The notes under the pieces were generated by a model. That model saw only the letters and a program-made list of their open reading frames with translations. It was not told the origin of the DNA and did not search any database. 64,000 bases of DNA. Origin: Callorhinchus milii (lineage: Eukaryota). This document shows, one piece after another, positions 1 through 64,000 of this stretch (positions are counted from its first letter, which is position 1; the number at the start of each line of letters is the position of its first letter). Location of the stretch: contig NW_024704755.1 in assembly GCF_018977255.1 (NCBI RefSeq), positions 15,810,001 to 15,874,000 on the forward strand, in the 5' to 3' direction. The translations under genes and the position numbers were made by a program.

Positions 1-2877
1 CCACATTATTTCCTTCAATCACCAGCTGGTCAGTTGTATTAATAATAATCCTCTTATGCATCATTACAACAACAACAACTTGCACTTGTATAGTGCCCTC
101 CATATGGGGTAGTGTCTTAGAGCGCTTAACAATGGTGGGGCTTGACTCTGAGCTGAGGGTGCGGGGTTGGGGGAAGGTAGCCATAAGCACGGTCGAAGAG
201 GAAGGTTAAGTCATAAACTCTCAAAGCGCTCTGCAGAAATTACTGTTATGTGTGTATTTGAAGGCAAGTTTGTATATGTTCCTTGATAAATTGCTCCCAG
301 TTAAATCAACAGAACCATGTAGACCACTATTTAGTGCATATTCTAACATTAATTAGAAAGTACTCCCAAAATCCGTAGACAAAAGATTATCTTCTGAAGT
401 CCGCTGAATTTGGTGTGTTCAGGCACAGGTTGCTTCACAGCATGTCATCTTGCAGCTACTGCAGCTCTAAGGAGATCTTGCTTACCTCCCCCCAAGGAGG
501 ATAGTGGTCAGTTGATATCCAAGAAGCACAGGTTTGAGCCCTCAGTAGGTGGATGGCATCTACCAGGAACACCCTGCAAGTTTCCTCATGGGCAACCCAG
601 CTAAGCATTACATTTGTGATAACATTGCCACCATCTTCCTGCCATAGCTAGGACACAGATCCCTTCCCATTGAGCAATGGGAAGTTGAAGGTGCTGAGTT
701 TGAGCAGCACATGTATATGTCTCTGCATAACAATCAAGGTTGATTCCAAGCCCTGGATATATGAACCTGTGTTACCAATTCAGATCCAGGAAGCACCATT
801 GTCCCTCCAAGCAGCTGTCTCTCCCCATACCTCAGCATTTCCTCATCAACAATCTGATGGACATATGCCTTTGGTGTGGTGGAAGGACCTTTACAGGTCC
901 TGTACAACTTGTGATTTGCCAGCTGCCTCGGTCCATCTCCAATGCTATGCACCAGACACGTTCTGCACCAGCTGCTTAATCCAGGGCCTCATGCAAAGGG
1001 ACTTGTCAAATAGACATGCCTGCTTTGTGTCTTCCAATCAAAAGCCTCTTCGGCCATACAGAAACATGGTTCTGCACTTGTGGGCAACTACCATCTTGTC
1101 CCACTGTGATCCTGTGTTCAAGATGGTGGCATCAGCAATATAGTCACAATGGTGGCTATGGCTTGATCTGACTGAAGCATGATGATGGGTGTTTGCATGA
1201 CAATCTTTGTGTCAGGTGCCCACCTGACAATATAAAAAATATTTTCGAAGCATAAAATTAAGCACAAGCTCATGCTATTGTGCAATAAATAAACCTGTGC
1301 CATTCTCATTCTACTGCAGTTATTAAATGCCATTCAGTTGAACAACTCTATACATATCAGAGAACCTAAGGATTTTGCCGTTACTTAGTCGGACAAAACG
1401 GAACCAGATACAGTCCCAAGATTAAGTCAAATCTAATCATTACTTTAATATCCTTATATCTGGTGTAGGGCTTTGTCACTTCATTGAGGTGCCTCAAAAT
1501 CATCAAAGGATTTTACTGGGAAGCAGCATTTTACTTGGATTTTTCTGTAGGTACCCAGTATTCAATTTGCTCGCAGCATTATCACACAAACAGTCTTGAA
1601 GTAAATGACCAATTTTCTTTTGGAGGATTGTTGGCCAGGAGCCTTGTATCAACTCCTTTTTCTTTTTTGGATAGAGTCATGCAATCTTTAACGTTCACCT
1701 GAACAGGTAGATGGGACCTTGGTTTAATAGCTCCAAAGAATGGTATCTCTAACAATGTTTTCTCCAGTTACTGCTCTGTTTTTTTTTGTGGGCACCATTT
1801 ATTGTTTTTATTGCTAACTTCTGTCTTTTTTAAAAACTTAAATTGTAATTCTTTTTAATCTTATCTGTCTCTGAGGTTATAAAATAACCATGAAAGTTAA
1901 GCTTTATCCTTGCAGATTTTGTTAGAACTAACATTCTTATACATGCTGAATCAATGCTTTAAAAGTGTCATGTTTGGTACAATAAAAAATCTGAATTTTA
2001 ATCAGCGATAATATTGCGTCAAAAGACAGTGAAACTAGCAATTGTAAATGCACTTTATTTAAAATCAACAATGTATTGCCTCAAAAGTAGAACTCAGTAC
2101 AATCAATCGTAGGATTACACAATTAGCACTATTGGTATTCAACAATGCATTATTAATATTAACAATATATGGTGAGAATGATTGTGGAAATATATATTAA
2201 CTGTAAGACACAAATGATTATAAATCCGATAGATTGTGCATGGTGTATATTTATGTGCAGTTGAAAGAGAAAGGAACAAATAGTGTGAAAACAACAAAGT
2301 TATGCATAATATTAGTGATGGTCACAATATTGTTCTTTATCTCCAAATGCGTGAGTAATGCATGGATATGAAACAAATTTCCTTCAAGTTCACCAGTGCA
2401 TTGAAATTATCAAATGATGCAAAGTAGCTGTTGCTCCTATTCGAAATGTTAATGTAGGAGAGTAAAAAGTACGTTATTACAAACATTTTCATTTTGAACG
2501 TTTTCATTTTACAAAGGTTTTTATGAACTAAGTTGCACAGTAGATCATCACTTCCCCCTCCACTGCCTCTATTCCTGCATCCATCATAGTGGGACTGCAA
2601 TCTCCTGGTTCAAGCAGTACTTAACCAACTGCCATCACTTCATCTCAGTAATATATATGTAAATATAACTTTGCAAAGAAATATACACAGATGTAATAAG
2701 TGCTTGAAAGAGATGAACTTTAAACTGCTTGAAATCTTTACCCTTTGTATCTCTGTATAGGCTCTGTGCAATACTACTTGACAGAGTAGGAACTAGACTA
2801 CCAAATATATTGGTTTAGTCTGACGTAAAATATCATAGATTTTATAGGAGACAATCACAACATCACATTTCAGGTAC

Positions 2878-2960
2878 GGAAGTCTGAAAACGTTTTATAA
2901 AATCAGAGTGGGAGCCCCACTGCGCCCACAGGGACAGGAAGTTAAGCATCACTTTCACAC
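2878..2960 (+). promoter_or_regulatory. Conserved proximal promoter block with ETS core ACAGGAAG(T/C) and TTTTATAA, repeated before all five leaders
   Basis: ACAGGAAG at 2934, 24758, 32948, 47024 and 52915, about 100 nt upstream of each ATG. Function is inferred from conservation and the ETS consensus. Confidence 0.55.
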
Positions 2961-3039
2961 ATTTTATCTCAACTGACTTACAACCCCTTGTTGCAGATCA
3001 GTGACAGCTTTACAGGGTTTGTCTCAGTCAGAGATCAGG

Positions 3040-6000
3040 ATGTTGGCGAGTGTTGCGTTTCAGTGTCTGTCTCTCATGTGGATCATTACTAAAGGTTTGT
3101 CCTTATTCAATATCCTAGTTTGCTGAAAAAAGACAAGGATAAAGTTCTTATTCTAGTTGCATCCATTCATATAGTCAACCGAGTCTCTATCTTGCCGAGT
3201 GTACCGAGTATCGGGTTTGTCTCTTTGTTGCAGGACTTTTGTCTCAAAACAATGTTTGAATTAATTTCTGACAGTTGCTGACGGGATGTCGATCCACGTA
3301 ACTCAACATCCCAAACACGTCGCTATCAATAGAGGTGAAAATGTGAAGTTCTCCTGCGCCTTGTCTTTCACCACGAGTTTGAGAATATACTGGTGGAAGC
3401 AGGGAGAGAGTGAATACCTGGCAGGTGATCACAAGAAAGTATTTGGTTTGGAAAATACAGGAAGCGCCTTCTTCAAGCTCCTGGATGCAGCTCTCCAAGA
3501 CTCTGGAATTTATTACTGTACAGTCGTGACTCAGGGAAATATAACAGTAGATGGAGCTGGATCACATTTAACTGTCTGTGGTAAGTGTCACTATATGGCA
3601 GAGATTGTAACTATTATTTTTACTAGAGCCATAGTTTACAGTTATATATCGCCTCTCATTGTTGGGAAAGCATCTTAAAATGTTTTATAAAGGCTGAGGG
3701 GCAACAGGAGCTGAGACCAAGCTGGGAGGGGAGAGAAGCCAAAAGGACAGTCAAAGAACTACAACTTCAGGAAGTATTTGAAAGGAGAGAGGGAATGGTG
3801 AAAAGGATTGATTTCGGGAAGGAATTGTGCAGCCACAGTGGGCGCTCTGTGCAGCCCCGGGCGAGGGAATAGCCGGTCGAGTCAGCTCTCACAAGACTGA
3901 AGATAGGGCGCAGTAAGAACATTTGAAATTAGATGTTTTATAGTACAATTGAGTGTTAGAAATAGTTTAAGCAGTGCCGTTTAAACCTTTACAACAAAAG
4001 AATATTTAGTTTCTCCCTATCTTCATCAATATATACTCAACAACACAACTACTACAACTTGCATTTATACAGCGCCCTTCACGAGGGGAAGTGCCCCAGA
4101 GCGCTTTATAGTGGGAGAGTCTGACCCTGAGCCAGGAGGAGAGAGAAAGGGGAGGTGACCGTAAGCGGGATGAAAAAGGAAAGTCTTTAGATGGGATTTG
4201 AAAGTGAGGAGGTTGTGGACAAGGCCGAGGGATTGAGAGAGAGAGTTCCAGACTTTGGGGTGTAGTGGCTGAAGGCATGGCCACTGATGGTGGAGCGGAG
4301 GGGGCAAGGGACGAACTGGAGGCCGGAGCCAGCTGAGCGGTGGCAGAGGGTGGTGATTAACTCATGCCTGTCTTACTCGAACCAAACATCCGTACCCACA
4401 TCTCACCAGTTCTGGCCAGGCTTCCCATCACCGATTGGATTGACTTCAAGATCTTCACACTCGTGTTCAAATCCCTTCACTCTTTGGCACCTCCTTTTAC
4501 CTCTCCTACCTCCTCACACCCCAATGCACCAACCGGCGCCTCCGCTCGATTGGCACCGACCTCTTGCTCATTCCTCTCACCTTCCGCCCCAATATCGATG
4601 TCAAGCTTTCAGCCACTACACTCCAAAACTCTGGAACACTCCCTTATTGCTTCCAAATTTTTACTGAGAACTGAAATGAGACTAACCAGCTGTTTTGTTC
4701 CTGGTTTATCTTTTGCACTTTTCTTGAAAAATGGCACTCCTTCTGGCACCCTTCAATCATCCGCACCCTATCAGTTTCCAACACATTTGGAAAATCATTG
4801 GTAGAGCCTCTACTGTCTCTTCACTGGTTTCCTCAACAATCTGGAATCCCATCAGAGACCTGTGACTTCTCAAGTTTATAGCAAAGAAGACAATTTGGCT
4901 CATATTGTCTATACTGAATCTTTGAAGTTCCTTTTAGGAATTTTTACAGTTCCCTTCTAAAAAGTAGTAACGATCATACAATGTGTCTCGACCACAGCAT
5001 CCGGCAGGACAATCTATATCCTAACACTCTGTGTGAAAAAAAAATCGTAAACTTCCTTATTTGCTCCTTTGCTAACTATCGTAATTTGAAGTCATCTAGT
5101 CACCGACTCTCTGACCAGAGGTTCATTATATCAAAACCCCTCATCACCTTAAAGACTGTAAACTTCACACGTGTCTGCATTAAATTTAATTTGTCATTTC
5201 TCTGCCCATTCAATGAATCTGTACATTCCCCCTGAAGTTGGATAGCATCTTCTTGCAATAACTGAATGCACCTTCTTCATTTTCCATATTTTTGTGTTTT
5301 CTGCAAACGTGAAAATTGTGCCTCTTACACCAGAATCCAGATCACATAAAAATGTCAAATTATTCTAGATTAGTGGGAAGTGACTCAAAAAGTTTTATTA
5401 ATAGCTGGTGAATTTGGTCAGTCGCTTCATGGCTATAGTGAGACATTTCTGTGCACAAAATTGTCTGCTGTGTTTGCTAGCAAATGCAGGCAACACTTTT
5501 TACAATAAAGCCTGCAAAGTGAATTGAGACGTGATCAGATGCTATATCAAAGATTTTTTATTGCAGTGCCCCCAATTGTACTGAAGCTTTCCTCTAATGC
5601 TCCTCAAAAAGATTCATCTCCATTTCTGACTCTCTTGTGTGAAACAACCGCATTTTATCCAGAGAATGTCACCTTCACTTGGTCTAAAAACAGCACCGAA
5701 ATTACAACTGGGATAATCACCACTAATCAATTGAATGCAGAGGGATTGTTTGAAGCTTCCAGCTGTATGGAGGAGACACAGTCTGTCCAGAATGGGACTG
5801 TTTATACCTGTCGGGTGTTTCACCTCAGCCTCCAGACTCCGGGAATTGGCAACTACACGGTTCACCTTCCCAACATAGGTAGGAATCCAATAATTGCAGT
5901 ATTAATTAGTGTTAACTGTATTTTACAAGAATATTTCCTTCTGTTAATTCACGTGAGAAATGGCAGCCATACAGTTTCATAATTTGCTTCATGTAAAAAC

Positions 6001-9000
6001 ATTCTACTTAAAATGAAGAATCTTTGAACGATAAGAAATGTTTAATGATTTTCTCGGTTGTGTCAGTGGGTAGGTTAGTTTTACTTTTTATTTTGCAGAA
6101 AGTTGATGCTACTGAAAAGTCCAAACTGGATCATGTGCTACACTGAAAATTATAAAGTGTACCACTCCTCAATCTAATCTATTTAATGATAACATGCCTG
6201 TTAAACGCTACCATGAGTAGCACACAGTCTACATCTTTACTCCATTGGCTCCCTCTCCTTCAGAGGATCCAGTTCAAGATTCTGGTCCTCACCTACAAAG
6301 CCTATGGCCTCGCCCCACCCTACCTCAGTGACTTCCTAACCCCCTACCAACCCACCCGTTCCCTCCGCTCAGCCGGCTCCGGCCTGCTCCACGTCCCCCC
6401 GACCCACCCGCCCCACCATTGGCGGGAGAGCCTCCAGCCACTCTGCCCCCATCTCTGGAATTCCGTCCCCAATCACTCCGCCTCGGCCCCTCCTTAGCCT
6501 CCTCAAGTCTTGCCTCAAAACCCTCCTCTTCGACCATGCCATCGGTCATCCCCCTTCCCCTCCCCTCCCTTCTCCCACCCTGACCCCAGCTCAGGTCTGA
6601 AATGCTACACATTGTCCAGTGCCTCCTGACGTGAAAGGGGCTATACTAATGTAATCTAGTTGTTATTGTTGTTGTTACTTTAAGCACTCCATGACACCTC
6701 CCTACGTGAAGGGGGACAGGTGGGGGGGGAATAATCCCTTCAGAAGATAATAATAATTTTGTCACTCAATCCACGACTGTTTATGGCACACTACTGGGTG
6801 CAATTGACTGCCGCATTTCGCCCCCAAATATAGAGCTAATTCACTTTACAATATATGCTGTAAAATGCTTTTAAACATCTCAACAATGTGATGAGGCACT
6901 ATATCAAATGCAATGATTATTATTATTGTTCTTATTACTATATCAAATGTTTCCCAATTCACACTGTGAATATCTATCTTCTCTTGTCATGTGGTTTGCC
7001 TCATGCATATAGAATCACATTCAACAGTCATCGTAGAATATTTGAACCATTGGTGTTGTAAAATAATATCACTTGCCCCTGGAAATATTAAAACCTTGGG
7101 TTTCAAAAGATTACCTTCTAATCTATGAGGAATCTGAGCACGACATCTATAATTTTCATCACATTTCCGATTTTTTATGAGTTAATATTTTGTCCCTGAA
7201 ATATATTTAATGCTCTGTCTGACCTGGTTTCACTGTGCTAACTATTGTTATTCCCAGATCACAGTCTCTGTTCATAGGCTTCATATAATTCTGTGTCAGC
7301 CTGGCGGAGTGCTGGCACACTCACCTCTGAGTCAGAACATTTTGAGTTCAAACCTCATTTGGGGACTTAGATTCACATAGTCTAAGTAAGATGACACTCC
7401 AATCCAGTGTTGCAGTGTTGCATTGTCAGAGGTGACATCCTTCGGATGAGAGATTAAACCAAGATCCCGTCTGCCTGTTCAAGTGGACGCTATCAATCCC
7501 ATGAAACTATCCAAAAAGAGAAGGAAGATTCTCTCTCCTGGTGGTCTGGCCAATAATCCCACAAATAAAAGTGTTCACTCACTGTTTGTGAGATATTATT
7601 GATGCAACTAGCTGCTGCGTTTCGCCCACAAAATATAGTCAAAAGACACTAAGGTATTACATCAAATGCAAGGACTATTATTTATTATTAATAATTGTGT
7701 TTTTCGTCAGAACTCAACCATATTTCGCCTGAAATCGGGAGTTAAACCTGAGGACTAATGACCCTGCAGCCCGTATCCCAATGTAATTTAGCGCACAATG
7801 TATGCAATATTTGACTCTGTTCAACGTCAATCATCACTTGTGCCCTGCCAACATGTTTCATTATCTGCAGTTGTCTCTCTATAAAATAATTAACTTTCTG
7901 TTTCATCTCTCTTATTCTACAGTAAATATAATCGAATATCTTAATTTCAATGGGTAAAACAAGTCACCTGAAACATCCATTATATGCCCAAAAATATACG
8001 GTTAATTCACGTTGCAATATATTCTGTGAGGCACTTTGAGACATCTTGGAGACATGATACGGTGCTATATCAAATACAAGGATTATTATTATTAATATAA
8101 TATATAGATTTTACTTAAAATGGATAAACAGAAAATCGTAATTTGTCCTGAAAACACTTTACTTTCTGGAGAATTGTGCAATTACTGAAATTGTAAACCA
8201 TTGCATCACAATGTGCAGTTTAACCTCTCATCTCCCAGTGTCCAGGCCAACAATCCCCCAAATAAAAGTGTTGTGTTTCACAACGACTGTAAGGCATTAC
8301 TGTGTGGAAACTGGCTGCTGTGTTTTGCCCAAAAATACACAATCCAACAGTTTACAGTATATCATGTGAAGTGCTTTGAGGCGCCTTGACGATGTGAAAA
8401 GACATTATGTTAAATGCAAGGATTATTATTTCATTATTATGATCTTATATTATTTTGATAGAAGAAAAGGATCGGTTGCTATATCTATCACTGATCGCTG
8501 GATGTACAGTGGGGCTGTTTTTTTTGGTGCTTTTAGTATTCTTTGGAAATCGATCCAAATTTATGAAAATGAAAGGTAAGAATCAATTTGTTTTGTTCTG
8601 ATTAATTCTGGATGCTTGATTTTGAGACATGTAAGTGTGCAAGTGCTATTGTCCTCCGTTGACACAGAAAGACGGTTTTGCATCGAAATATAGACCTAGA
8701 AGCTCTAGTTGCCCAATTGCTTTTTATTCTATAACATACATACACACATATACTCATTTATACACACACATACGCACATATACACACACACACATATATA
8801 TATACACACACATGTACACACACATATGCACGTATATATATATAAACACACACACATATCCACACACACACAAACACATAGATATATATACACACGCACG
8901 CACATACACATACACACATATATAGATACACATACATANNNNNNNNNNNNNNNNNNNNNNNNNNNNNNNNNNNNNNNNNNNNNNNNNNNNNNNNNNNNNN

Positions 9001-12000
9001 NNNNNNNNNNNNNNNNNNNNNNNNNNNNNNNNNNNNNNNNNNNNNNNNNNNNNNNNNNNNNNNNNNNNNNNNTATACGCATACACATATATGCTCACACA
9101 CACCTATGTATACACACATATACACACACATACATACATATATAGACACGCATATCNNNNNNNNNNNNNNNNNNNNNNNNNNNNNNNNNNNNNNNNNNNN
9201 NNNNNNNNNNNNNNNNNNNNNNNNNNNNNNNNNNNNNNNNNNNNNNNNNNNNNNNNNNNNNNNNNNNNNNNNNNNNNNNNNNNNNNNNNNNNNNNNNNNN
9301 NNNNNNNNNNNNNNNNCATACGCATATATAAACACACACATACACACATGTATACACACACACATAAATTGCTGGCAGGGTGAAACCTAAGGCAAATTTC
9401 CTTACTCCACATGCCTGATAATAAACCCTCAAGAAAAAAAATTATAAATTGGTCACTTCAATCCACGGCTGTTTGAAGGACACTGCTGTGCGCAATTGGC
9501 TGCAGTGTTTTGCCCACAAAACATACAGTCAATCACTTTACAATATATTCTGTGAATTGCTTTGAGATATCTAGAAGATGTGAAAAGCACTTTATCAAAT
9601 GCAAGGGTTATTATTATTATTATATTATTATTGTTTTCATTCTCAATTGGAGATTCAGTAAAAATGTCAGTTATTGTATTTCATTCATTTTAGGGGTACA
9701 CAGGAAACAGAATGATCCAGACCATCATAACCAACAGGTAACATACATCCCATGCATACCTAAAGGGTGATTGATAGCATTGAAAAGGATTGTGTTGTTT
9801 ATAATTATATGAGGATGTTTTCAAAATATTTCTTACCTGATTACCCGTTTCACTATGTCATTCAAATTGGGTTCACACCAATATGAGGCACCAAAGCAAT
9901 GCAGGTAACATAATAAACAAGCCAACCGGTCTTGAGAAAACATTCCCATACATTAGGGCAAAAGTTGAGAGTTTCAGTTTGTGATTTACAGGCAATGCAA
10001 GGAGGAGATGCTGAGACGGTGACTTATATCACACTGGATTTGAAAAGTTCCAATAAACTTTCAAGACCTAAACATCAGGAGGACAGGACAGTGTACGCCA
10101 AGGTACAGCTGAAAATATACAATTATATTATTCTAACCGTAATAAAGAGATTGAAGCCCATGTGTTCTGTTTTGGACACCTCACTTCAGGGAGGATGTTA
10201 AATCCTGCAGAGAAGATTTGTGAAGTGTGGTTTGTTTTCATTGGAGCGAGACTGTTCAGAGGGGATCTGATCAACATGCACCAAATTACAAATTATGTTA
10301 AAATCTGCCAAGAAGATGTGTGAGAATTATATAAGGAAGCTGGAGAAATCTGCTTCCATTGGAGCAAAGAAAGTTGTGAGGGGATCTGATAAAGGTGTAT
10401 CAAATTCGCAATGATTTTGACATGGTATGAAGAATGAAGCTATTCCCGCTGATAAGAGAGTCAGAAAATAGAGGACATGTATACGTTAGTCTAAAGAGCG
10501 AAAGGAAAGTTCAGCAGATTGTTTTCACACTGGGCCTTGTTTTGGTAAGGTAGTAAAAGCAGAGCCTATTGTGAGTTTCAATAAAGAAGTCGATAGGCCC
10601 ATGAATTATATACTGAACGGGGCCTCTAGTCCCCAAGACCTCAACAACTTATCCCAAATATTGTTCTTTATTCGTGAGCCTAGACAGTGCATGCAGCAAA
10701 TTAGGCTCCTCGATAGACATCACTACTTAATGGAAACAGTCTTACGCACCTCTTTCCGACAGACAATTGACGAATTGCACACTACCTGAGAGGTCCCCCC
10801 TCTCCATTCCCAGGCAAGGGATGTTGAGGTTATTTGCCTCGCTGCCTGGACAACTCTGGGAGGGAGCTGGGTACCTCTGGGTTCCTACAGATGGGTTTGG
10901 AACTGAACAGTTGTCTTTACAATTGAGCTATAGAAGAAACTATCAAAGAGATTCCAATGGTTATTTTTTTTTCTGTTTGAATTTTCGTATAAAGACTGAA
11001 TTCATTAAATTCCAATTCCGTGGCTTTTTTAGATCAAACAAAAGGCAGAAGATGATAAGCAGGTATATGCTACTTTGGAGTTTTCTGGCCCGGAGACAGT
11101 AGGAAAACCTAAGAAAAGCAACCCAAATATAGAGTATACCGCAGTGCAGGTGAGAAATCGCGAAGGACATTGGAGGGCGTTTACAGGAAACCAAAATCAA
11201 TGATATGTGGCAATGTTAGCTGCAGGAGCTGATTATTAGAGCAAAGTGATGGTAGGTTCTCTAACATATAAAGTAATATGGTAGGGCCTATACATGGTAG
11301 GAAACCTACCATCAGCCCCACTCCCACCCCACCACCTACACGCCACCACCCACCCCCACCACCACATACACGCGCATACACACACACACACACATCAATG
11401 AATGTTGAGTTCATTGCAGCTTTCTCCATATAAATTGGGGTTGGAGCCAGGTACATCTATGATACTTATAGCACTGAATAGTTGGCTTTATCAAGTGAGA
11501 TATGGGAATAAACAAGATGGAGATACGTATCAACAAGGGGCAGAAAACTCTAGTGGGAGTAGTTTATAGCCCCCCGAACAGCAGTCACAGTATCTCTCAA
11601 GGTATAAATCAGGAAATTAGCAGAGCACGTAGTAAAGGAAAAACATTAATTGTGGGTGATTTTAATCTGCACATAAATTGCGACAATCAAATTGGGAAAA
11701 ATATGATAGAAGAAGAGTTTATAGAATGTATTAGGGATAATTATCTGTATCAGTATGCCGAAGAACCAACCAAGGAACAGGCCATATTAGACCTTGTTTT
11801 GTGCAATGAAGCAGGGCTGATCAGCAAACTGGAAATTAAGGCTCCTCGAGGGCAAAGTGATCATAATATGATGGAATTTAGCATTAAGTTAAAGAGAGAA
11901 ATAGTTAAGTCCGAAGCAAAAGTTTTAAATTTAAGTAGAGCCAATTTTGCTGGTATGAGAAAGAATTTAGCCAAAATAAGTTAGACTAAAGGATTTGACA

Positions 12001-14314
12001 GTAGACCAGCAATGGCAGACGTTTAAGGAGATAGTGCAAAATCCCCAGCGAGCACGTATTCCTTTGAGGAATAAGAATGCCACGGGAAAGGTGGCCCAAC
12101 CGTGGCTAACTGGAGCAGTTAGGGAAAGTATAAAGTTAAAGGAAGAAGCCTATAAAACAGCTAAGATAAGTAGTAAACCCGAGGATTGGGAGAACTTTAG
12201 GGATCAACAAAGGAGAACCAAAAAAGTGATTAAGAGGGAGAAAATGGAATATGAGGGCAAACTAGCGAAGAACATAAAGACAGACTGTAAGAGTTTTTAC
12301 AAATATATAAAGAGGAAGAGGCTGTCAAGGGTAAATGTGGGTTCGCTACAGGCAGAGACGGGCGGAATTATAGTAGGGAACAAAGACATGACAGAGTCAT
12401 TAAACAAGTACTTTGCTACTGTCTTCACCTTAGAAGACACTGAAAACCTACCAAGAATAGAGGGGAACCAAGAAGACAATGTTAGCGAGCAACTTGGAGG
12501 AATTAATATTAGTAAAGAAATGGTTTTAGGTAAATTATCAGGTCTTAAAACTGATAAATCTCCTGGACCTGATGGCCTACATCCTAGGGTTTTAAAAGAG
12601 GTGGCTACTGAGATAGTGGATGGCTTGTCTTTGATCTTCCAAAATTCTCTGGATTCTGGAACGGTTCCCATTGATTGGAAGATTGCAAACGTAACACCAC
12701 TATTTAAGAAGGGTGGGAGAGAAAAGATGGGGAACTATAGACCAGTTAGTCTGACATCAGTAGTAGGGAAAATTCTTGAGTCCTTAATTAAAGATGTCGT
12801 TATGGGATTCCTGGAAGACCATAACAAGATTAGGCAGAGTCAACATGGCTTTACAAAAGGGAAGTCATGCTTAACTAATCTTTTAGAGTTTTTTGAAGAT
12901 GTATCTGCAGGTTAGATAGGGGAGAACCAGTAGATGTAGTATATTTAGATTTTAAAAAGGCATTTGACAAAGTGCCACACAAAAGGCTATTGCACAAGGT
13001 TAAGGCCCATGGGATTAATGGGAACATATTAGCATGGATTGAAGAGTGGCTAATGGGTAGAAAACAGAGAGTAGGGATAAACGGGTCATTCTCGAATTGG
13101 CAGGATGTGACTAGTGGAGTGCCACAAGGATCAGTGCTTGGGCCTCAGCTATTTACAATTTACATCAATGATCTAGACGAGGACATTGAATGTAACATAT
13201 CTAAATTCGCGGATGACACTAAACTCGGTGGGAGAGTAAGCTCTGAGGATGATGCAAAAAGATTGCAACGGGATATAGATAGGCGAGGGGAGTGGGCAAG
13301 TAGGTGACAGATGGAATTTAATATGGGAAAGTGTGAAGTTATTCAGCTAGGTAGCAAAAATAGGAAAACAGATTATTTTCTAGAGAGGGAGAGATTAGAT
13401 AGTGTTAGAGTGCAGAGGGATTTGGGTGTCCTTGTACACCAATCTCAAAAAGTTAGTTTGCAGGTGCAGCAGCAACTAAGAAGGCGAACGGCATGTTAGC
13501 ATTCATTGTAAAAGGTTTAGAGTACAAGAGTAGGGAAGTCTTGCTGCAATTGTATAGGGCCTTGGTGAGACCGCACCGAGAGTATTGTGTGCAGTTTTGG
13601 TTTCCTTATTTAAAAAAGGACATACTTGCCCTGGAGGGGGTGCAGAGTAGATTCATTCGGTTAGTTCCTGGGATGAGGGGATTGACCTATGAGGATAGGC
13701 TGAATAAACTAGGGCTGTATTCTCTAGAGTACAGAAGAATTAGGGGAGATCTTATTGAAACATATAAGATTCTTAAAGGGTGGAATAAAGTAGACACTGA
13801 GGGTTTGTTTCCCCTGGTAGGAGAATCTATAACCAGGGGTCACAGTCTTAAGATTAAGGGTCAGCCTTTTAGAACAGAGTTGAGGAAACATTTCTTCACT
13901 CAGAGGGTAGTGAATTTATGGAATTCACTCCCCCAGAAGTGTGTAGATGCTCAGTCCTTGAACATCTTCAAGGCTGAGACTGATAGATTTTTAAAAAATA
14001 GGGATTAGGGGATATGGGGATAGGGCAGGTAATAAGAGTGAGGTCTGAAGATTAGCCATGATCTTATCGAATGGCGGGGCACAGGCTCAAGGGGCCGAAT
14101 GGCCTACTCCTGCTCCTAATTCTTATGTTCTTATGTTCTTATATGGGTATTTTCAATGATATTTCTGATTTTTTTGCAAAGAGAGCAAACTAACTAAATT
14201 ACCAATCCTTGCCTGTTACAGACCATGCAAGGGGCAGCTGGTAACAACCTCACATATGCTACTCTTCATTTTTCTGACTCCAAGACAACACAAAAAATAT
14301 TCACCGTGAAGTAA
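3040..14314 (+). CDS. Gene 1: inhibitory-type V-C1-TM IgSF receptor with ITIM/ITSM tail (SIRP/NKp30/NITR-like architecture), about 383 aa as assembled
   Basis: Exons with canonical GT-AG and consistent phases: leader 3040-3094 ([18 protein letters not shown]), V 3275-3580 ([20 protein letters not shown]), C1 5567-5878 (C..FYPE..W..YTC), TM 8462-8575 ([33 protein letters not shown]), cyt1 9694-9737, cyt2 9992-10102 (VTYITL, TVYAK|I), cyt3 11033-11149 (QVYATL, IEYTAV), cyt4 14222-14337. Cyt4 keeps LTYATL but is 116 nt versus 117 in paralogs, giving TAA at 14312-14314. Confidence 0.85.
3275..3580 (+). CDS. Gene 1 V-type Ig exon (phase 1-1, J-like G strand)
   Basis: ttctgacag acceptor and TG|gtaagt donor; matches ORF 3286..3678; two Cys, [19 protein letters not shown]. 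Confidence 0.92.
4040..4650. mobile_element. Back-to-back L2 3' fragments in gene 1 V-C1 intron (4040-4345 minus, 4345-4650 plus)
   Basis: [32 protein letters not shown] on the plus strand; L2 tail on the minus strand. Confidence 0.75.
5567..5878 (+). CDS. Gene 1 C1-set Ig exon
   Basis: ttattgcag acceptor and TAG|gtagga donor; [21 protein letters not shown]; 312 nt. Confidence 0.92.
6225..6675 (+). mobile_element. L2 3' fragment; similar minus-strand fragments at about 32330-32610, 46480-46700 and 52365-52600
   Basis: [36 protein letters not shown] and tail GTGAAAGGGGCTATACTAATG(TTG)n. Confidence 0.8.
7295..7690 (+). mobile_element. Long Deu-domain-type SINE
   Basis: tRNA-like head, central CATTGTCAGAGGTGACATCCTTCGGATGAGAGATTAAACCAAGATCCCGTCTGCCTG segment resembling the Deu domain (recognised from memory), and (ATT)n tail. 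Confidence 0.65.
8735..9365. repeat. Compound (CA)/(TA) microsatellite with two N gaps (8939-9072, 9157-9317)
   Basis: Direct reading of the sequence. Confidence 0.95.
11525..14142 (+). mobile_element. 5'-truncated CR1/L3 LINE (ORF2 endonuclease C-part + RT) in gene 1 intron
   Basis: ORFs 11502-14008 contain [39 protein letters not shown]. Stops at 11982, 12913 and 13305 plus a frameshift. 3' tail (TTCTTATG)x3. Absent at the same site in genes 3 and 5. Confidence 0.95.
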
Positions 14315-14947
14315 ATGCAGTGTATACCGAGATACAGGTGAGAAAGAACTCAGAGTAATCTACGGGGAGCTAAGACCTAATGTCACAATTTTATAAACCA
14401 ATTTTAGTATATTGGTTATATTCTCTGTCATAGCGACTCAGCTCACTCACACCAATATTGTGCTGCTAGTACATCACCAGTATTTCCAGAGAAAATTGCA
14501 GTTCAAGAATCATAGAATAATGCCAGAGAAGCAAAACAGACCATTCTTCCCAAACCAAGCTGTGTGAATGCTTTTTCCACACCAATTAGCCCAATCTAAA
14601 ACTTCTATTCGCTCACCAATCCACTGAGTTTCTCACTCTTTAAGAATCTGTCCTTCCCATTTCTTCGTTTACAGAGAAATAAAACTTTGTGCCCATACTT
14701 TGCGTGAAGAATTTTTCTAACACCAATTTTTCAGTTTTCAATTTTTATGATTATCCTAAATTTGTTCCCTCTACTAACTGACCAGCTGTGTTTTGCTCCA
14801 CACAGTTAAGCCAATCTAATTTTCCTGCTTGCTCCCCAACCCCATGCCTTGACTTTTACCTAGAACTACACTTACAAAACTATCAGTATTTTATCAAAGT
14901 TGGACAAAAGGATAAACTAACAATGTTCCCGAACATTGGCTTTACAG

Positions 14948-15135
14948 GCTAATCAAGGGGCAGCTTAGCAGCTGACATATGATGCTTTAGAATTTTCTGC
15001 CTCCAAGAAAACAGGAAAATCTGAACACGATGACAAGAATACAGAGTAAGCCAAGTCATGGGCAAGAAAATCGAAAGGAGCAATAGAGGCCATCTTGATG
15101 AAACAGGATCCACAATGATATGTTTGGAAGCTGAT
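14948..15135 (+). pseudogene. Degenerate terminal cytoplasmic exon (cyt5) of gene 1
   Basis: Homologous to 38699-38902 and 58151-58354, but has TAG at 14966-14968, YAAL changed to YDAL, and the TEY tyrosine codon changed to TAA at 15047-15049. Confidence 0.85.
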
Positions 15136-16306
15136 TAGTGTACAGTACAATGTTAGTCATTCCATACAATGTGGAGTAATGAATTGCATCCGTCAAACAC
15201 AACTGTAGTTACATGTGGGCTTTAAATATTTTAGGTGGTTTCTTGTAGAAAAGTAATCCTTCTTAAATTTATTTTTGGATTTAAGTACTAATGATGTTTT
15301 ATATTTATCTGATAATGTCATTAGACCTATCTGGCGAATTTTTTAATTCAGAAATGGTCATTTATACCACAATAAACAATCCTCAAAAACACAAACCATA
15401 ATCAGCTTAAATAAGTTTGGCGTCATATTGTATCGCGCTTTATCACCTTTTTTAAAGATATGCCGTATCATTTTTTGTGAACCTTTTCAATAAAGAACAA
15501 TCTGAAGCAGAAGTCGTGTGATTTCTCCATTAATCACATTGTTTTTTCAATATTCAGCAAGGGTGGTATGAGTTAGCTTCAAATCTGGTGAATAAAATAT
15601 CAAAGTGGCTCAAAATTGATCAATTCATCCTTCAGCAGTGGAAAGATTGAGGTGTGGGTGTTCTACCCATGAAGTATCTGTTAAAATGTACTGGACAGGA
15701 AGTAATTGGGCTTTCAACCTGTTGTTTTTGTGGTTTGTGATATTCACACTAAATGATTCCATTACAAGTGTCTCATGCTCTCGGACTGAATGTAGAGTGT
15801 GGTTTTATGAACTTTTCTCCACCATTAGCGGTTTCTGCATTATTCAGCATGTAGGCGGCTGCAGCTATCAGGCCTGAATTCTACCTATTGTCAATCTTTA
15901 AGACTAATATATTTTTACAATGTAAGATTAATATGCATTACAACGTGTAGACATTGCGACACATAATCAGTTTTAATGTGAAAGTCATTTCTTGTTAAGG
16001 ATTACTGGAAACTATCTTCCATTACTGTATTGAAGAATCTTGAATGTTAATATCAATCTAAGTGGAATTTCAAACCTAAAGTTTCAGGATTAACATAATC
16101 AATGACAAGTGCTGACACTTCAATAATCAACTCATTCTGCACATCTTCTGCACGTGTTCTCTTTCATTATCTGTGCACTATACTGGACTCCACAGTGGGT
16201 TCACTTTGAACTCAAATCCCTTCTGTTAAGTTGTCTGACACTTCTTTCAGATCTAAATACAGTGGGCCTGGTTTTGTATTACCTATTACCTGTGCTACTG
16301 TGTGGA

Positions 16307-16633
16307 GTCCTGTAGCTCAGTGGTTAGAGCACTCGCTTTGCAAGCGAGAGACCTGAGTTCAATTCCAGGCAGAGGGCGAAACCTTGAGCAAGTTTCCTTA
16401 CTCCACACAGAGCCTAATAATAATCCCTCCAAAACCAAAAACAATAATAAATTGGTCATTTTCAATCTACGACTGTTTGTGGGACATCGCTGTGCGCAAT
16501 TGGCTGCCGCGTTCGCCCACAAATATACAGTCAATTCACTTTACAGTGTGTTCTGTGAAGCATTTTGGGACGTCCTCCGGACGTGAAAACCGCTATATCA
16601 AATGCAAGGATTATTATTATTATTATTATTATT
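16307..16633 (+). mobile_element. Short tRNA-derived SINE with L2-like 3' tail
   Basis: Head TAGCTCAGTGGTTAGAGCAC (A box) and GTTCAATTCC (B box); body ends GACGTGAAAACCGCTATATCAAATGCAAGG(ATT)n. Confidence 0.85.
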
Positions 16634-17398
16634 GAAATGCTTCCTGCTTTAGCAGTAGATTTAGGACACAATGGTCCTGGATAACATTCCAGTATATTGC
16701 TGGGGGGGGGGGAATGCTGCAATAATGCAGCATTAAGGTGACGTCATTCGGATGAGACTCTAGGAAGTTTACTCTGTCGATTCTGCAAGTTAATGATCTT
16801 ATTACTTCATTCCTGAAAAAAAGAAGCTTCTGCTTAGTTGTCAATCATCTTATGGCTGTTTGTAGAATTTTGCTGTGCACAAAATTGCTGTCACATGTGT
16901 TTACAAAATACAGTCACTATATTTAACATTAATTCGTGTAAATCCTTTGTGGCTTGTCGACTCCATAGCTGCTATAAAAAGGAAAGTGTTTTTTCTGCGT
17001 AAGCAATATCTCCCCCTCCTACGCCCCACATAAGGATGAGATGTTCTAAACCAAAGGGCCAAATTTGATAGGGAAAGAAAAGGAGACAGCAATGGAATGG
17101 TGTGTGACTCTCGCACAAACCAGAAACAGAAAAGGGTGAGGAAACGCAGGGGAGAAAGTAGAAAGGTGAAGGATATCGACACGGTTTAAAGTTGTTGAAA
17201 TAAATACAATTTTTAGTACTAATAAGCAAAGAAAAACATTAAAATGTGATTATTTCTATGAAGACCTATGCTACATAGTTGGGAGGAAAGGTACAACACG
17301 CCCATGTGATATTGGGCGGGTCAGGCAGCACCTATGGAGAAAGGAAAATGAGTCAAACTTTCGGGTCCACGACCCTTCATCAGAATTGGGGCCTGACG

Positions 17399-17437
17399 GA
17401 GTTCTGACGAAGGGTCGTGGACACGAAACGTTGACTC
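17399..17437 (+). ncRNA. Hammerhead ribozyme motif; an inverted second copy lies at 17351-17386 (-)
   Basis: GAGTT CTGACGA AGGGTC GTG GACAC GAAAC GTT GACTC; the minus copy reads CTGATGA AGGGTC GTG GACCC GAAAGTTTGACT. Confidence 0.6.
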
Positions 17438-19859
17438 ACGTTCCTTTCTCCATAGATGCTGCCTGACCTGCTGAGTGATCCCAGCGACTTCTGTTTTTGT
17501 TTTCGGATTTCCAGCATCTGAAGTATTTTGTGTCCCGTGTGATATTTCATGTTTAATAACCTGTTGCGGGGGCCGCACAGCTGTGAACTTGATTTTCAGT
17601 ATTCAGGGCTTCTTCTATGTATACAAAACCACTTGTGAAACGTACTTTTTTCGCATCTCATACCCATCTGCTCAAACAGCTTTCATTTAACACAACGAAC
17701 CAATCGTATAACACGCAGCTTTACAGACCACGTGAGGAACATTTGGAAACATGTTGATGTCTCTGGTACAGAGAGAGCGTTTGTAAAGCAGATGAAAAGC
17801 TGAACAGAAGCAGAAATACTCCGAATTAAGAGAGCGCGGAATTAGCAGAACAGAGAGAAACGCAGCGCTGCACACAAAAACCAAAGTGAAATAACCATTA
17901 ATAATATGTTATTAAAATGTACAATTAAGTACTCTGAAACCTTTTCTTGTAACATCCTTCATGTTGTCACCTATTTATTCGCATCCTCTACTGAACACGC
18001 GACACAGTGTTGGGTTACAGCTCTTTGGGTATCAGCAAATACATCGCAAACTGACCATTCATTGCGGCTGAACATATGTTATTCTTCTCCTGTTTTACGT
18101 GTTCCCGACTGGGAATTTTCCACCTGAGGAGACATTGCAATAAGTTTAGTAATTTTAAAAAGTTTTACAATGAGTATTGTTTTACAGAAGCCTTTACCGG
18201 AAAACTGATTCTATAATTTAAACATATTTCTGCCGCGTTCTCAACTTATTTTAATATGTTAACATTTGCAGTTGGTGTTCAGTCTGAACCTAATGATTGA
18301 GCTCCTAAACATAGAGCAGGAAATTGAAACGGAACCATAGCGGCTGACGCTTTTCTTACAACCACATGGACTGTCCTCGCCATTGGCTTAAGGTTTCGTC
18401 CACTGAAACCCATTTGTCTCTGAAGCAAAAAACATTTGCGATCAATGAATTCCGTTAACTCTTATGCCGTGTTCACCTTGTCTATGAGGTTAATTGAGAT
18501 ACGAGTTTGGAAACCGCAATCTGTTGCTGCAGAGACAACTGATCAACTGAACTGAGTTTACTCTTAAACCTCAATTGTTACCATTCATTTATCACAATAT
18601 TATCACAATGCTCTCCCACTCCCCATCTATTTATTTCCATTCGGCCCTGAACACTCCACCGAACAATGGTCACGATATCTTGGTTGCCCAGTATCACAGT
18701 TATTGATTATAATTATTGTCTATGTGTTCCTCTCATCAAGAGCGTATGCAGCTTTCAACTTCATATCTAGATTTATTTTGTTGATTTATGTTAATGTTTC
18801 TTTCACTTCAATAATGAACTGCAGGAGGACTGCAAAGCTATAGAATACTACTACAGAATTGTTTAATCTGCAGAAAGTTTCAGTTCTGCATTAATTCGTC
18901 CCATCACCAGCTGCCCAATAGTGATAGCAATGATCATAATCCTCCCATTTGATCAATGTTTTATCATGCGGACAAAGCGCTTCACTGGATTTAATGTGAT
19001 GACACTTTAGCCAATTTGCGCACAGCAAAATCCCACAAACAGATCTATAATAAATTATCATATTTACCTCGGGATGTTTGGCAAGGACACTGAGAAAATC
19101 GTTTTTTTCTGCGGTAGGGACGTAGGATACTTTACGCCCACATGGACAGGCAAACAGAACATCGGGTAAAACTTTCTCCCATAAGAGGATGTTCTGAAAG
19201 TACTCATGACAAGGTTGAACCCATCATCTTCTGACTCAGCGGCCAGAGTGCTGAGCCAAGCTGACGCTTATTCCCCATCCTTGCATTTAATATTGTGCCT
19301 TTATGGTGTTGAAACGTTTCAAAACGCATTGCTGTCAAGTTGAATGACACTATTTGCAAGCAAGCAAGCTAATTTGACACTATTTGCAAGCAAACTGATT
19401 TTCATTTGCAGAGAAAATGCACAGTTGATTCGCCCACAAATATACGGTCAATTCACTTTATAGTCTATTCTGTGAAGCGCTTTGAGAAGACGAGAAGATG
19501 TGAAAAAGCGCTATATCAAATGCAAGGATTATTATTTCCTGCAGGATCGAGTCTTGGAGCGCTTAACAGTGTAAGAACCTGACGCCCAGCGAAGGGGTTG
19601 TCTAACGGTCGTCACTGTCGAACAAGAAGATGTGAATGGGGAAGAAGGAGCAACAACAACAACTTGCATTTATATAGCGCTCCTCAAGCAAAGTAGCGTC
19701 TGAGAGCGCTTGACTGTGGCGGAGGACGATAGAAGGAGGAGCCAGATGGAGGGAATGAAGGCGTGTGTTGCAAGGTTTCGGGGAGAATCCTCAAAAGCAG
19801 ACTGCCAATGGTGGAGCACTCTCAGATGGATACAGGCTAAATTGTTGCAGGCTAAGGAC

Positions 19860-20439
19860 TCAGGTCCTCTCCCTGACCTGCTCCTCAGATACATTGACGA
19901 CTGTGCTGTGGCTACTTACTGCTCTAGCAGTGAGCTGGAAAAATTCACCAATAACACAACCAAATTTCAACCCTCCATAACATTCACATGGTCCATCTCT
20001 GACTCTTCCACTTCCTCTACCTCACCATATCCATCTCAGGCATAAATTATCAACAGATATATTTTACAAGTCTACCAATTCCCATAGTGACAAGGACTAC
20101 ACCTCCTCCCACCTTCTGTAAAGGCTCCATTCCCTTTTCCCATTCCTCTGCTTCTGCTGCATCTGTTCTGACAATGCCACCTTTCACACCAGAGCATCTG
20201 AATTGTCTTCCTTTTTCCTTAGCCGAGGATTCCCATCCAATGTAGTAGGCAGGGTGTCCTCCCTATTTCCCACACCTCTGCGCCCACCCCTCCCTTCTTT
20301 TCACAGAAATGTGATAGGGTCCCCCTTGTCCTCACTTTCCACCGCACCAGCATCAACTTCCAACAAATAATTCTCCACCATTTCCGGCACCTCCAGCGTG
20401 ATCCAACCACTAAACAAATCTTCCCCTCACATTTCCTTT
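19860..20439 (+). mobile_element. Penelope-like element RT fragment (unit A), interrupted by the L2/SINE block
   Basis: LRYIDDCAVA..FTWSISDSS, followed by degenerate sequence homologous to 43330-43900; 3' part resumes at about 22310-22650. Confidence 0.8.
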
Positions 20440-21970
20440 CAACAACAACAACAAGATTCCATTTATAGAGCGCCTTTCACGTCGGAAGGACGTCCCAAGG
20501 CGCTGGTCAGTTGGGTCAGGACTCAAGCAGGGGGGATATGGTCAGGGTGAGGGGAGGGGAGCGAGGGAGCGAGGAATGGGTAGAGAGTCGAGAGGGGAGC
20601 TGAAGGCGCGGTCAAAGAGAAAGGTCTTGAGACCGGCCTTGAAGGAGGAAAGGGAGGAAGCAAGACAAAGGCACTGGGGGATGGAGTTCCAGAGCCCAGG
20701 GGCTGAGAGGCTGAAGGCCCGGCCAATGATGGTAGGGCAGTTGGGACGGGGGATGTGGAGTAGACCGGAGGCAGAGGAACGGAGAGTATGGGCAGGTAGG
20801 TAGGGGGATAGTAGGTCGGAGAGGTAGGAGGGAGCAAGGCCGTGAATGGCCTTGTAGGTGAGGATGAGGGTCTTGAATTCAATCCTCTGGGGGATGGGGA
20901 GCAGTGGAGGTGAGCGAGGGTGGGAGTGATGTGGTCACAAAGCCTGGTGCGGGACTCTACAGGAGCTGCAGAGTTCTGAATGACCTGCAGCTTGTGGAGG
21001 GATGTGCCGGAAAGGCCGGCGAGGAGACAGATCCCGTAGTCCAGCCTTGAGGTGATAAAGGCATGGACCAGAGTTTCAGCAGCATAAGGGGTGAGGTAGT
21101 GCCGTAGTCTGGCGATATTTTGGAGATGATGGAAGGCGGTGCAAGTTGTGGAGTGGATATGAGGAAGAAAGAACAGCTCAGGGTTGAACAGAACGCCGAG
21201 GTTCCTGATGGCTTTGAGAGGTGGAGAGTGCAGCCTTGGATGCTGATGCTGTCAGCGTTTGAGGTGCGGAGGCACCGATGTGAGCCAATCAGGAGGGCCT
21301 CAGTTTTGCGCACGTTGAGCTGAAGAAAGTTGTCTCTCGTCCAGGACTCGATGTCGGACAGGCAGGCTGTCAGGACATCGGTGGTCGTGGAGTTGAGGGT
21401 AGAGGAAGAATGCAGAGTTGGGTGTCATCCGCATACATGTGGAAGTTAACCCCATGTCTGCGGATGATATCACCAAGGGGGAGCATATAGAGGGTGAAGA
21501 GGAGGGGACTGAGGACAGAGCCCTGAGGGACACCGCACGAGACAGTGCGGGGGCTGGAGGAAAAGCCGATTGTGGAAACAAAATGGAGACGGTGGGAGAG
21601 GTACAACCTAAACCACTCAAGGACAGGGCCTTGAAGGTTGAGGTGGGAGGACAAGCGATGCAGGAGGATAGAGTGGTTGACCGTATCGAATGCTGCCAAT
21701 AGGTCGAGGAGGACGAGGAGGCAGAGGGAGCCCTGGTCGCAGATGGTCAAGATGTTATTTGTGACCTTGACCAGGATGGTTTCCGGGCAGCATGGAAACC
21801 CGACTGAAGGGGTTCGAATAATGCATGGGTGGAGAGGAAAGAGCGCAGCTGGGAGGCGACAACTCTTTCAAGGAACTTGGACAGGAAGCGGAGGTTGGAG
21901 ATGGGCCGGTAGCTTGATAGCTGCGATGCACCAAGGGAGGGCTTTTTCAAAGTGGGAGTGATGGCAGTGC
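20440..21970 (-). mobile_element. 5'-truncated L2-clade LINE, decayed RT
   Basis: Minus-strand ORFs [41 protein letters not shown]; tail GTGAAAGGCGCTCTATAAAT..(GTT)n at 20440-20500. Confidence 0.92.
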
Positions 21971-21971
21971 A

Positions 21972-22300
21972 GTCCTGTAGCTCAGTGGTTAGAGCACTCG
22001 CTTTGCAAGTGAGAGACCTGAGTTCAATTCCAAGCAGGTCAGGGCGAAACCTTGGACAAGTTTCCTTACTCCACACAGAGCCTAATAATAATCCCTCCAA
22101 AACCAAAAACAATAATAAATTGGTCATTTTCAATCTACAACTGTTTGTGGGACACTGCTGTGCGCAATTCGCTGCCGCGTTCGCCCACAAATGTACAGTC
22201 AATTCACTTTACAGTATGTTCTGTGAAGACCTTTGGGAGGTCCTCCCGACGTGAAAAGCGCAATATCAAATGCAAGGATTATTATTATTATTGTTATTAT
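21972..22300 (+). mobile_element. Short tRNA-derived SINE, near-identical to the 16307 copy
   Basis: Same head, body and tail; abuts the 5' end of the truncated L2. Confidence 0.85.
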
Positions 22301-24014
22301 CATTACAATGTCATCTGATCTGCATCTTTCCCCTCATTTCTTTTGGATTATTAACACCTCTACTCCCCTGCTTTGTTGCAATAACAACCCCCTCCCCCTA
22401 CCACCAAACTGCTATGTTTTGTATCATTAACACCTCTTTAACCCGTCATCCCCTGTCCTCTACGCTATTTTCTCCTTTGCCTTCCTTGGCCTGCCTCTCC
22501 CCTCTCTGTTAGTCTTTAAAAGCCTCTCCCTCAAAACATACCCCAGTTCAGACCAAGGGACATGGACCCGAAACTTTGACTCACTTTCATTTCTCCATAG
22601 ATGCTGCCTGACATGCTGAGTATTCCCAGCGACTTCTGTTTTTGTTGGAGGTGTTAAGAGTCTGGTTCTGGAGAAGGGCTGCAGAGCACAGGAGGGTCTG
22701 CAGCTTGCGTAGTGAGATGCTGGGAGTCCCATGAGTAGGGAATTGAAATGATCAAGCCTGGACGTGATGAATGCACCAGGGAGAGCAATATTGATTGATT
22801 CAGGTGATGTTGTGAAGGTGCTGGAAACCTGAATAGTTGCATTTTTGGGCTTGGCTGATGTCTGACATCTGCTGGAATACAGCACCATGTTTGGAAGTAT
22901 CCAAACCAAAATGAGAGTTCCATGTATCTCACGTACACATCAACATTTTTGCGTATGGAAAGCGGAAGCGCAAGAGGAAGCATATAGATGAAGAAGAGGA
23001 GTGAGCTCATGTTATATGATAGTATAAAGAGAATTAGCAAAACACAGAAACATGGCACCCCACACATTTACCAAATTTAGAAAAAATCAGTTATGATATC
23101 TAATATTGAAGGGTTATTTGATGGTTATAATAAACTTGGGATTCGAAACAGAGCTGTAATGTTAAAGCGGTTCAAAGGCAAATATTGTCTACTGTAATTA
23201 GTGTGTATCCTGTGAAGTGCTTCGAGACGTCCTCCATGAGTGAAATGCACTATTTCAAATGTAAAGATTATACTATTTCATATTGAACAGTGCAGCACTA
23301 CATTACAGTAGGTGAACACGGTAGCCAATTTGACAGAAATGTCCACAAACAGATATTAAATAAATTATCATTTTTAATTAGCGATGTCTGGCCAGGACAC
23401 CAGGAAAAAATCTCTTCTGTTTTCCAGTAGCGATGTAGGGTATTTTACACCCAGCTGAAAAGACAAACTGGACCTCAAGTAAACATTTCACTCGAAGGAT
23501 AGCACCCCCATTAGAGAATGTTCTTAAAATACTCTTGTCAACATTGAACTCATAATCTTCTGACTCAATAGCTAGAATGCTAAGACAAGCTGACACCTAT
23601 TGCTCATCCTTGCAATTCACCTGCTGCCTTTATGAAATGAAAACGTTTTAAAACACATTGCTGTTAAGTTAATGACTGTGTTTGGAAGCAAGAGTGGCAC
23701 AGAAAATGCACAGTCGATTCAACAATATCATTCAAAACAATATTTAGCACACAGATTTTGACATTAATTGGAAAATACTCCCCAAATCCATAGATTAAAA
23801 GTGATCTTCTGTTCGGGTAACAGTGGAATGTAATGGACTCGGCCATATGTTGCTACAGCGCCTTGAGTATATATGAGCTGGGAGCTCTATTACCAAATTG
23901 AGACAATGTCAACATCATTTTATTTAGAACTATTTAACAGTATCTCTTCAAGCTATAAATGGTTAACTTTATTTATAGATGTATGTCTGAAAGGTGCGCT
24001 TCACAATTCATTTA

Positions 24015-24324
24015 TAATAAATAATAATCCTTGCTTTTGATATAGCACTTTTCACATCTTCTAGATGTCTCAAAGTGCTTCACAAAATATTCTATAAAGT
24101 GAATTGACTGCATATTTGTGGTCGAAACAAGGCAACTGATTGTGCAGAGCAGTATCCCAGAACATCCTGAATTCAAGTGACCAATTTATTATTGTTTTTT
24201 TTTCATGAGGGATTATCATCAGGCATGTGGAGTAAGGAATCTCGCCCAAGGTTTCGCCCTGCCGGGAATCGAACCCAGGTCTCTCGCTTACAAGGCGAGT
24301 GCTCAAACCAATGAGCTACCAATC
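24015..24324 (-). mobile_element. Short tRNA-derived SINE (minus strand)
   Basis: Reverse complement reads TAGCTCATTGGTTTGAGCACTCGCCTTGTAAGCGAG..GGTTCGATTCCC..AAACCTTGGGCGAG, followed by the same tail. Confidence 0.85.
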
Positions 24325-24858
24325 TAACCACTGGAAATATAGGGTTGTGTGAGAATTTTGAAGTCGATCCATTCATTGTTAAGGAGCCAGTGTAGCCTGG
24401 CAAAGATTGGTGAGTTGGCGATGCACACTTTAAATCTCTGCATTAATCATTGTTTTGAATGATACTATTGAGGCTTCAGAACCTGGTAAATCAATGTGTA
24501 CAGTTTTGGTCACTCCAACAGAGAGGCTGTCCGAGAGCCAACCCAGAGGAGGAAGGAGACAAAAGCAATGAGAATAATCCCAATTGTTAGAGGAATGAGC
24601 TATCAACAAGGAATAGGCAAGCTGGGCTCTCCAATCTTGTGACAAAACAATTCATTGGCGACTCATAAGGTCTCACTAATATAACACCTTTCACGTACAG
24701 CGAAAGTCTGAAAACATTTTATAATATCAGAGTGGGAGGCCATCTACGCCCTCAGGGACAGGAAGCCAAGCATCACTCTCACATCTCATCTCAAGCAAAT
24801 GCAACCCCTTGTTACAAAGCAGTGACAGATTCAGAGTTCGTCTCAGTCAGAGATCACA

Positions 24859-25316
24859 ATGTTGGCGAGTGTTGTGTTTCAGTGTCTGTCTCTCCTGTGG
24901 ATAATTTCTAAAGGTTTGTGCATATTCAATATCCAAGTGTTCGGAAAAAGAAAGTGTTTATCTCTTATAGTATTTTGTTTCAAAACAATGTTTGAATTTA
25001 TTTCTGACAGTTGCTGACGTTACGTTGATCCAAGTAATGCAACGACCCAAACACATCGCTATCAACAGAGGTGAAGATGTGACATTCTCCTGCAACTTCT
25101 CTCGCAACCAGAGAGTGAAAATTTACTGGTGGAAGCAGGGAGCGAGCGAATACATGGGAAGCAGTCACAAGAAAACATCTCACCTCGAAGCTTCTGAAAG
25201 AGCCACCCTCAAGCTCCTGGATGCAGAACTTCAGGATTCTGGAACCTATTACTGTACAATGGTGTTTCAGGGAAATATAACAGTAAATGGATCTGGATCA
25301 CATTTAACTGTATATG
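24859..25316 (+). CDS. Gene 2: orphan leader + intact V exon; no own C1/TM found
   Basis: Leader 24859-24913 and V 25011-25316 (open frame, ..DSGTYYCTMVFQGNITVNGSGSHLTVY) with intact splice sites and upstream promoter block. No C1 or TM homolog seen before gene 3. Confidence 0.8.
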
Positions 25317-26543
25317 GTAAGTGTCATAATAAGTCAGAGATCGTAACTATTACATTGGCTCAAACCATAATTTATTTATGTAACGTCTCTCACTGTTGGG
25401 AGAGCATCTTAAAGCTCTTTACAAAGGCTGAGGGCTGCCGGAGCTGAAACCGAGGTGGGAGGGGAGAGTGGCGAAAAGGACAGTCAAAGAGGTGCATTTT
25501 CAGGTGGGATTCGATAGGAGAGAGGGACGGGCGAGAAGGATGGATTTCTATAAGGAATTCTAGAAGTTTGGGGCAATCTGGCTGAACGTTCCCTACACAT
25601 GAATATTCCCTAAAGTGGGGTGACATAAAACACTGGACACCATATTCAAAATAAGGTGTAACTATCGATTTATATATATCAACCATTAACCCTGTGATTT
25701 ATATTTATAAATCCTAGATTTCCACTTGATTTTTTTGAGAGCTTTTTTCACGTTGACTTCCCACAGTAAGATTTATCCACATTTAAACCCTAAGCCCTCT
25801 GATCTGCTTCTTTAATGATTATCCTCATGTTGTGGAGGGCAGCGGGGGGGGGGGGGGGGGGGGGGGGGGGTATCCAGTGTCTCATTTGATCTAAACCAAG
25901 CTGAAGTTTTCATTCATCCCCCCTACACATGGAAATTCCAGAGATGGAAGGGAATGCACACTCTCTCCCTGGAGGGATACAACCTGCTTAACTAATTCGA
26001 GAAATTATTAGGTGCAGGTTGGCAAGAGCCAAGTGTTCGCGCCCCAGATTATGCGTTGGGATACGGCTGGAGTGTAACCAGCTAAAACCGCATAGCTTAC
26101 CATTGATGTTGCTGTCTGGCAAGGTTTCCCATTGCTTTTCCAGCTCGGACGAGCCTATCCGTTAGGGCTTTGGCTTTTAGTGTTAACAGGAGCTGAGTGT
26201 GAATGTCTCTCTGCCCACAGTGGCTGGTCGGCCTTTCCAAGTTCTGTCCATGAGCCCGGCTGTCATCAGCAGTGCCCTGTGGACCCGCCCGGCTCAGGAA
26301 CCGGATTACTGAGACTCACATAGAGGACAGGATTGATTTCCATATTCTGTGCCAGGCTTGTGACCTTGTAGCCACTTCAGCCACATATAGTCCACTCCAC
26401 AAAACACACAGTCACCACCATTTACAGTATATCCTGTGAAGCGCTTTCAGACATTTCGACAACATGGTGAGGCGCGATATCAAATGCAAGAATTATTATT
26501 ATTATAATCTCACTTCAGCCTTAGGAACCTGGAAGCTACGGCG

Positions 26544-29500
26544 ATGAAGGTGAAGGACATTCCGCGGGGGGATGAGGAGGAGGAGCCACGGCCAGAGGTG
26601 AGTGTGTGGGCGAGGCTTGTGGAGTGTGGAGATGTCCCTGATCTCAGAGGCTCCTCTCACACGTGCGAGAGGTGTGGGAGGAGAAGGACAATCTCCACAC
26701 AATTCACAGCCACAACACACGGACCAACGTACAGGAGACATGACCCTCTCATTGCCTCTGTACACAGCCTGTGAGCCTGGGAATGTCCAAGACGAGTGAC
26801 CAGTTGAGTGACACTACAGGTTGGGTTAAAATCAGCAAAAATCAATGTTAAAAACATTTCCCAAAGTATTGCAACTGCCTGCTGTGTGAGGAGGGCCGTG
26901 TGCCTGACGGCCTGACTGGGGCCAGTCTGAATAACAATCCATTTCTTTCTCAGGACCAGACAAGTGCAAAGGAATTATTCATGGATTTTATGTTCTCTGA
27001 CACATGCAATGAGGTAATAATAATAATTATCATAATAACCGCATTTGATACATCGCCTTATCATTTTATTGACACATATCAAGCCACTTTACAGGACATA
27101 CTTTGAAGTGAAGAGACTACATTTTGGGGACTAAATGCGGCAGCCAGTTGCACTCTGAAGTTTCCCACAAAGAGCCGTGGAATCAATGAGAGAAAGGCAT
27201 TGGGAAACATGCATCAATCCCCAGTTGGGAATCGCACTCCAGCATCCAGCACATGGCAATTCCCGATCTGACTTGCACTGCCAGACATGGACAGCGCCAA
27301 TTCCAGTCAGTGAGAAGCTGGCAAGTGGAGTTGTCCCTGATCTGAGAGCTTCCTCTCACACACAAGAGAAAGGAAGGGAGAGGTCAGTCCCCACTTAATT
27401 CACACCCACAACATACAAATACCATACAGGATACATGTTGGACTACACCAACTGCCTGCTCGCTGGATCACGGCTGCTCGGCACCACAACAACACAACAA
27501 CAACAACAACAACAAAAGCGCATTTCCCTTTGGGAGGACGTCCCAAAGCCTTGGACAATTAAGGGTTTACACTGAAGCTGTGGTATGGAATCAAGAGCTG
27601 GCAGGGTGGGAGACATGAAGCAGGCCAGTGCCCACTGAGCGGTGTAACAGGGTTTGTATTAAGACATGGGTTCTGCACACACCAATGGCAGGTTTGTTTC
27701 TTAGGAAGAAGATCAAGTGGCATATCGTGACCTGGCGCTGGCATGGGCTCAACAGGATTTGGAGCGTCCAGCCAACCTGGTGAGTGTCAGACCCGGAGAC
27801 TCACCGAGTTACAGTGCAACCAGGTTTGGAGACTTGACATTCTCCAGCCAAGTCCTACAATGTCTTCAGACAGTCATGGCTGCCAGGGCCTTGCCAGCAG
27901 CTAATCCTCTGCTTTGTGTCTCTGCTACAGGTCAAGAACATCTCAGCCGAGAGGGAGGAGGAAAGGAGCAGGTAAGGGTTTTGCTACTCGCACAGCTGTC
28001 TGCAAATTCCCCTAAATCCCTTCAGCTCGAACCGTCTCTTCCAACCTTCAAATCGAGTTCAGAAATAATCACTTTGGCCGTTCCTTTTGGCGGCATCCTC
28101 AAACCCTGCCCTTCCCACAGCTGATCAGAGTTCCCAGTGTCTGTGTGCAGCTCTTTGAGACTTGAGTCTAATGTGAGCAGCATCATCTATAGGTTAAGTT
28201 GTTGTTGTTGTTGTTTGTTAGGCAGCAAAACGGCAAGAAGACAAGGGAGGAGAATAATGAGTTTGGAACAGAACAATTCCCACAGACCGTGAGTGAGCGC
28301 AGGCGGGCAAGTCTTTGTGTAATTAATGTGATGAGGGAGCGGGCATTTTACAGAGCAGCATAGGTGGTGGCAGCTGATTACGTCCCATTCACATCCAGTG
28401 CAGCTCTGTGTCCCCACCCATACAATCTCTGGATAATATTTATTATAACAATAATGCTTCCATTTGATTCCTTATAATGTCATTCATACATCTCAAAGCG
28501 CTTCACCGGAGATTCTGTAAAGCATTTCCCAAAGTAATCTCACCGTCTTCCATGGTTGGGACCTCCTCCTGATGGGAAAGGCACTATACAAATGTAAATT
28601 GTTGTTGTCGTTGTTGTTGTCTGCTGGGTGAGTAGGGCCATGTGCCTGACTGCCTAACCCGGAGCCAATCTCAATGACAACCCATTTTTTTCTCAGGAAG
28701 AAGAAATAATGACACAACGGTGCATGGAATTTCTTCTTTCAAACTCCTCCAATCAGGTAACAATAATTATAATAATTCTTGCATTTGATACAGCAGCTTC
28801 TTATGTCATCCTGACATCTCAAAGCATTTGACAGGACATACTGGAAAGTGTAGTGATTGTGTGTTTTGCGGACAAAACGCGGAAGCCAGTTTCACACAGA
28901 AGTTTGCCACAAAAAGCTATGGAGCCATTCCGGCATCCAGCACACGGCAATTCCCAATCCAACTGCATCTTTGGACATGGCAAGAAACCATCCCAGTTAG
29001 TGGGAGGCTGGTATGTCCATGACAGGTGGCTTTGAGCTCCCGACTGAGATACCAGGATAATGGACAAGAAGTCTGGTGATGTCCCTGATCTACGAAGCTA
29101 CTCTCACACACAGGGGTCGGAGGGGCGAGGACAAACTCCAGTTAATTCCCAGCCAACACATACAGAAATCAAATAGGAAACTTGAGCCTCCCACACCCCT
29201 GCAATGTGAGGACGTCCCAAGGATCTGGATAGTTAAGGGTAGTTAGAATCAAGAAACTAAGTCAGCGCACACTAACAGCAGCTTTGTATTTCAGGAAAAA
29301 GGACTGCTTTCCCCCCTTGACCTGGAGCTGGCGATGGCACAAGAGGCTCAGGAGCGGCATGCCAAAGTGGTGAGTGTCAGACCCATAGAGTCACCGAGCG
29401 GTCGGGATTGGAGACTTGATATTCTCCAGCACAATCTGGCAATGTCTTCAGCCAGGGCTTTGCCAGCAGATAATCCTCTTCTTTCTGTCAACTTTCCAGG

Positions 29501-31420
29501 TCAAGAACATCACGGCAGAGAGGGATGAGGCGAGGAGCAGGTAAGCTTTTTGCTACGCACCCGCACTTCATGAACTGCCCCCAATTCCCTTCACCTCGCA
29601 TTGTCTGTTTCTGCCTTCAAACTCCTCTCAGAAATGAATCACTTTGGCCATTCCTATCCTCAAACCCTGCCCTTCCCCTGGCTGCTCAGAGCTCCTGATG
29701 TCTGTGTGAAGCTTTTGAAATGTGAGTGGCATTGTGCAAATTGTTGTTGTTGTTGTTTGTTAGGCTGAAGAAAAACGAACACATGGAGGAACCCAAGAAT
29801 AAAACTGTTGTAAAAGTGGACGTTCCACAGTCAGTGAGTGAGCCCAGGGAGGCAAGTCGCTGTGTAACTAATGGGCCAAGGGAGCAGATGCTTTACAGTG
29901 TAGACGGTGGCGGCTGGTAACATACAGTGCAGCAGAGCTTTCCCACCCGCATCCCTATCACCTGTCGCCTCGCTATCAGGAGTCTCATAATACTTATTAC
30001 CATAGTAATCCTTGCATTTGATACAGTGCCTTATCGTGTCATTGAGGCATCTCAAAGCTCTTCACAGGATATGCTGTAAAGTGTAGTGACTGTTTCTTTG
30101 TGGGAGAAGCGCGGCAGCCAATTTACGCACAGCATTGTCCGACAAACTGTGTGGAATGAGTGACCAATTTTACCTGTGGCATTGTTGGCCAGGGCACTGG
30201 GAGAGAGAAGCTCCCTTCTCTTTTCAAATTGTACCACGAGATCTTTAACATCACCTGAACAGGCAGATGGGACTTCATATTAGCATCTCATCCGAAGATT
30301 GGTGCCTCCAGCAAAGCAGCACTCCCCCAGCAATGCATTGGAGTGTCACCTTAGACTAAGTGATTCTAAGTCCCGATGTGGGATTTGAACCCAAAACCTT
30401 CTGTCTTAGAGTAGGGCGCTACCACTGAACCAGGATGACACAAGATCTGAGCGAGTGCCTGAATCTTTCACTTTGTCTTTAGGACAAAGAAGAACAGAAA
30501 GAGGAAGAAGTTCAGGGCAGCCAGAGAGAGCAGGTAATGCAAGAAATGCTGCGATCGCAAGAGAAGTGGAGAAGGTGGAGGAGCTCCAGTCTATATTCAA
30601 GCTGCTGATTTTCAGTGACTGTCTAATCTCTAGCAAATTCTGTCCCCACAGACATCGGTCGAAGTGGGAGTGAAGGAACTCTCCAGGGGTAAGCAAAAGT
30701 CTCTGTCCGTTTCCTGGAGAGTGTGAGTTCCTCTCAGTCACCCATTTGGGGCAGGTCATGTCTCTGCCAATCAGCTCAGGGGCTAGAAACTGGAAATGGG
30801 AACAGGAATTCTGTCTTCACATTCCAGCAGATCCCCTCAGCCTGTTACCCTTTACAGGGAATATGAACGAGCACCATGTCTGGAGGGGAGGGGAAAGGAT
30901 CTTGCACTCGTTGGGCTGCCTGGATCACAAGCCTGGTCTCGCTCCTTGTTTAATTCCACCCGAGTCTCGTTGCTTCAAAGACTTTGCTCCTAATCCTCCA
31001 ATCCCTCTCGTGGCTGAGTGAGACCTTAGAGTTTGCAGAGAGGTCGGTCTGGAGGGATACTCGCGTGTGGGAGGGTCATTGTCAAAGTGTCTTTTTATGT
31101 TCCCACCAGGAGCAGCAGCAGCAGAAGCCGAGAAGAAGAAGAAAAAGAGGAAAAGGTACAGTGATGCGCTCTCAGTGATGCTCTCTCAGTGAGACTCTCT
31201 GGGTTGCCAGGAAGGCTGGTTGAGCACAGGACGTTGCATTCACTGAAGAAACGGCTGGATTCTGTGATGCGGAGACTGTCGGTGGGAGTCGAATACTGTT
31301 GTGATCCTGTTAATATTCAGCTGTTTCCAGTTGTTTCCGGGAATCACTGTTGTTTTCTTTCGTACACACAGGACCTGCTGCTGGTGTTGTTTTCCCTGGA
31401 GGAAAAGAACTAATGACTGA
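26544..31420 (+). CDS. Unrecognised 13-micro-exon gene; charged, partly coiled-coil-like protein of about 241 aa with polybasic plus Cys-cluster C-terminus
   Basis: Exons 26544-26597, 26954-27013, 27705-27779, 27931-27971, 28222-28288, 28697-28756, 29295-29369, 29500-29540, 29764-29833, 30483-30533, 30652-30688, 31110-31155, 31372-31420. All have pyrimidine-rich AG acceptors and GTRAG/GTAA-type donors (one GTACAG). Junction phases 0,0,0,2,0,0,0,2,0,0,1,2 join into 726 nt without an internal stop. AATAAA at 31835. Confidence 0.75.
29990..30440 (-). mobile_element. Long Deu-domain-type SINE inside an intron of the micro-exon gene
   Basis: Reverse complement has a head GTCATCCTGGTTCAGTGGTAGCGCCC..GGGTTCAAATCCC, a Deu-like core and the shared tail. 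Further remnants at about 18890-19290, 23290-23620, 42150-42530, 45640-46030 and 61860-62160. Confidence 0.65.
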
Positions 31421-31494
31421 GAGCAACGAACACTCCTCCCCTCTCCTCTCGTCTGGCTGGATCATGGCTCCTCTGCTCCTCTCCTTGGAAGATC

Positions 31495-31790
31495 ATGTTA
31501 TTATTATTTTTAATTGTTATTATCTTTATTATTGTTATTAGTATTATTCTTGTTATTATTGTTATTATTATTATTATTATTCCTATTGTTGGATTTTGGT
31601 GGGGTTAGTTTCTCATGTTTACAATTATTCTTGCTATTAATATTATGATTGCTATTATTATGGTGATTACATTATTGTTGTAATATTTTTGTTTTTGTTA
31701 TATTATATTGTGATATTATATCTCGCAGTGTATCTTCAAAGGACCATATTAGTATTATTATTACTGTTATTACTATTATTATTAATGCTT
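31495..31790. repeat. (TTA/TTG)n-rich low-complexity tract in the putative 3' UTR of the micro-exon gene
   Basis: Direct reading; lies between the stop at 31420 and AATAAA at 31835. Confidence 0.85.
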
Positions 31791-31834
31791 GCAGTTGTAA
31801 AATGTGAAATATATCATATTTTTGTTCGTTTGTC

Positions 31835-31840
31835 AATAAA
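31835..31840 (+). terminator. Candidate polyadenylation signal of the micro-exon gene
   Basis: AATAAA followed by a T/GT-rich element (tttgttttctggg) at about 31862. Confidence 0.55.
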
Positions 31841-32775
31841 AGTTTACTTTATGGAGCCAAACTTTGTTTTCTGGGCTCTTTACTGTGGTGTCGGATTGTG
31901 TGGTCATTAGGTATGAATGGAGTAAGGAGGGGCTCGGGTTCCATTCTCGCCTCATTAAACAACGCTGGTAAACAAGCGAGTGAAACACATCTGTAAGGCA
32001 TTCGCACTTTCAAACATTGTCCAGTTGTCCTGCAAACATCAGGCCTCGATGTTATGATTGCGTGTATGAAAGTTTTAGGCAGCCTAAGGTGTTAGACAGA
32101 GGTGGAGAAGAACAGAGCGGGTCATTGTTATTCACATTTGTTTGTCTGAACAAACAGCTGGGACTCTAATGTCAAGTTGATGCTATGGCAATTTCAGTAT
32201 CATTTTATTTACAACTATTTAATTTCATCTCTTCGACCTTCAAATGGTTTGTGTTATTCACATTTGTCTGTCTGGAAGATGCTCTTTACAATTAATTTGA
32301 AGACCAACTTGTGCTCATACTGTTATGCAATGAAACAACTTGCGCCCATCACCAGGAATGGATGAAAGCTCGGCCACCGATGTTGGAAAGGAGGGGACGA
32401 GAAACCAGCAGGAGGCCAAAGCCATTCGAGGGGAGGCGGCGGGGAGCGGTGTGGAGAGTAAACAGGTCGGAGAGATTGTGGGGGACAGTCAGGGAATGCG
32501 TGGTTATGTAAACCAGTATGAGGATCTTGAAGTCAATCGATTCTGTGATAAGGAGCCAGTGTAGTCTGGCAAGGACTCCTGGGATGGCAATACAAAGTTT
32601 AAATCTCTGCATTAATTTTTGGTTGAATGATACTATTGAGATTCAAAACCTTATAAGTCACTGTGTACAGTAGCTGTCACCGCAACATAGGGGCTGCCCT
32701 AGAGACAGTCCAGAGAAGGAAGGAGAGAGAAGCAACAAGAATCATCCCAAGGGTTAGAGGAACGATCTATCAACA

Positions 32776-32800
32776 NNNNNNNNNNNNNNNNNNNNNNNNN
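32776..32800. other. 25-N assembly gap
   Basis: The flanks (gatctatcaaca / ggaatggaca) are directly adjacent in the paralogs at about 46865 and 52755. Confidence 0.95.
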
Positions 32801-33049
32801 GGAATGGACAAGCTGTGCTCTCCAGATTTGTGAGAAGGCGACTCATTCGGGTCTCTCGGGGTCTCACTAATATAACACCGTTCACATAAGGCGATAGTCT
32901 GAAAGCATTTTATAAAACCAGAATTGGAGCCCAACTGCGCCACAGGGACAGGAAGTCAACATCACTCTCACACATCTCATCTCAACTGACTGCAACCCCT
33001 TGTAACAGATCAGTGACCGCTTTAGGGTTTGTCTCAGTCAGAGATCAGG

Positions 33050-36000
33050 ATGTTGGCGAGTGTTGTGTTTCAGTGTCTGTCTCTCATGTGGATCATTCCT
33101 AAAGGTTTGTCCTTATTCAATATCACAGTTTGCTGAAAAAGGACAAGGATAAAGTTCTTATTCTAGTTGTATCCATTTATGCAGTGTATCGTATCTCTAA
33201 CTTACTCTGTGTTTATCTCTTTGTCGCAGTACTTTTCTTTCAAAACAATATTTGAATTTATTTCTGACAGTTGCTGACGGGACATCGATCCAAGTAACTC
33301 AACATCCCGAACACGTCGCTGTAAACATTGGTGAAAGTATGAAGTTCTCCTGTAACTTCCCCGACACTAAGATTGTAATAACAGGGAGAGAGTGAATACC
33401 TGAGAAATGATCCTAAGAAAGAATTTGGTCAGGAAAGTACAGGAAGAGCCTTCCTCAAACTCTTGGATGTGCACCACCAGGATTCTGGAATCTATTACTG
33501 TGCAGCGGTGACTCCGGGAAAAACAACAGTAAATGGGACTGGATCACATTTAACGGTATATGATGAGTGTCATTATAAGGCAGAGAGCTTAACTATTTAC
33601 TCACGCCACCGGGATTCTGGAGCCTATCACTGTGCAATGCAGACTGACTCACGAAAATGTTTACTCGATCAGTCATTTACATTTATGAAAAGTCTCTCAT
33701 TGTTGGGGGAGAATCTTAAAGCGCTTTACAAAGGCTGAGGGGCTGCCGGAGCTGAGACCGAGCTGGGAGGGGAGATGGCCACAAGGACAGTCAAACTGGT
33801 GTGTCTTCAGGTGGGATTTGCGAGGAGAGAGGGAAGGGCGAGAAGGATGGATTTCGGGAAGGAGTTTATAATGATTTATCATCTAAAATATATTGGTTCT
33901 TATTATTCACCACAGTCTGTCGAGTGTAAGCTCAAATTCGTATGCATTACATTTCGTGTGCCATTTCTATGCCTAATCCACTCATCTGTCTCCCTCTCGC
34001 TGAAGGCGCTTACAATCTTTTTGCAATAACCAAATGCAAGTTCTACATTGTTATTTATTTTGTGAGTCTTGTAAACTTCGAAACTATCCCCCATATACCA
34101 TACTCAAGATTAAATAATGTTGCGAAATATTATAGGTTAGTGGGAGTTGACTTAGAAAATTACACTAATAGCTGTTGAGTTTCATAATTCACTTGATAGC
34201 TGTCGTGAGATATTATTGTGCACAAAATTGTCTGTCGCGTAGGAAAACAAATACACGCAATACACTTCATAGTTAAACCTGCGAAGCGATTTGAGACGTG
34301 ATAAGGCGTTATATCAAAGATTTTTATTGCAGTGCCCCCAATTCCTCTGAATAATTCGTGCAAAGATCCTCAAAGACATCCTTCTGTGTTTCGACTCTCG
34401 TGTGTAAAACAGCAGCGTTTTACCCGAGAATCTCACCTTCACATGGTTTAAAAACGGCACAGAAATTACAACTGGGATACATACCACTAAACGACAGAAC
34501 ACTGAGGGACTGTTTGAAGCTTCCAGCTCTGTGGAGGAGACACAGTCTGTCCAGAATGGGACAGTTTATACCTGTTGTGTGTCTCACATCAGCCTCCAGA
34601 CTCCAGGAATTCGCAACTACACCATTTGCACGGTTTACCTTCCTGACAAAGGTAGGAATACAGCAGTCTCAGTGTCAATTAGCGTTAAGGGTCTTCGCAA
34701 GAGAATTTTCTTCTTTTAATTCACACCATGAACGACAGCCATATAATTTCCTTCATGTAAAATATAAACCACTTTCACCTTTTAATGCATAACATTTGAA
34801 TTGCTATGAATGCAAAGTATCACTTGCCCTTGAAAATATTCACAATTCAGATTTCAAACCTTTCATTTACAATATATTGTATTCAAGAATGCGATATGAA
34901 ATATGAATTTCCACCCCATTTCATAACTAGGAGTTGCTTTATGTCCCCTCTGTTTCACTTCAAGACCTGTCTTCAATATCGCCATTATATTAAATAACTT
35001 CAGTAAAATAGATGTCTCTCTCTCCAGCTGTCTCCCTGCAAAATAACTGAGATACCTGCCCCCGTTCTCCTTACTAATAATAAATATATTCACCCACAAA
35101 ATATAGAATCAAAAATATAATTTCCTACAAAGCACTTTGAGACACCAGCATTATGTAATGAGGCATTATAACAATGCAATACTTATTATTTATTATTATT
35201 CCCTGGAGGTTTCATTGTCTACAGCTTTTTCTCCACAAAATAATTAACTTGCTTTCTCATTTCCCCTATTGTTCAATAAAAATGATCGAATACATTTTTT
35301 TAAAACGTAATCCGATGGCGAAGCAGGAGACAAGTCACATGAGACATCCCGGTTTCCATTTTTTAAATGGAAAAACATAACATCGTAATTTGCCCTTAAA
35401 CACTTTTTTTTCAAGAGGATTGTGTAATTGCTGAAACTCTAAACCATAAGCTCATAATGTGCAGCTCCATCTCTCATCTCCCGGTTTCCAGACCAAACAG
35501 TCTCCCAAATCAAAAAATCCAGATGCTGCAAATCTGAAAACAAAAACAGAAGTCGTTGGGAACACTCAGCAGATCAGGCAGTATATATGGAGAAAGAAAG
35601 TGAGTCCTGTTCTGACGATGGGTTGTGGACCTGAAAAGTTGACTAACTTTCCTTTCTCTATAGACGCTGCCTGACTGCTGAGTGTTCCCACAGACTTCTG
35701 TTTTTATCCCCAAACTGGTGGCTTACCCTATGACTGTGGGGCATTACTGTGCAAAAATTGGATGCCGGGATTGCACAAAAGTACACGATCACAATATTTT
35801 ACAGTCATTGTATAAAGCGATTTGAGATGTCTTGACAATATAATATATGGATCATTGTATCATTATTATGATCTTTCCTACAGAGGAAAATAAACTTCGA
35901 AAGTGGTTACAGATCGTTGGACCTGCAGTGGGGTTGGCTTTGTTGGTGCTGTTAGTGTACTTTAGAAAGCGATCCAAATTAAAGAAAACGAAAGGTAAGA

Positions 36001-38902
36001 ATTAAATAATTTTGTTCCGGTTAATAATGAATGCTTGATTTTAGTACACGTAAGTGTGCAAGTGTGATATTCCTCCAGTAACCCAGAGACTGCTTGTTAT
36101 AGAAAAATCGACCTAGACACTCTAAGGGTCCAATAATTTCTCACACTTTTCATTCTCCATTGGCGATTCAACAAAAATTTCATTTATGATATTTCATTCA
36201 TTTTAGGATTACACAGGAAACAGAATGATTCGAACAATCTTAACCAGCAGGTAATAACCATCCCACATGGTGTTTCATACCTAAAGGTGATTGATAACAT
36301 TGAAAAGGATTGTGTTGTTTATAATTATATGAGGATGTTTTCAAAATATTACTTACCTGATTGCCCGCTTCACTATGTCATTCAAATTGTGTTCACACCA
36401 ATATAAGGCACCAATGCAACATAGGTGACATAATGTTCAGGCCAACCAGGCTTGAGAAAACATTCCTGTACATTGAGTTAAACATTGAGAGTCGCAGTTT
36501 GTGATTCACAGGCAATGTATGGAGGAGAAGCTGAGACAGTGACTTATGTCACACTGGATATGAAAAGTTCCAATAAATTTTCAAGACCGAGACATCAGGA
36601 AGACAGGACAGTTTACGCCAAGGTACAGCTGAAAAGCATGACATCGACACTTGCAATCGTATTATTCTAACCGTAATGGATTGAAGCCCACGTGCCTCAT
36701 TTTGGCCATCTCACTTCAGGGTAGATGTCAATTCCTGCAGAAAAGATTTCCAAAGCATGGTTTGTTTTCATTGGAGCTAGACGGTCAAGAGGGGATCTGA
36801 TGGAAGTTTACCAAATTAGTAATTATTTTGACAGTGTATATAGAAATAAACTATTTCCTTTGTTAAGGGGATCATCAAATAGAGGACATGTATACGATTG
36901 TCACAAGGAGCGAAAGGAAACTTTAGCAGATTGTTTTCACACAAGGTGGTGTTTTGGTAAGGCGGTAGAAGCAGATTCTATCATGAGTTTCAAGAGGTAA
37001 GTACATAGGGATATGGAATATATACTTAAATGGGCCTCTAGTTCGATTATACAGGAACACTGCAACTTATCCCATTTATCATTTTTTTTATTCGTGAGCC
37101 TAGATAGTGAGTGCAGCAAACTAGGCTACTCGACAGACATCACAGCTGACTGGAAACTGTTTCATGCACCTCTTTCGAACAGACAATTGGCGCATCGCAC
37201 AGCACCTCAGATTTCCCCCTTCCCCTCCCCAGAAAAGGGGCATTCAGGTCATTGGCCACCCTCCCTGGACAACTCTGGGAGGGAGCTGAGCACCACTGGT
37301 TTCTTACAGATTGGTTTGGAACAGCACAGTTGTCTTTACAGTTGAGCTATAGGAAATACCATGTAGGAGATTCCAGTGAGTATTTCTTTTACTGTGTTTG
37401 AATTTTCATATAAAGACTGAATGAATTAAATTCCAATACCTTGACTTTTATAGATCAAGCAAAAGGTGGAAAATAACAAGCAGATATATGCTTCTTTGGA
37501 GTTTTCTGGCCTGGAGAAAGCAGGAAAACCTAAGAGAAGTGAACGCAATACAGTGTATGCCGCGGTGCAGGTGAGGAATCGTGAAGGACATTGGAAGCGA
37601 TTTCTGGGGAACCAAAATCAATGATGCATTGAATGGTTAGCTGTGGGAGCTGATTCTTAGAGCAAAGTGATGGGAGGTTCCCTACCATATAAAGTAATGT
37701 ACAAAATAGTCCACAGATGATTTCCAACCCCACACACTCCTGCACCCACCCCCACACGCATATCAATGGACGCTGAGCTCAATTACAGCTGCCTCCCTAT
37801 CAATCATGGATGGAGCCAGGTACATCATAATGCTTATGGCATGGAACAGTTGGCTTTATCAACTGCATTATGGGACTAACCAAGGTGGAGATTTATATTG
37901 GTGAATGTTTCTATGATATTTCTGAACTTTTTACATACAGAGGGAATTAACTAATTTACCAATCCTTCTCTTTCACAGACCAAGCAAGCTGCAGTCAGTA
38001 ACAACCTCACATATGCTACTCTTGATTTTTCTGACTCCAAGACAACACAAAAACCTAACCGCAGTGATGTGAATGCAGTGTATGCCGAGATACAGGTGAG
38101 AAAGTATAGCAAAGTAATCTACAGGAAACTAAGATCTAATGTCACAATTTAATAAACCAATTCTTAGTATATTGGTTATATTCTCTGTCATGGACACCCA
38201 GTCCACTCACGCTACTATTGTGCTGCTAGTCCATCATCATTATTCCCAGAGGAAACTACAGTTCAAGAATCATACAACCATTCGAGAGAAGATAAATAGA
38301 CCATTCTTACCAAACAAAGCTATGTGAATGTATTTTCACACCAATTAACCCAATCTAAAATTTCCATTCATTCTCCAATCCATACAGCTTTTCCCTCTTT
38401 AAGAATCTGTCCTTCCTTTTTCTTGGTTTACATAGATTTTGACCTTCTTGTCCTTCCTTTGCATAAAGAATTTTTCTCACACCGATCCTTCAATTTTCAA
38501 TTTTTGTGATTATCTTAAATTTATGCCCTCTACTAACTCACAGCTGTGTCTTTCTCCACACAACCAAGTAAATGCAATTCTCCTGCTTGCTCCACAACCT
38601 TGACCTTTACCTAGAACTATATGTAGAAAATTATCAGTAGTTTTTCAAAGTTGGACAAATGGATAAGCTAACAACGTTACCAAAAATTGGCTTTACAGGC
38701 CAAGCAAGGGGCATCCGCTAACAAGCTGACATACGCAGCTTTAGAATTTTCTGCATCCAAGAAAGCAGAAAAACCTAAACACAATCACAAGAATACAGAG
38801 TATACCAAGATACCGGTGAGAAAACAGAAAGGAGCAATAGAGGCCATCTCAACAGAACAGGATTCACATAATGTTACAATGATAAGTGCAAAAACTGATT
38901 AG
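33050..38902 (+). pseudogene. Gene 3: inhibitory-type receptor with disrupted V and C1 exons but intact TM and five cytoplasmic exons
   Basis: Leader 33050-33104. V 33271-33562 has a 14-nt deletion removing WWK and a donor GT>AT at 33563. C1 34333-34651 has two 1-nt deletions (319 vs 321 nt). Intact: TM 35884-35994, cyt1 36207-36250, cyt2 36512-36622, cyt3 37454-37570, cyt4 37979-38095, cyt5 38699-38902. Confidence 0.85.
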
Positions 38903-40094
38903 AGTACAATACAATGTTAATCATTCCATACAACGTGGACTAATGACCCACGTTGCAAATCAATTGCATCCGTCAAACATAACTGTAGTTATTTGTGGTC
39001 TTTTAAATATTTTAGGAAGTTTCTTGTAGAAATGTAGTCCTGGACAAATTTATTTTTGGATTTAAGTACTAATGTGTGATGTTTTATATTTATCTGATAA
39101 TGTCATTAGACCTAACGAGTAAATTCTTTAATTCAAACTATAATCCATTTAAATAAGTTTAGCATCATTCATAAACTATAATCAATTTAAATAAGTTTGG
39201 TGTTGTATCATGTTTTATCACCTTTTTCAAAGTAATGCTGTATCATTTTTGTGAATTTTTCAATAAGGAACAATTCCCAAGCACAACATGTGTGATTTCT
39301 GCATTAATCACATTGTGTTTTTTTCAATATTCACCAAGTGGGGTGTGTGCTCGCTTGAAATCTGTTTAATAAAATATCAAAATAGCTAAAAATTGCTCAA
39401 TTCATTCTTCAGCAGTAAAATGATTGAGGTGTGGGTGTTCTACCCGTGAAGTATCTGCTAAAATGTACGTGACATGAAGTAATTAGGCTTTACTGTTATT
39501 TTTGTGGTTTATGATACTGACACTAAATGATTCCATTACAAGTGTCTCACACTCTTGGGCTGAATGTAGAGTGTGGTTTTATGAACTTTTCTCCACCATG
39601 AGCGGTTTCTGCATTATTCAGCATGTAGGCGGCTGCAGCTATCAGGCCTGAATTCTACCTATTGTCAATCCTTAAGACTAATATATTCTTACAATGTAAG
39701 ATTAATGTGCATTACAATGTGTAGACAATGTGACACATAATCAGTTTTAATTTGAAAGTCGTTTCTTGTTGAGGATTACTGGAAACAATCTTCCAAGACT
39801 GCATTGAAAAACCTTGAACGTTAATGTAAATCTAAATGGAATTTCAAGCCTAATGTTTCATGATTAATGCAATCAATAACAGGTGCTGACAATTCAATAA
39901 TGAACTCATTCTGTACATCTTCTGCACATGTTCTCTTTTATTATCTGTGCCCTATATTGGACTCAACAGTGGGTTCACTTTGAACTCCAATCACTTCTGT
40001 TAAGTTGTCCGACACTATTCTTTCACACATAGATTCGGTGGGCCTGTTTTCTTATTTCCTATTAATAATGCAACTCATGATACAATTATTCATT

Positions 40095-40378
40095 GTTAGA
40101 GCACTCGCCTTGCAAGTGAGATACCTGGGTTCAACTCCAGGCAGGGCGAAACCTTCGGCAAGTTTCCTTACTCCACACACCTGATAATCCCTCCAAAACA
40201 AAAAAAATGGTCATTTTCAATCCACGACTGTTTGTGGGACGCTGCTGTGTGCAATTGGCTGCCACGTTTCACCCACAAATATGGTCAATTCACTTTACAG
40301 TCTATTCTATGACGCGCTTTGAGAAGTCGAGAAGAGGTGAAAAGCACTATATCAAATGCAAGGATTATTATTATTACA
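40095..40378 (+). mobile_element. Short tRNA-derived SINE, head-truncated, at the site paralogous to 16307
   Basis: TTAGAGCACTCGCCTTGCAAGTGAG..(ATT)n with the same flanks as the unit A copy. Confidence 0.8.
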
Positions 40379-43329
40379 ATGCTTCCCGCTTTAACGATAG
40401 ATTTAGGATACGGTGGTCCGAGATAACATTCCAGTATATTGTTGAGGGTAATGCTGCATTGTTTATAGTGCTGTCATTCAGAAGACACACACCTCCTACA
40501 CATCACATAAGGATGAGATGTTCTGAACCAAAGGGCCAAATTTGATGCGGAAAGGAAAGATGACAGCAATGGAATGGCAGAAGACACAAACCAGAAGCAG
40601 TAAAGGGTGAGGAAACGCACGGGAGGAAGTAGAAAGGTGAAGGATATCAATGGGGTTTGAAGTTGTGAAAGTAAATACAATTTTCAGTACTAATAAATGA
40701 GAACAACATTAAAAAGTGATTATTTCTTGGAAAACGTATGTTATATGGTTGCGTGTGAATTGGGAGGACAGGTACAACTGACCCAACTGCCCACCCCCCA
40801 CCCGGTGTGATATTTCATGTTTAATAACCTGTTGCGGGGGCCGCACCGCTGCAAACTTGATTTTCTGTACTCAGGGCTTCTTCTATATATACAAAATCAC
40901 TTGTGAGACGTACTTTTTCACATCTCATACCCATCTGCTCAAACAGCTTTCATTTAACACAACGAACCAATCGTATAACACGCTGCTTTACAGACCATGA
41001 GGAACATTTGGAAACATGTTGACGTGCCCTGGTACAGAGAGAGCGTTTGTAAAGCAGATGAAAAGCTGAACAGAAGCAGAAATACTCCGAATTAAGAGAG
41101 CGCGGAATTAGCAGAACAGAGAGAAACGCAGCGCTGCACACCAAAGGCAAAGTGAAATAACCATTGATAATATGTTATTAAAATGTACAATTAAATACTC
41201 TGAAACCTTTTCTTGTAACATCCTTCATGTTGTCACCTATTTATTCGCATCCTCTACTGAACACGCGACACAGTGTTGGGTTACGGCTCTTTGGGTATCA
41301 GCAAATACATCGCAAACTGACCATTCATTGCGGCTGAAGAAATGTTATTCTTCTCCTGTTTTACGTGTTCCCGACTGGGAATTTTCCACCTGAGGAGACA
41401 TTGCAATAAGTTTAGTAATTTTAAAAAGTTTTACAATGAGTATTGTTTTACAGAAGCCTTTACCGGAAAACTGATTCTATAATTTAAACATATTTCTGCC
41501 GCGTTCTCAACTTATTTTAATATGTTAACATTTGCAGTTGGTGTTCAGTCTGAACCTAATGATTGAGCTCCTAAACATAGAGCAGGAAATTGAAACGGAA
41601 CCATAGCGGCTGACGCTTTTCTTACAACCACATGGACTGTCCTCGCCATTGGCTTAAAGTTTCGTTCACTGAAACCCATTTGTCTCTGAAGCAAAAAACA
41701 TTTGCGATCAATGAATTCCGTTAACTCTTCTGCCGTGTTCACCTTGTCTATGAGGTTAATTGAAATACGAGTTTGGAAACCGCAATCTGTTGCTGCAGAG
41801 ACAACTCTGCGATCAACTGAACTGAGTTTACTCTTAAACCTCAATTGTTAACATTCACTTATCACAGCGTTGTCACAAAGCTCTCCCCTCCTCGTCCATT
41901 TACTTCCATTCTGCCCTGAACACTACACTAACAGTGACCACGATATCTCGAGTATCCGCATCATGGATTTATTGATTATAGTTATCCTGTGTGTGTTCCT
42001 CTCATCAAGAGCAGCTTTCGATTTCAGATCTAGATTTGTTTTATTCAGGAATCACGTGGATGTATGTTTGTGTTTCTTTCACTATGGAATACTGCTAGAA
42101 AATAGTTTAATTTGCAGATACATTTCAGCACTGCATTAATTCCTTCCATCACCAGCTGATCCATAGTTGATGAAGTTTTATCACGCAGTGAAAGCGCTTC
42201 ATTGGATTTAATGTCCTGACACTTTACACGTTTGGCGATCATGGCAACCAATTTGCGCACAGCAAAGTCCCACAAATAGATATGAAATACATTCTCATAT
42301 TTACCTGGGGATATTTGGCAAGGAGAGCGTGAGAAAATCTTTTCTTTTCTCCAGTGGGGACGTAGGATATTTACGCCCAGCTGTACAGGCAAACAGAACA
42401 TCGGGTAATTATTTCACTTAAAAGATTGCAACCGCATAAGAGGATGTTCTAAAAGTACTATTTTCAAGATTGCGCCCTTTATCTTCTGACTCAGTAGCCT
42501 GAGTGCTGAGCCAGGCTGATGCGTATTGCTCATCCTTGCATTTGAATTTGCGCCTTTATCGAGTTGAAACGTTTCAAAACGTCTTGCTGTTACGCTGAGT
42601 GACTTGATTTGCAAGCAAGCTGATGTTCACATGTAGAGAAAACTCACAGTTGATTCAACAGTATCATTCAAAATAAGATTTAGTGCACAAATTTTTACAA
42701 GAATTCGAATGTACTCCAAAATCCACCTAAAGCTGACCTATTGTTTGGAATCAGGTGAATGTGGTGGAAGGAGGAGAAGCAATAACAACAACAACATGAG
42801 CTAGGAGCTCCAACACCAAATTGATGTTATGTCAATATCAGTATCATTTTCTTTAAAATTAGTCAATGACCTCTCTGTTCTACACATAGTTGTGTTATTC
42901 ACATGTGTCTGTCTGAAACATGTTCTTCATATTCCAAACTTAAGTTGGAGATTAAAACAATGCAGGTGTTCATAATGTTACGCAATGAAACAACCATTGC
43001 TCCAGGCCAATTTCCGCATTGTGGATCCTCATAGCGCTTAATAGTGCAGGTGCCTGACGCCCAGCGAAGGGGGTGCGACGGTACACACTGTCAAACAGGA
43101 AGATGTGAAGATGGGGAAGGAAGAGCAACAACAATTTGCAATTATATTGCAGCCCTCACGCAAAGTAGCGTCCAAGAGCGCTTGAGTGTGGTGGAGCCCA
43201 TTGGAAGGAGGAGCAAGGTCGAGGGACTGAAGGCTGGTATTGCAACGTTTCGGGGAGAATCCCCAAAAGCGCGGCTGCCGATACTGGCGCACTCTCAAAT
43301 CGATGCAGGCTACAATTTTGTAGGCTAAG

Positions 43330-44600
43330 GACTAGGGTGCATTCCCGGACATAATCTTCAGGTCCATTGACAACTCTATTGTGGCTGTTTCCTGCTCTCA
43401 CAGTAGGCTGGAAAAATTCACCAATTTTGCTTCCACCCTCCAACCCTCCATAACCTTCACATGGTTAATTTCTGACTCTTCCCTTCTCTTCCTCACCTTC
43501 ACCGTTTCCATCTGGGGCATGTGATCAACAGATATCTTTTACAAGACCACCAACTCACACGGTTATCTGAATTACACCTCCTCCCACCCCACCTCATGTA
43601 AAGACTCCATTCCCTTTTCCAAGTTCCTCCACCTCCACCGCATCTGCTCTGACGATGCCACCTTTCACACCAAAGGTGCTGAAATGTCTTCTTTTTTCCT
43701 CAACCGAGGATTCCCAACCACTGTAGTAAGCAAGTTCCTTGTCTGTGTCCACCCTATTTCCCGCACATCTGCCCTCAACCCTTCCCCATATTCCCAGAAC
43801 CATGATAGGGTCCACCTTGTCCTCACCTTCCACCCCACCATCCTCAACATCCAACAAATAATTCTTTGCCGTTTCCGGCACCTCCAGCGTGATCCAAAAC
43901 TAAATATATCTTTCACTCCCCTCCACTCTCAGCATTCCCATGGGACCTTTCGCTTTGTGACTCCCTGGTTTATTCCTCCATCACCACCAACAGTTGCTCT
44001 CCTCACCCCGGCACTTTGCCATGCCAGCAAAGGAGATGCAATACCTGACCTGTCACCTCCTCCCATTCCACTGCCCAGGACCCCAAACATAGTTTTCAGT
44101 TAGACAGCAATTTATGTGCACTACCATCAATGTAGTATATGGCATTCGCACAAACATGAAGAATAGCACCTCATCTATCTGCTCGGGAACTTACAGCCCT
44201 CTGGCTTCAATATTGGTTTCAACAATTTCAGACCATAAAATCTTAACTTCCTCTCCCCCTCGTCTGTGTACATTACCACATCATCTCTGACCCAGATACA
44301 CATTTTCTCTCTCTGGCCTCCGATTTTGTTCCAAATTCCCACCCACCCCCATCACTTTTGCATCGTTAACACCTCTTTAACCCATCATACACTGTCCTCT
44401 ACCCTATTTTCTCCTTTGTCTTCCATGCCTTGCCTCCCCACTTCCCCTCTCTGTCAGCCCTTAAAAGCCTCTCTCTCACAAGATACCCCAGTTCTGACGA
44501 AGGGTCGTGGACCCGAAACGTTGACTCACTTTCCTTTCTACATAGATGCTGCCTGACCGGCTGGGTGTTCCCAGCGACTTCTGTTTTTGTTTGAGGTGTT
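43330..44600 (+). mobile_element. Decayed Penelope-like element (RT C-terminus, GIY-YIG remnant, 3' repeat with hammerhead motif)
   Basis: ORF 43684..44103 FFLNRGFP..LVLTFHPT..RHLQRD; remnants resembling the GIY-YIG region (VVYGIR; HLIYLLGNLQPSGFNIGFNNF); terminal repeat at 44489-44600. Confidence 0.8.
44489..44527 (+). ncRNA. Minimal type-I hammerhead ribozyme motif (Penelope-associated)
   Basis: AGTT-CTGACGA-A-GGGTC GTG GACCC-GAAAC-GTT-GACT: core CUGANGA/GAAA, 5-bp stem II, palindromic ACGU stem III, stem I AGUU/GACU. Activity is not shown. Confidence 0.7.
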
Positions 44601-47125
44601 ATGAGTCTAGTCCGAGAGAAGGGCTGCAGAGCACAGGAGGGTCTGCAGCTTCCGTAGTGAGACACTGGGAGTCTCGGCAGCCAAGGAGAGCGGGAATGAT
44701 TGATTCAGGTGATGTTGTGAAGATGCCGGAAACCTGAGCGATTCATAGCCAAGAAGGATTGTAGCATTTTGGGTGTCAGCCGGTGTCAGACATATGTGGG
44801 AATGCATCACCATGCATAGCAGTATCCAAACCAAATGCGAGTTCCATGTACATCACATACACATGAACAGTTCTGTGTATGGAAAGTGGAAGTGCAAGTG
44901 GAAGCATATAGATGAGGAAGAGGAGTGAGCTTATGTTATATGATACACAGTATCAAGAGCATTAGCAAAAGAGAGAAACATGGTACCCTACACAATATCC
45001 AAAACCAAATTTAAAAGATCAATTATTGAAATCTAATACTGAAGGGTTATTTATGATTATAATAATCTTTGGATTCGAAACAGCTATAAAATTAAAGCTG
45101 TTCATAGGCAATTATAGTCAGCTATAATTATTGTTCATAGTCACTGCATTTTGTGTTCTGTTTGAGACGTCCTCCACAAGTGAAATGCGCTATTTCAAAA
45201 GGAAAGATTATACTATTTCATATTGGAGAGTGCAGCTCTACAATGCTTTCCTCGTCTACGAACTTAATTCAGATGTGAGTGTGATATCAACTGAGCTAAA
45301 TTTACACTTAAACCATAATGCTATTATACAATTATTACACTATTATCACAATGCTCTACCCCTCGCCATCTATTTATGTCCAATCTGCCCTGAACACTCC
45401 ACCTTGCAGTGGTCACGATATCTTAGGTGCTCAGCGTCACAGAATTATTGTACATAAGTGTGTGTTGCTCTCACCAAAATCCTTTCACGTCACATCTAGG
45501 GTTTTTTTTTATGAGTGAACCACGTGGATTTATGTTTCTTTCACTTCAATAAGTGAACTGCAGAGGGAGGCAAAACTACAATATAGTTTCAGCTGCAAAT
45601 AGACTTCAGCACTGTATTCATTCTTTTCATCACCAGCTGAGCAATAGCGATACTGACAATCATAATCCTCCAATTTGATTAAAGTCTTATCACGCATTAA
45701 AAGTTGGTGACAGTGTTACTCAGAGTTTAATGTACTGATACAATACAGGAGGCGAACGCGATAGCCCATTCGACGCAGCAATGTCCACAAACAGACATGA
45801 AATAAATTACCACTTTTACGTCGGGATGTTTGGCCAGGAAACCGGGACAAAATCTCTTCTGTTTTCCAGTAGCGACGTCGGATATTTTACACCCAGGTGA
45901 ACAGCCAACCCGGACTTCAGGCAAACGTTTCACTCTATTAGAGAATGTACTGAAAGTACTCTTGTCAACATTGAACCCATAATCTTCTGACTCAGTGCCC
46001 AGAGTGCTGAGACAAGCTAACGTTTATTGTTCATTTTTACATTTCACCTGGTGCCTTCAAGCAACAAAACGTCTTAAAACGGATTGCTGTTAAGTTAGTG
46101 ACTGTTTGCAAGCGAGGGCGGCAGAGAAAATGCACTGTCGATTCAACAGTATCATTCAAAACAATATTTAGCGCACAGACTTTGACATTAATTGGAAAGT
46201 AATCCCGAAATCCATAGAATAAAATTCACCTTCTATTCTGTAATTAGCCGAATGCAGTGCACTCAGGAGCATGTTACATGACAGTGCCTTGAGTGTACAT
46301 GAGCTGGAGCTCTAACCTCAAGTTAACGCTATGGCAATTTCAGCATCATTTTATTTACAACTATTTAATCGCATCTCTTCCAGCTACAAATAGTTTGCGT
46401 TATTCACATGTGTCTGTCTGGAAGATGCTCTTTGCAATTCATTAGAAGGTTCAAATGAAACGTGTGCTCTATCACGATGCAATGAAACAACTTTGTTGTT
46501 TCGAGCCCAGAGCCAGTGGAGCGGAGGCGGCGGGAGCGGAGTGGAGAGTAAACAGGTCGGAGAGGCAGTGAAGGACAGTCAGGGAATGTGTGCTCATGTA
46601 AACCAGTGTGAGGATCTTGAAGTCGATCCATTCTGTGATAAGGAGCCAGTGTGGCCTGGCAAGGCTTGGGGGGATGGCAATACACAGTTTAAATTTGTGC
46701 ATTAATTATTGTTTTGAATGATAATATTGAAATTTCAGCACCTGTTAAGTCAGTGTGCACAGTGCACAATGTCCGAGTGACTCTCGGACACCCCACCATA
46801 GGGGCTGTCCGAGAGTCAGTTCAGAGGAGGAAGCAACAAGAATCATCCCAAGGGTTAGAGGAACGATCTATCAACAGGAATGGACAAGCTGTGTTCTCCA
46901 GACTTGTCAGAAGGCGACTCATTCGGGTCTCTCGGGGTCTCACTAATATAATACCTTTCACATAAGGCGATAGTCTGAAAGCATTTTATAATATCAGAGT
47001 TGGAGCCCAACTGCGCCACAGGGACAGGAAGTCAACATCACTCTCACACATCTCATCTCAACTGACTGCAACCCCTTGTAACAGATCAGTGACCGCTTTA
47101 GGGTTTGTCTCAGTCAGAGATCAGG

Positions 47126-49826
47126 ATGTTGGCGAGTGTTGTGTTTCAGTGTCTGTCTCTCATGTGGATCATTCCTAAAGGTTTGTCCTTATCACAGTTT
47201 GCTGAAGAAGGACAAGGATAACGTTATTATTCTTGTCTTCCCGATTTGTAGAGTAAATCTCATCTCTAACTCACTCTGTGTTTATCTCTTTGTCGCAGTA
47301 CTTTTGTTTCAAAACAATGTTTGAATTTATTTCTGACAGTTGCTGACGGGACATCGATCCAAGTAACTCAACATCCCGAACACATCGCTATAAACACTGG
47401 TGAAAATGTGAAGTTCTCCTGTAACTTCCCCGACACCAGCATTATAACAACAAACTGGTGGAAGCAGGGAGAGAGTGAATACCTGAGAATTGATCACAAG
47501 AAACAATTTGGTCAGGAAAGTGCAGGAGAGGCTTCTCTCGAGCTCCTGGATGTGCGCCACCAGGATTCTGGAATCTATTACTGTGCAGCGGTGACTCCGG
47601 GAAAAACAACAGTAAATGGGACTGGGTCACATTTAACGGTATACGGTAAGTGTCGTTATAAGACTGAGAACTTAACTGTTATATATAATTGATCCGTCAT
47701 TTACATTCATGTAAATTAATTTAATCATTGTTGGGGGAGAATCTTAAAGCGCTTTACAAAGGCTGAGGGGCTGCCGGAGCTGAGACCGAGGTGGGAGGGG
47801 AGAGTGCCACAAGGACAGTCAAACTGGTGTGTCTTCAGGTGGGATTTGCGAGGAGAGAGGGAAGGGCGAGAAGGATAGATTTCGGGAAGGAAGTCTAGAC
47901 CTTCGGGTCAATACAAGAATATTCCCTGTGCACGAACGTTCCCTGAAACAAACACTCCGCTGACCAAAAATAACACTTTATAATAATTTATCATCTAAAA
48001 TATACTGGTTCTTATTATTCACCACAGTCTGTCGAGTGTAAGCTCAAACTCGTATGCATTACATTTCGTGTGCCATTTCTATGCCTAATCCACTCATCTG
48101 TCTACCTCTCGCTGAAGGCGCTTACAATCTTTTTGCAATAACCAAATGCAAGTTCTGCATTGTTATTTATTTTGTGAGTCTTGTAAACTTCGAAACTGTG
48201 CCCCATATACCATACTCTAGATCAAGTAATGTTGCGAAATATTATAGGTTAGTGGGAGTTGACTTAGAAAATTACACTAATAGCTGTTGAGTTTCATAAT
48301 TCACTTGATAGCTGTCGTGAGATATTATTGTGCACAAAATTGTCTGTCGCGTAGGAAAACAAATACACGCAATACACTTCATAGTTAAACCTGCGAAGCG
48401 ATTTGAGACGTGATAAAGCATTATATCAAAGGTTTTTATTGCAGTGCCCCCAATTCCTCTGAATATTTCGGACACAGAACCTCAAAGAGATCCTTCTGTG
48501 TTTCTGACTCTCGTGTGTAAAACGGCCGCGTTTTACCCGGAAAATCTCACCTTCACATGGTTTAAAAACGGCACAGAAATTACAACTGGGATACATACCA
48601 TTAAACGACAGAACACTGAGGGACTGTTTGAAGCTTCCAGCTCTGTGGAGGAGACACAGTCTGTCCAGAATGGGACAGTTTATACCTGTTGTGTGTCTCA
48701 CATCAGCCTCCAGACTCCGGGAATTCGCAACTACACCATTTGCACGGTTTACCTTCCTGACAAAGGTAGGAATACAGCAGTCTCAGTGTCAATTAGCGTT
48801 AACTGTCTTCACAAGAAAATTTTCTTCTTTTAATTCACACCGTGAACGACAGCCATATAATTTCCTTCATGTAAAATATAAACCACTTTCACCTTTTAAT
48901 GCATAACATTTGAATTGTTATGAATGCAAAGTATCACTTGCCCTTGAAAATATTCACAATTCAAATTTCAAACCTTTCATTTACAATATATTGTATTCAA
49001 GAATGCGAGTATGAAATATGAATTTCCACTCAATTTCTTAATTATTAGTAGATATTATGTCCTCTCTGTTTCCCCTCAGACCTGTCTTCAATATCGCCAT
49101 TATGTTAAATAACTTTTTTAAAATTATCTGCTCTCAGGCTTTTTACAATGACTCTTTTGTTCAAACTCAGTTCCCTGATCCCTGTGGAGCGGCATTGAGA
49201 CAGGAAGATATCTGTGCCGATGATGGTGCTCAGGAAACCTTGTTTCACCTTATAATGGCGCAGCACATTGGAGCGTTTTGACCCGCGATTACAGTTTGGC
49301 TGCACTTGGGAACTTTTAATAGATGTCTCTATCTAAATCCGTCTCCCTGCAAAATAACTGGCACCGATCTCCATACTGATAATAAATATATTCACCCACA
49401 AAATATAGAATCAATTCACTTTACAGTATATTCTGTGATGCGCTTTCGGAATTCTCGAAGAGTTGATGAGGCGCTAATATCAAATTCAAGGGTCAATATT
49501 ATCACTTACATTATTAGTTGAATCAGTGCAAAGGTTCGTTTTAACATATATTACAGGGAGTTGATGCTACTGAAAAGTTCAACATTAACCATGCGCAAAT
49601 ACTGTTCTGCACTGAATCCTAAATTGTTCCGCTCCTCAGTGTAGTCCATTTAATGGCAAAATTGTAGTTGAAAGAGATTATCTCACAACTCTCATTATTC
49701 TGTGTTTCCTCAGTAAAATTTAACGCACTCAGATATATTGAAATGTTTCGGTTTGGATTCAGCGCGGTGATAATATTACTCGTGGTCGTCTTCCTTGTGG
49801 ATTATTTCAAAATTAATCCTCTTTAA
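47126..49826 (+). CDS. Gene 4: activating-type V-C1-TM(Arg) receptor with very short tail, about 264 aa
   Basis: Leader 47126-47180, V 47340-47645, C1 48445-48765. TM exon 49714-49828 (tgtttcctcag acceptor, phase 1) reads VKFNALRYIEMFRFGFSAVIILLVVVFLVDYFKINPL*, with TAA at 49824-49826 and then AG|gtaag. Candidate 3' exon from 50243. Confidence 0.8.
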
Positions 49827-52800
49827 AGGTAAGACATTAATTGATTTGAGACCGCGCCATTGCTTTAATTTTAAAATATTACAAAATGTAGAATAACTGA
49901 CGGATCAAAAGTGAGAAAGTGAGTTGGTAAATAAACTGATGCAATGCTTTAGAGTGTGAAAATGAAGACATTGTATGCAGAAGCAATCATTGCTATGTGA
50001 TACACTTCCCGAAAATATCCAGAAGTCCTTTCTTTATAAGGTAATTAGTTTACAAAAACATGAGTATTTTCTTGTGAACAAATATTCGAGCCACCCCAAA
50101 ATATGTAAATATCATTTCATTGTTTGACTGATATAACCTTCAGCAAATTAAGATAGAAACGCCAATCCTAATGTGAACTCATGGTTTTTCTTCAATGTTC
50201 TGATCATGTATTGATTAAGGTTATCATTGTTTTCCTTCCAGATATCTGTGTTGCCCATGAGACTGATGTGCCAATCATCTAAAACATGTTTTCATAACGT
50301 TTTGCAATACATCTTTTCCTTTCAGATATTCGACGTACTAATATACTGTATCTGAAAAGCAAATGAAGCGCTAAAAAATGTATACGGAAACTCGAAATGT
50401 AACCGAATCCACGGCGATGGACAGTCCAGGGTTTGCACCCGCGCTGGTGGTGGAAGCGGAAGGGATTGGGGGCAAAAGATGACCGAAGTTGCATTGATAT
50501 CGCACTTCGATATGAAAAGTAGCAATTCGTGGAATCAAAATGGGAATAATTATTTAACAATATTGACAATTATTCCCTTGTTATAGGAACAAAAGACGAG
50601 TCATCATTGACTGCAGGAAAAGTGAAGAACCGAAAGAGAATCTACAGTGTATGTCCAAATGCAGCGCAGAAACTTAAATAATCTGTAATATACGGATAGA
50701 TAAATATTATCCTGGAGAACGCGTGTGCACATAAATTACTAAACAGTGCACGATAACTACTGCTGAAGTTGGATGTATTATATTTGCAGATTAATAAATA
50801 GAGAACTGTAATTGTAAAAAAAAACAAGAGATTCCCTTATACAGATAACCTTTATACTTTAATACTAGAAGGAATAGTTTAAGATTGTATCACCCAATCT
50901 TGCCCGGTCAGTGTGTCTGCACAGGACTTGGCTCAGAGCAGAATTAGAGTTGGATGAACCTCAGTGAATATGGTCCGACCCGAGATTGCGACAGGCTCCA
51001 ATAACACAGGAAATTGTAAATGCAGCCAGAAATACCGAGTGTGCTGAGGTCTATACGAGAAACCGCAGACGAGCTTCAGAGGCGATTTGCAGTCAAACAA
51101 CTGTCACGTAAATTCAAAACAGAGCCGATAAAGGCTGCGATTCGCTGCTTTGGATTCTTTTCATTCAGCAAAACAAACGCAGCGACAGGAATGCACCGTG
51201 TGCCGAAGGTGGGAAACAACAGGGAAGCAGGAGACGGCATCCACACAGCACTGAGGTTGTGCTGCAGCGACAGGCGCTGATTAATGGAGTACACCGATGT
51301 TAATTGTAATACCCAATTGTATAAAGTAATGTTCCTATCAGTTCCGTCTTGTAAGTTTATTAGAATGTTGCAGATAATTAGTCTTAATTGTTTTCGGATG
51401 TTTCTTGTAGATTTTACAACAGAATATTTCCCGATTGTAGCAATTACTATACCTAATTACCCCAAAAGCCATGTTGATCTAACAATGTGGCAAAATTGTA
51501 CCAGAGAATTGTTCAATTAAAAATATTCCGTACATCATAACACAAGACGATAATCAGTTTCTTTTTTTAAAAAAAAGCGTCGTGTTATCAAAATTTAATG
51601 GCGAACAATTATGGAAGAGAAATCTCCTTTACCTACGCTGACTCTTCCTAGTGATAACGTGATATACTTTATGGGAATCCTCGTTAACAAACAACGCGCA
51701 ATTCATCCACGGTACTGAAAAGATCCAGGTTGTGTTTTGGGGTCAGCCGGATGTCTGCGGAAATTTATCACCATGTTTAAGATTGTCCAATCCAAGCTGA
51801 GAATCATATGTGAACGATCTACAATACAGACATGTTGTTAAATAAAATACATAATCTTGCATTTTGTGTCAATCTGAACCTTCTTTCCTAAGGAGTTAAA
51901 CACAAACACTGTCGCTCGTTTCAGACAGATGCACCGTAAAATGTTTATTGTTTCACATCTGTATCGATTAGGAATGGTAATTGTCGTTATCCCCACTATC
52001 CCACTGTGGCTATGATTCACACTCTAGAGGCAGACTGGCATAACTCCTACTCGTGATCTCAAAAATAATGAGTTCATTTGATGGAGGAGCGGAGAGGGAG
52101 TCAATATAATGGTGAGGAGATTTTACATTACAGCGCCTTGAGTGTACATGAGCTGGAGCTCTAAAGTCAAGCTGACGCTATGGCAAATATAGCATCGTTT
52201 TATTTACAACTATTTAATGGCATCTTTTCTTGCGATAAATAGTTTGGTTTGTTCAAATTTGTCTCGCTGAAAGATACTCTTTACGATTAATAATAATAAT
52301 AATAATGATTCGTTTGAAGACTAAAAGGAAACATGTGCTCACACTGTTATGCAATAAAACAACGCGCCCATCACCAGGAATGGATTAAAGCTCGGCCACC
52401 GATGTTGGAAAGGAGGGGACGAGAACCCAACAGGAGCCCAGAGAGGAAACAGCTCGGAGCGCAGTGAGGGTCAGTCAGGGAATGAGTGGTTATGTAAACC
52501 AGTGAGAGGATCTTGAAGTCGATCCATTCTGTGATAAGGAGCCAGTGTCGCCTGGCAAGGCTTGGGGGGGGGGGGGGGGGGTGGTGATTCACAGTTTAAA
52601 TCTGTGCATTAATTATTGTTTTGAATGATAATATTGAGACTTCAGCACCTGTTAAGTCAATGTTGCTGTCATCGCAACATAGGGGCTGTCCTGAAGACAA
52701 TCCAGAAGAGGCGGGAGAGAGAAGCAACAAGAATCATCCCAATGGTTAGTGGAACGATCTATCAACAGGAATGGACAAGCTGTGCTCTCCAGACTTGTGA

Positions 52801-53016
52801 GAAGACGACTCATTCGGGTCTCTCGGGGTCTCACTAATATAACACCTTTCACATAAGGCGATTGTCTGAAAGCATTTTATAAAACCAGAGTTGGAGCCCA
52901 ACTGCGCCACAGGGACAGGAAGTCAACATCACTCTCACACATCTCATCTCAACTGATTGCAACCCCTTGTAACAGATCAGTGACCGCTTTAGGGTTTGTC
53001 TCAGTCAGAGATCAGA

Positions 53017-56000
53017 ATGTTGGCGAGTGTTGTGTTTCAGTGTCTGTCTCTCATGTGGATCATTCCTAAAGGTTTGTCCTTATTCAATGTCACAGTTTTC
53101 TCAAAAGAACAACTTACTCTGTGTTTATCTCTTTGTCGCAGTACGTTTTTTCAAAACAATATTTGAATTTATTTCTGACAGTTGCTGACGGGACATCGAT
53201 CCAAGTAAATCAACATCCAGAACACATCGGTATAAACACTGGTGAAAATGTGAAGTTGTCCTGTAACTTCTCCGACACCAAGATTATAAAAACAAAGTGG
53301 TGGAAGCAGGGAGAGAGTGAATACCTGACAAATGATCACAAGAAACAAACTGGTCACGATAGTGCAGGAGAGGCTTCTCTCGAGCTCCTGGATGTGCGCC
53401 ACCAGGATTCTGGAATCTATTACTGTGCAGCGGTGACTCCGGGAAATACAACAGTAAATGGGACTGGATCACATTTAACGGTATATGGTAAGTGTCGTTA
53501 TGACACTGAGAACTTAACTATTATATATATTCGATCCGTCATTTACATTCACGTAAAGTCTATCATTTTTGGGGAAGAATCTTAAAGCGCTTTACGAAGG
53601 CTGAGGGCTGCCGGAGCTGAGACCGAGCTGGGAGGGGAGAGTGGCCACAAGGAGAATCAAACTGGTGTGTCTTAAGGTGGGATTTGCGAGGAGAGAGGGA
53701 AGGGCGAGAAAAATGAGTTTCGGGAAAGAATTCTAGAACTTCGGGTCAACACCGCTGAACATTCCCTACGCAGACACCGCGCTGACCAAAAATAAAACTT
53801 GAGAATAATTTACCATCTAAAATATACTTGTTCTCCTTATTATTCACCATAAGCTGTAGACTGTAACCTCATATTCGTATGCATTGCATTTCGTGTGCCA
53901 TATCTCAGCCCAATCAACTAATCTATATTCGTCGCGCTGAAGGCGCTTACAATCTTTTTGCAATGACTAAGTGCAAATTTTTCATAGTTAGCTATTTTGT
54001 GATTCTTGTTAACTTGGAAATTGTGTGCCTTATAACCTGATCCAGATCATACATAAATGTCCAATATTATAGGTTAGTGGGAGCTGACTTTGACTGTTGC
54101 ATTGATAGCTGGTGAGTTTCATCGCTCACTTTAGAGGTACCGTGAAATATTTTTGTGCACAAAATTGCCCGTCACGGACGACAACACATACACGCAATAC
54201 ACTCCACAGTTAATCCTGCGGAACGAGTTGAGACGTGATAAAGCATTATATCAAAGGTTTTTATTGCAGTGCCCCCAATGCTTCTGAATATTTCGTACAA
54301 AGGACATCAAAGCGATCAATCTGTGATTCCGACTCTCGTGTGTGAAACGGCGGCGTTTTACCCCGAGAATCTCACCTTCACATGGTTTAAAGATGGTACA
54401 GAAATTACAACTGCGATAAATACCACTGAACGACAGAACGCGGAGGGACTGTATGAAGCTTCCAGCTCTGTGGAGAAGACACAGTCTGTCCAGAAGGGGA
54501 CAGTTTATACCTGTCGGGTGTCTCACATCAGCCTCCAGACTCCAGGAGTTCGCAACTTCACGGTATACCTTTCTGACAAAGGTAGGAATCCAACGGTGTC
54601 AGTGTTAATTAGCGTTAACCGTCTTTCACAAGAATATTTCCCTCTTTTAATTCAAACCGCGAACGTTAGCCATATAATTTACTTCATATAAAATATATAT
54701 CACTTTCACCTTTTAATGGATAACATTTGCCATTGAAAATATTAACAATTCAGATTTCAAATCTCTAATTTCCGATATATTGTAACCAATAATGCGAGTA
54801 TGAAATATGAATTTCCACCCCATTTCTTAATTATGAGTTGCTTAATGTCCCTTTTGTTTCCCTCAGACCTGTCTTCAATATCGCCATTATATCAACAATT
54901 TTAGTGAAATTATCTACTCTCAGGCTTTTCACAGTGATGCTTTTGTTCAAACTCAGTTCCCTGATCCCTGTGGAGCGGCAGTGAGACAGGAAGATATCTG
55001 TGCCGATGATGGTGATCAGGAAACCTTGTTTCACCTTATAATGGCGCAGCACATTGGAGTGTTTTGACCCGCGATTACAGTTTGGCTGCACTTGGGAACC
55101 TTTAATAGATGTCTCTATCTACAGCTGTCTCCCTGCAAAATAACTGCCACCGATCTCCTCACTGATTATAAATATATTCACCCATTTTTATTATTATTCC
55201 CTGGAGGTTTCATTGTCTACAGTTTTCTCTCCACAAAATAATAAACTTGTTTTCTCATCTCCCTTACATTTCAGTCAAAAATAATCGAATACTTTATTTT
55301 AATCCGATGGCGATGCAGGAGAAAAGTGAGATAAGACACCCCGGTCTCCATTTTTTATACATTGTTCTTCAATGGAAAAACATGACATCGTAATTTGTCC
55401 TAAAGCACTTTTTTTCAGGAAGATTGTGTAATTCCTGAAACTGTAAACCATTCGATCACAATGTGCAGTTTCACCCCTCATCTCCCGGTGTTCAGACCAA
55501 CAATCCCCCAAAACAAATGGCAAAGTACTCCAGATGCTGGAAATCTGAAGACAAATACAGAAGTCGCTGGGAACCCTCAGGCAGCGTCTGTGGAGAAAGG
55601 AAAGTGAGTCCAGTTCTGAGGAAGGGTCGTGGATCCGAAACGTTGACTCACTTTCCTTTCACCACAGACGCTGCCTGAGGGTTCCCAGCGCTTCTGTTAT
55701 TGTCCCCAAATCAAACTGTTGGCTGTGGGGCATTGCTGTGCAAATATTGGCTGCTGCGATCGCACAAAAATACAGAATTACAACATTTTACAGCACATCT
55801 CACGCTTTGAGACGCCTTGACAATGTGATAAGACGTGATATCAAATATATGGATCATTATATCATTATTATGATCTTATCTGTTGTGGAATAATCTCACT
55901 TTCACTTTCTATAGAATCGTTGCAAGTTCTGATGCTATGTACTTTACTGATTGTTGGATCTGTAGTGGGGCTGGCATGTTTGCTGCTTTTGGTATACTTT

Positions 56001-58354
56001 CGAAAGCGATCCAAATTAAAGAAAAAGAAAGGTAAGAATCAAATTATTTTGTTCCAGTTAATAATGAACGCTTGATTTTAGTACATGTAAGTGTGCAAGT
56101 GCTTGAGAGACTGTTTTTCATGGAAAAATCAACCTAGAAACTCTGGGGGTTCAATTGTTTTTCACTCTTTTCATTCTCCATTGGAGATTCAGTAAAAAAT
56201 TCAGTTATTGTATTTCATTCATTTTAGGGATACAAAGGAAACAGAATGATTCGGATCATCGTAGCCAGCAGGTAATAACTATCCCAAGCAGTGTTTCATA
56301 CCTAAAGGGTGATCGACAACATTGAACAGGATTGTGTTGTTTATAATTATATGAGGCTGTTTCTAAAATATTCCTTGCCTTATTGATGGCTTCACTATGT
56401 CATTGAAATTGGCTTCACACCAATAAGAGACAACAATGCAACACAGGCGACATAATATACAGGGCAAACAGTCTTGAGAAAACATTCCCATACATAAAGA
56501 AAAACGTTGAGAGTTGCAGTTTGTGATTTACAGGAAATGCAAAGAGGAGATGCTGAGAAGGTCACTTATATCACATTGGATTTGAAAGGTGCCAATAAAC
56601 TTTCAAGACCGAAACATCAAGAACACAAGAAAGGTTACGCAAAGGTACAGCTGAAAAGCATTACATCGACACATAGAATCATATTATCCTAACTGTCGTA
56701 GATAGATTGAAGCTCACGTGCTCTGTTTGGGGCACCTCACTTCAGGGAGGATGTTAATTGCCGCAGAGAAGATTTGCAAAGCGTGGTTTTTGTTCATTGG
56801 AGCTCGACAGTCGAGAGGGGATCTAATGAAAGTTTACCAAATTAGTAATGATTCTGACAGTGTATATAGAAAGAAACTACTCTTTGTTAAGGGAATCAGC
56901 AAATAGAGGACATGTATAAGATTGTCACAAGGAGCGAAACGAAGATTTAGCAGATTTTTTTCACACGAGGAGTTGTTTCGGTAAGGTGGTAGAAGTAGAT
57001 TCTATCATGAGTTTCAAGAGGAAAGTTGATGAAAGAGGATACATGAAATATATGCTTAACTGGCCTCCAGTTCGATTATACAGAACACCACAAACTTTTT
57101 TTTATTCGTGAGCCTTGACAGTGAGTGCAGCAAAATGGGCTACTCAATAGAGATCATGGTAGATTGGAAACTGCCCATGATTTCCACCCCCACACACTCC
57201 TTCAGCCACCCCCATACACACATCAATGGAGGATAAGTTTAATTACAGCTGTCAATCATGGATGGAGCCAGGTACATCTATAAAGCTTATGGCACGGAAC
57301 AGGTTTTATCAATTGTGCTATGGGAATAAACAAAGCGGAGCATCATATCGGTGTTTTCTATGATGTTTCTAAACTTTTTGCATAGAGAGTGAACTAACTA
57401 AATTAACAATCCTTCTCTTTCACAGACCAAGCAAGGGGTAGCCAGTAACAACCAGACGTATGCTACTCTTGATTTTTCTGACTCCAAGACAACACAAAAA
57501 ATGAATCGCAGTGTCGTAAATACAATGTATGCCGAGACACAGGTGAGGACGTACAGCAGATTAATCTAAAGGAAACTAAGACCTAATCACACAATTTTAC
57601 AAACCAATTCTTAGTATATTGGTTTATTCTCTGTCATAGACACACAGACCACTCTCAATAATATTGTTTTGCTAGTCCATCATCATTATTCCCAGAGGAA
57701 ACTACAGTTCAAGAATCATACAACCATGCCAGAGAAGAGAAATAGACCATTCTTCCCAAACCAAGCTGCGTGAATTTTTTTCAGACCAATTAACCCAATT
57801 TAAAACTTCCATTTGTTGCACAATTCATACAGATTTATCCTCTTTAAGAATTTGTCCTTCCTTTTTCTTGCTTAACATAGAATTCAAATTTCTTGCCCTT
57901 CCTTTGCATAAAATATTTTTCTACCACCAATCCTTCAATTTTCAATTTCCATGACTATCTTAAATTTATTCCCTCTACTAACTCATTGCTGTGTTTTTCT
58001 CCACAAAACCAAGTAAATGTAATTCTCCTCCTTGCTTCACAACCTCATGCCTTAACCTTTACCTGGAACTATACGTAGAAAACTGTCAGTAGTTTTTCAA
58101 AGTTGGACAAATGGATAAGCTAACAACGTTACCAAACATTGGCTTTACAGGGCAAGCAAGAGGCATCCGCTAACAAGCTGACATACGCTGCTTTAGAATT
58201 TTCTGCCTCCAAGAAAACAGGAAAACCTAAATACAATGACAAGAATACAGAGTATACCAAGATACCGGTGAGAAAACAGAAAGGAGCAATAGAGGCCATC
58301 TCGGTGGAACAGGATGCATATAATATTACAATAATAAGTTCAAAAGCTGAATAG
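53017..58354 (+). CDS. Gene 5: intact inhibitory-type V-C1-TM-ITIM/ITSM receptor, about 421 aa
   Basis: Leader 53017-53071, V 53182-53487, C1 54270-54581, TM 55915-56031 (ESLQVLMLCTLLIVGSVVGLACLLLLVYFRKRSK), cyt1 56228-56271, cyt2 56534-56644 (VTYITL), cyt4 57426-57542, cyt5 58151-58354 (LTYAAL, TEYTKI). Total 1266 nt open. The cyt3 exon is absent. Confidence 0.88.
55558..55696 (+). mobile_element. Penelope-derived hairpin insertion with hammerhead core in its loop (gene 5 C1-TM intron); homolog at 35547-35700 in gene 3
   Basis: Arms 55558-55610 and 55645-55696 are near-perfect inverted repeats; loop 55611-55644 contains CTGAGGA..GAAACGTT. Absent at the equivalent gene 1 site (about 8255). 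Confidence 0.75.
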
Positions 58355-61300
58355 AGTACAATACAATGTTAATTATTCCATACAGTGTGGACTAATGCTA
58401 CACATTACAAACCAATTGCACCCGTCAAACACAACTGTAGTTATTTGCGGTCTTTTAAATATTTTAGGTGGTTTCTTGTAGAAAAGTAGTCCTCTTAAAT
58501 TTATTTTTGGATTTAAATACTCACGCGTGAGTTTTATATTTATCTGATAATGTCATTAGACTTAACTAGTAAATTCTTTAATTCAGAAATAGTCATTTAT
58601 ACCACAATAACCAATCCTCAAAAACGCAAACTATAATCAATTTAAATAAGTTTGGTGTTGTACCATATTGTGTTTTATCACATTTTTCAAAGTAATGTCG
58701 TATTATTTTTTGTGAACTTTTTTCAATAAAGAACAATTCTGAAGCATAAGTCATGTGATTTCTCCGTTAATCGCATTGTTTCTTTTTCAATATTCACCAA
58801 GTGTGGTATGGGTTAGCTTGAAATCTGGTTAATGAAATATCGAAATAGCTCAAAATTGCTCAATTCATCTTTCAGCAATAAAATTGTTGAGGTGTGGGTG
58901 TTCTACCCGTGAAGAATCTGCTAAAATATACCTGACAGGAAGTAATTGGGCTTTCACTCCTTTGTTTTTCTGGTCTATGTTTCTGACACTAAATGATTCT
59001 GTTGCAAGTGTCTCACACTCTTGGGCTGAATGTAGAGTGCTGTTTAAACCTTTCTCCACCATGAGCAGTTTCTGCATTATTCAGCATGAAGGCGGCTGCA
59101 GCTATCAGGCCTGAATTCTACCTATTGTCAATCTTTAAGACTAATATATTTTTACAATGTAAGATTAATATGCATTGCAACGTGTAGACATTGCGACACA
59201 TCATCAGTTTTAATTTGAAAGTCGTTTCTTGTTAAGGATTACTGGAAACCATCTTCCAAGACTGTATTGAAGAATCTTGAATGTTCATATCAATCTAAAT
59301 GGAATTTCAAGCCTAATGTTTCAGGATTAATGCAATCAATGACAAATGCTGTCATTTCAATAATGAACACATTCTGCACAGCTTCTGCACGTGTACTCTT
59401 TCATTATCTGTGCACTATATTGGACTCTACAGTGGGTTCACTTTGAACTCAAATCACTTCTGTTAAGTTGTCTGACACTGTTCTTACACATACAAATTCA
59501 GTGGGCCAGTGACACTCATGATACAATTATTCCTTCTTGTAATGCTTCTTGCTTTAGCTGTAGATTTAGGACACGATGGTCCTGGATAACATTTCAATAT
59601 ATTGCTGTGGGGAATGCTGCATTGTTTAAGTTTCCGTCATTCAGGTGAAACACTGAGAAGTCCACTCTGTCTATTCTGCAAGTTAAAGGTCCCATTACTA
59701 CATTCCTACAAAAAAAAAAAGCTTCTGTCCGTGTCCTGCTAAGTATTCGAATCATTCTATGGCTGTTTGTGGCATTTTGCTTTGCAAAACATTCCTGTCA
59801 CATTTGCTTACAAAATACACTCACTATATTTAACATTAATTAGTGTAAATCCTTTGTGGCTTTTCGACTGCTACAAAAATGAAAGTTTTTTTCTGTGTAA
59901 AGAATATCTCCCCCTCCTACACCCCACATAAGGATGAGATGCTCTAAACCAAAGGGCCAAATAGGATGAGGAAAGTAAAGGTGATCGCAATGGAAAAGTG
60001 TGTAACTCTCGCACAAACCAGAAACAGAAAAGCGTAAAGGAACCCATGGGAGGAAGCAGAACGATGCAGGACATACATACAGTTTGAAGTTGTTAAAATA
60101 AATACATTTTTCAATGCTATCAAATGAAGCACAACGTTAAAAAGTGATTATTTCTTGGAAACCGTATGTTATATGGCTGCGTGTCAATTGGGAGGACAGG
60201 TACAACTGCTTACGTGTGATATTTCATGTTTAATAACCTGTTGCGGGGGCCGCACAGCTGTGAACTTGATTTTCTGTATTCAGGGCTTCTTCTTACACAC
60301 AAAACCACTTGTGAAACGTACTTTTTCGCATCTCATACCCATCTGCTCAAACAGCTTTCATTTAACACAATGAACCAATCGTATAACACGCTGCTTTACA
60401 GACCATGTAAGGAACTTTTGAAAACATGTTGCCGTGCCCTGGTACAGAGAGAGTGCGTTTGTAAAGCAGATGAAAAGCTGAACAGAAGCAGAAATACTCA
60501 AGACATTGCGGAATTAGCAGAACAGAGAGAAACGCAGCACTGCACACAAAAGCCAAAGTGAAATAACCATTGATAATATGTTATTAAAATGTACAATTAA
60601 ATACTCTGAAACCTTTTCTTGTAACATCCTTCATGTTGTCACCTATTTATTCGCGTCCTCTACTGAACACGCGACACAGTGTTGGATTACGGCTCTTTGG
60701 GTATCAGCTGCCCACATATACATCGCAAACTGACCATTCATTGCGGGTTAGCCCAGGCTCAAAATATGGTAATTTCCGCAGAACAAAACATCTAATTATT
60801 ATCTGTTAAGTGTTCCTCAGGAAATCTTCCGCTCGGGGCTTGACACAGAACCCGTTTCTTTCCCTCACAGACATCGGCACACGTTCACTTTCCACCATTA
60901 ACTGTTGTTTGGGTCATTGCGGGGAAACTGCCTTCAGTTCTGATGTAAAATACATTGCAGCCCAGTGTCACCTCAACTAATAACAGGCCGCTGATCACAA
61001 GCCTTGGCTGGAATTGAGCCTGGAATCTTCTCCTGTTTTACTTGTTCCCGACTGGGAATTTTCCACCTGAGGAGACATTGCAATAAGTTTAGTAATTTTA
61101 AAAAGTTTTGCAATGAGTATTGATTTACAGAAGCCTTTACCAGAAGATTGATTCTATAATTTAAACATATTTCTGGTTGTGCAGCGTTCTCGATTTATTT
61201 TAATATTTTAACAATTGCAGTTGATTCTCAATTGAATGATTCAGCTCCTAAACATAGAGCAGGAAATTGAAACGGAACCATAGCGGCTGATGCTTTTATT

Positions 61301-62179
61301 ACAACCACATAAACTGTTCTCGCCATTGGCTTAAAGTTTCATTCACTGAAACACATTTGTCTCTGAAGCAAAAAACATTTGCGATCAATAGAATTCTGTT
61401 AACTCATATGTCGTGTTCGCATTGTCTATGAACTCAGTTGTGATACGTGTTTGGAAACCGCAATCTGTTGCTGCAGAGACAAATGTGCTATTAACTGAGC
61501 TGAGTTTACATTTAAACCGCAGTTATTATTCATTGATCACAATATTATCACAATGCTCTCCCACTCCCCATCTATTTACTTCCCTTCTGCCATGAACACT
61601 CCACCGAACAGTGGTCACGATATCTCGGATGCGCAGCATCACAGAATTATTGATTATAATTATTCTGTGTGTGTTCAAGAGCGGATGCAGCTTTCGCTTT
61701 CATATCTATTTTTATATTATTGATGAAACACACGGAAGTATGGTGTGTTTCTTTCACTTCAATGATAAACTGCAGTACTGCAAAACTATAAAATACTACT
61801 ACAGAACAATTTAATCTTCAGATAAGTTTCAGTACTGCATTAATTCTTTCCATCACCAGCTGGTCAATAGTTTCATGAAGTTTCATCACGCGGTTAAAGT
61901 GCTTCATTGGTTTTAATGTACTGACACTTTACAGTAGGCGATCGCGGCAGTCAATATGAGAAAAGCAAAATCACACAAGCAAATATGTAATAAATGATCA
62001 TATTAATCCGGAGTTGTTTAGCAAGGATACTGTGAGAAAATCTCTTCTTTTCTCCAGTAGGGAAGCAGGATATTTAAGCCAGCCGGACAGGCAAACGGAA
62101 CATCGGTTAAAAGTTTAACTGGAAGAATAGCACCTCCATTCACAGGATGTCCTAAAAGTACTCTGGTACAGCCTCTGGT

Positions 62180-62660
62180 CTCAATATTGATTTCAACAAT
62201 TTCAGACCATAACAGCTCAACTTCCTCTACCCCTCTTCTGTGCTCAACTTCCTCTCCCCCTCTTCTGTGCCCAATAAACTCGTCGTCTGGGTCCCAAATA
62301 CACCTTTTCTCTCTCTGGTCTGCCTATTTCCTTTCAACATTCTACCCCCTCACCACCACCCCCACCTTTTGTTTGGCATTATTATCTCCTCTATTCTCCT
62401 ATTTTCTTGCAAACCCTCCTTTGTTTTACATAATTATATCCACTTTAACCCATCGACCCCTGTCATTCACCCCATTTTCTCCTTTGTCTTCTTGCCCTAT
62501 CTTCCTCGTCTCTGTTAGCTCTTGAAAGCCTCTCCCTCACAACATGCTCCAGTTCTGACGAACGGTTGTGGACCTGAAACATTGACTCACTTTCCTGCAT
62601 AGATGTTGCCTGACTTACTAAGTGTTCCCATCATCTTCTGTTTTTGTTGGAGATGTTAAG
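62180..62660 (+). mobile_element. Penelope 3' remnant at the homologous position in unit E
   Basis: aatattgatttcaacaatttcagaccata, a pyrimidine-rich UTR and a degenerate hammerhead repeat, colinear with 44200-44600. Confidence 0.7.
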
Positions 62661-63182
62661 AGTCTGGTCCAGGAGAAGGGCTGCGGAGCACAGGAGGGTC
62701 TGAGGCTTCCGTAGAGAGATGCTGCCAGTCCAATGAACAGGGAATTGAAATGATCAAGCCTGGACATGATGAATACATCAGGGTCTCGGCAGCCAGCGAC
62801 AGCGGTACTGATTGATTCAGGCGATTTTGGGAAGATGTTGGGAAGATGTTGGGAAGGTGCTGGAAAACAGAGCGATTCACAGCCAGGAAGGATAGTTGAT
62901 TTTTGGGGGGTTCAGCCGGTGTCTAACATATGCGAGAGTCCATCACTGTGCTCAGCAGTACGTCAATCAAAATGAGAGTTACATGTATTTCACATCAACT
63001 TGAAATTTTCTCTCTATAGAAAGCGGAAGAGGAAGTACATAGATGAGGAACAGGAGGAGCTCATGTTACAAGATACACAGTAAAGAGAGTCAGCAAAAGA
63101 GAGAAACATGATCCTCTACACAGTTTCCAAAACTAAACAAAAATGTAATTATTGAAATCTGATATATAAAGATTATTTGATG

Positions 63183-63862
63183 TGTTAGATTGAGTAGAAT
63201 ATTGTAGAAGTTATAACACTTCATAGCAATTATAAGACAGTGATTTAAAACGTTAAAATTATACTGTGGCTGTTGGCTTCAGGCACTGTGAGGAGCAGGC
63301 ACAACCTTTAGTCCTGAAGCATGAGGTAAGGGCCACCTGGAGATATGGGGAGACCCTGAGCCTGGCACCATGATAATGGAATATGTGCCTGAAAGCTTTT
63401 TCTTGAAGAAGGGTTACACTCTCAAGGACAGTACTGAGATACGGTGAAGCCTATCTCAATTCCATATGGTAGAAAAGAAGAGAGCCTCGTTGATCAGGTT
63501 AGACAGAACAAAGCAAGAATAAAATTCTGGAGACCATAATCTTATCTGGCCGGAGCAAAGGTTAGAGGGGAATTTAGTGTAATTGGGGTGCCATTGAACA
63601 GAGAGGGGTGGAAGCAGAAAGAGACAGGTGTGGAAGCAAAGAGAGAGAGACTAAGAGAGAATGTGAGTATTGCAAAAGCTTGAGCCTGAGAAGCCGACAC
63701 GAAAGACTGAAATCAGCCTACAAAAGACATAGAACTGGCAGTATGACTATTTACCTCTTTTGCTATATACTCGTAAACTGTTTGTGAATAATAAACCATT
63801 ATATCTTTAGTAAGGATTGTTGAGTCATTATTTCAGATCCTCGAGACCGGTATATCCCAACA
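63183..63862 (+). mobile_element. Solo LTR (680 bp)
   Basis: TGTTAG...CCAACA termini, 4-bp direct repeat GATG at 63179-63182 and 63863-63866, AATAAA near 63789. The homologous sites at about 23120 and 45055 are empty. Confidence 0.85.
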
Positions 63863-64000
63863 GATGCTTATAATAATGTTTGGATTTGAATCAGAGTTGT
63901 GACGTTCAGCGGTTCATAGGCAATTATTGTCAGAGGTAATTATTGTGTATAATCACTGTACTTTGTGCTCTGTGAAGTGTTTGAGACGTCCTCCACAAGT

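Follow-up and report, generated by a model that had tools for sequence, protein, structure and literature searches.

This locus raises the question of whether a cluster of similar V-domain genes in Callorhinchus milii constitutes a family of paired activating and inhibitory receptors and, if so, to which known family it is closest. The stretch analysed, referred to here as the window, comprises 64,000 nucleotides of contig NW_024704755.1 (positions 15,810,001 to 15,874,000, assembly GCF_018977255.1). With a probability of roughly 0.6, it contains part of a cluster, formed by tandem duplication, of non-rearranging VJ-C1 immunoglobulin superfamily (IgSF) receptors, belonging to a family that is distributed throughout the cartilaginous fishes, shares ancestry with the SIRPs, and most likely works as they do.

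Organisation of the array

The plus strand of the window carries five paralogs, g1 to g5, which extend from the g1 start codon at 3040 to the g5 stop codon at 58354 and, as the first-pass annotation had recognised, have their leader and V exons in common. The leader exon is 55 nt long, and the VJ domain is encoded by a single exon of 306 nt (Table 1). The five V exons match the family V profile with E values between 1e-26 and 3e-42, and a profile search of both strands of the window found no further V or C1 exons. In the exon models, splice sites follow the AG/GT rule and phases match, and the full-length layout consists of a leader split by a short intron (97-180 bp across the array), one VJ exon, one C1 exon, a transmembrane (TM) exon and then one of two ends. 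In the germline, V and J form one exon with no V/J split, and the G-x-G..L VJ motif is invariant among the 21 family members compared. In Pfam, the V-set model is covered end to end (1-108 of 109 positions in g1, and 2-109 or 3-109 in the others), with both V-set and C1-set matches above gathering scores. A C1-set exon is present in four of the five paralogs (g1, g3, g4 and g5). The ectodomain originally proposed for the array is a compact one of one V and one C1 domain; g1, g4 and g5 each have a complete reading frame and intact splice sites, g2 retains only its leader and V exons, and in g3 both domains are disrupted.

The inhibitory end, found in g1, g5 and the pseudogene g3, comprises a small cytoplasmic exon (exon X) and three or four paralogous tail exons with pairs of tyrosine motifs approximately 23 residues apart. 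The multi-tyrosine tails previously attributed to these three genes were borne out, with canonical ITIM/ITSM counts of four in g1, six in g3 and three in g5. The activating end of g4 instead uses a different TM exon, present as a single copy in the window, in which an Arg near the outer leaflet is soon followed by a stop codon; its translation finishes with EMFRFGFSAVIILLVVVFLVDYFKINPL. This agrees with the earlier description of g4 as having a TM Arg and no signalling tail.

Individual genes differ in their state of preservation. The inhibitory gene g1 is intact, encoding 383 aa, with a tail of duplicated exons that each specify an ITIM/ITSM-like tyrosine pair. It was already predicted by NCBI, and 360 of 361 residues match XP_007902894.1. 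Its tail is cut early by the 1-nt deletion in exon C, and a LINE has inserted in the tail region. The other intact inhibitory gene, g5 (421 aa), likewise has a tail of duplicated tyrosine-pair exons, lacking exon B and with several degenerate motifs. The activating-type g4 (264 aa) is also intact, and has a membrane-proximal Cys, as does g3. No C1, TM or tail exon was found after the V exon of g2 in the window, while g3 is a pseudogene with four disabling lesions: its V exon has lost 14 nt and its donor site, and single nucleotides are deleted at two places in its C1 exon. The g3 lesions, the truncation of g2, the early end of the g1 tail and exon X were all missing from the first-pass annotation.

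Table 1. Exons of the five array genes, in window coordinates.
Gene	Feature	Coordinates	Strand	Remarks
g1	Leader exon	3040..3094	+	18 aa, phase 1
g1	VJ exon	3275..3580	+	V-set with NGxGSHLTV J-like strand
g1	C1-set exon	5567..5878	+	
g1	TM exon	8462..8575	+	Uncharged TM, inhibitory type; matches XP_007902894.1
g1	Cytoplasmic exon X	9694..9737	+	15 aa
g1	Tail exon A	9992..10102	+	VTYITL ITIM and TVYAK|I ITSM
g1	Tail exon B	11033..11149	+	QVYATL and IEYTAV
g1	Tail exon C	14222..14314	+	LTYATL; 1-nt deletion leading to stop at 14312-14314
g1	Tail exon D, decayed remnant	14948..15150 (approximate)	+	TAT>TAA, deletions
g2	Leader exon	24859..24913	+	
g2	VJ exon, intact	25011..25316	+	
g3	Leader exon	33050..33104	+	
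g3	VJ exon, disrupted	33271..33562	+	14-nt deletion loses WWK codons (including invariant Trp) and shifts frame; donor GT>AT
g3	C1 exon, disrupted	34333..34651	+	Two 1-nt deletions
g3	TM exon, intact	35884..35994	+	
g3	Exon X	36207..36250	+	
g3	Tail exon A	36512..36622	+	
g3	Tail exon B	37454..37570	+	
g3	Tail exon C	37979..38095	+	
g3	Tail exon D with stop	38699..38902	+	
g4	Leader exon	47126..47180	+	
g4	VJ exon	47340..47645	+	
g4	C1 exon	48445..48765	+	9-nt insertion giving extra membrane-proximal Cys
g4	Activating-type TM exon	49714..49826	+	Arg near outer TM end; 8-residue tail; stop 49824-49826
g5	Leader exon	53017..53071	+	
g5	VJ exon	53182..53487	+	
g5	C1 exon	54270..54581	+	
g5	TM exon	55915..56031	+	
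g5	Exon X	56228..56271	+	
g5	Tail exon A	56534..56644	+	VTYITL
g5	Tail exon C	57426..57542	+	Degenerate motifs
g5	Tail exon D with stop	58151..58354	+	LTYAAL and TEYTKI

No exon is touched by an assembly gap, and no reading frame depends on one. Two gaps (8939-9072 and 9157-9316) interrupt a CA/TA microsatellite in the g1 intron that separates the TM exon from exon X, across which the coding sequence agrees with the NCBI model. A third, at 32776-32800, lies approximately 250 bp upstream of the g3 start codon; its flanks abut exactly in the paralogous sequences of g4 (46876/46877) and g5 (52767/52768), and identity to these paralogs jumps from approximately 79% to 97% exactly at the gap. Therefore the contig join at this position could be chimeric.

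Pairing and turnover

The activating-type and inhibitory-type genes have closely similar ectodomains. The V domains of g4 and g5 are identical at 89 of 102 residues, as first reported, and g4 is a mosaic, with a V like that of g5 and a C1 like that of g3. In the V exon, its identity is 92-94% with g5 and 87-89% with g3, whereas in the V-C1 intron and C1 exon it is 96-98% with g3 and 76-90% with g5; the C1 comparison with g3 alone likewise gives 96-98% nucleotide identity. In the ectodomain tree, g4 is sister to g5 (SH-aLRT 99), and activating and inhibitory forms are intermingled, such that the activating label requires at least six changes. This intermingling, together with the mosaic structure of g4, is the behaviour of paired receptors.

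Of the 13 V differences between g4 and g5, seven are at residues 31-39 and 50-51 (CDR1- and CDR2-like in our reading), three at 57-60, and one at 89, near a CDR3-like loop; the underlying changes are 15 nonsynonymous and three synonymous. The dN/dS of V exons is high (0.6-1.4 overall, and 0.6-0.85 among older pairs). A pseudogene (g3), a truncated copy (g2) and a variable number of tail exons are signs of birth-and-death evolution. With similar ectodomains on opposite signalling ends in addition, the proposal of a paired-receptor family in a cartilaginous fish stands at the level of sequence.

The wider family includes approximately 70 V-C1 members, and all 16 of the family-type top matches whose names were checked are chondrichthyan, from nine species. 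Both types of end are conserved, with the family itself, in chimaeras, sharks and rays. Besides g4, the Arg-TM exon is shared by another C. milii gene and by Scyliorhinus, Carcharodon, Mustelus, Heptranchias and Heterodontus, with the Arg aligned in seven of eight such exon sequences from chimaera to sharks.

Relationship to known receptors

The evidence points to the SIRPs as the closest known family to the array. When the family profile was searched against 1.84 billion proteins, the best non-chondrichthyan single-pass matches were the SIRP-alpha proteins of bat, birds and turtle, aligning from C1 through the TM and tail. In BLASTP, g5 matches SIRP-alpha both from V-C1 to D1-D2 (E 1e-15), and from C1-TM-tail to D3-TM-tail (E 6e-11). 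The whole family profile aligns with SIRP-alpha colinearly from leader to C-terminus, with a gap for D3 (hhalign, 99.5% probability, E 3.4e-23), and a tail-only profile (95%, E 4e-8) aligns all four SIRP-alpha tyrosines in the same order and with the same spacing. SIRP-alpha (2wng) is also among the top PDB matches, and the NCBI pipeline names many members 'SIRP-alpha-like' or 'SIRP-beta-1-like'. In both families, an N-terminal V domain that includes a J-like G-x-G-x-x-L-x-V strand precedes one or more C1-set domains; the tail of an inhibitory member has two [I/L]TYAxL ... (T/S)EYAxxQ tyrosine pairs, approximately 23-24 residues apart, that align one to one; an activating member combines a basic TM residue with a very short tail; and the genes are clustered and encode closely similar ectodomains. 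However, the tail of the array receptors is lengthened by exon duplication, with up to four tyrosine-pair modules, and their leader intron is short. We found no published description of the family, and take the array to be a SIRP-like, two-domain variant, auto-annotated before, whose function we infer.

Resemblances extend to other systems. NITR and NKp30 have VJ-type V domains, and these receptors, like KIR, LILR/PIR and CD300, combine ITIM-bearing inhibitory forms with charged-TM activating forms in tandem arrays subject to birth-and-death; yet the membrane-proximal domain of the array genes is a true C1-set, and none of NITR, KIR, LILR/PIR, CD300 or NKp30/NCR3 is among the named top matches of the family profile. 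Ig light chains and TCRs have a similar V(J)-C1 ectodomain, a split leader with a short intron, and, as in g3 and g4, a membrane-proximal Cys, but the array shows no sign of rearrangement, and its products would signal through an ITIM tail of their own or through a lone Arg in the TM. The non-rearranging UrIg and UrIg2 of elasmobranchs also combine a split leader and germline-joined VJ exon with C1-set domains, although the array genes are multigene, paired and limited to a single C1. UrIg occurs solely as a secreted form, with three C1-type domains, while UrIg2 has nine in nurse shark and eleven in epaulette shark, with no ITIM tail or activating/inhibitory pair described for either (PMC12227049). 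PRARP genes, which come from birds, reptiles and fish, may be another candidate comparison, going by the citation of Fu et al. 2019 in PMC10751288.

Alternative explanations

It is possible, though we consider it doubtful, that the array represents a chondrichthyan-specific VJ-C1 lineage with no special kinship to the SIRPs, drawn independently from the Ig/TCR/UrIg gene pool and still paired in its inhibitory and activating forms, whose tail came to resemble that of SIRP-alpha through convergent evolution of SHP-binding tyrosine pairs. Taken by themselves, the V and C1 domains are no closer to SIRP than to Ig light chain or UrIg2: the C1 profile scores 49.6 bits against Ig-lambda C, 48.3 against UrIg2 C3 (42-48 across UrIg2 C1 and C3), 43 against SIRP D3 and 37 against D2, and the V profile approximately 16 against SIRP V and 15 against a partial Ig-lambda V. 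The top PDB match of the ectodomain is UrIg2 (9dmx), the best Foldseek structural matches are Ig light chains, and the best 60 PDB matches of the V profile include no SIRP D1 structure; however, the sheer abundance of antibody entries, together with scores summed across multiple domains, biases these rankings. The short split-leader intron and VJ-C1-TM layout resemble those of an antigen-receptor chain, there is one C1 domain where SIRPs have two, and the activating TM, with its Arg near the outer end, has no similarity to that of mammalian SIRP-beta, with its central Lys. A 2026 survey additionally places the origin of the SIRP family in Tetrapoda (PMC13262535). The tail match involves short, functionally constrained motifs and could be convergent. 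Against this alternative stand the colinear alignment with SIRP-alpha, the equal order and spacing of all four tyrosines, and the rank of SIRP-alpha proteins as the best non-chondrichthyan receptor matches in the whole-library search.

That the array is mostly a decaying remnant, its pairing lacking a present function in C. milii, seems unlikely. The lesions of g3, the loss of all exons after V in g2, the premature stop and LINE insertion of g1, the eroded g5 tail and the V-exon dN/dS could all be read in this way, but pseudogenes and high V dN/dS are normal in birth-and-death immune receptor clusters, g1, g4 and g5 have intact coding structures, NCBI predicts g1, and the family is conserved with both its ends across chimaeras, sharks and rays. 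Less probable still, and already disfavoured, is membership in one of the families after which several members are automatically named in NCBI and UniProt: tapasin-related protein, B7-H6 (NCR3LG1), CD276, Ig lambda light chain or MHC class II beta. Each of these has a C1-set or V-set domain, but the names are mutually inconsistent inside one tight family, and therefore reflect generic Ig-domain similarity. Rearranging light chains are ruled out by the germline-joined VJ exon, and Pfam found no peptide-binding or tapasin N-terminal domain in the array genes. To our knowledge, none of the five has such a multi-ITIM tail or Arg-TM alternative.

Predicted function and origin

With SIRP ancestry as the preferred reading, ligand binding, the recruitment of phosphatases and adaptors, and the expressing cell types are predictions from sequence. 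The V domain would bind a ligand, for which CD47 may be a candidate. In the inhibitory type, Src kinases would phosphorylate the tyrosines of the ITIM/ITSM pairs and thereby recruit the tandem-SH2 phosphatases SHP-1/SHP-2, damping activation, whereas in the activating type the TM Arg would pair with an Asp-bearing ITAM adaptor of the FcR-gamma, DAP12 or CD3-zeta type, activating the cell. Recombination or gene conversion may keep the ectodomains of the two types similar, while the array would turn over through duplication and decay, as in g2, g3 and the g1 tail. As inhibitory SIRP-alpha-like tails and an activating-type anchor are found in one array, this brake-and-accelerator receptor design probably predates the split between chimaeras and sharks.

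Organisation of the receptor array

Searches of the window by tblastn with V and C1 translations located V exons at five places and C1 exons at four, always on the + strand, and a six-frame hmmsearch with the family profiles found no further V or C1 exon on either strand of it. These exons belong to tandem paralogs, g1 to g5, between which the 5' flanks are strongly conserved in an alignment of upstream regions. Hence all five genes with a common leader and V exon in the first-pass annotation were located at their expected places. The single V plus single C1 ectodomain it ascribed to them holds for g1, g4 and g5, with both the V and the C1 of g3 disrupted, but does not extend to g2, which has a V domain only. 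Each gene begins with a 55-nt, phase 1 leader exon, followed by an intron of 97-180 bp and a 306-nt V exon preceded by an acceptor, and exon boundaries are AG/GT with compatible phases throughout the gene models. The signal peptide is interrupted by this very short intron, with the last few leader residues encoded on the V exon, a split-leader layout as described for antigen-receptor V genes and UrIg2.

The intact inhibitory-type genes are g1 and g5. The former consists of leader, V, C1 and transmembrane (TM) exons, a small cytoplasmic exon X (44 nt), and the tyrosine-motif tail exons A, B and C, encoding a product of 383 aa; of the 361 residues compared with NCBI XP_007902894.1 (Callorhinchus milii LOC103185939), 360 are identical. 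Exon C of g1 acquires a stop through a 1-nt deletion, and exon D of this gene is decayed. Two alternative structures were discarded: a g1 tail lacking exon X, with the exon A acceptor 14 nt upstream, was dropped on comparison with XP_007902894.1, and a stalk exon between C1 and TM, suggested by conserved blocks at 7855-8262 and their paralogs, was rejected for want of conserved splice sites and because C1 is spliced straight to TM in the NCBI model of g1. The 421 aa product of g5 is encoded by leader, V, C1, TM, X, A, C and D, exon B being missing. In g4, leader, V and C1 are followed by a distinct terminal exon, encoding VKFNALRYIEMFRFGFSAVIILLVVVFLVDYFKINPL and then a stop, to give 264 aa. 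The full inhibitory-type exon set is found in g3, but this gene is broken: a 14-nt deletion takes out the Trp codons of the V domain with a resulting frameshift, GATGAG replaces GGTAAG at the V donor, and the C1 exon has two single-base deletions, while the TM and tail exons remain open. Lastly, g2 comprises a leader and an intact V exon alone, with neither a C1 nor a TM exon found for it in the window by tblastn or six-frame hmmsearch. A candidate TM exon downstream of g2 was rejected as a (TTA)n / TGTTATTAT low-complexity tract, which yields long hydrophobic pseudo-ORFs. Self-comparison reveals three duplicated units in the window, in each of which a short gene comes after an inhibitory one, namely g1 with g2, g3 with g4, and a third opened by g5.

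Features of the receptor array, with repeats and assembly gaps
Feature	Position	Strand	Detail
Leader ATGs, g1-g5	3040, 24859, 33050, 47126, 53017	+	upstream-region alignment
Leader introns, g1-g5	3095-3274, 24914-25010, 33105-33270, 47181-47339, 53072-53181	+	
Stop in g1 exon C	14312-14314	+	
C1 exon, g3	34333-34651	+	
C1 exon, g4	48445-48765	+	
Terminal exon, g4	49714-49826	+	
End of g5	58354	+	
LINE-type remnants	11502-14008; 21370-22202	+; -	endonuclease-RT and RVT_1 domains
SINE-like repeats	16302-16632; 21967-22300		
SINE-like partial copies (examples)	6730-6937; 9367-9633; 40090-40379		
SINE-like partial copy (example)	24012-24319	-	
tRNA-Ala(TGC)-like heads	16307-16377; 21970-22043		ARAGORN
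Low-complexity tract	31496-31800		downstream of g2
Two assembly gaps	8939-9316		CA/TA microsatellite
Gap of 25 N	32776-32800		

No exon or frame depends on an assembly gap. Two gaps fall in the g1 intron between the TM exon and exon X, and the coding sequence spanning them agrees with the NCBI model. The 25-N gap lies about 250 bp upstream of the g3 ATG, and in both the g4 unit (46876/46877) and the g5 unit (52767/52768) its two flanks align to adjoining bases. Compared with these units, the g3 upstream region is about 79% identical to the left of this gap and 97% identical to its right, a step that marks a boundary of gene conversion or else a contig join of chimeric origin; in the second case, g3 could combine two different copies.

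Repeats are also present in the array. The LINE-type retrotransposon remnant at 11502-14008 occupies part of the intron separating tail exons B and C of g1, adjoining the truncated exon C. The SINE-like family includes about 15 partial copies besides the two main ones, which start with a tRNA-Ala(TGC)-like head and are 93% identical.

Inhibitory-type and activating-type ends

Tail exons B, C and D, each 117 nt long and in phase 0, are paralogs of one another and related to exon A, and each of these exons encodes an xxLTYAxLxFSxSKKxxKPxxxxxNTEYxxIQ-like sequence, with two tyrosines about 23 residues apart. Canonical ITIM/ITSM motifs number four in g1 (VTYITL, TVYAKI, IEYTAV and LTYATL), three in g5 (VTYITL, LTYAAL and TEYTKI), where some others are degenerate, and six in the open tail exons of g3. 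The four core tyrosines vary hardly or not at all among the tails of 11 family members from several species. By analogy with SIRP-alpha and other ITIM/ITSM receptors, the tyrosine pairs of g1 and g5, once phosphorylated, would recruit SHP-1/SHP-2 and thereby inhibit the cell.

Within the array, the other type of end is restricted to g4, with blastn (word size 7) and tblastn detecting no paralog of its Arg-TM exon in the window. Outside the window, a second C. milii protein, XP_007902896.1, ends ...AISRFTLSMLLILFLAIIIVDHFRKNPL, and proteins of Scyliorhinus (two species), Carcharodon, Mustelus, Heptranchias and Heterodontus end xRFxLxFLVILxLxxIIV(D/E/V)H(F/L/V)K.... The TM Arg is aligned in seven of eight sequences, with Gln in the other, and is positioned about three residues into the hydrophobic span, with a tail of 5-17 residues across the family. 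The retention of this exon in the second C. milii protein and in sharks therefore makes it a conserved and ancient feature of the family. The Arg of g4 may pair with an acidic residue of an ITAM adaptor, by analogy with known receptors, and so mediate activation. A TM Arg placed close to the outer end is more typical of receptors coupled to FcR-gamma than to DAP12; a word-index search for a shark adaptor, using an approximate FcR-gamma query, returned matches from tetrapods only.

Probable exchange of ectodomains between putative paired receptors

Ig-like receptors in inhibitory and activating pairs are well documented for mammals, birds, frogs and bony fish. The array has the sequence-level attributes of this class, in that closely similar ectodomains are shared by ITIM-tailed genes and by those ending in a charged TM with a short tail, and the genes are clustered in a multigene family undergoing gain, loss and pseudogenisation, as exemplified by the g3 pseudogene and truncated g2. 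The V domains of g4 and g5 are identical at 89 of 102 residues, reproducing the first-pass value. Of the 13 differences, seven are at residues 31-39 and 50-51, which can be read as CDR1- and CDR2-like, three at 57-60, and one at residue 89, near the CDR3-like loop; the underlying changes are 15 nonsynonymous and three synonymous. In sliding comparisons, the g4 V exon is 92-94% identical to that of g5 and 87-89% to that of g3, whereas for the nucleotides of the V-C1 intron and C1 exon the identity is 76-90% to g5 and 96-98% to g3. Hence g4 is a mosaic of a g5-like V and a g3-like C1.

The same pattern extends beyond the window. When 66 family ectodomains are placed in a maximum-likelihood tree with SIRP-alpha as root, the activating-type g4 is sister to the inhibitory-type g5 (SH-aLRT 99), and several other nodes join activating with inhibitory forms. 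At least six changes of the activating label are required on this tree, although the Arg-TM exon is clearly of single origin, which is the pattern expected from repeated exchange of ectodomains between gene types. At the level of sequence, ectodomain similarity, the tree and the turnover of the array therefore support the original interpretation of these genes as paired activating and inhibitory receptors. Its constituent parts were confirmed, with some amendment: g4 does have a basic TM residue and an eight-residue tail, and so a TM Arg without a signalling tail, and multiple ITIM/ITSM motifs were counted in g1, g3 and g5, but g3 is broken and the g1 tail is shortened.

Relationship to SIRP, UrIg and immunoglobulins

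The V exon encodes the canonical Cys, a WWKQG Trp, DSGxYYC and a J-like NG(T/A/S)GSHLTV strand, the last of these in all five copies, and G94, G96 and L99 are invariant across 21 family members. As V and J-like strand are unbroken within 306 nt, this is a germline-joined VJ exon. The Pfam V-set model is matched end to end (1-108 of 109 in g1, and 2-109 or 3-109 in g2, g4 and g5), the second domain is assigned to the Pfam C1-set, and both exceed their gathering scores. A 9-nt insertion common to the C1 exons of g4 and g3 adds Ile-Cys-Thr in the membrane-proximal stalk (NYTICTVYLPDK), and both have a second Cys beside the canonical one (YTCCV). The unpaired stalk Cys could join two chains into a dimer through a disulfide, as happens with Ig light chains and TCR chains.

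The best-scoring single-pass proteins from outside the chondrichthyans are SIRP-alpha proteins from a bat (504 aa), from corvid birds (502 aa) and from a turtle, which match the family profile in one run from C1 through TM and tail. By BLASTP, g5 aligns to bat SIRP-alpha twice, with V-C1 against D1-D2 (E 1e-15) and C1-TM-tail against D3-TM-tail (E 6e-11), where D1 is the SIRP V domain, and D2 and D3 its two C1-set domains. The hhalign comparison of the family profile with SIRP-alpha (99.5% probability, E 3.4e-23) is colinear from leader to C-terminus, leaving D3 as an unmatched insertion. Profiles of the tail only match those of bat and bird SIRP-alpha (95%, E 4e-8), with all four SIRP-alpha tail tyrosines, arranged as two ITIM-like pairs, aligning to the four core tyrosines of the family. 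A further shared character is the N-terminal V-set domain with a J-like G-x-G-T/S-x-L-x-V strand in a single exon. By contrast, SIRP has a V and two C1-set domains, whereas the array genes have at most one C1 exon each. The family member P0034 (493 aa) has two near-identical tandem C1 domains (V-C1-C1) before its TM and ITIM tail, meaning that recent duplication of the C1 exon, the step needed for the three-domain SIRP layout, does occur in this family. For the activating partner, SIRP-beta combines a basic TM residue (Lys) with a short tail and DAP12; g4 likewise has a basic TM residue and a tail of only eight residues, but its residue is an Arg placed close to the outer end of the TM, and no similarity was found between the g4 TM and that of a bat SIRP-beta-1-like protein.

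Taken singly, the Ig domains show no preference for SIRP. The C1 profile scores Ig-lambda C at 49.6 bits and UrIg2 C3 at 48.3 bits, slightly ahead of SIRP D3 (43) and D2 (37), and the V profile gives equally low scores to SIRP V (about 16 bits) and a partial Ig-lambda V (15 bits). In the PDB the ectodomain matches UrIg2 (9dmx) best, with Ig chains and SIRP-alpha 2wng next in rank. PDB profile searches with V and with C1 separately were dominated by multi-domain proteins and antibodies, and so do not discriminate; Foldseek with the g4 model (pLDDT 73) retrieved only Fab light chains. The UrIg type shares with the array a single-exon VJ without an RSS split, a split leader and a C1-set domain following. 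However, UrIg has three C1-type domains and is secreted only, and UrIg2 has nine or more, in contrast to the one C1 and TM of the array genes. Orthology to either was rejected given this single C1, the TM, and the ITIM tails or Arg-TM; both have been described as non-rearranging VJ and multi-C1 genes of elasmobranchs, rather than paired ITIM/Arg receptors (PMC12227049; PMC10751288). Ancestry shared with SIRP is probable, chiefly on the basis of architecture and tail, and the family, which lacks the three-domain layout, is classified as SIRP-like. We propose that the array genes are a two-domain SIRP-like variant, with SIRP their relative. The stronger hypothesis, that they represent the SIRP lineage in cartilaginous fish and retain its ancestral two-domain form (VJ-C1-TM), is tentative, with a probability of roughly 0.3; a 2026 survey assigned the SIRP family a tetrapod origin (PMC13262535).

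Distribution and annotation

The family profile matches 174 proteins at E<=1e-30 among 1.84 billion representatives, about 70 of which have the single V-C1 layout. All 16 family-type top matches for which names were looked up are chondrichthyan (Callorhinchus, Heptranchias, Heterodontus, Scyliorhinus, two species of Mobula, Hemitrygon, Hypanus and Narcine). In C. milii, two more members are about 240-290 kb apart on one 18.1-Mb scaffold, and loci extending 10 kb either side of members in Heterodontus and C. milii contain family genes only. The family is already in public automatic annotation, under names as inconsistent as SIRP-alpha-like, SIRP-beta-1-like, tapasin-related, Ig-lambda-like, NCR3LG1-like, CD276 homolog and MHC II beta-like, which a curated family definition would fix. 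Two NCBI models appear chimeric: P0006 (XP_007902822.1) fuses the leader and V of g2 to a frame-shifted C1 exon that is absent after g2 in the window, and in P0001 (XP_007904055.1) tail exons C and D of the g5 type are continued by the V exon from a gene further downstream, implying a sixth gene beyond the window. No published description of a chondrichthyan V-C1 paired family was found, weak evidence of absence given incomplete coverage of subscription journals.

Implications

The oldest living lineage of jawed vertebrates combines a four-tyrosine tail resembling that of SIRP-alpha with a conserved Arg-TM partner and a VJ-C1 ectodomain like that of a light chain. Were these genes to belong to the SIRP lineage, the origin of its "brake and accelerator" would shift from tetrapods to the base of the jawed vertebrates, the paired design would be more than 400 million years old, and an anciently conserved Arg-TM exon would have been repeatedly recombined onto inhibitory-type ectodomains. 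The array represents a concrete system for asking how old SHP-coupled "self" checkpoint signalling is, how activating partners arise and go on tracking inhibitory ones, and what form membrane-bound VJ-C1 genes took near the origin of antigen receptors.

Follow-up and report, generated by a model that had tools for sequence, protein, structure and literature searches.

An unannotated, 5'-truncated copy of a Callorhinchus-restricted micro-exon gene family within a SIRP-like receptor cluster

The window, a 64-kb stretch of Callorhinchus milii DNA, carries an array of immune-receptor genes with five V and four C1 exons. The homologues of these receptors carry the PF07686 and PF07654 domains and SIRP-type names, and the tail of one receptor protein (P0005) contains the motifs VTYITL and TVYAKI, as in ITIM/ITSM tails. 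The V-C1-TM-ITIM organization of SIRP-like receptors was thus found in the neighbouring genes, and not in the micro-exon gene described here. Receptor gene 1 is identical to XP_007902894.1. In receptor gene 2, the leader and V exons are 100% identical to the leader/V part of XP_007902822.1 (P0008). Receptor genes 2 and 3 are both broken. When the window was compared with itself, homology to the receptor repeat unit ended at 25599 and the next unit resumed at 32156. The segment between them, about 6.5 kb, is foreign to the repeat unit and stands in place of the C1, TM, and cytoplasmic exons of receptor gene 2, in agreement with the placement proposed in an earlier note on this DNA.

The foreign segment contains a chain of very short exons (Table 1). 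The earlier note had described thirteen exons of 37–75 nt joined into one 726-nt frame. All 13 peptide pieces were found on the forward strand where it had placed them, with sizes and coordinates matching exactly, and when the boundaries were forced to AG...GT there was exactly one solution reproducing the 241-aa protein of that note. An AG and a pyrimidine tract precede each of the 13 exons. The 3' UTR and the AATAAA signal are also present, and the latter is conserved in the paralogue. Two details had to be corrected: the GTGAGT donors number five instead of six, and the supposed first exon is actually an internal one, with a conserved acceptor AG at 26517–26518. The frame is open from 26519 to the ATG at 26544. 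It should be mentioned that the donor of exon 2, GTAATA, adjoins an antisense SINE tail.

Table 1. Coordinates of the receptor gene 2 remnant, the foreign segment, and the micro-exon chain (exons numbered from the ATG)
Feature	Position	Strand	Length (nt)	Evidence or remark
Orphan 5' half of SIRP-like receptor gene 2	24859..25316	+		Leader exon 24859-24913; intact V exon 25011-25316, donor phase 1
Segment foreign to receptor repeat unit	25600..32155	+	~6.5 kb	Window self-comparison
Family-homologous stretch, exons and introns	25915..31971	+		blastn against L001 and L003, ~80% identity
Decayed remnant of paralogue poly-Glu exon 3	26304..26348	+		Alignment to L001 11283-11382
First retained exon (paralogue exon 4)	26519..26597	+		tblastn and DNA alignments
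Exon 1, counted from the ATG	26544-26597	+	54	AG/GT-forced exon chain
Ancient internal tandem duplication, 4-exon unit with introns	26876..30081	+		Self-blast, 68-72% identity
Exon 2	26954..27013	+	60	Exon chain, paralogue alignment; phase 0-0; donor GTAATA
Exon 3	27705..27779	+	75	Start of repeat A long helix
Exon 4	27931..27971	+	41	
Exon 5	28222..28288	+	67	3-nt in-frame indel relative to paralogue
Exon 6	28697..28756	+	60	Duplicate of exon 2
Exon 7	29295..29369	+	75	Duplicate of exon 3
Exon 8	29500..29540	+	41	Duplicate of exon 4; 3-nt in-frame indel relative to paralogue
Exon 9	29764..29833	+	70	Duplicate of exon 5; 6-nt in-frame indel relative to paralogue
Exon 10	30483..30533	+	51	96% identity to paralogue
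Exon 11	30652..30688	+	37	
Exon 12	31110..31155	+	46	Codes Ala run and KKKKKRKR
Exon 13 (last exon)	31372..31840	+	49 (coding)	Coding 31372-31420, TCCWCCFPWRKRTND and stop; AT-rich 3' UTR; AATAAA 31835-31840

The closest relatives of the 241-aa peptide are predicted proteins of a three-copy tandem array on the C. milii scaffold MU249841.1. The BLASTP identities were 70% for XP_042194552.1, 68% for XP_007893157.1, and 66% for XP_007893156.1 (E = 4e-74 to 1e-54, query coverage 75–88%); a separate alignment gave 68, 72, and 67%. All 13 exons align to the paralogues with identical phases and AG/GT boundaries, and the DNA homology is colinear through exons (85.5% identity) and introns (81.2%). On MU249841.1, the homology is limited near L001:10860, in paralogue intron 2, on the 5' side and at L003:19237 on the 3' side, and homology to paralogue copy 2 (L001) drops just past the AATAAA. 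The window copy and the paralogues share the internal 4-exon duplication, the KKKKRKR-TCCWCCFxW tail, and the poly(A) signal. The C-terminus, KKKKKRKRTCCWCCFPWRKRTND in the window and KKKKRKRTCCWCCFSWRKRTDD in the paralogue, is polybasic and Cys-rich in both; the tail TCCWCCF(P/S)WRKRT(N/D)D is conserved, and exons 10–13 show 89–96% identity. The current NCBI models of the paralogues, however, use different C-terminal frames, so that a single older Gnomon model is the sole basis for the anchor-bearing isoform.

The automatic names of these proteins, "cilia- and flagella-associated protein 251-like" (CFAP251-like; XP_042194552.1), "trichohyalin-like" (XP_042194551.1), and "NST1-like" and "gelsolin-related protein of 125 kDa-like" (XP_007893157.1 and XP_007893156.1), are arbitrary labels and meaningless. 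Membership in the CFAP251, trichohyalin, NST1, or gelsolin-related families was rejected, with no Pfam domain of any of them detected even at E ≤ 10. At the same threshold, neither the window protein nor three paralogue proteins matched any Pfam entry. Sequence and profile searches of the PDB returned no fold match. Among 5.8 billion clustered sequences and 1.84 billion representatives, only C. milii proteins were matched, and the exact window product was absent from the protein collection searched. The locus is an unannotated, 5'-truncated copy, and thus a partial member, of an uncharacterised Callorhinchus-restricted gene family. The earlier note had proposed a hidden, real, and possibly lineage-specific gene. 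Its coding exons are genuine and its family is restricted to this lineage, but it is not a complete, previously unseen gene. Likewise, "hidden" applies to the window copy and not to the paralogues, which NCBI had already predicted. What is new is the unannotated partial copy, and not the kind of gene.

Full-length family members have 16 exons, and the window copy corresponds to exons 4–16; exons 1–3, encoding about 70 N-terminal residues, are missing or decayed. No tblastn match to these three exons (MD..., EEWSVDLSESKWLFEGPDEEL, and poly-Glu) was found anywhere in the 64-kb window. Exons 1 and 2 lie beyond the breakpoint, as the homology of the window starts in paralogue intron 2, and the remnant of exon 3 has neither an acceptor nor an open poly-E frame. 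Because the first three exons of the family are lacking, the family promoter is absent from this copy. At the first retained exon, tblastn pairs SLRNLEATAMKVKD... with SLRNLEAAVLKVKD.... The ATG at 26544 arose by a copy-specific change, the paralogues having CTG at this position, and no ATG lies upstream of it within the exon.

The internal duplication is ancient: blocks 26876–27181 and 27672–28522 match 28618–28923 and 29262–30081, and alignment of the two halves at the protein level was accompanied by a dS of 1.13 and a dN/dS of 0.40. AlphaFold2 applied to a paralogue (P0002) predicted an all-helical protein, with pLDDT > 90 over the helices of exons 3/4 and 7/8. In the window protein the maximum Kyte-Doolittle value is 0.18, with no TM segment; its body is acidic (pI 4.7) and its tail basic (pI 10). 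The predicted product looks like an acidic all-helical protein whose polybasic, Cys-rich tail resembles a palmitoylation site. It would be cytosolic, with no signal peptide and no TM segment, and its body would be a tandem pair of repeats, each about 81 aa long and forming a long α-helix, followed by an E/K-rich linker. The C-terminal KKKKKRKR-TCCWCCFPW-RKR might hold the protein at the inner face of a membrane, bound electrostatically and by S-palmitoylation of its four cysteines. Without the 46-nt exon 12, exon 13 is read in another frame, and inclusion or skipping of this exon might toggle the membrane anchor. The KKKKKRKR run could equally serve as a nuclear localisation signal.

Comparison with the paralogue coding sequence gave a dS of 0.26 and a dN/dS of 0.54, which differs from 1 (Fisher p = 0.008). 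This value indicates moderate constraint only, the exon identity barely exceeding that of the introns. The four exon indels (3, 3, 6, and 6 nt) are all multiples of three; at the intron rate about 6.8 frameshifting indels would be expected under neutrality, and none was seen. The neutral probability of no stop is 0.003–0.03, and that of the 48 splice nucleotides being unchanged is 4e-5 to 6e-3; all 24 splice sites are intact. An intact frame and intact splice sites are thus found together with a signal of purifying selection, as in a functional gene, although this signal is moderate. Without an outgroup the changes are not assignable to one lineage, and the constraint could therefore predate a later truncation.

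From the sequence, the locus seems somewhat more probably than otherwise to be a dispersed partial family duplicate within the SIRP-like cluster, coding-competent and most likely still a working gene that makes a shortened protein. A segment of about 6 kb, reaching from intron 2 of the family to just past the poly(A) signal, would have landed in the V-C1-TM-ITIM cluster directly 3' of the V exon of receptor gene 2, replacing its C1, TM, and tail exons. Moderate purifying selection would then have preserved the coding competence of the 13 exons that were retained. The copy-specific ATG could start the 241-aa protein, for which a putative transcription start of its own would be needed between 25317 and 26543.

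Rather less probable, but still of some weight, is a non-functional relic, in which promoter and start were lost at the duplication or truncation and the copy is not translated; the open frame would then reflect constraint before the truncation and the slow molecular clock of the species. The loss of exons 1 and 2 with decay of exon 3, the absence of this copy from the annotated proteins, the closeness of exon to intron identity together with the dN/dS of 0.54, and the broken state of the neighbouring receptor genes 2 and 3 are all consistent with such a relic. However, the simplest reading of the 6-kb insert, both ends of which lie inside receptor-unit DNA, is that the truncation was the duplication itself; all divergence (dS 0.26) would therefore be post-truncation. 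In that case the absence of frameshifts and stops and the 24 intact splice sites would have a joint probability of about 6e-6, the product of the three one-lineage probabilities. The new in-frame ATG heading the retained frame also argues against a relic.

Expression of the micro-exons solely as the 3' part of a chimeric transcript from the receptor gene 2 promoter (leader, V2, and micro-exons) appears improbable. In that case an orphan V domain would be secreted as the main product, and the micro-exon frame would be untranslated or reached by re-initiation only. In favour of this reading, both the leader exon and the V2 exon are undamaged, and a good donor closes the V2 exon; farther along in that orientation, 26519 is the first strong acceptor and 31835 the first poly(A) signal found. 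Splicing 25316 onto 26519 gives ...HLTVY-ALGTWKLRR, ended by a TGA that shares bases with the ATG (ATGA, 26544–26547). The frames do not join, however: the phase-1 end of the V exon meets an acceptor in phase 2, and use of the V2 donor would make the micro-exon frame a second cistron of poor translatability. The sole in-frame acceptor (AG 26534–26535) has a weak, purine-rich context. With 12 junctions lying beyond the stop, nonsense-mediated decay would normally be expected, and the selective upkeep of the downstream frame would be left without explanation.

With an Ig V exon immediately before them on the same strand, the small charged-helix exons might be taken as the cytoplasmic tail of receptor gene 2, as in chicken BG/butyrophilin genes with many tiny heptad exons. 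This is very improbable and was rejected. No TM exon lies between V2 and the micro-exons and the product has no TM segment, the frame does not join V2, the exon sizes do not fit 21 nt, and sister receptors have ordinary TM and ITIM tails. In addition, on scaffold MU249841.1 the same exons make up stand-alone genes that have 5' exons of their own; the main array there contains neither V nor C1 exons, and Ig exons are absent within about 45 kb. Coincidence, with splice-like motifs and short open frames lining up by chance, has only the shortness of the exons to speak for it and is refuted, because the same exon chain, phases, and splice sites occur in the annotated C. milii genes.

A broader joint reading may be put forward, with little expectation that all of it holds. 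The family would be an orphan born in holocephalans and encode a membrane-tethered acidic helical adaptor, and its splice sites would have arisen next to SINE tails. Of this family the window copy would be a shortened derivative, selectively retained and captured into the SIRP-like cluster. Immune-cell control would govern its expression there, which would begin at a new start site or make use of the stop-start overlap (ATGA) behind the orphan V2 domain.

The value of the locus as a partial family duplicate lies mainly in annotation. A real, constrained micro-exon paralogue went unseen in ORF-based views and, it appears, was also passed over by gene prediction at this locus. For comparative immunology it documents remodelling of the chimaera SIRP-like receptor cluster, where an ectopic 6.5-kb insertion cost receptor gene 2 the exons for C1, TM, and signalling and left its V exon intact but orphaned. 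Should the copy be expressed, it would neatly exemplify a lineage-restricted gene outliving the loss of its 5' end by means of a new start codon. It has no bearing on any long-standing open question.

Compared with its C. milii paralogues, the window copy has the 13 shared exons with their phases and splice sites, 66–72% protein identity depending on the method, and introns of about 81% identity, but it lacks exons 1–3, has ATG for their CTG, is not annotated, and lies alone in the SIRP-like cluster instead of in a three-copy tandem array. The C-terminus of paralemmin, the N-terminus of GAP-43, and the palmitoylated hypervariable tails of Rho/Ras proteins are lipid anchors that combine polybasic stretches with cysteine clusters. 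As in these, a Lys/Arg run adjoins clustered cysteines and aromatics at the very end of a protein that is hydrophilic elsewhere; the window product, however, has no CaaX box, no GTPase or paralemmin domain, and no detectable sequence homology to them, and its acylation is putative. In chicken BG and butyrophilin-type genes the tails are built from many tiny 21-nt heptad exons. The likeness is that of very short charged-helix exons beside an Ig-superfamily V exon, but the window exons are not of 21 nt, come without a TM exon or a B30.2 exon, do not share the frame of the V exon, and belong to a family that exists independently of Ig exons. The micro-exon genes (MEGs) of schistosomes encode secreted proteins with signal peptides and have exons of 6–36 nt. 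Their lineage is unrelated, and their sequences show no relationship to the window gene; the likeness is that very short exons make up most of the coding sequence in both, and that several of these exons are symmetric and can be skipped in frame.

All thirteen peptide pieces described in the earlier note map to the + strand, within 26544-31420. When an AG before and a GT after every piece were required and all nearby alternatives were tried exhaustively, a single set of boundaries yielded the 241-aa protein; the proposed chain was right almost to the base. The exons total 726 nt, a pyrimidine tract is present at all acceptors, and the reported AATAAA was found at 31835-31840. The donor sequence GTGAGT occurs five times, not six as had been counted.

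Table. Coordinates of the micro-exons, repeats and receptor exons in the window, and of the additional 5' exons in the paralogue locus L001
Feature	Position	Strand	Basis or remark
Micro-exon 1 (from the ATG of the earlier note)	26544-26597	+	AG/GT search
Micro-exon 2	26954-27013	+	AG/GT search
Micro-exon 3	27705-27779	+	AG/GT search
Micro-exon 4	27931-27971	+	AG/GT search
Micro-exon 5	28222-28288	+	AG/GT search
Micro-exon 6	28697-28756	+	AG/GT search
Micro-exon 7	29295-29369	+	AG/GT search
Micro-exon 8	29500-29540	+	AG/GT search
Micro-exon 9	29764-29833	+	AG/GT search
Micro-exon 10	30483-30533	+	AG/GT search
Micro-exon 11	30652-30688	+	AG/GT search
Micro-exon 12	31110-31155	+	AG/GT search
Micro-exon 13, coding part	31372-31420	+	AG/GT search
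SINE pieces inside or near the micro-exon unit	26397-26510 (+), 27014-27189 (-), 28758-28924 (-), 30002-30170 (-)		
Full SINE copies	16310-16635 (+), 21971-22298 (+), 24012-24325 (-)		tRNA-like heads
LINE reverse-transcriptase open frames	11502-14008 (+), 21370-21750 (-)		FADDT motif
Receptor V exons (n=5)	~3256, 24992, 33252, 47321, 53163		
Receptor C1 exons (n=4)	~5566, 34332, 48444, 54269		
Receptor cytoplasmic exons	9932-10201, ~56501-56560		ITIM/ITSM-type motifs VTYITL, TVYAKV
Paralogue exon 1	L001 10001-10022		carries ATG
Paralogue exon 2	L001 ~10567-10712		
Paralogue exon 3	L001 11319-11364		encodes poly-Glu

The 241-aa protein matches three proteins among 5.8 billion clustered sequences, all three from C. 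milii: XP_042194552.1 (P0001, 'cilia- and flagella-associated protein 251-like'), XP_007893157.1 (P0002, 'stress response protein NST1-like X2'; its cluster also includes XP_042194551.1, 'trichohyalin-like', 383 aa), and XP_007893156.1 (P0003, 'gelsolin-related protein of 125 kDa-like'). The identities to these paralogues were 70, 68, and 66% by BLASTP and 68, 72, and 67% in the multiple alignment. Their genes form three head-to-tail copies with a spacing of ~15 kb on MU249841.1 (18.75-18.79 Mb), and no V or C1 exons were found in the ~45 kb of this array. The window and the paralogue loci are colinear in exons and introns at ~80% DNA identity. In the pairwise alignment, 13/13 exons match the paralogue with identical phases and with the AG/GT boundaries intact in both copies; the identity is 85.5% in the exons and 81.2% in the introns. 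The poly(A) signal is also kept in the paralogue: similarity to L001, the second array copy, stops a few bases beyond it, and L003, the third, is alignable to 31971. This colinearity means that the micro-exons are genuine and rules out a chance chain of splice-like motifs; with the same chain, phases and splice sites in the C. milii paralogues, the claim of a real exon chain holds. A reading of the micro-exons as a BG/butyrophilin-like receptor tail was also rejected.

The paralogues have three extra 5' exons, and the first exon of the earlier note corresponds to the exon after them, which starts at a conserved acceptor. As the acceptor AG in the window is at 26517-26518, 26519 is the first base of the first retained exon. 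From there through the ATG the frame is open (…LRNLEATA-M-KVKD in the window versus …LRNLEAAV-L-KVKD in the paralogue), and the ATG itself (26544) is CTG in the paralogues. Family homology starts at ~25915, within the paralogues' intron 2. The entire 64 kb window contains no match to paralogue exon 1 or exon 2, and the poly-Glu exon is decayed, having neither an acceptor nor an open frame. The locus is a paralogue that has lost its 5' part and lacks annotation; the C. milii family to which it belongs was already predicted but is uncharacterised and misnamed.

Self-comparison of the window showed that the gene-2 receptor unit matches its sister units over 24347-25599, ending ~280 nt into the V-C1 intron, and that the match resumes at 32156, in the upstream region of the next unit, gene 3. 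Foreign DNA of ~6.5 kb (25600-32155) occupies the place of the C1, TM, and cytoplasmic exons of gene 2, and its family-derived part is 25915-31971. The limits of receptor-unit homology (25599/32156) thus bear out the placement of the micro-exons where these parts of gene 2 belong: the micro-exon copy was inserted into a SIRP-like receptor gene and disrupted it. An uninterrupted G run of ~30 nt (25843-25872) is part of the 5' junction, the non-homologous stretch that separates the truncated receptor unit from the family segment.

The relatives of the surrounding receptors have V-set and C1-set Pfam domains, tails with ITIM/ITSM-type motifs, and names including 'tyrosine-protein phosphatase non-receptor type substrate 1-like' (SIRP-alpha-like). 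Accordingly, the genes of the "receptor array" form a cluster of SIRP-like receptors of the V-C1-TM-ITIM type. Receptor gene 1 (V ~3286, C1 ~5566) matches XP_007902894.1, whose tail is matched by both cytoplasmic exons. The leader and V exon of gene 2 (24859-25316) match the N-terminal half of the older RefSeq model XP_007902822.1 with 100% identity. This model joins them to a C1-like exon that is not read in frame and is absent from the window (the best matches, at 34394 and 48562, are 85-90% identical). The mismatch suggests a difference between assemblies or haplotypes, or a model that spans a mis-join. Gene 3 looks like a pseudogene: the frame changes within the V match (33252-33597) near 33377-33382, splitting it, and within the C1 (34332-34707) near 34394-34421. 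In the provisional model of gene 4, the exon after C1 (49714-49828) encodes a hydrophobic segment, FGFSAVIILLVVVFLV, followed 9 codons later by an in-frame stop ahead of the donor, so that gene 4, in contrast to gene 1, would have a short tail lacking ITIMs. The receptor loci of P0015 and P0026 on MU249845.1 have repeats alone in common with the window.

Comparison of the window copy with the L001 paralogue gave dS 0.26, dN 0.14, and dN/dS 0.54, which is significantly below 1 (Fisher p = 0.008). Over 4459 alignment columns the introns contain 57 indels, of which 28% have a length divisible by 3. At this density 9.4 indels and 6.8 frameshifts would be expected in the exons, whereas the four seen (3, 3, 6, and 6 nt) are all in frame. 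Random substitution at 10-19% left a stop-free frame in only 0.3-3% of trials, and the probability that all 48 splice-site nucleotides stay unchanged under neutrality is 4e-5 to 6e-3. The joint neutral probability, a product of three one-lineage probabilities with half of the divergence charged to the window lineage, is ~6e-6. It should be mentioned that with no outgroup the changes are not assignable to a lineage, so that some of the constraint may have acted before a later truncation. The copy may be a relic, although this seems less likely. The simplest history is one event that copied ~6 kb into the receptor cluster; all divergence would then be post-truncation, which favours continued function. 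We lean towards a copy that is still coding.

The V exon of gene 2 (V2) is intact, and its donor is in phase 1. Direct reading of the sequence shows that a splice from V2 to 26519 would give ALGTWKLRR and then TGA, a stop that shares two bases with the micro-exon ATG (ATGA at 26544-26547). The chimeric mRNA would code for an orphan V domain that is secreted, and nonsense-mediated decay would probably act on it; its micro-exon frame would form a second cistron with poor translation. To be translated efficiently, the 241-aa protein would hence need its own start site in 25317-26543. That the copy serves only as part of a V2-driven chimera is improbable.

The window is rich in a tRNA-derived SINE that has an (ATT)n tail. 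Antisense SINE tails directly adjoin the donors of exon 2 and exon 6 (GTAATAATAAT and GTAACAATAAT), and the acceptor at 26517-26518 is 13 nt downstream of a sense SINE tail. Exons 2-5 and 6-9 are an ancient tandem duplication, introns included (68-72% DNA identity, dS 1.13, dN/dS 0.40). The SINE-tail arrangement occurs in the paralogue and also in both halves of this duplication, and is therefore old. The paralogue loci contain several copies that are ~91% identical to the LINE 3' end at 13994-14144 of the window. Two N runs (8939-9072 and 9157-9316) interrupt a long microsatellite region rich in CA/TA (8635-9432), and a third run, of 25 N, is at 32776-32800. An Rfam scan of 24500-32500 for snoRNAs hosted by the short, well conserved introns gave nothing credible.

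Sequence, profile and structure searches found no relative beyond C. milii for the protein or its paralogues. Pfam gave only a CEP15-like match for the window protein, dismissed as sub-threshold (E = 3.3), and no domain for the three paralogues. Exhaustive phmmer of P0002 against 1.84 billion representatives returned P0002 and its isoform only, and P0001 was the only match when the first 110 residues of the paralogue protein P0030 served as query in a word-seeded search. PDB sequence and repeat-profile searches gave no significant match, and Foldseek of the P0002 AlphaFold2 model against PDB gave generic helical matches only (all E > 0.1). Literature searches found nothing on the family or on elephant-shark SIRP-like genes. 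Elasmobranch proteomes were included in the searched collections. The family is provisionally considered to be restricted to Callorhinchus or Holocephali, since annotation easily misses micro-exon genes and no other holocephalan was among the results.

The 241-aa protein has no signal peptide or TM segment (maximum Kyte-Doolittle value over 19 residues, 0.18). It contains 54 Asp+Glu and 43 Lys+Arg; the pI is 4.7 for the body and 10 for the last 30 residues. The single-sequence AlphaFold2 model of P0002 has long helices and a mean pLDDT of 77.8, with values above 90 in the segments encoded by exons 3/4 and 7/8. The NCBI paralogue models include exon 12, include it partly, skip it, or retain intron 11. 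The current models of L001 and L003 show three different frames after exon 11, and in one model translation continues through the AT-rich 3' UTR; the C-terminal annotation of the paralogues therefore seems unreliable. Exon 12 is 46 nt long, so that skipping it puts exon 13 in another frame and destroys the tail. Together with the varied exon-12 forms, this makes a putative splice-controlled anchor plausible. At the C-terminus, KKKKKRKR-TCCWCCFPW-RKRTND differs little from the paralogue sequence and could be a membrane anchor or a nuclear localisation signal. A polybasic run beside a cysteine cluster is typical of electrostatic plus S-palmitoyl membrane anchors.

Follow-up and report, generated by a model that had tools for sequence, protein, structure and literature searches.

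Organization of the receptor cluster

The window, a 64,000-nucleotide stretch of Callorhinchus milii DNA, contains five tandem copies (genes 1–5) of a receptor family built as V (J-like)-C1-transmembrane (TM)-tail. The V exon ends in a J-like motif, which is GTGSHLTV in genes 3–5 and GAGSHLTV or GSGSHLTV in genes 1 and 2, and a single C1 exon lies between the V and TM exons of genes 1, 3, and 5. Gene 5 (53017–58354, forward strand) is the sole fully intact paralogue in the window, and its exon table and translation provide the family reference. It matches the Pfam C1-set (PF07654) at 1.2e-13 and the V-set at 3.8e-10. The best PDB matches of the ectodomain are UrIg2 and SIRP-alpha/gamma; UrIg2 (9dmx) is the top sequence match at 1.3e-19, and the C1 domain matches the SIRP-alpha structure 2wng at 3.5e-12. 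The family is auto-annotated by NCBI as "SIRP-alpha-like", and relatives in Callorhinchus, Heterodontus, Heptranchias, and Mustelus bear the NCBI name 'tyrosine-protein phosphatase non-receptor type substrate 1-like'. Judging from these similarities, genes 1–5 belong to a SIRP-like V-C1 receptor family that is distributed across cartilaginous fish. No description of SIRP-like genes of sharks or chimaeras was found in the literature searched, and the papers on UrIg and shark MHC mention neither SIRP nor ITIM. The window holds the receptor family and repeats, and no flanking marker genes were seen in it. Runs of N occupy positions 8939–9072, 9157–9316, and 32776–32800.

The tail of gene 3

The tail of gene 3 is encoded on the forward strand behind a TM exon (35884–35994; …WLQIVGPAVGLALLVLLVYFRKRSKLKKTK) that is phase 1 at both ends and specifies no charged residues in the TM. 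A 44-nt exon, cyt1 (36207–36250; LHRKQNDSNNLNQQ), leads from phase 1 to phase 0. It is followed by four module exons, namely cyt2 (36512–36622, 111 nt, cacag/GCA...AAG/gtacag) with the motifs VTYVTL and TVYAK/I, cyt3 (37454–37570, 117 nt, atag/ATC...CAG/gtgagg) with QIYASL and TVYAAV, cyt4 (37979–38095, 117 nt, acag/ACC...CAG/gtgaga) with LTYATL and AVYAEI, and the terminal cyt5 (38699–38902, 204 nt including the TAG, acag/GCC) with LTYAAL and TEYTKI. The first poly(A) signal 3' of the stop is an AATAAA at 39368–39373 on the same strand, offset by 466 from 38902. The cyt2 donor is placed 6 nt further upstream than those of cyt3 and cyt4. In cyt5, the ancestral gtgaga donor is read through into a conserved C-terminal peptide (…KGAIEAIS…) before the TAG, and several family members, horn shark among them, have a comparable extension at the C terminus.

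Every junction of cyt2–cyt5 is in phase 0 and the reading frame is open in all four exons. The module plan is L/V-x-Y-A-x-L, then 23 residues, then T-x-Y-x-x-I/V. TVYAK/I straddles the cyt2/cyt3 junction, so that its +3 residue is supplied by cyt3. Tyrosines are 23 apart inside a module and 14–16 apart between modules; the ITAM pattern (YxxL/I-x(6-8)-YxxL/I), which requires 10–12, was rejected on this ground.

An earlier note on this DNA had described four homologous phase-0 two-tyrosine exons with eight motifs. The exon boundaries and lengths found here equal its coordinates exactly, and all eight peptides that it quoted occur in the cyt2–cyt5 translation. With ITIM defined as I/V/L/S-x-Y-x-x-I/V/L and ITSM as T-x-Y-x-x-V/I, six of the eight are canonical, comprising three ITIMs (VTYVTL, LTYATL, and LTYAAL) and three ITSMs (TVYAKI, TVYAAV, and TEYTKI), whereas QIYASL and AVYAEI are non-canonical because position -2 fails.

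Homology among the modules

Aligning the four exons, which the earlier note had proposed as a check, upheld their mutual homology. The alignment is gapless over 39 columns, and both tyrosines and the +3 leucine are invariant among the nine modules of the window. Within the window, tblastn paired cyt3 with cyt4 at 2e-7, cyt5 with cyt3 at 6e-10, and cyt5 with cyt4 at 1e-9, and cyt2 with the other modules at 1e-4 to 8e-3. Nucleotide identity between modules is 44–73%, compared with 26–27% in shuffles (z = 4.3–11.6). Similarity of cyt3 and cyt4 continues approximately 78 nt into the upstream intron, and once this intron is included cyt3 and cyt4 share 70% identity across 205 nt. Short exons rich in K, A, S, and T might resemble one another through chance or low complexity even if they were unrelated exons or ORFs. 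This explanation, to which we assign next to no probability, is refuted by the gapless 39-column alignment, the significant E-values, nucleotide z-scores of up to 11.6, the similarity that reaches into the introns, and the orthologous modules carried by genes 1 and 5 and by other species. As measured by these comparisons, the homology of cyt2–cyt5 is far above chance.

Neighbouring paralogues

Gene 5 comprises leader, V, C1, TM, cyt1, cyt2, cyt4, and cyt5 exons and encodes a 421-aa ORF with six tyrosine motifs. A clean deletion of 557 bp from the genome, equivalent to 37160–37716 in gene 3, took out its cyt3 and kept the ORF intact. The tail of gene 1 (9992–15109, forward strand) matches the NCBI model XP_007902894.1 (P0002). 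Its cyt2 and cyt3, starting at 9992 and 11033, respectively, are intact. In cyt4, which starts at 14222, the frame runs into a stop after a 1-nt deletion, and cyt5 (from 14948) contains stop codons. An intron of this tail holds a LINE (11499–14005). The model of the next gene (P0001) has the order cyt2-cyt3-cyt5 and no cyt4. Gene 2 is an orphan intact leader and V exon (24859–25316); its donor is good, and it lacks C1, TM, and tail exons. Approximately 280 bp of intron follow the V exon, then repeats, a 25-N gap, and the normal upstream region of gene 3. Downstream of gene 4, a search of 49300–52700 for a TM exon or tail found only weak remnants without tyrosines near 51028–51207. The receptor cluster evolves by birth and death.

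With all module exons in phase 0-0, deletions that came later alter the number of modules and leave the frame intact. The motif numbers previously given for gene 1 (five, followed by a frameshift) and gene 5 (three canonical among its six) are correct. The accompanying suggestion that modularity changes the motif count without a frameshift is borne out by the in-frame loss of cyt3 in gene 5, by the cyt2-cyt3-cyt5 tail of P0001, and by horn-shark proteins with one to four modules.

Distribution and history of the modules

A module profile search retrieved 21 proteins among 1.84 billion representatives. The source was looked up for 17 of these, all of which come from cartilaginous fish but one, from a teleost; the remaining four have the identical V-C1-TM-tail build. 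At E <= 0.001 this search did not reach mammalian SIRP-alpha. Most proteins have two modules and the maximum is four. Horn-shark paralogues have one, two, three, or four modules, with one phase-0 exon per module, and P0015 is a four-module horn-shark isoform. Of 54 family modules, 52 have a Tyr-Tyr spacing of 22–23. Position +3 of motif 1 is L in 46 of the 54 and its position +5 is L or F in 44; in motif 2, position -2 is T in 39 and position +1 is A in 38.

In the module tree, cyt2 of gene 3 groups with horn-shark cyt2 (support 97/96) and cyt3 of gene 3 with cyt3 of gene 1 (support 100/99). The cyt3, cyt4, and cyt5 modules each pair across genes and jointly exclude the horn-shark terminal module. 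The usual tail of the family consists of two modules, one of cyt2 type and one of terminal type. In the elephant-shark lineage, the terminal module and its upstream intron were triplicated (giving cyt3, cyt4, and cyt5) before genes 1, 3, and 5 duplicated.

Status of gene 3

The upstream half of gene 3 begins with an intact leader exon (33050–33104, forward strand), which has a phase-1 donor and aligns with the leaders of genes 1, 2, 4, and 5. The V-set exon (33271–33562, forward strand) is disabled. In the five-copy DNA alignment, a 14-nt deletion removes the invariant W-W-K codons and shifts the frame, the donor is changed from GT to AT, and the translation reaches a stop after ...KIVITGRE. 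The C1-set exon (34333–34651, forward strand) has lost its frame. Set against genes 1, 4, and 5 in the four-copy DNA alignment, it shows 1-nt deletions at two separate places, and it is visible as two out-of-frame ORFs. One of the two deletions lies in a run of C and is possibly an assembly error. An uninterrupted ORF with intact splice sites in every exon, the criterion for a functional gene, is not found in gene 3. In view of the 14-nt deletion, the AT donor, and the two C1 deletions, a reading of gene 3 as a working eight-motif receptor is not supported. All four modules are retained behind disabled V and C1 exons, and gene 3 was therefore most likely inactivated recently and is a genomic record of the maximal tail instead of an expressed eight-motif receptor.

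The TM exon and tail, by comparison, comprise 704 nt of coding sequence in six exons, fully open with good splice sites and free of any stop, indel, or splice defect. There are four lesions in the ectodomain exons and none in the TM and tail (probability about 0.06 by hand calculation), so the tail could still be used. Substitution patterns do not decide whether the tail of gene 3 is still under constraint, since they differ neither from neutrality nor from intact gene 5: pairwise dN/dS in the tail is 0.55–0.73 (Fisher p = 0.16–0.30, a test without power here) and indistinguishable from neutrality, and lineage-specific tail changes number 6 synonymous and 13 non-synonymous in gene 3, against 5 synonymous and 16 non-synonymous in gene 5, with no difference between them. 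It is unlikely, in our judgement, that the four-module tail is expressed, either because the lesions are assembly errors or through splicing from gene 2. A 14-nt deletion and a GT to AT change are atypical of assembly errors. The second route would splice across approximately 10.5 kb from gene 2 to the gene 3 TM exon, skip the broken V and C1 exons, and yield a V-only receptor with eight tyrosine motifs. All junctions involved are phase 1, gene 2 offers only a leader and V ahead of the normal upstream region of gene 3, and the dead V donor of gene 3 would favour skipping of its V exon. V-only family members or isoforms exist (P0017 is one example), and P0029 and P0030 are an otherwise identical horn-shark protein without and with C1. 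In mouse, SIRP-alpha likewise has a short isoform without the C1 exons (PMC12324903). Against this, the transcript must traverse the promoter and leader of gene 3, the C1 exon to be skipped has intact splice sites, and no annotated protein with this tail was found among the relatives of gene 5, where database coverage of the locus is poor. The specific proposal that the gene 3 tail is still used, joined to the leader and V of gene 2 in a V-only receptor that would dock up to four SHP phosphatases, strikes us as quite improbable. If it were true, nature would supply a graded, 'high-gain' inhibitory receptor here, and the neighbouring paralogues would form a series of two, three, and four modules beside it.

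Proposed function of the modules

As a whole, we consider it probable that the exons are tandem-duplicate signalling modules of approximately 39 codons that serve SHP docking, and that gene 3 has been inactivated. Each module combines a motif that would be of N-SH2 type (L/V-x-Y-A-x-L-D/E-F/L) with one that would be of C-SH2 type (T-x-Y-A/T-x-I/V), 23 residues apart. The N-SH2 domain of SHP-2 prefers (I/L/V)xpY(T/V/A)x(I/V/L), where +3 is L and +5 is aromatic. Its C-SH2 domain tolerates T at -2 and favours A at +1 together with I at +3; these SH2 binding sites are conserved throughout jawed vertebrates (PMC12151841). The motif pair and its spacing fit these preferences, from which we infer SHP binding. 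Src-family kinases would first phosphorylate the module tyrosines, and a phosphorylated module may then dock the tandem SH2 domains of one SHP-1 or SHP-2 molecule. The number of modules would set the number of phosphatases recruited per receptor, or the avidity.

ITSM consensus motifs bind SAP-family adaptors in SLAM receptors. Alternatives are that the tyrosine pairs are mainly YxxPhi endocytic sorting signals or docking sites for SHIP, Csk, or SAP/EAT-2, and that their number tunes trafficking or a switch and not inhibition. YxxPhi fits all eight motifs of gene 3 and three of them fit the ITSM consensus. However, motif 1 is conserved beyond YxxPhi (L/V at -2, A at +1, L at +3, and F/L at +5), motif 2 has T at -2, and the spacing is fixed at 22–23 residues, which are conserved features that match the bidentate preferences of SHP-2 (PMC12151841). 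Glutamate at pY-1, as in TEYTKI, is also argued to disfavour an SAP-type switch (PMC12151841). We regard sorting or docking of these other partners as the main role as improbable and favour SHP docking.

Significance

The four-module tail is genuine and varies a known design in a modestly novel way, and the headline eight-motif copy, gene 3, is probably dead. Gene 3 illustrates how tyrosine tails grow and shrink, and does not prove an eight-motif receptor. Evolution has set the module number anywhere from one to four. Copies with two, three, and four modules make the cluster a natural series, which could be used to test ITIM-ITSM number against inhibitory strength. The cluster also documents an undescribed multigene family of SIRP-like V-C1 receptors from the oldest jawed vertebrates, with implications for the origins of C1-domain receptors and of inhibitory signalling. 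The two-pair tail of SIRP-alpha is suggested to be a repeatable exon-sized unit that was already present in cartilaginous fish.

Comparison with known systems

PD-1, with which BTLA is grouped as an ITIM-ITSM unit system, carries (I/V)(D/E)YG(E/V)L(D/E)F, about 25 residues, and (T/V)EYATI, and thereby resembles one shark module, in which the counterpart is LTYA(T/A)L(D/E)F, 23 residues, and TEYTKI or TVYAAV. The two PD-1 motifs engage the N-SH2 and C-SH2 domains of SHP-2 (PMC12151841). The unit occurs once in PD-1, whose V-only ectodomain is unrelated, whereas the shark unit is repeated two to four times through exon duplication.

Short cytoplasmic exons carry ITIMs or ITSMs in PECAM-1, CD22/Siglecs, FCRL, CEACAM1, and teleost LITRs, and the signalling capacity of these receptors changes when such exons are skipped or lost. 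Their tail exons are generally dissimilar, whereas those of the shark genes are recognisable recent duplicates of one bi-tyrosine unit, whose copy number varies between neighbouring paralogues. A teleost CD22-like protein from Scortum barcoo (P0028) has three similar repeated pairs.

UrIg, a VJ-C1 gene of elasmobranchs that does not rearrange, shares the germline-joined VJ-C1 build (PMC12227049). The solved UrIg2 chain is V-C1-C2-C3 and ITIMs are unmentioned in its description (PMC12227049), in contrast to the shark family, in which the tail modules are a separate feature.

SIRP-alpha (SHPS-1/BIT/PTPNS1) is similar in having an N-terminal V domain with a J-like G-x-G-x-x-L-x-V, a C1-set domain, an uncharged TM, and a tail of ITIM-type tyrosine pairs (xTYAxL ... 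xEYAxI/V Q). SIRP-alpha recruits SHP-1 and SHP-2 through its paired YxxL / YxxI/V motifs, and the shark modules have this sequence pattern and spacing. The putative link between module and tail comes from hhalign, which aligned a module with half of a provisional human SIRP-alpha tail sequence at 38% identity and 85% probability. On this alignment the human four-tyrosine tail appears to be two such modules, so that a tail of eight motifs would double a known plan. The mouse gene spreads the cytoplasmic part of SIRP-alpha over several exons, 6–8 (PMC12324903). In SIRP-alpha and gamma, the V domain binds CD47. By sequence, the shark C1 domain is no closer to SIRP than to shark UrIg2 and Ig constant domains. 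SIRP-alpha, beta, and gamma each have two membrane-proximal C1-set domains, and the shark family has one. The shark genes differ further from SIRP-alpha in carrying up to four modules instead of two, each on its own phase-0 exon, and in forming a large tandem birth-and-death family.

Repeated two-tyrosine exons in the gene 3 tail

The window holds five tandem plus-strand copies (genes 1-5) of a SIRP-like V-C1-TM-tail family, and the cytoplasmic tail of gene 3 is built from repeated exons. The transmembrane (TM) exon (35884-35994, +), 5' of the tail modules, is followed by the short exon cyt1 (36207-36250, +; 44 nt), which sets the frame to phase 0. The exons cyt2 (36512-36622, +; 111 nt), cyt3 (37454-37570, +; 117 nt), cyt4 (37979-38095, +; 117 nt) and cyt5 (38699-38902, +; 204 nt up to TAG) have phase-0 junctions and consensus splice sites, and an AATAAA lies 3' of cyt5 at about 39368. 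In spliced order, the tail reads ...VYFRKRSKLKKTKGLHRKQNDSNNLNQQ, four two-tyrosine modules of 37-39 residues each, and a 28-residue C-terminal peptide. Judged strictly by consensus, three of the eight YxxPhi motifs are ITIMs, three are ITSMs and two are non-canonical.

At the sequence level, homology of the tail modules is statistically secure. Alignment of the four exons, which the earlier note had called for, is gapless, and both tyrosines and the leucine at +3 of the first are invariant. Module-versus-module tblastn inside the window gave E as low as 6e-10, and nucleotide identity is 44-73% versus about 27% in shuffles (z = 4.3-11.6). Between cyt3 and cyt4, the similarity reaches 78 nt further, into the upstream intron. 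The claim of four homologous two-tyrosine exons at 36512-38902 is thus borne out to the base in boundaries, phases and alignment.

The cyt2 donor lies 6 nt upstream of the donor position of cyt3 and cyt4, so TVYAK|I takes its +3 residue from the opening codon of whichever exon comes next, Ile with cyt3 and Thr with cyt4 (gene 5). The ancestral ...GTA CAG at the end of cyt2 became intronic, which accounts for the 'VQ' on cyt2 read-through. The end of the cyt5 module retains the ancestral gtgaga, past which the reading frame continues into ...VRKQKGAIEAIS...; several family members, horn-shark (Heterodontus francisci) ones among them, have comparable C-terminal extensions.

Module number and history

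The commonest family tail has two modules, the first of cyt2 type and the second of a terminal 'TKQ...' type. Tails with one or three modules are also seen, and a four-module tail is present in gene 3 and, as an independent case, in the horn-shark isoform P0015. At two horn-shark loci, each module lies on its own phase-0 exon. In the module DNA tree, horn-shark cyt2 joins the elephant-shark cyt2 exons (support 97/96). Since each of cyt3, cyt4 and cyt5 groups with its counterpart in another gene (100/99, 85/85 and 86/91) and the three together leave out the horn-shark terminal module (84/85), the tree indicates that triplication of the terminal module took place in the chimaera lineage and preceded the duplication of genes 1, 3 and 5. 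This history and the family counts of one to four support the earlier proposal that exon-level modularity allows in-frame changes of motif number.

The five gene copies

The copies belong to one gene type, laid out as leader, V-set exon with a J-like GxGSHLTV end, one C1-set exon, TM, cyt1 and tyrosine modules. Gene 1 is intact as far as cyt3 and has stop codons in cyt5; a 1-nt deletion in cyt4 terminates the protein past the fifth motif, in agreement with the five motifs counted previously. Its translation matches XP_007902894.1 (Callorhinchus milii) over V, C1, TM, cyt1 and cyt2, with one residue differing in cyt3, which identifies the window as elephant shark. The gene 1 cyt3-cyt4 intron contains a LINE-type retroelement (11499-14005, +; endonuclease-RT domain PF14529 2e-11, RVT_1 2e-19), and its TM-cyt1 intron a CA/TA-rich microsatellite-like tract (8630-9390) broken up by N runs (8939-9072 and 9157-9316). 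A second RT fragment lies at 21373-21867 on the minus strand (RVT_1 1.8e-18).

Gene 2 (24859-25600) is an orphan; it has an intact leader and an intact V exon whose donor is good, and some 280 bp into the following intron its homology to the other copies ends. Repeats (about 6.5 kb) and a 25-N gap (32776-32800) come next. Gene 5 (53017-58354, +) is the only complete copy in the window, with a fully intact 421-aa ORF and Pfam matches to C1-set (1.2e-13) and V-set (3.8e-10). It lacks cyt3 through a 557-bp deletion corresponding to gene 3 coordinates 37160-37716. The old NCBI model XP_007904055.1 (P0001) is a chimaera that opens with gene 5 cyt4 and cyt5 (57426-58267), uses a cryptic gtgaga donor in cyt5 and continues into the V exon of the following gene, outside the window, whose own tail is cyt2-cyt3-cyt5 without cyt4.

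Gene 4 has intact leader, V and C1 exons, and no recognisable TM exon or tail was found downstream of them (49300-52700); gene 3 has an intact leader, TM and tail with broken V and C1 exons. Weak tail-like remnants 3' of gene 4 (51028-51207, +; ...NTECAEV...RRASEAICSQ and ...RSDRNAPCAE), with Cys at the Tyr positions, are probably a decayed tail. From the upstream region through leader, V and C1, 32801-35009 (gene 3) and 46877-49124 (gene 4) are 90-96% identical at the DNA level, far closer than any other pair, which points to a recent duplication of part of the gene or to gene conversion. The gene 3 C1-TM intron (35512-35705) contains an inverted pair of a short interspersed element (about 100-190 bp) that recurs in the window at least five times, including 17320-17528, 22543-22646, 44488-44592 and 62548-62648.

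State of the eight-motif copy

Gene 3 is probably a pseudogene, disabled upstream of its tail. A 14-nt deletion in the V exon takes out invariant Trp codons and shifts the frame into a stop, the V exon donor is AT instead of GT, and single nucleotides are missing at two separate places in the C1 exon. One of these two C1 deletions sits in a C-run and could be a sequencing error; such errors do not typically produce changes like the 14-nt deletion or the donor substitution. The 704 nt of TM and tail contain no stop, indel or splice lesions versus four lesions in the ectodomain exons, a split with a chance of about 0.06 by our own calculation. This split leaves room for a rival reading in which the tail would still be used, the orphan gene 2 V exon being spliced onto the gene 3 TM and tail.

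Family and relatives

Automatic annotation gives relatives in Callorhinchus, Heterodontus, Heptranchias and Mustelus the name 'tyrosine-protein phosphatase non-receptor type substrate 1-like' (SIRP-alpha-like), and calls others SIRP-beta-like or tapasin-related-like. The closest PDB entries to the ectodomain are shark UrIg2, Ig constant regions and SIRP-alpha/gamma. Horn-shark annotation (CM071052.1; P0029/P0030 and P0005/P0013) includes single-gene isoforms that either contain or omit the C1 exon, as well as one that stops just past the TM; from this annotation, exon skipping in the family may be real.

A profile of the nine window modules, searched against 1.84 billion representative proteins, gave 21 matches. 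The source was looked up for 17, all from cartilaginous fish except one teleost CD22-like protein; the remaining four have the same V-C1-TM-tail build. The teleost match (Scortum barcoo, KAI3353488.1; E = 1.6e-6) is a multi-Ig protein with three repeated pairs, NLHYASVEFSN...ENVEYAAVKV, that fit the shark profile, and could reflect convergence or an older shared unit.

ITIM-bearing IgSF receptors, ITIM-ITSM pairs engaging SHP-2 and multi-exon cytoplasmic tails are already known. In the literature searched, no description was found of this cartilaginous-fish SIRP-like V-C1 family, or of a duplicated exon-sized bi-tyrosine tail array whose copy number differs between neighbouring paralogues.

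Comparison with known signalling tails

Motif statistics were taken from 54 family modules, in 52 of which the two tyrosines are 22-23 residues apart. The first motif has L or V at -2 (42/54), A at +1 (44/54), L at +3 (46/54) and L or F at +5 (44/54); the second has T at -2 (39/54) and A at +1 (38/54). The N-SH2 domain of SHP-2 prefers (I/L/V)xpY(T/V/A)x(I/V/L), the favoured residues being L at +3 and an aromatic one at +5; its C-SH2 domain allows T at -2, and its preferred residues are A at +1 and I at +3 (PMC12151841). An ITAM reading of the tyrosine pairs is excluded by their spacing, and the gene 3 TM has no charged residue. Because of these two features and the match to a bipartite unit, we infer that each module would dock one tandem-SH2 phosphatase, and that the number of modules would determine capacity or avidity.

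Aligned with the human SIRP-alpha tail, the shark module shows 38% identity to its second half (85% hhalign probability), which is a lead only. The PD-1 pair (I/V)(D/E)YG(E/V)L(D/E)F ... (T/V)EYATI engages both SH2 domains, and the SH2 binding sites are conserved across jawed vertebrates (PMC12151841). The shark module LTYAALEF ... 23 residues ... TEYTKI closely fits this PD-1-type bipartite unit.

Follow-up and report, generated by a model that had tools for sequence, protein, structure and literature searches.

The locus studied here raises the question of whether gene 4, one of the tandemly clustered VJ-C1 receptors of Callorhinchus milii, encodes an activating receptor among inhibitory neighbours. 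The cluster lies in a 64,000-nucleotide stretch of DNA, hereafter the window, and its other members combine an uncharged transmembrane (TM) exon with ITIM/ITSM exons, which are found in genes 1, 3 and 5. The original prediction was that gene 4 joins an LRC-type activating TM module to a V-C1 ectodomain. The exons of gene 4 and the charged codons of its TM segment are as follows.

47126–47180, plus strand: gene 4 leader exon, with ATG, donor AAAG/gtttgt, a phase-1 end and an in-frame join to the V exon
47340–47645, plus strand: gene 4 V exon, a VJ-type V-set with the J-like motif NGTGSHLTV and Pfam V-set, I-set and Ig_3 matches
48445–48765, plus strand: gene 4 C1-set exon, Pfam C1-set E = 1.1e-12, splice sites tgcag/TG and AAAG/gtagga
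49714–49828, plus strand: gene 4 stalk/transmembrane/short-tail exon, 115 nt, phase-1 start, stop TAA at 49824–49826
49749–49751, plus strand: codon CGG for the intramembrane Arg, which is residue 3 of the hydrophobic span
49800–49802, plus strand: Asp codon GAT, at +17 relative to the Arg, closing the span on the cytosolic side and followed by Tyr-Phe-Lys

All four exons are in phase 1 with canonical splice sites, and together (47126–47180, 47340–47645, 48445–48765 and 49714–49826) they encode an in-frame product of 264 residues comprising leader, V, C1 and TM segments, with both Ig domains intact. The V exon is an open frame with the two canonical cysteines between the sites cag/TT and TACG/gtaagt; the leader, C1 and TM exons are likewise open and the canonical Cys and Trp residues are present in the Ig exons. 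The same leader type is seen in the C. milii paralogues P0004 and P0005. The TM exon is flanked by canonical AG/GT sites, its acceptor reading tttcctcag/TA at 49713/49714, and the stop codon is followed by AG and then by the donor gtaaga from 49829, which places the stop 2 nt before the donor, as the original prediction had it. Translated in phase 1, the exon reads VKFNALRYIEMFRFGFSAVIILLVVVFLVDYFKINPL up to the stop, or (V)KFNALRYIEMFRFGFSAVIILLVVVFLVDYFKINPL when the junction residue is included. None of the C. milii protein models returned contains this exon, and no recorded protein identical to the exact 264-residue product was found. The AlphaFold model of gene 4 (pLDDT 88) folds V-C1 in the manner of an Ig light chain and predicts the TM exon as a single unbroken helix, residues 226–261.

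The TM span comprises about 22 residues behind a short stalk, with the Arg three residues from the outer face and the Asp at the inner face, and ends in a tail of about five residues that carries no signalling motif. The arrangement noted earlier, an Arg at the outer face with Gly at +2 and an acidic residue at +17, is encoded as described (CGG, the codon at 49755–49757, and GAT). The best hydrophobic windows of 19–21 residues contain the Arg at position 3–5, and the uncharged run from Arg to Asp is just 16 residues long. Because such a run is too short for the bilayer, at least one charge would be buried. A Glu at −3 could neutralise the Arg within the helix.

The inhibitory counterpart of gene 4 and the repeat that separates the gene 4 ectodomain from its TM exon are located as follows.

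49386–49520, no strand assigned: SINE-family repeat, where the homology between genes 4 and 5 ends, just upstream of the TM exon
53181–58351, plus strand: gene 5, with V (53181–53489), C1 (54266–54580) and uncharged TM (55902–56042) exons
56510–56656, 57423–57548 and 58124–58351, plus strand: gene 5 ITIM/ITSM exons, from tblastn within the window

The ectodomains of these neighbours are closely related. The V exons of genes 4 and 5 are 87% identical, and the gene 4 C1 is 94% identical over 80 aa to the C1 of gene 3, which is frameshifted in both Ig exons, and 75% identical to that of gene 5. At the DNA level, 46265–49398 of gene 4 and 52115–55184 of gene 5 share 82% identity over V, C1 and part of the following intron. 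The repeat at 49386–49520 has at least nine further copies within the window, and the segment 49655–52115 is unique within it. We also observed tRNA-like SINE heads elsewhere in the window. Nothing else in the window is related to the gene 4 TM exon itself; the TM exons of genes 3 (35907) and 5 (55902) are of a different type (hhalign probability 8%), as is a short match behind the C1 exon of gene 1 (8551–8586, 12 aa, E = 0.21, beside an N gap). This upholds the earlier claim that the exon is unrelated to the TM exons of genes 1, 3 and 5. The interval from the gene 4 TM exon to gene 5 contains no ITIM/ITSM exon, and the motifs VTYITL, LTYAAL and TEYTKI are directly readable in the gene 5 ITIM/ITSM exons. 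Many relatives are named "SIRP-like" by NCBI, whose automatic naming is not consistent across the receptor family (tapasin-related, NCR3LG1-like, Ig lambda-like, CD276). Gene 4 is likely the activating partner of its inhibitory neighbours.

Conservation of the exon was assessed in nine chondrichthyan sequences, from eight elasmobranch species and C. milii gene 4. Orthologous TM exons occupy the matching position in Carcharodon, Heptranchias, Chiloscyllium, Mustelus, S. canicula and Heterodontus; the exon order V-C1-TM is the same in elasmobranchs as in gene 4, and phase-1 entry is the same at the four loci where junctions were inspected (L001, L002, L005 and gene 4). The Arg is present in 8/9 sequences, encoded by CGG, CGT or CGA, with Gln (CAA) in Chiloscyllium, and Asp or Glu stands at +17 in seven of the nine, with Val in the two Scyliorhinus species, so that neither residue is absolutely required. 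His or Tyr at +18 is invariant (9/9), Lys at +20 occurs in 8/9, and Phe at +1 and a small residue at +4 are also shared. At −3, Glu occurs in gene 4 only (E-M-F-R), the elasmobranch orthologues having L, M or V. The proposed NKp46-like R/G/acidic spacing survives in part: the Arg and the acid at +17 are mostly kept in sharks, but the Gly at +2 is not conserved among the nine sequences; it is at +4 that a small residue is retained.

Against a profile built from elasmobranchs only, the gene 4 exon scores 13.4 bits, a score reached by none of 2000 shuffles, and it is the best match in a six-frame translation of the window. We regard 49714–49828 as confirmed, above chance level, as a genuine exon from these predicted features. 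Similarity of the TM by itself is weak evidence, since a TM of the inhibitory type, that of P0032, reaches 16 bits with the activating profile. When 1.84 billion proteins were searched with the exon profile, four matches were obtained at E ≤ 0.001, all within the shark family. The activating TM falls in at least four separate clades of the ectodomain tree. A single clade for the activating TM was rejected on this tree (delta lnL 173, AU p = 1e-4). At the level of sequence comparison, these data show a TM exon type that is older than the chimaera/elasmobranch split and that has been repeatedly recombined onto the ectodomains of neighbouring inhibitory genes.

The stop codon just before the donor bears on how the receptor ends, and the relevant elements downstream are the following.

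49829–49846, plus strand: conserved splice-donor context gtaagacattaattgatt, with AAAG/gtaaga common to all orthologues
49930–49935, plus strand: AATAAA from a pattern scan, about 100 nt past the stop
50242–50282, plus strand: candidate tail or 3'-UTR exon, DICVAHETDVPII and a stop, with a good acceptor, ttttccttccag/; its coding use would need a TM exon shortened by 1 nt

The gene 4 exon measures 115 nt, and the Heptranchias and Carcharodon orthologues measure 114 and 108 nt, both phase 1-1. These symmetric orthologues agree with the earlier suggestion that one T fewer would give a phase-1 tail, and the predicted tail DICVAHETDVPII is indeed found at 50242–50282. In elasmobranchs the same donor is joined to small tail exons, such as DLVQK in Carcharodon, and the 18-nt string AAAGgtaagacattaatt of the donor context is identical in Heterodontus, whose TM exon exits in phase 2. 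In Mustelus the same TAA stands 2 nt ahead of the donor, and in S. canicula a TGA stands 7 nt ahead of it. This recurrence of early stops in Mustelus and Scyliorhinus indicates that the tail is dispensable; the gene 4 stop removes only this dispensable part. Given the AATAAA, the gene 4 TM exon could also be a terminal exon.

Gene 4 might be a decaying or unexpressed copy, its stop produced by a frameshift with loss of the tail, or the extra T might be a homopolymer error of the assembly. The TM exon exceeds the symmetric 114-nt orthologue by 1 nt, adjoining gene 3 is frameshifted in both Ig exons, and no annotated model or recorded product was found for gene 4. However, no reading frame is broken in the leader, V, C1 or TM exon, splice sites are intact and so are the canonical Cys and Trp, the stop takes away only residues past the TM, and the annotated genes of Mustelus, with the same stop site, and S. 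canicula, with an earlier one, show that tail loss is tolerated. By an established rule, nonsense-mediated decay spares a transcript whose stop is only 2 nt ahead of the final junction; the gene 4 stop position would escape it, and AATAAA follows 100 nt downstream. We consider decay or assembly error distinctly unlikely. Somewhat less so, yet still improbable, is that gene 4 is an adaptor-independent, non-signalling decoy or ligand sink in which Arg and Asp merely snorkel at the membrane interfaces. The Arg is only three residues into the hydrophobic span and the Asp is at its end, Gln is tolerated at the Arg site in Chiloscyllium and Val at +17 in Scyliorhinus, the Glu at −3 could pair with the Arg, and tail-less relatives without TM charge exist (P0016, P0039 and P0044). 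But these short-tailed forms with an ordinary, uncharged TM already fill the decoy niche; a decoy has no need of a distinct TM exon kept through chondrichthyan history, with the Arg maintained via three synonymous codons and flanking positions conserved; and the 16-residue uncharged run must bury at least one charge to cross the bilayer.

The other alternatives accept an activating receptor and differ on the origin of its anchor or on its partner. NxxR is a hallmark of the FcRgamma-coupled TM in LILRA2, PIR-A, NKp46, GPVI, OSCAR, FcalphaR and Xenopus XFL (PMC2413239), and the CD89 motif is QNLIR (PMC13107469). Like the gene 4 exon, this "TM1" module is a separate TM exon with an outer Arg and a very short tail, and both are the activating alternative to an uncharged TM with an ITIM tail in paired families. 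The exon could be a true homologue of the tetrapod LRC/XFL module, shuffled onto a V-C1 ectodomain. In an ungapped Arg-anchored register the +17 acid is followed in both groups by an aromatic residue or His, and an alignment to NKp46 puts Arg on Arg. The two groups also share the small residue at +4 and the acidic residue at +17. The TM module is held to be ancient and common to the FcR and KIR families (PMC2413239). In a panel of 22 TM sequences, hand-picked with hand-picked controls, the five LRC TMs ranked 1, 2, 3, 4 and 9 against the elasmobranch-only profile (one-sided Mann-Whitney p = 0.0014), which for this reason is a lead rather than a test. On the other side, the defining Asn is absent from all nine shark and chimaera sequences, no LRC or XFL protein appeared at E ≤ 0.001 in the whole-library profile search, scores of 2–9 bits are attainable from TM composition, and convergence on the same adaptor geometry explains the spacing equally well. 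The NxxR receptors moreover have C2/I-set ectodomains whereas gene 4 has V-set plus C1-set, and both LRC-type C2-only receptors and the module's partner FcRgamma are reported absent from sharks (PMC4016189). The likeness to human NKp46-type anchors is suggestive, and we think common descent behind it unlikely. What stands of the original prediction is an activating-type TM on a V-C1 ectodomain, given intact Pfam V-set and C1-set domains, the conserved Arg, the short tail and the ITIM/ITSM-bearing paralogues; the LRC-type label is not supported, with NxxR missing and the library profile matching only the shark family. Least probable of all, in our view, is coupling to a DAP12/DAP10-class adaptor, as in SIRPbeta1 and teleost NITR9. 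SIRPbeta, the closest mammalian paired ectodomain analogue, uses DAP12 (PMC12975943); NKG2D pairs an Arg with DAP10 (PMC13107469), and the reported lack of FcRgamma in sharks (PMC4016189) would fit. DAP12 receptors, however, use a central Lys and NKG2D has its Arg mid-membrane (PMC13107469), whereas the gene 4 Arg at the top of the span has the zeta-zeta/gamma-gamma geometry, and CD3zeta is present in cartilaginous fish.

The reading we favour, and hold to be fairly probable, is that gene 4 is the activating member of a tandem paired SIRP-like VJ-C1 cluster that would signal through a zeta/gamma-class adaptor. Its exon stands in for the uncharged TM and ITIM/ITSM exons of its relatives, and the buried Arg would make the chain dependent on a disulfide-linked ITAM adaptor dimer for assembly and signal. 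The partner may be a dimer of the CD3zeta/FcRgamma class with an intramembrane Asp pair near the outer leaflet, an arrangement already known, as the "RDD" rule, from TCRalpha-zeta-zeta, CD89-FcRgamma and NKp46/NKp30. An Arg high in the TM binds the Asp pair of zeta-zeta or gamma-gamma, while a central Lys binds DAP12 (PMC13107469). FcRgamma was not found in shark genomes according to a 2014 report (PMC4016189); catshark and nurse shark express CD3Z, and the elephant shark has annotated CD3 chains. An activating signal would follow binding of the same or similar ligands as those of the ITIM-bearing neighbours.

Known systems offer partial parallels. Teleost NITRs are, like the gene 4 family, non-rearranging receptors with a VJ-type V domain in large tandem clusters that include ITIM forms and charged-TM activating forms, among which NITR9 couples to DAP12; their second domain is I-type rather than C1-set, and NITRs are not known from cartilaginous fish. 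The UrIg/UrIg2 proteins of elasmobranchs are also non-rearranging, chondrichthyan and of VJ then C1-set order, but UrIg2 has nine C1-type domains, Fc-like dimers and antigen-receptor complex linkage (PMC12227049), in contrast to the single C1 and paired ITIM and Arg-TM forms here. Among PDB sequence matches the UrIg2 chain 9dmx ranks second, via its C1 domain. The TCRalpha-zeta-zeta and CD89-FcRgamma assemblies (PMC13107469) suggest, purely by functional analogy, that the top-of-TM Arg could dock likewise on the Asp pair of an ITAM dimer; the TCRalpha TM differs in carrying a further, central Lys that serves CD3 delta-epsilon. Antibodies apart, the best PDB sequence matches include SIRPalpha and SIRPgamma (2wng, E = 8e-16; 4i2x), and the SIRPalpha/SIRPbeta1 pair resembles the cluster in its N-terminal VJ-type V followed by C1-set, its tandem genes with near-identical ectodomains, and its inhibitory ITIM/ITSM member beside an activating one whose TM has a basic residue and whose tail is minimal. 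SIRPs differ in having two C1 domains rather than one and, in SIRPbeta, a Lys/DAP12 arrangement in place of the top-of-TM Arg. As far as the sequences indicate, the presence of the activating TM on at least four separate ectodomain lineages is the behaviour of paired receptors.

The transmembrane (TM) exon of gene 4, a member of a tandem cluster of VJ-C1 receptor genes, completes a four-exon gene model:

Exons of the gene 4 model.
47126–47180, plus strand, leader exon
47340–47645, plus strand, V exon
48445–48765, plus strand, C1 exon
49714–49828, plus strand, TM exon (115 nt)

The open reading frame spans 795 nt (264 amino acids), with all junctions in phase 1 and all splice sites canonical. 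Pfam assigns a V-set domain to residues 30–120 and a C1-set domain to residues 142–209, and the end of the V exon encodes NGTGSHLTV, a J-like G-x-G-x-x-L-x-V strand in which N-G-T-G-S is invariant or nearly so throughout the family. The AlphaFold model (mean pLDDT 88) consists of two Ig domains and one continuous helix, residues 226–261, that corresponds to the TM exon. No exact match to the full 264-residue product is on record, and the C. milii UniProt models of gene 4 (P0011 and P0014) continue past exon ends into intron sequence and do not include the TM exon. The sequence of 49714–49828 reads exactly as in the original prediction. The Arg codon, CGG at 49749–49751, specifies residue 3 of the most hydrophobic 19-residue window, MFRFGFSAVIILLVVVFLV, and an Asp codon (49800–49802) lies 17 residues after it; the 16 uncharged residues between the two are too few to cross the bilayer without a buried charge. 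Counting from the Arg as position 0, a Glu at -3, found in gene 4 only, could pair with it.

The ectodomain resembles that of SIRPs in having an N-terminal V-set domain with the J-like strand inside the V exon (a non-rearranging VJ) but differs in its number of C1 domains: SIRPs are V-C1-C1, whereas no gene of the window or of the six elasmobranch loci that we fetched has more than one C1 exon. Within the window, no gene from outside the family flanks the cluster. Similarity to SIRPα d1-d2 in the PDB reaches E = 8e-16, with antibody chains scoring equally well or better, and the top Foldseek matches of the gene 4 model are V-C1 antibody light chains (Fab-dominated). Finer naming through the PDB failed: taken by itself, the V domain is matched equally by titin, DCC, Robo and scFv, and only the description V-C1 stands. 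A UrIg identity for the gene 4 family was considered and rejected.

Homology searches returned matches exclusively from cartilaginous fish, and the best matches to proteins translated from the window are C. milii models. In eight elasmobranch species (Mustelus, Carcharodon, Cetorhinus, Chiloscyllium, two Scyliorhinus, Heptranchias and Heterodontus), family members have C-termini that can be aligned gap-free with gene 4 starting at the Arg, as in Mustelus ALIPRFVLGFLVILILTIIIVDHFKRRLF. Among the resulting nine sequences the Arg is present in eight, together with a conserved Phe(+1); a small residue at +4 and His or Tyr at +18 occur in 9/9, Lys(+20) in 8/9 and Asp or Glu at +17 in 7/9, so that the Arg/acid spacing pointed out in the original prediction holds in sharks, while its Gly(+2) is peculiar to gene 4 and is not conserved. 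The Arg codons differ by species (CGG, CGT and CGA), which indicates that the Arg is kept at the amino-acid level. The exception is Chiloscyllium, with Gln (CAA, one change from CGA), and +17 is Val in Scyliorhinus. All six fetched loci have the exon order V, C1, TM, each on one strand, and share the donor form AAAG|gtaa; phase-1 entry into the TM exon was read at the junctions in Carcharodon, Heptranchias and Heterodontus. The 18 nt around the donor, AAAGgtaagacattaatt, are identical in C. milii and Heterodontus.

On an exon profile built from elasmobranchs only, the peptide of gene 4 reaches 13.4 bits, which 0 of 2000 shuffles attain, and no other stretch of the window in six-frame translation matches this profile better. 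One inhibitory-type TM scores 16 bits on it, so resemblance between TMs is weak evidence by itself; what carries the argument is position, phase and the charged columns. When a profile of seven shark TM exons was run against 1.84 billion proteins, four matches were obtained at E <= 0.001, all of them from the shark family. Conservation by helix face was not used, the moment lying 51 degrees off the Arg with p = 0.07. Judged from these sequence comparisons, the TM exon is conserved since before the divergence of chimaeras and sharks. NCBI names for the VJ-C1 family are inconsistent throughout. One model, P0025 of Heptranchias perlo (9737–10057 of its locus, L002), is named 'H-2 class II ... beta chain-like' and lacks a V exon; since a family V exon sits just upstream in that locus, the model is truncated as well as misnamed.

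The 3′ end of the exon is less constant. In gene 4 the stop codon, TAA at 49824–49826, lies 2 nt before the donor, and the exon is 115 nt long, compared with 114 nt in Heptranchias and 108 nt in Carcharodon, both of which are symmetric (phase 1-1). Aligning gene 4 (CCT CTT TAA AG|gt) with Carcharodon (CCG TTT AAA G|gt) reveals one added base directly after the conserved Pro codon. The suggestion that one T fewer would open a phase-1 tail thus finds its counterpart in an extra base relative to Carcharodon, in C. milii as assembled, and a candidate for the tail exon it postulated lies at 50242–50282. In Mustelus asterias (L004, 31008–31120) the exon ends CTG TTT TAA AG|gt, its TAA placed as in C. 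milii, 2 nt short of the donor; in Scyliorhinus canicula (L006, 15759–15880) a TGA precedes the donor by 7 nt, and Heterodontus francisci (L005, 20373–20480) leaves the TM exon in phase 2. The frame-labile 3′ end across species argues that residues past Lys(+20) are evolutionarily free and that their loss is tolerated. With an AATAAA at 49930, the TM exon could also be the last exon of the gene.

The genes around gene 4 are mostly of another type. The 64-kb window has a GC content of ~40% and three short N runs, and contains the following features:

Receptor exons of the cluster.
3274, 25010, 33270, 47339 and 53181, plus strand, five V exons in tandem
5563, 34329/34411, 48441 and 54266, C1-set exons following V exons, four in the window
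35907 and 55902, uncharged TM exons of the inhibitory type
8551–8586, weak TM match of the uncharged type (E = 0.21), after the gene 1 C1 exon and adjoining an N gap
38672 and 58124, examples of the many ITIM/ITSM exons, such as LTYAALEF...TEYTKI

From this content of V, C1, TM and ITIM/ITSM exons, the window is a cluster of non-rearranging VJ-C1 receptors that are mostly inhibitory in type.

Both Ig exons of gene 3 (33270–33561 and 34329–34650) are split between frames, with a V match in two frames and in-frame stops in C1. The TM exon of this gene at 35907 and the ITIM exons at 37457, 37976 and 38672 remain open. Gene 3 is probably a pseudogene of recent date; parts of it are ~95% identical to gene 4. 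For gene 2, with its V exon at 25010–25318, the stretch up to gene 3, which includes an N run at 32776–32800, yielded no C1 exon; in the NCBI model P0005 the gene 2 V exon is combined with a C1 exon that carries a frameshift. In gene 1, the copy of the terminal ITIM/ITSM exon (14921–15109) is broken by stop codons (QLTYDALEF...NTE*AK), and the functional tail probably ends earlier, as in the gene model P0002. A long TG/CA-rich simple repeat (8635–9387), holding N runs at 8939–9072 and 9157–9316, directly follows the TM-like match at 8551–8586, and the gap may hide the 5′ part of the gene 1 TM exon. LINE-type open reading frames with endonuclease (Exo_endo_phos_2) and reverse transcriptase (RVT_1) domains are found at 11499–14005 (plus strand), inside the gene 1 cytoplasmic region between the ITIM exons at 11036 and 14216, and at 21373–21867 (minus strand). 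A dispersed repeat of ~120 nt (copies at 6817, 7987, 9513, 16512, 19428, 22180, 24020, 26385, 40268 and 49386) has tRNA-like sequences nearby, those at 16310–16372 (plus), 21971–22042 (plus) and 24254–24325 (minus) scoring above the Rfam tRNA threshold, and is probably a tRNA-derived SINE family.

Comparison of gene 4 with gene 5 places a boundary just before the TM exon. Gene 4 (46265–49398) and gene 5 (52115–55184) share 82% DNA identity over 3.1 kb; between gene 4 and gene 3, identity rises to as much as 96%. Homology with gene 5 stops at a repeat of the putative SINE family (49386–49520), and the next 2.5 kb, which includes the TM exon, is unique within the window, apart from 49517–49662, ending close upstream of the TM exon (140 nt), which matches a gene 1 intron at 6057–6195. 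By tblastn of the window, no ITIM exon was found between the gene 4 TM exon and gene 5. The inhibitory members in the window combine an uncharged TM with cytoplasmic ITIM/ITSM motifs; gene 4 has a basic TM residue, a short tail free of such motifs and an ectodomain that tracks its inhibitory neighbors. In the ectodomain tree, gene 4 is sister to the product of the C. milii inhibitory gene 1 (99*), and the activating TM appears at four or more positions with good support, namely C. milii, Heptranchias, Heterodontus and a six-sequence galeomorph clade. Constraining the sequences with the activating TM to a single clade is 173 log-likelihood units worse (AU p = 1e-4). These scattered positions argue that one old TM exon was repeatedly joined to the ectodomains of inhibitory neighbors, which is the signature of paired receptors.

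The activating TM might instead have been derived from the inhibitory TM of the same family, an origin that we rejected as unsupported: hhalign gives the two exon types a probability of 8%, and their DNA matches over just 60 nt at 67% identity, in A-rich 3′ ends (E = 0.055). Nor was any relic of the activating exon found in genes 1, 2, 3 and 5 within the window. The original prediction was therefore right that this exon is unrelated to the TM exons of its neighbors, and the evidence supports its central proposal that an activating TM is attached to a V-C1 ectodomain of SIRP/TCR-like type. Anatomy, conservation and modular recombination are shown, and the function of the Arg is inferred.

What the Arg might bind can be judged from published assembly rules. 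In TCRα, CD89, NKp46 and NKp30, the Asp pair of ζζ or γγ dimers is the docking site for an Arg placed near the top of the single-pass TM, whereas DAP12 docking uses a central Lys, and charged chains left unassembled stay in the ER (PMC13107469). The position of the gene 4 Arg fits the ζζ/γγ geometry, not that of a central Lys. Catshark and nurse shark express CD3Z, and the elephant shark has annotated CD3 chains; a 2014 survey of shark genomes reported FcRγ, FcR-like and C2-only LRC genes as not found (PMC4016189). Our own query with human FcRγ listed tetrapod matches only, which says nothing on presence or absence in sharks. From the Arg position and these rules, the gene 4 Arg would pair with an ITAM adaptor dimer of the ζ/γ class. 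Given that geometry, the documented CD3Z and the reported lack of FcRγ, our best estimate of the adaptor is a ζ/γ-class ITAM dimer, with CD3ζ as the documented candidate; the Gln of Chiloscyllium, the Val(+17) of Scyliorhinus and the Glu(-3) of gene 4 are caveats to this function of the Arg.

The original prediction went further and called the TM LRC-type and FcRγ-coupled. FcRγ-coupled TMs are defined by an NxxR motif, present in LILRA2, PIR-A, NKp46, GPVI, OSCAR, FcαR and the Xenopus XFLs (PMC2413239) and read as QNLIR in CD89 (PMC13107469). Gene 4 and its relatives are like this module in carrying an Arg in the N-terminal part of the TM (8/9 sequences) but differ from it at -3: gene 4 reads E-M-F-R, and its orthologues L-I-P-R, L-T-H-R, L-I-H-R, M-I-V-R and V-F-P-R. 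As no shark sequence has Asn(-3), membership of the LRC module fails on its defining feature. The families also differ in their ectodomains, which are C2/I-type in the KIR/LILR-like LRC receptors and V-set plus C1-set in gene 4. With the Asn absent and FcRγ reported as not found in sharks, neither label is established. A stalk sequence of gene 4, NALR at 49731–49742, is the only literal occurrence of the motif; it lies 6 residues before the membrane Arg, outside the hydrophobic span since Y-I-E comes next, is not conserved in elasmobranchs and is probably a coincidence.

Human NKp46, GPVI, CD89 and LILRA2 also have the Arg/acid(+17) spacing. In a hand-typed panel of 22 human TMs, the five LRC TMs rank 1–4 and 9 against the elasmobranch profile (p = 0.0014), aligned Arg to Arg at scores of just 2–9 bits. 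Coming from a hand-typed panel with such low scores, this likeness is a lead rather than a result, and it may point either to deep homology or to convergence on one adaptor geometry; the CD3ζ TM string was the only mammalian TM sequence found in the literature and supplements. The receptor Arg(0)/acid(+17) could mirror an adaptor Asp(0)/Arg(+16), matching the helices at both membrane faces, the adaptor spacing being taken from a hand-typed FcRγ sequence and from the CD3ζ TM string of one paper. We consider it unlikely that the chondrichthyan Arg/acid(+17) exon and the tetrapod NxxR exon descend from one ζ/γ-coupling exon of the jawed-vertebrate ancestor that was shuffled between IgSF ectodomains; if they did, adaptor-coupled innate activating receptors would be as old as antigen receptors.

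The feature has so far gone unannotated and is apparently undescribed, and it belongs to a well-known kind of system; we found no published description of the shark VJ-C1 family in the literature searched. For the C. milii annotation, our model corrects a gene represented until now by fragmentary models without a TM. Its relevance is moderate, for comparative immunology: the regulation of NK and myeloid cells depends centrally on receptors paired as activating and inhibitory forms, whose history below bony fish is poorly documented. Gene 4, together with mutants of its Arg, Asp and Glu, offers a reagent to find out on which ITAM adaptor the innate receptors of early jawed vertebrates relied, and it can be used to test whether this exon and the NKp46-type anchors inherited their common Arg(0)/acid(+17) geometry or converged on it. 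Cartilaginous fish have a dedicated Arg-bearing 'activating' anchor that has been repeatedly re-attached to the ectodomains of inhibitory neighbors, the same evolutionary behavior as that of KIR, LILR and SIRP receptors.
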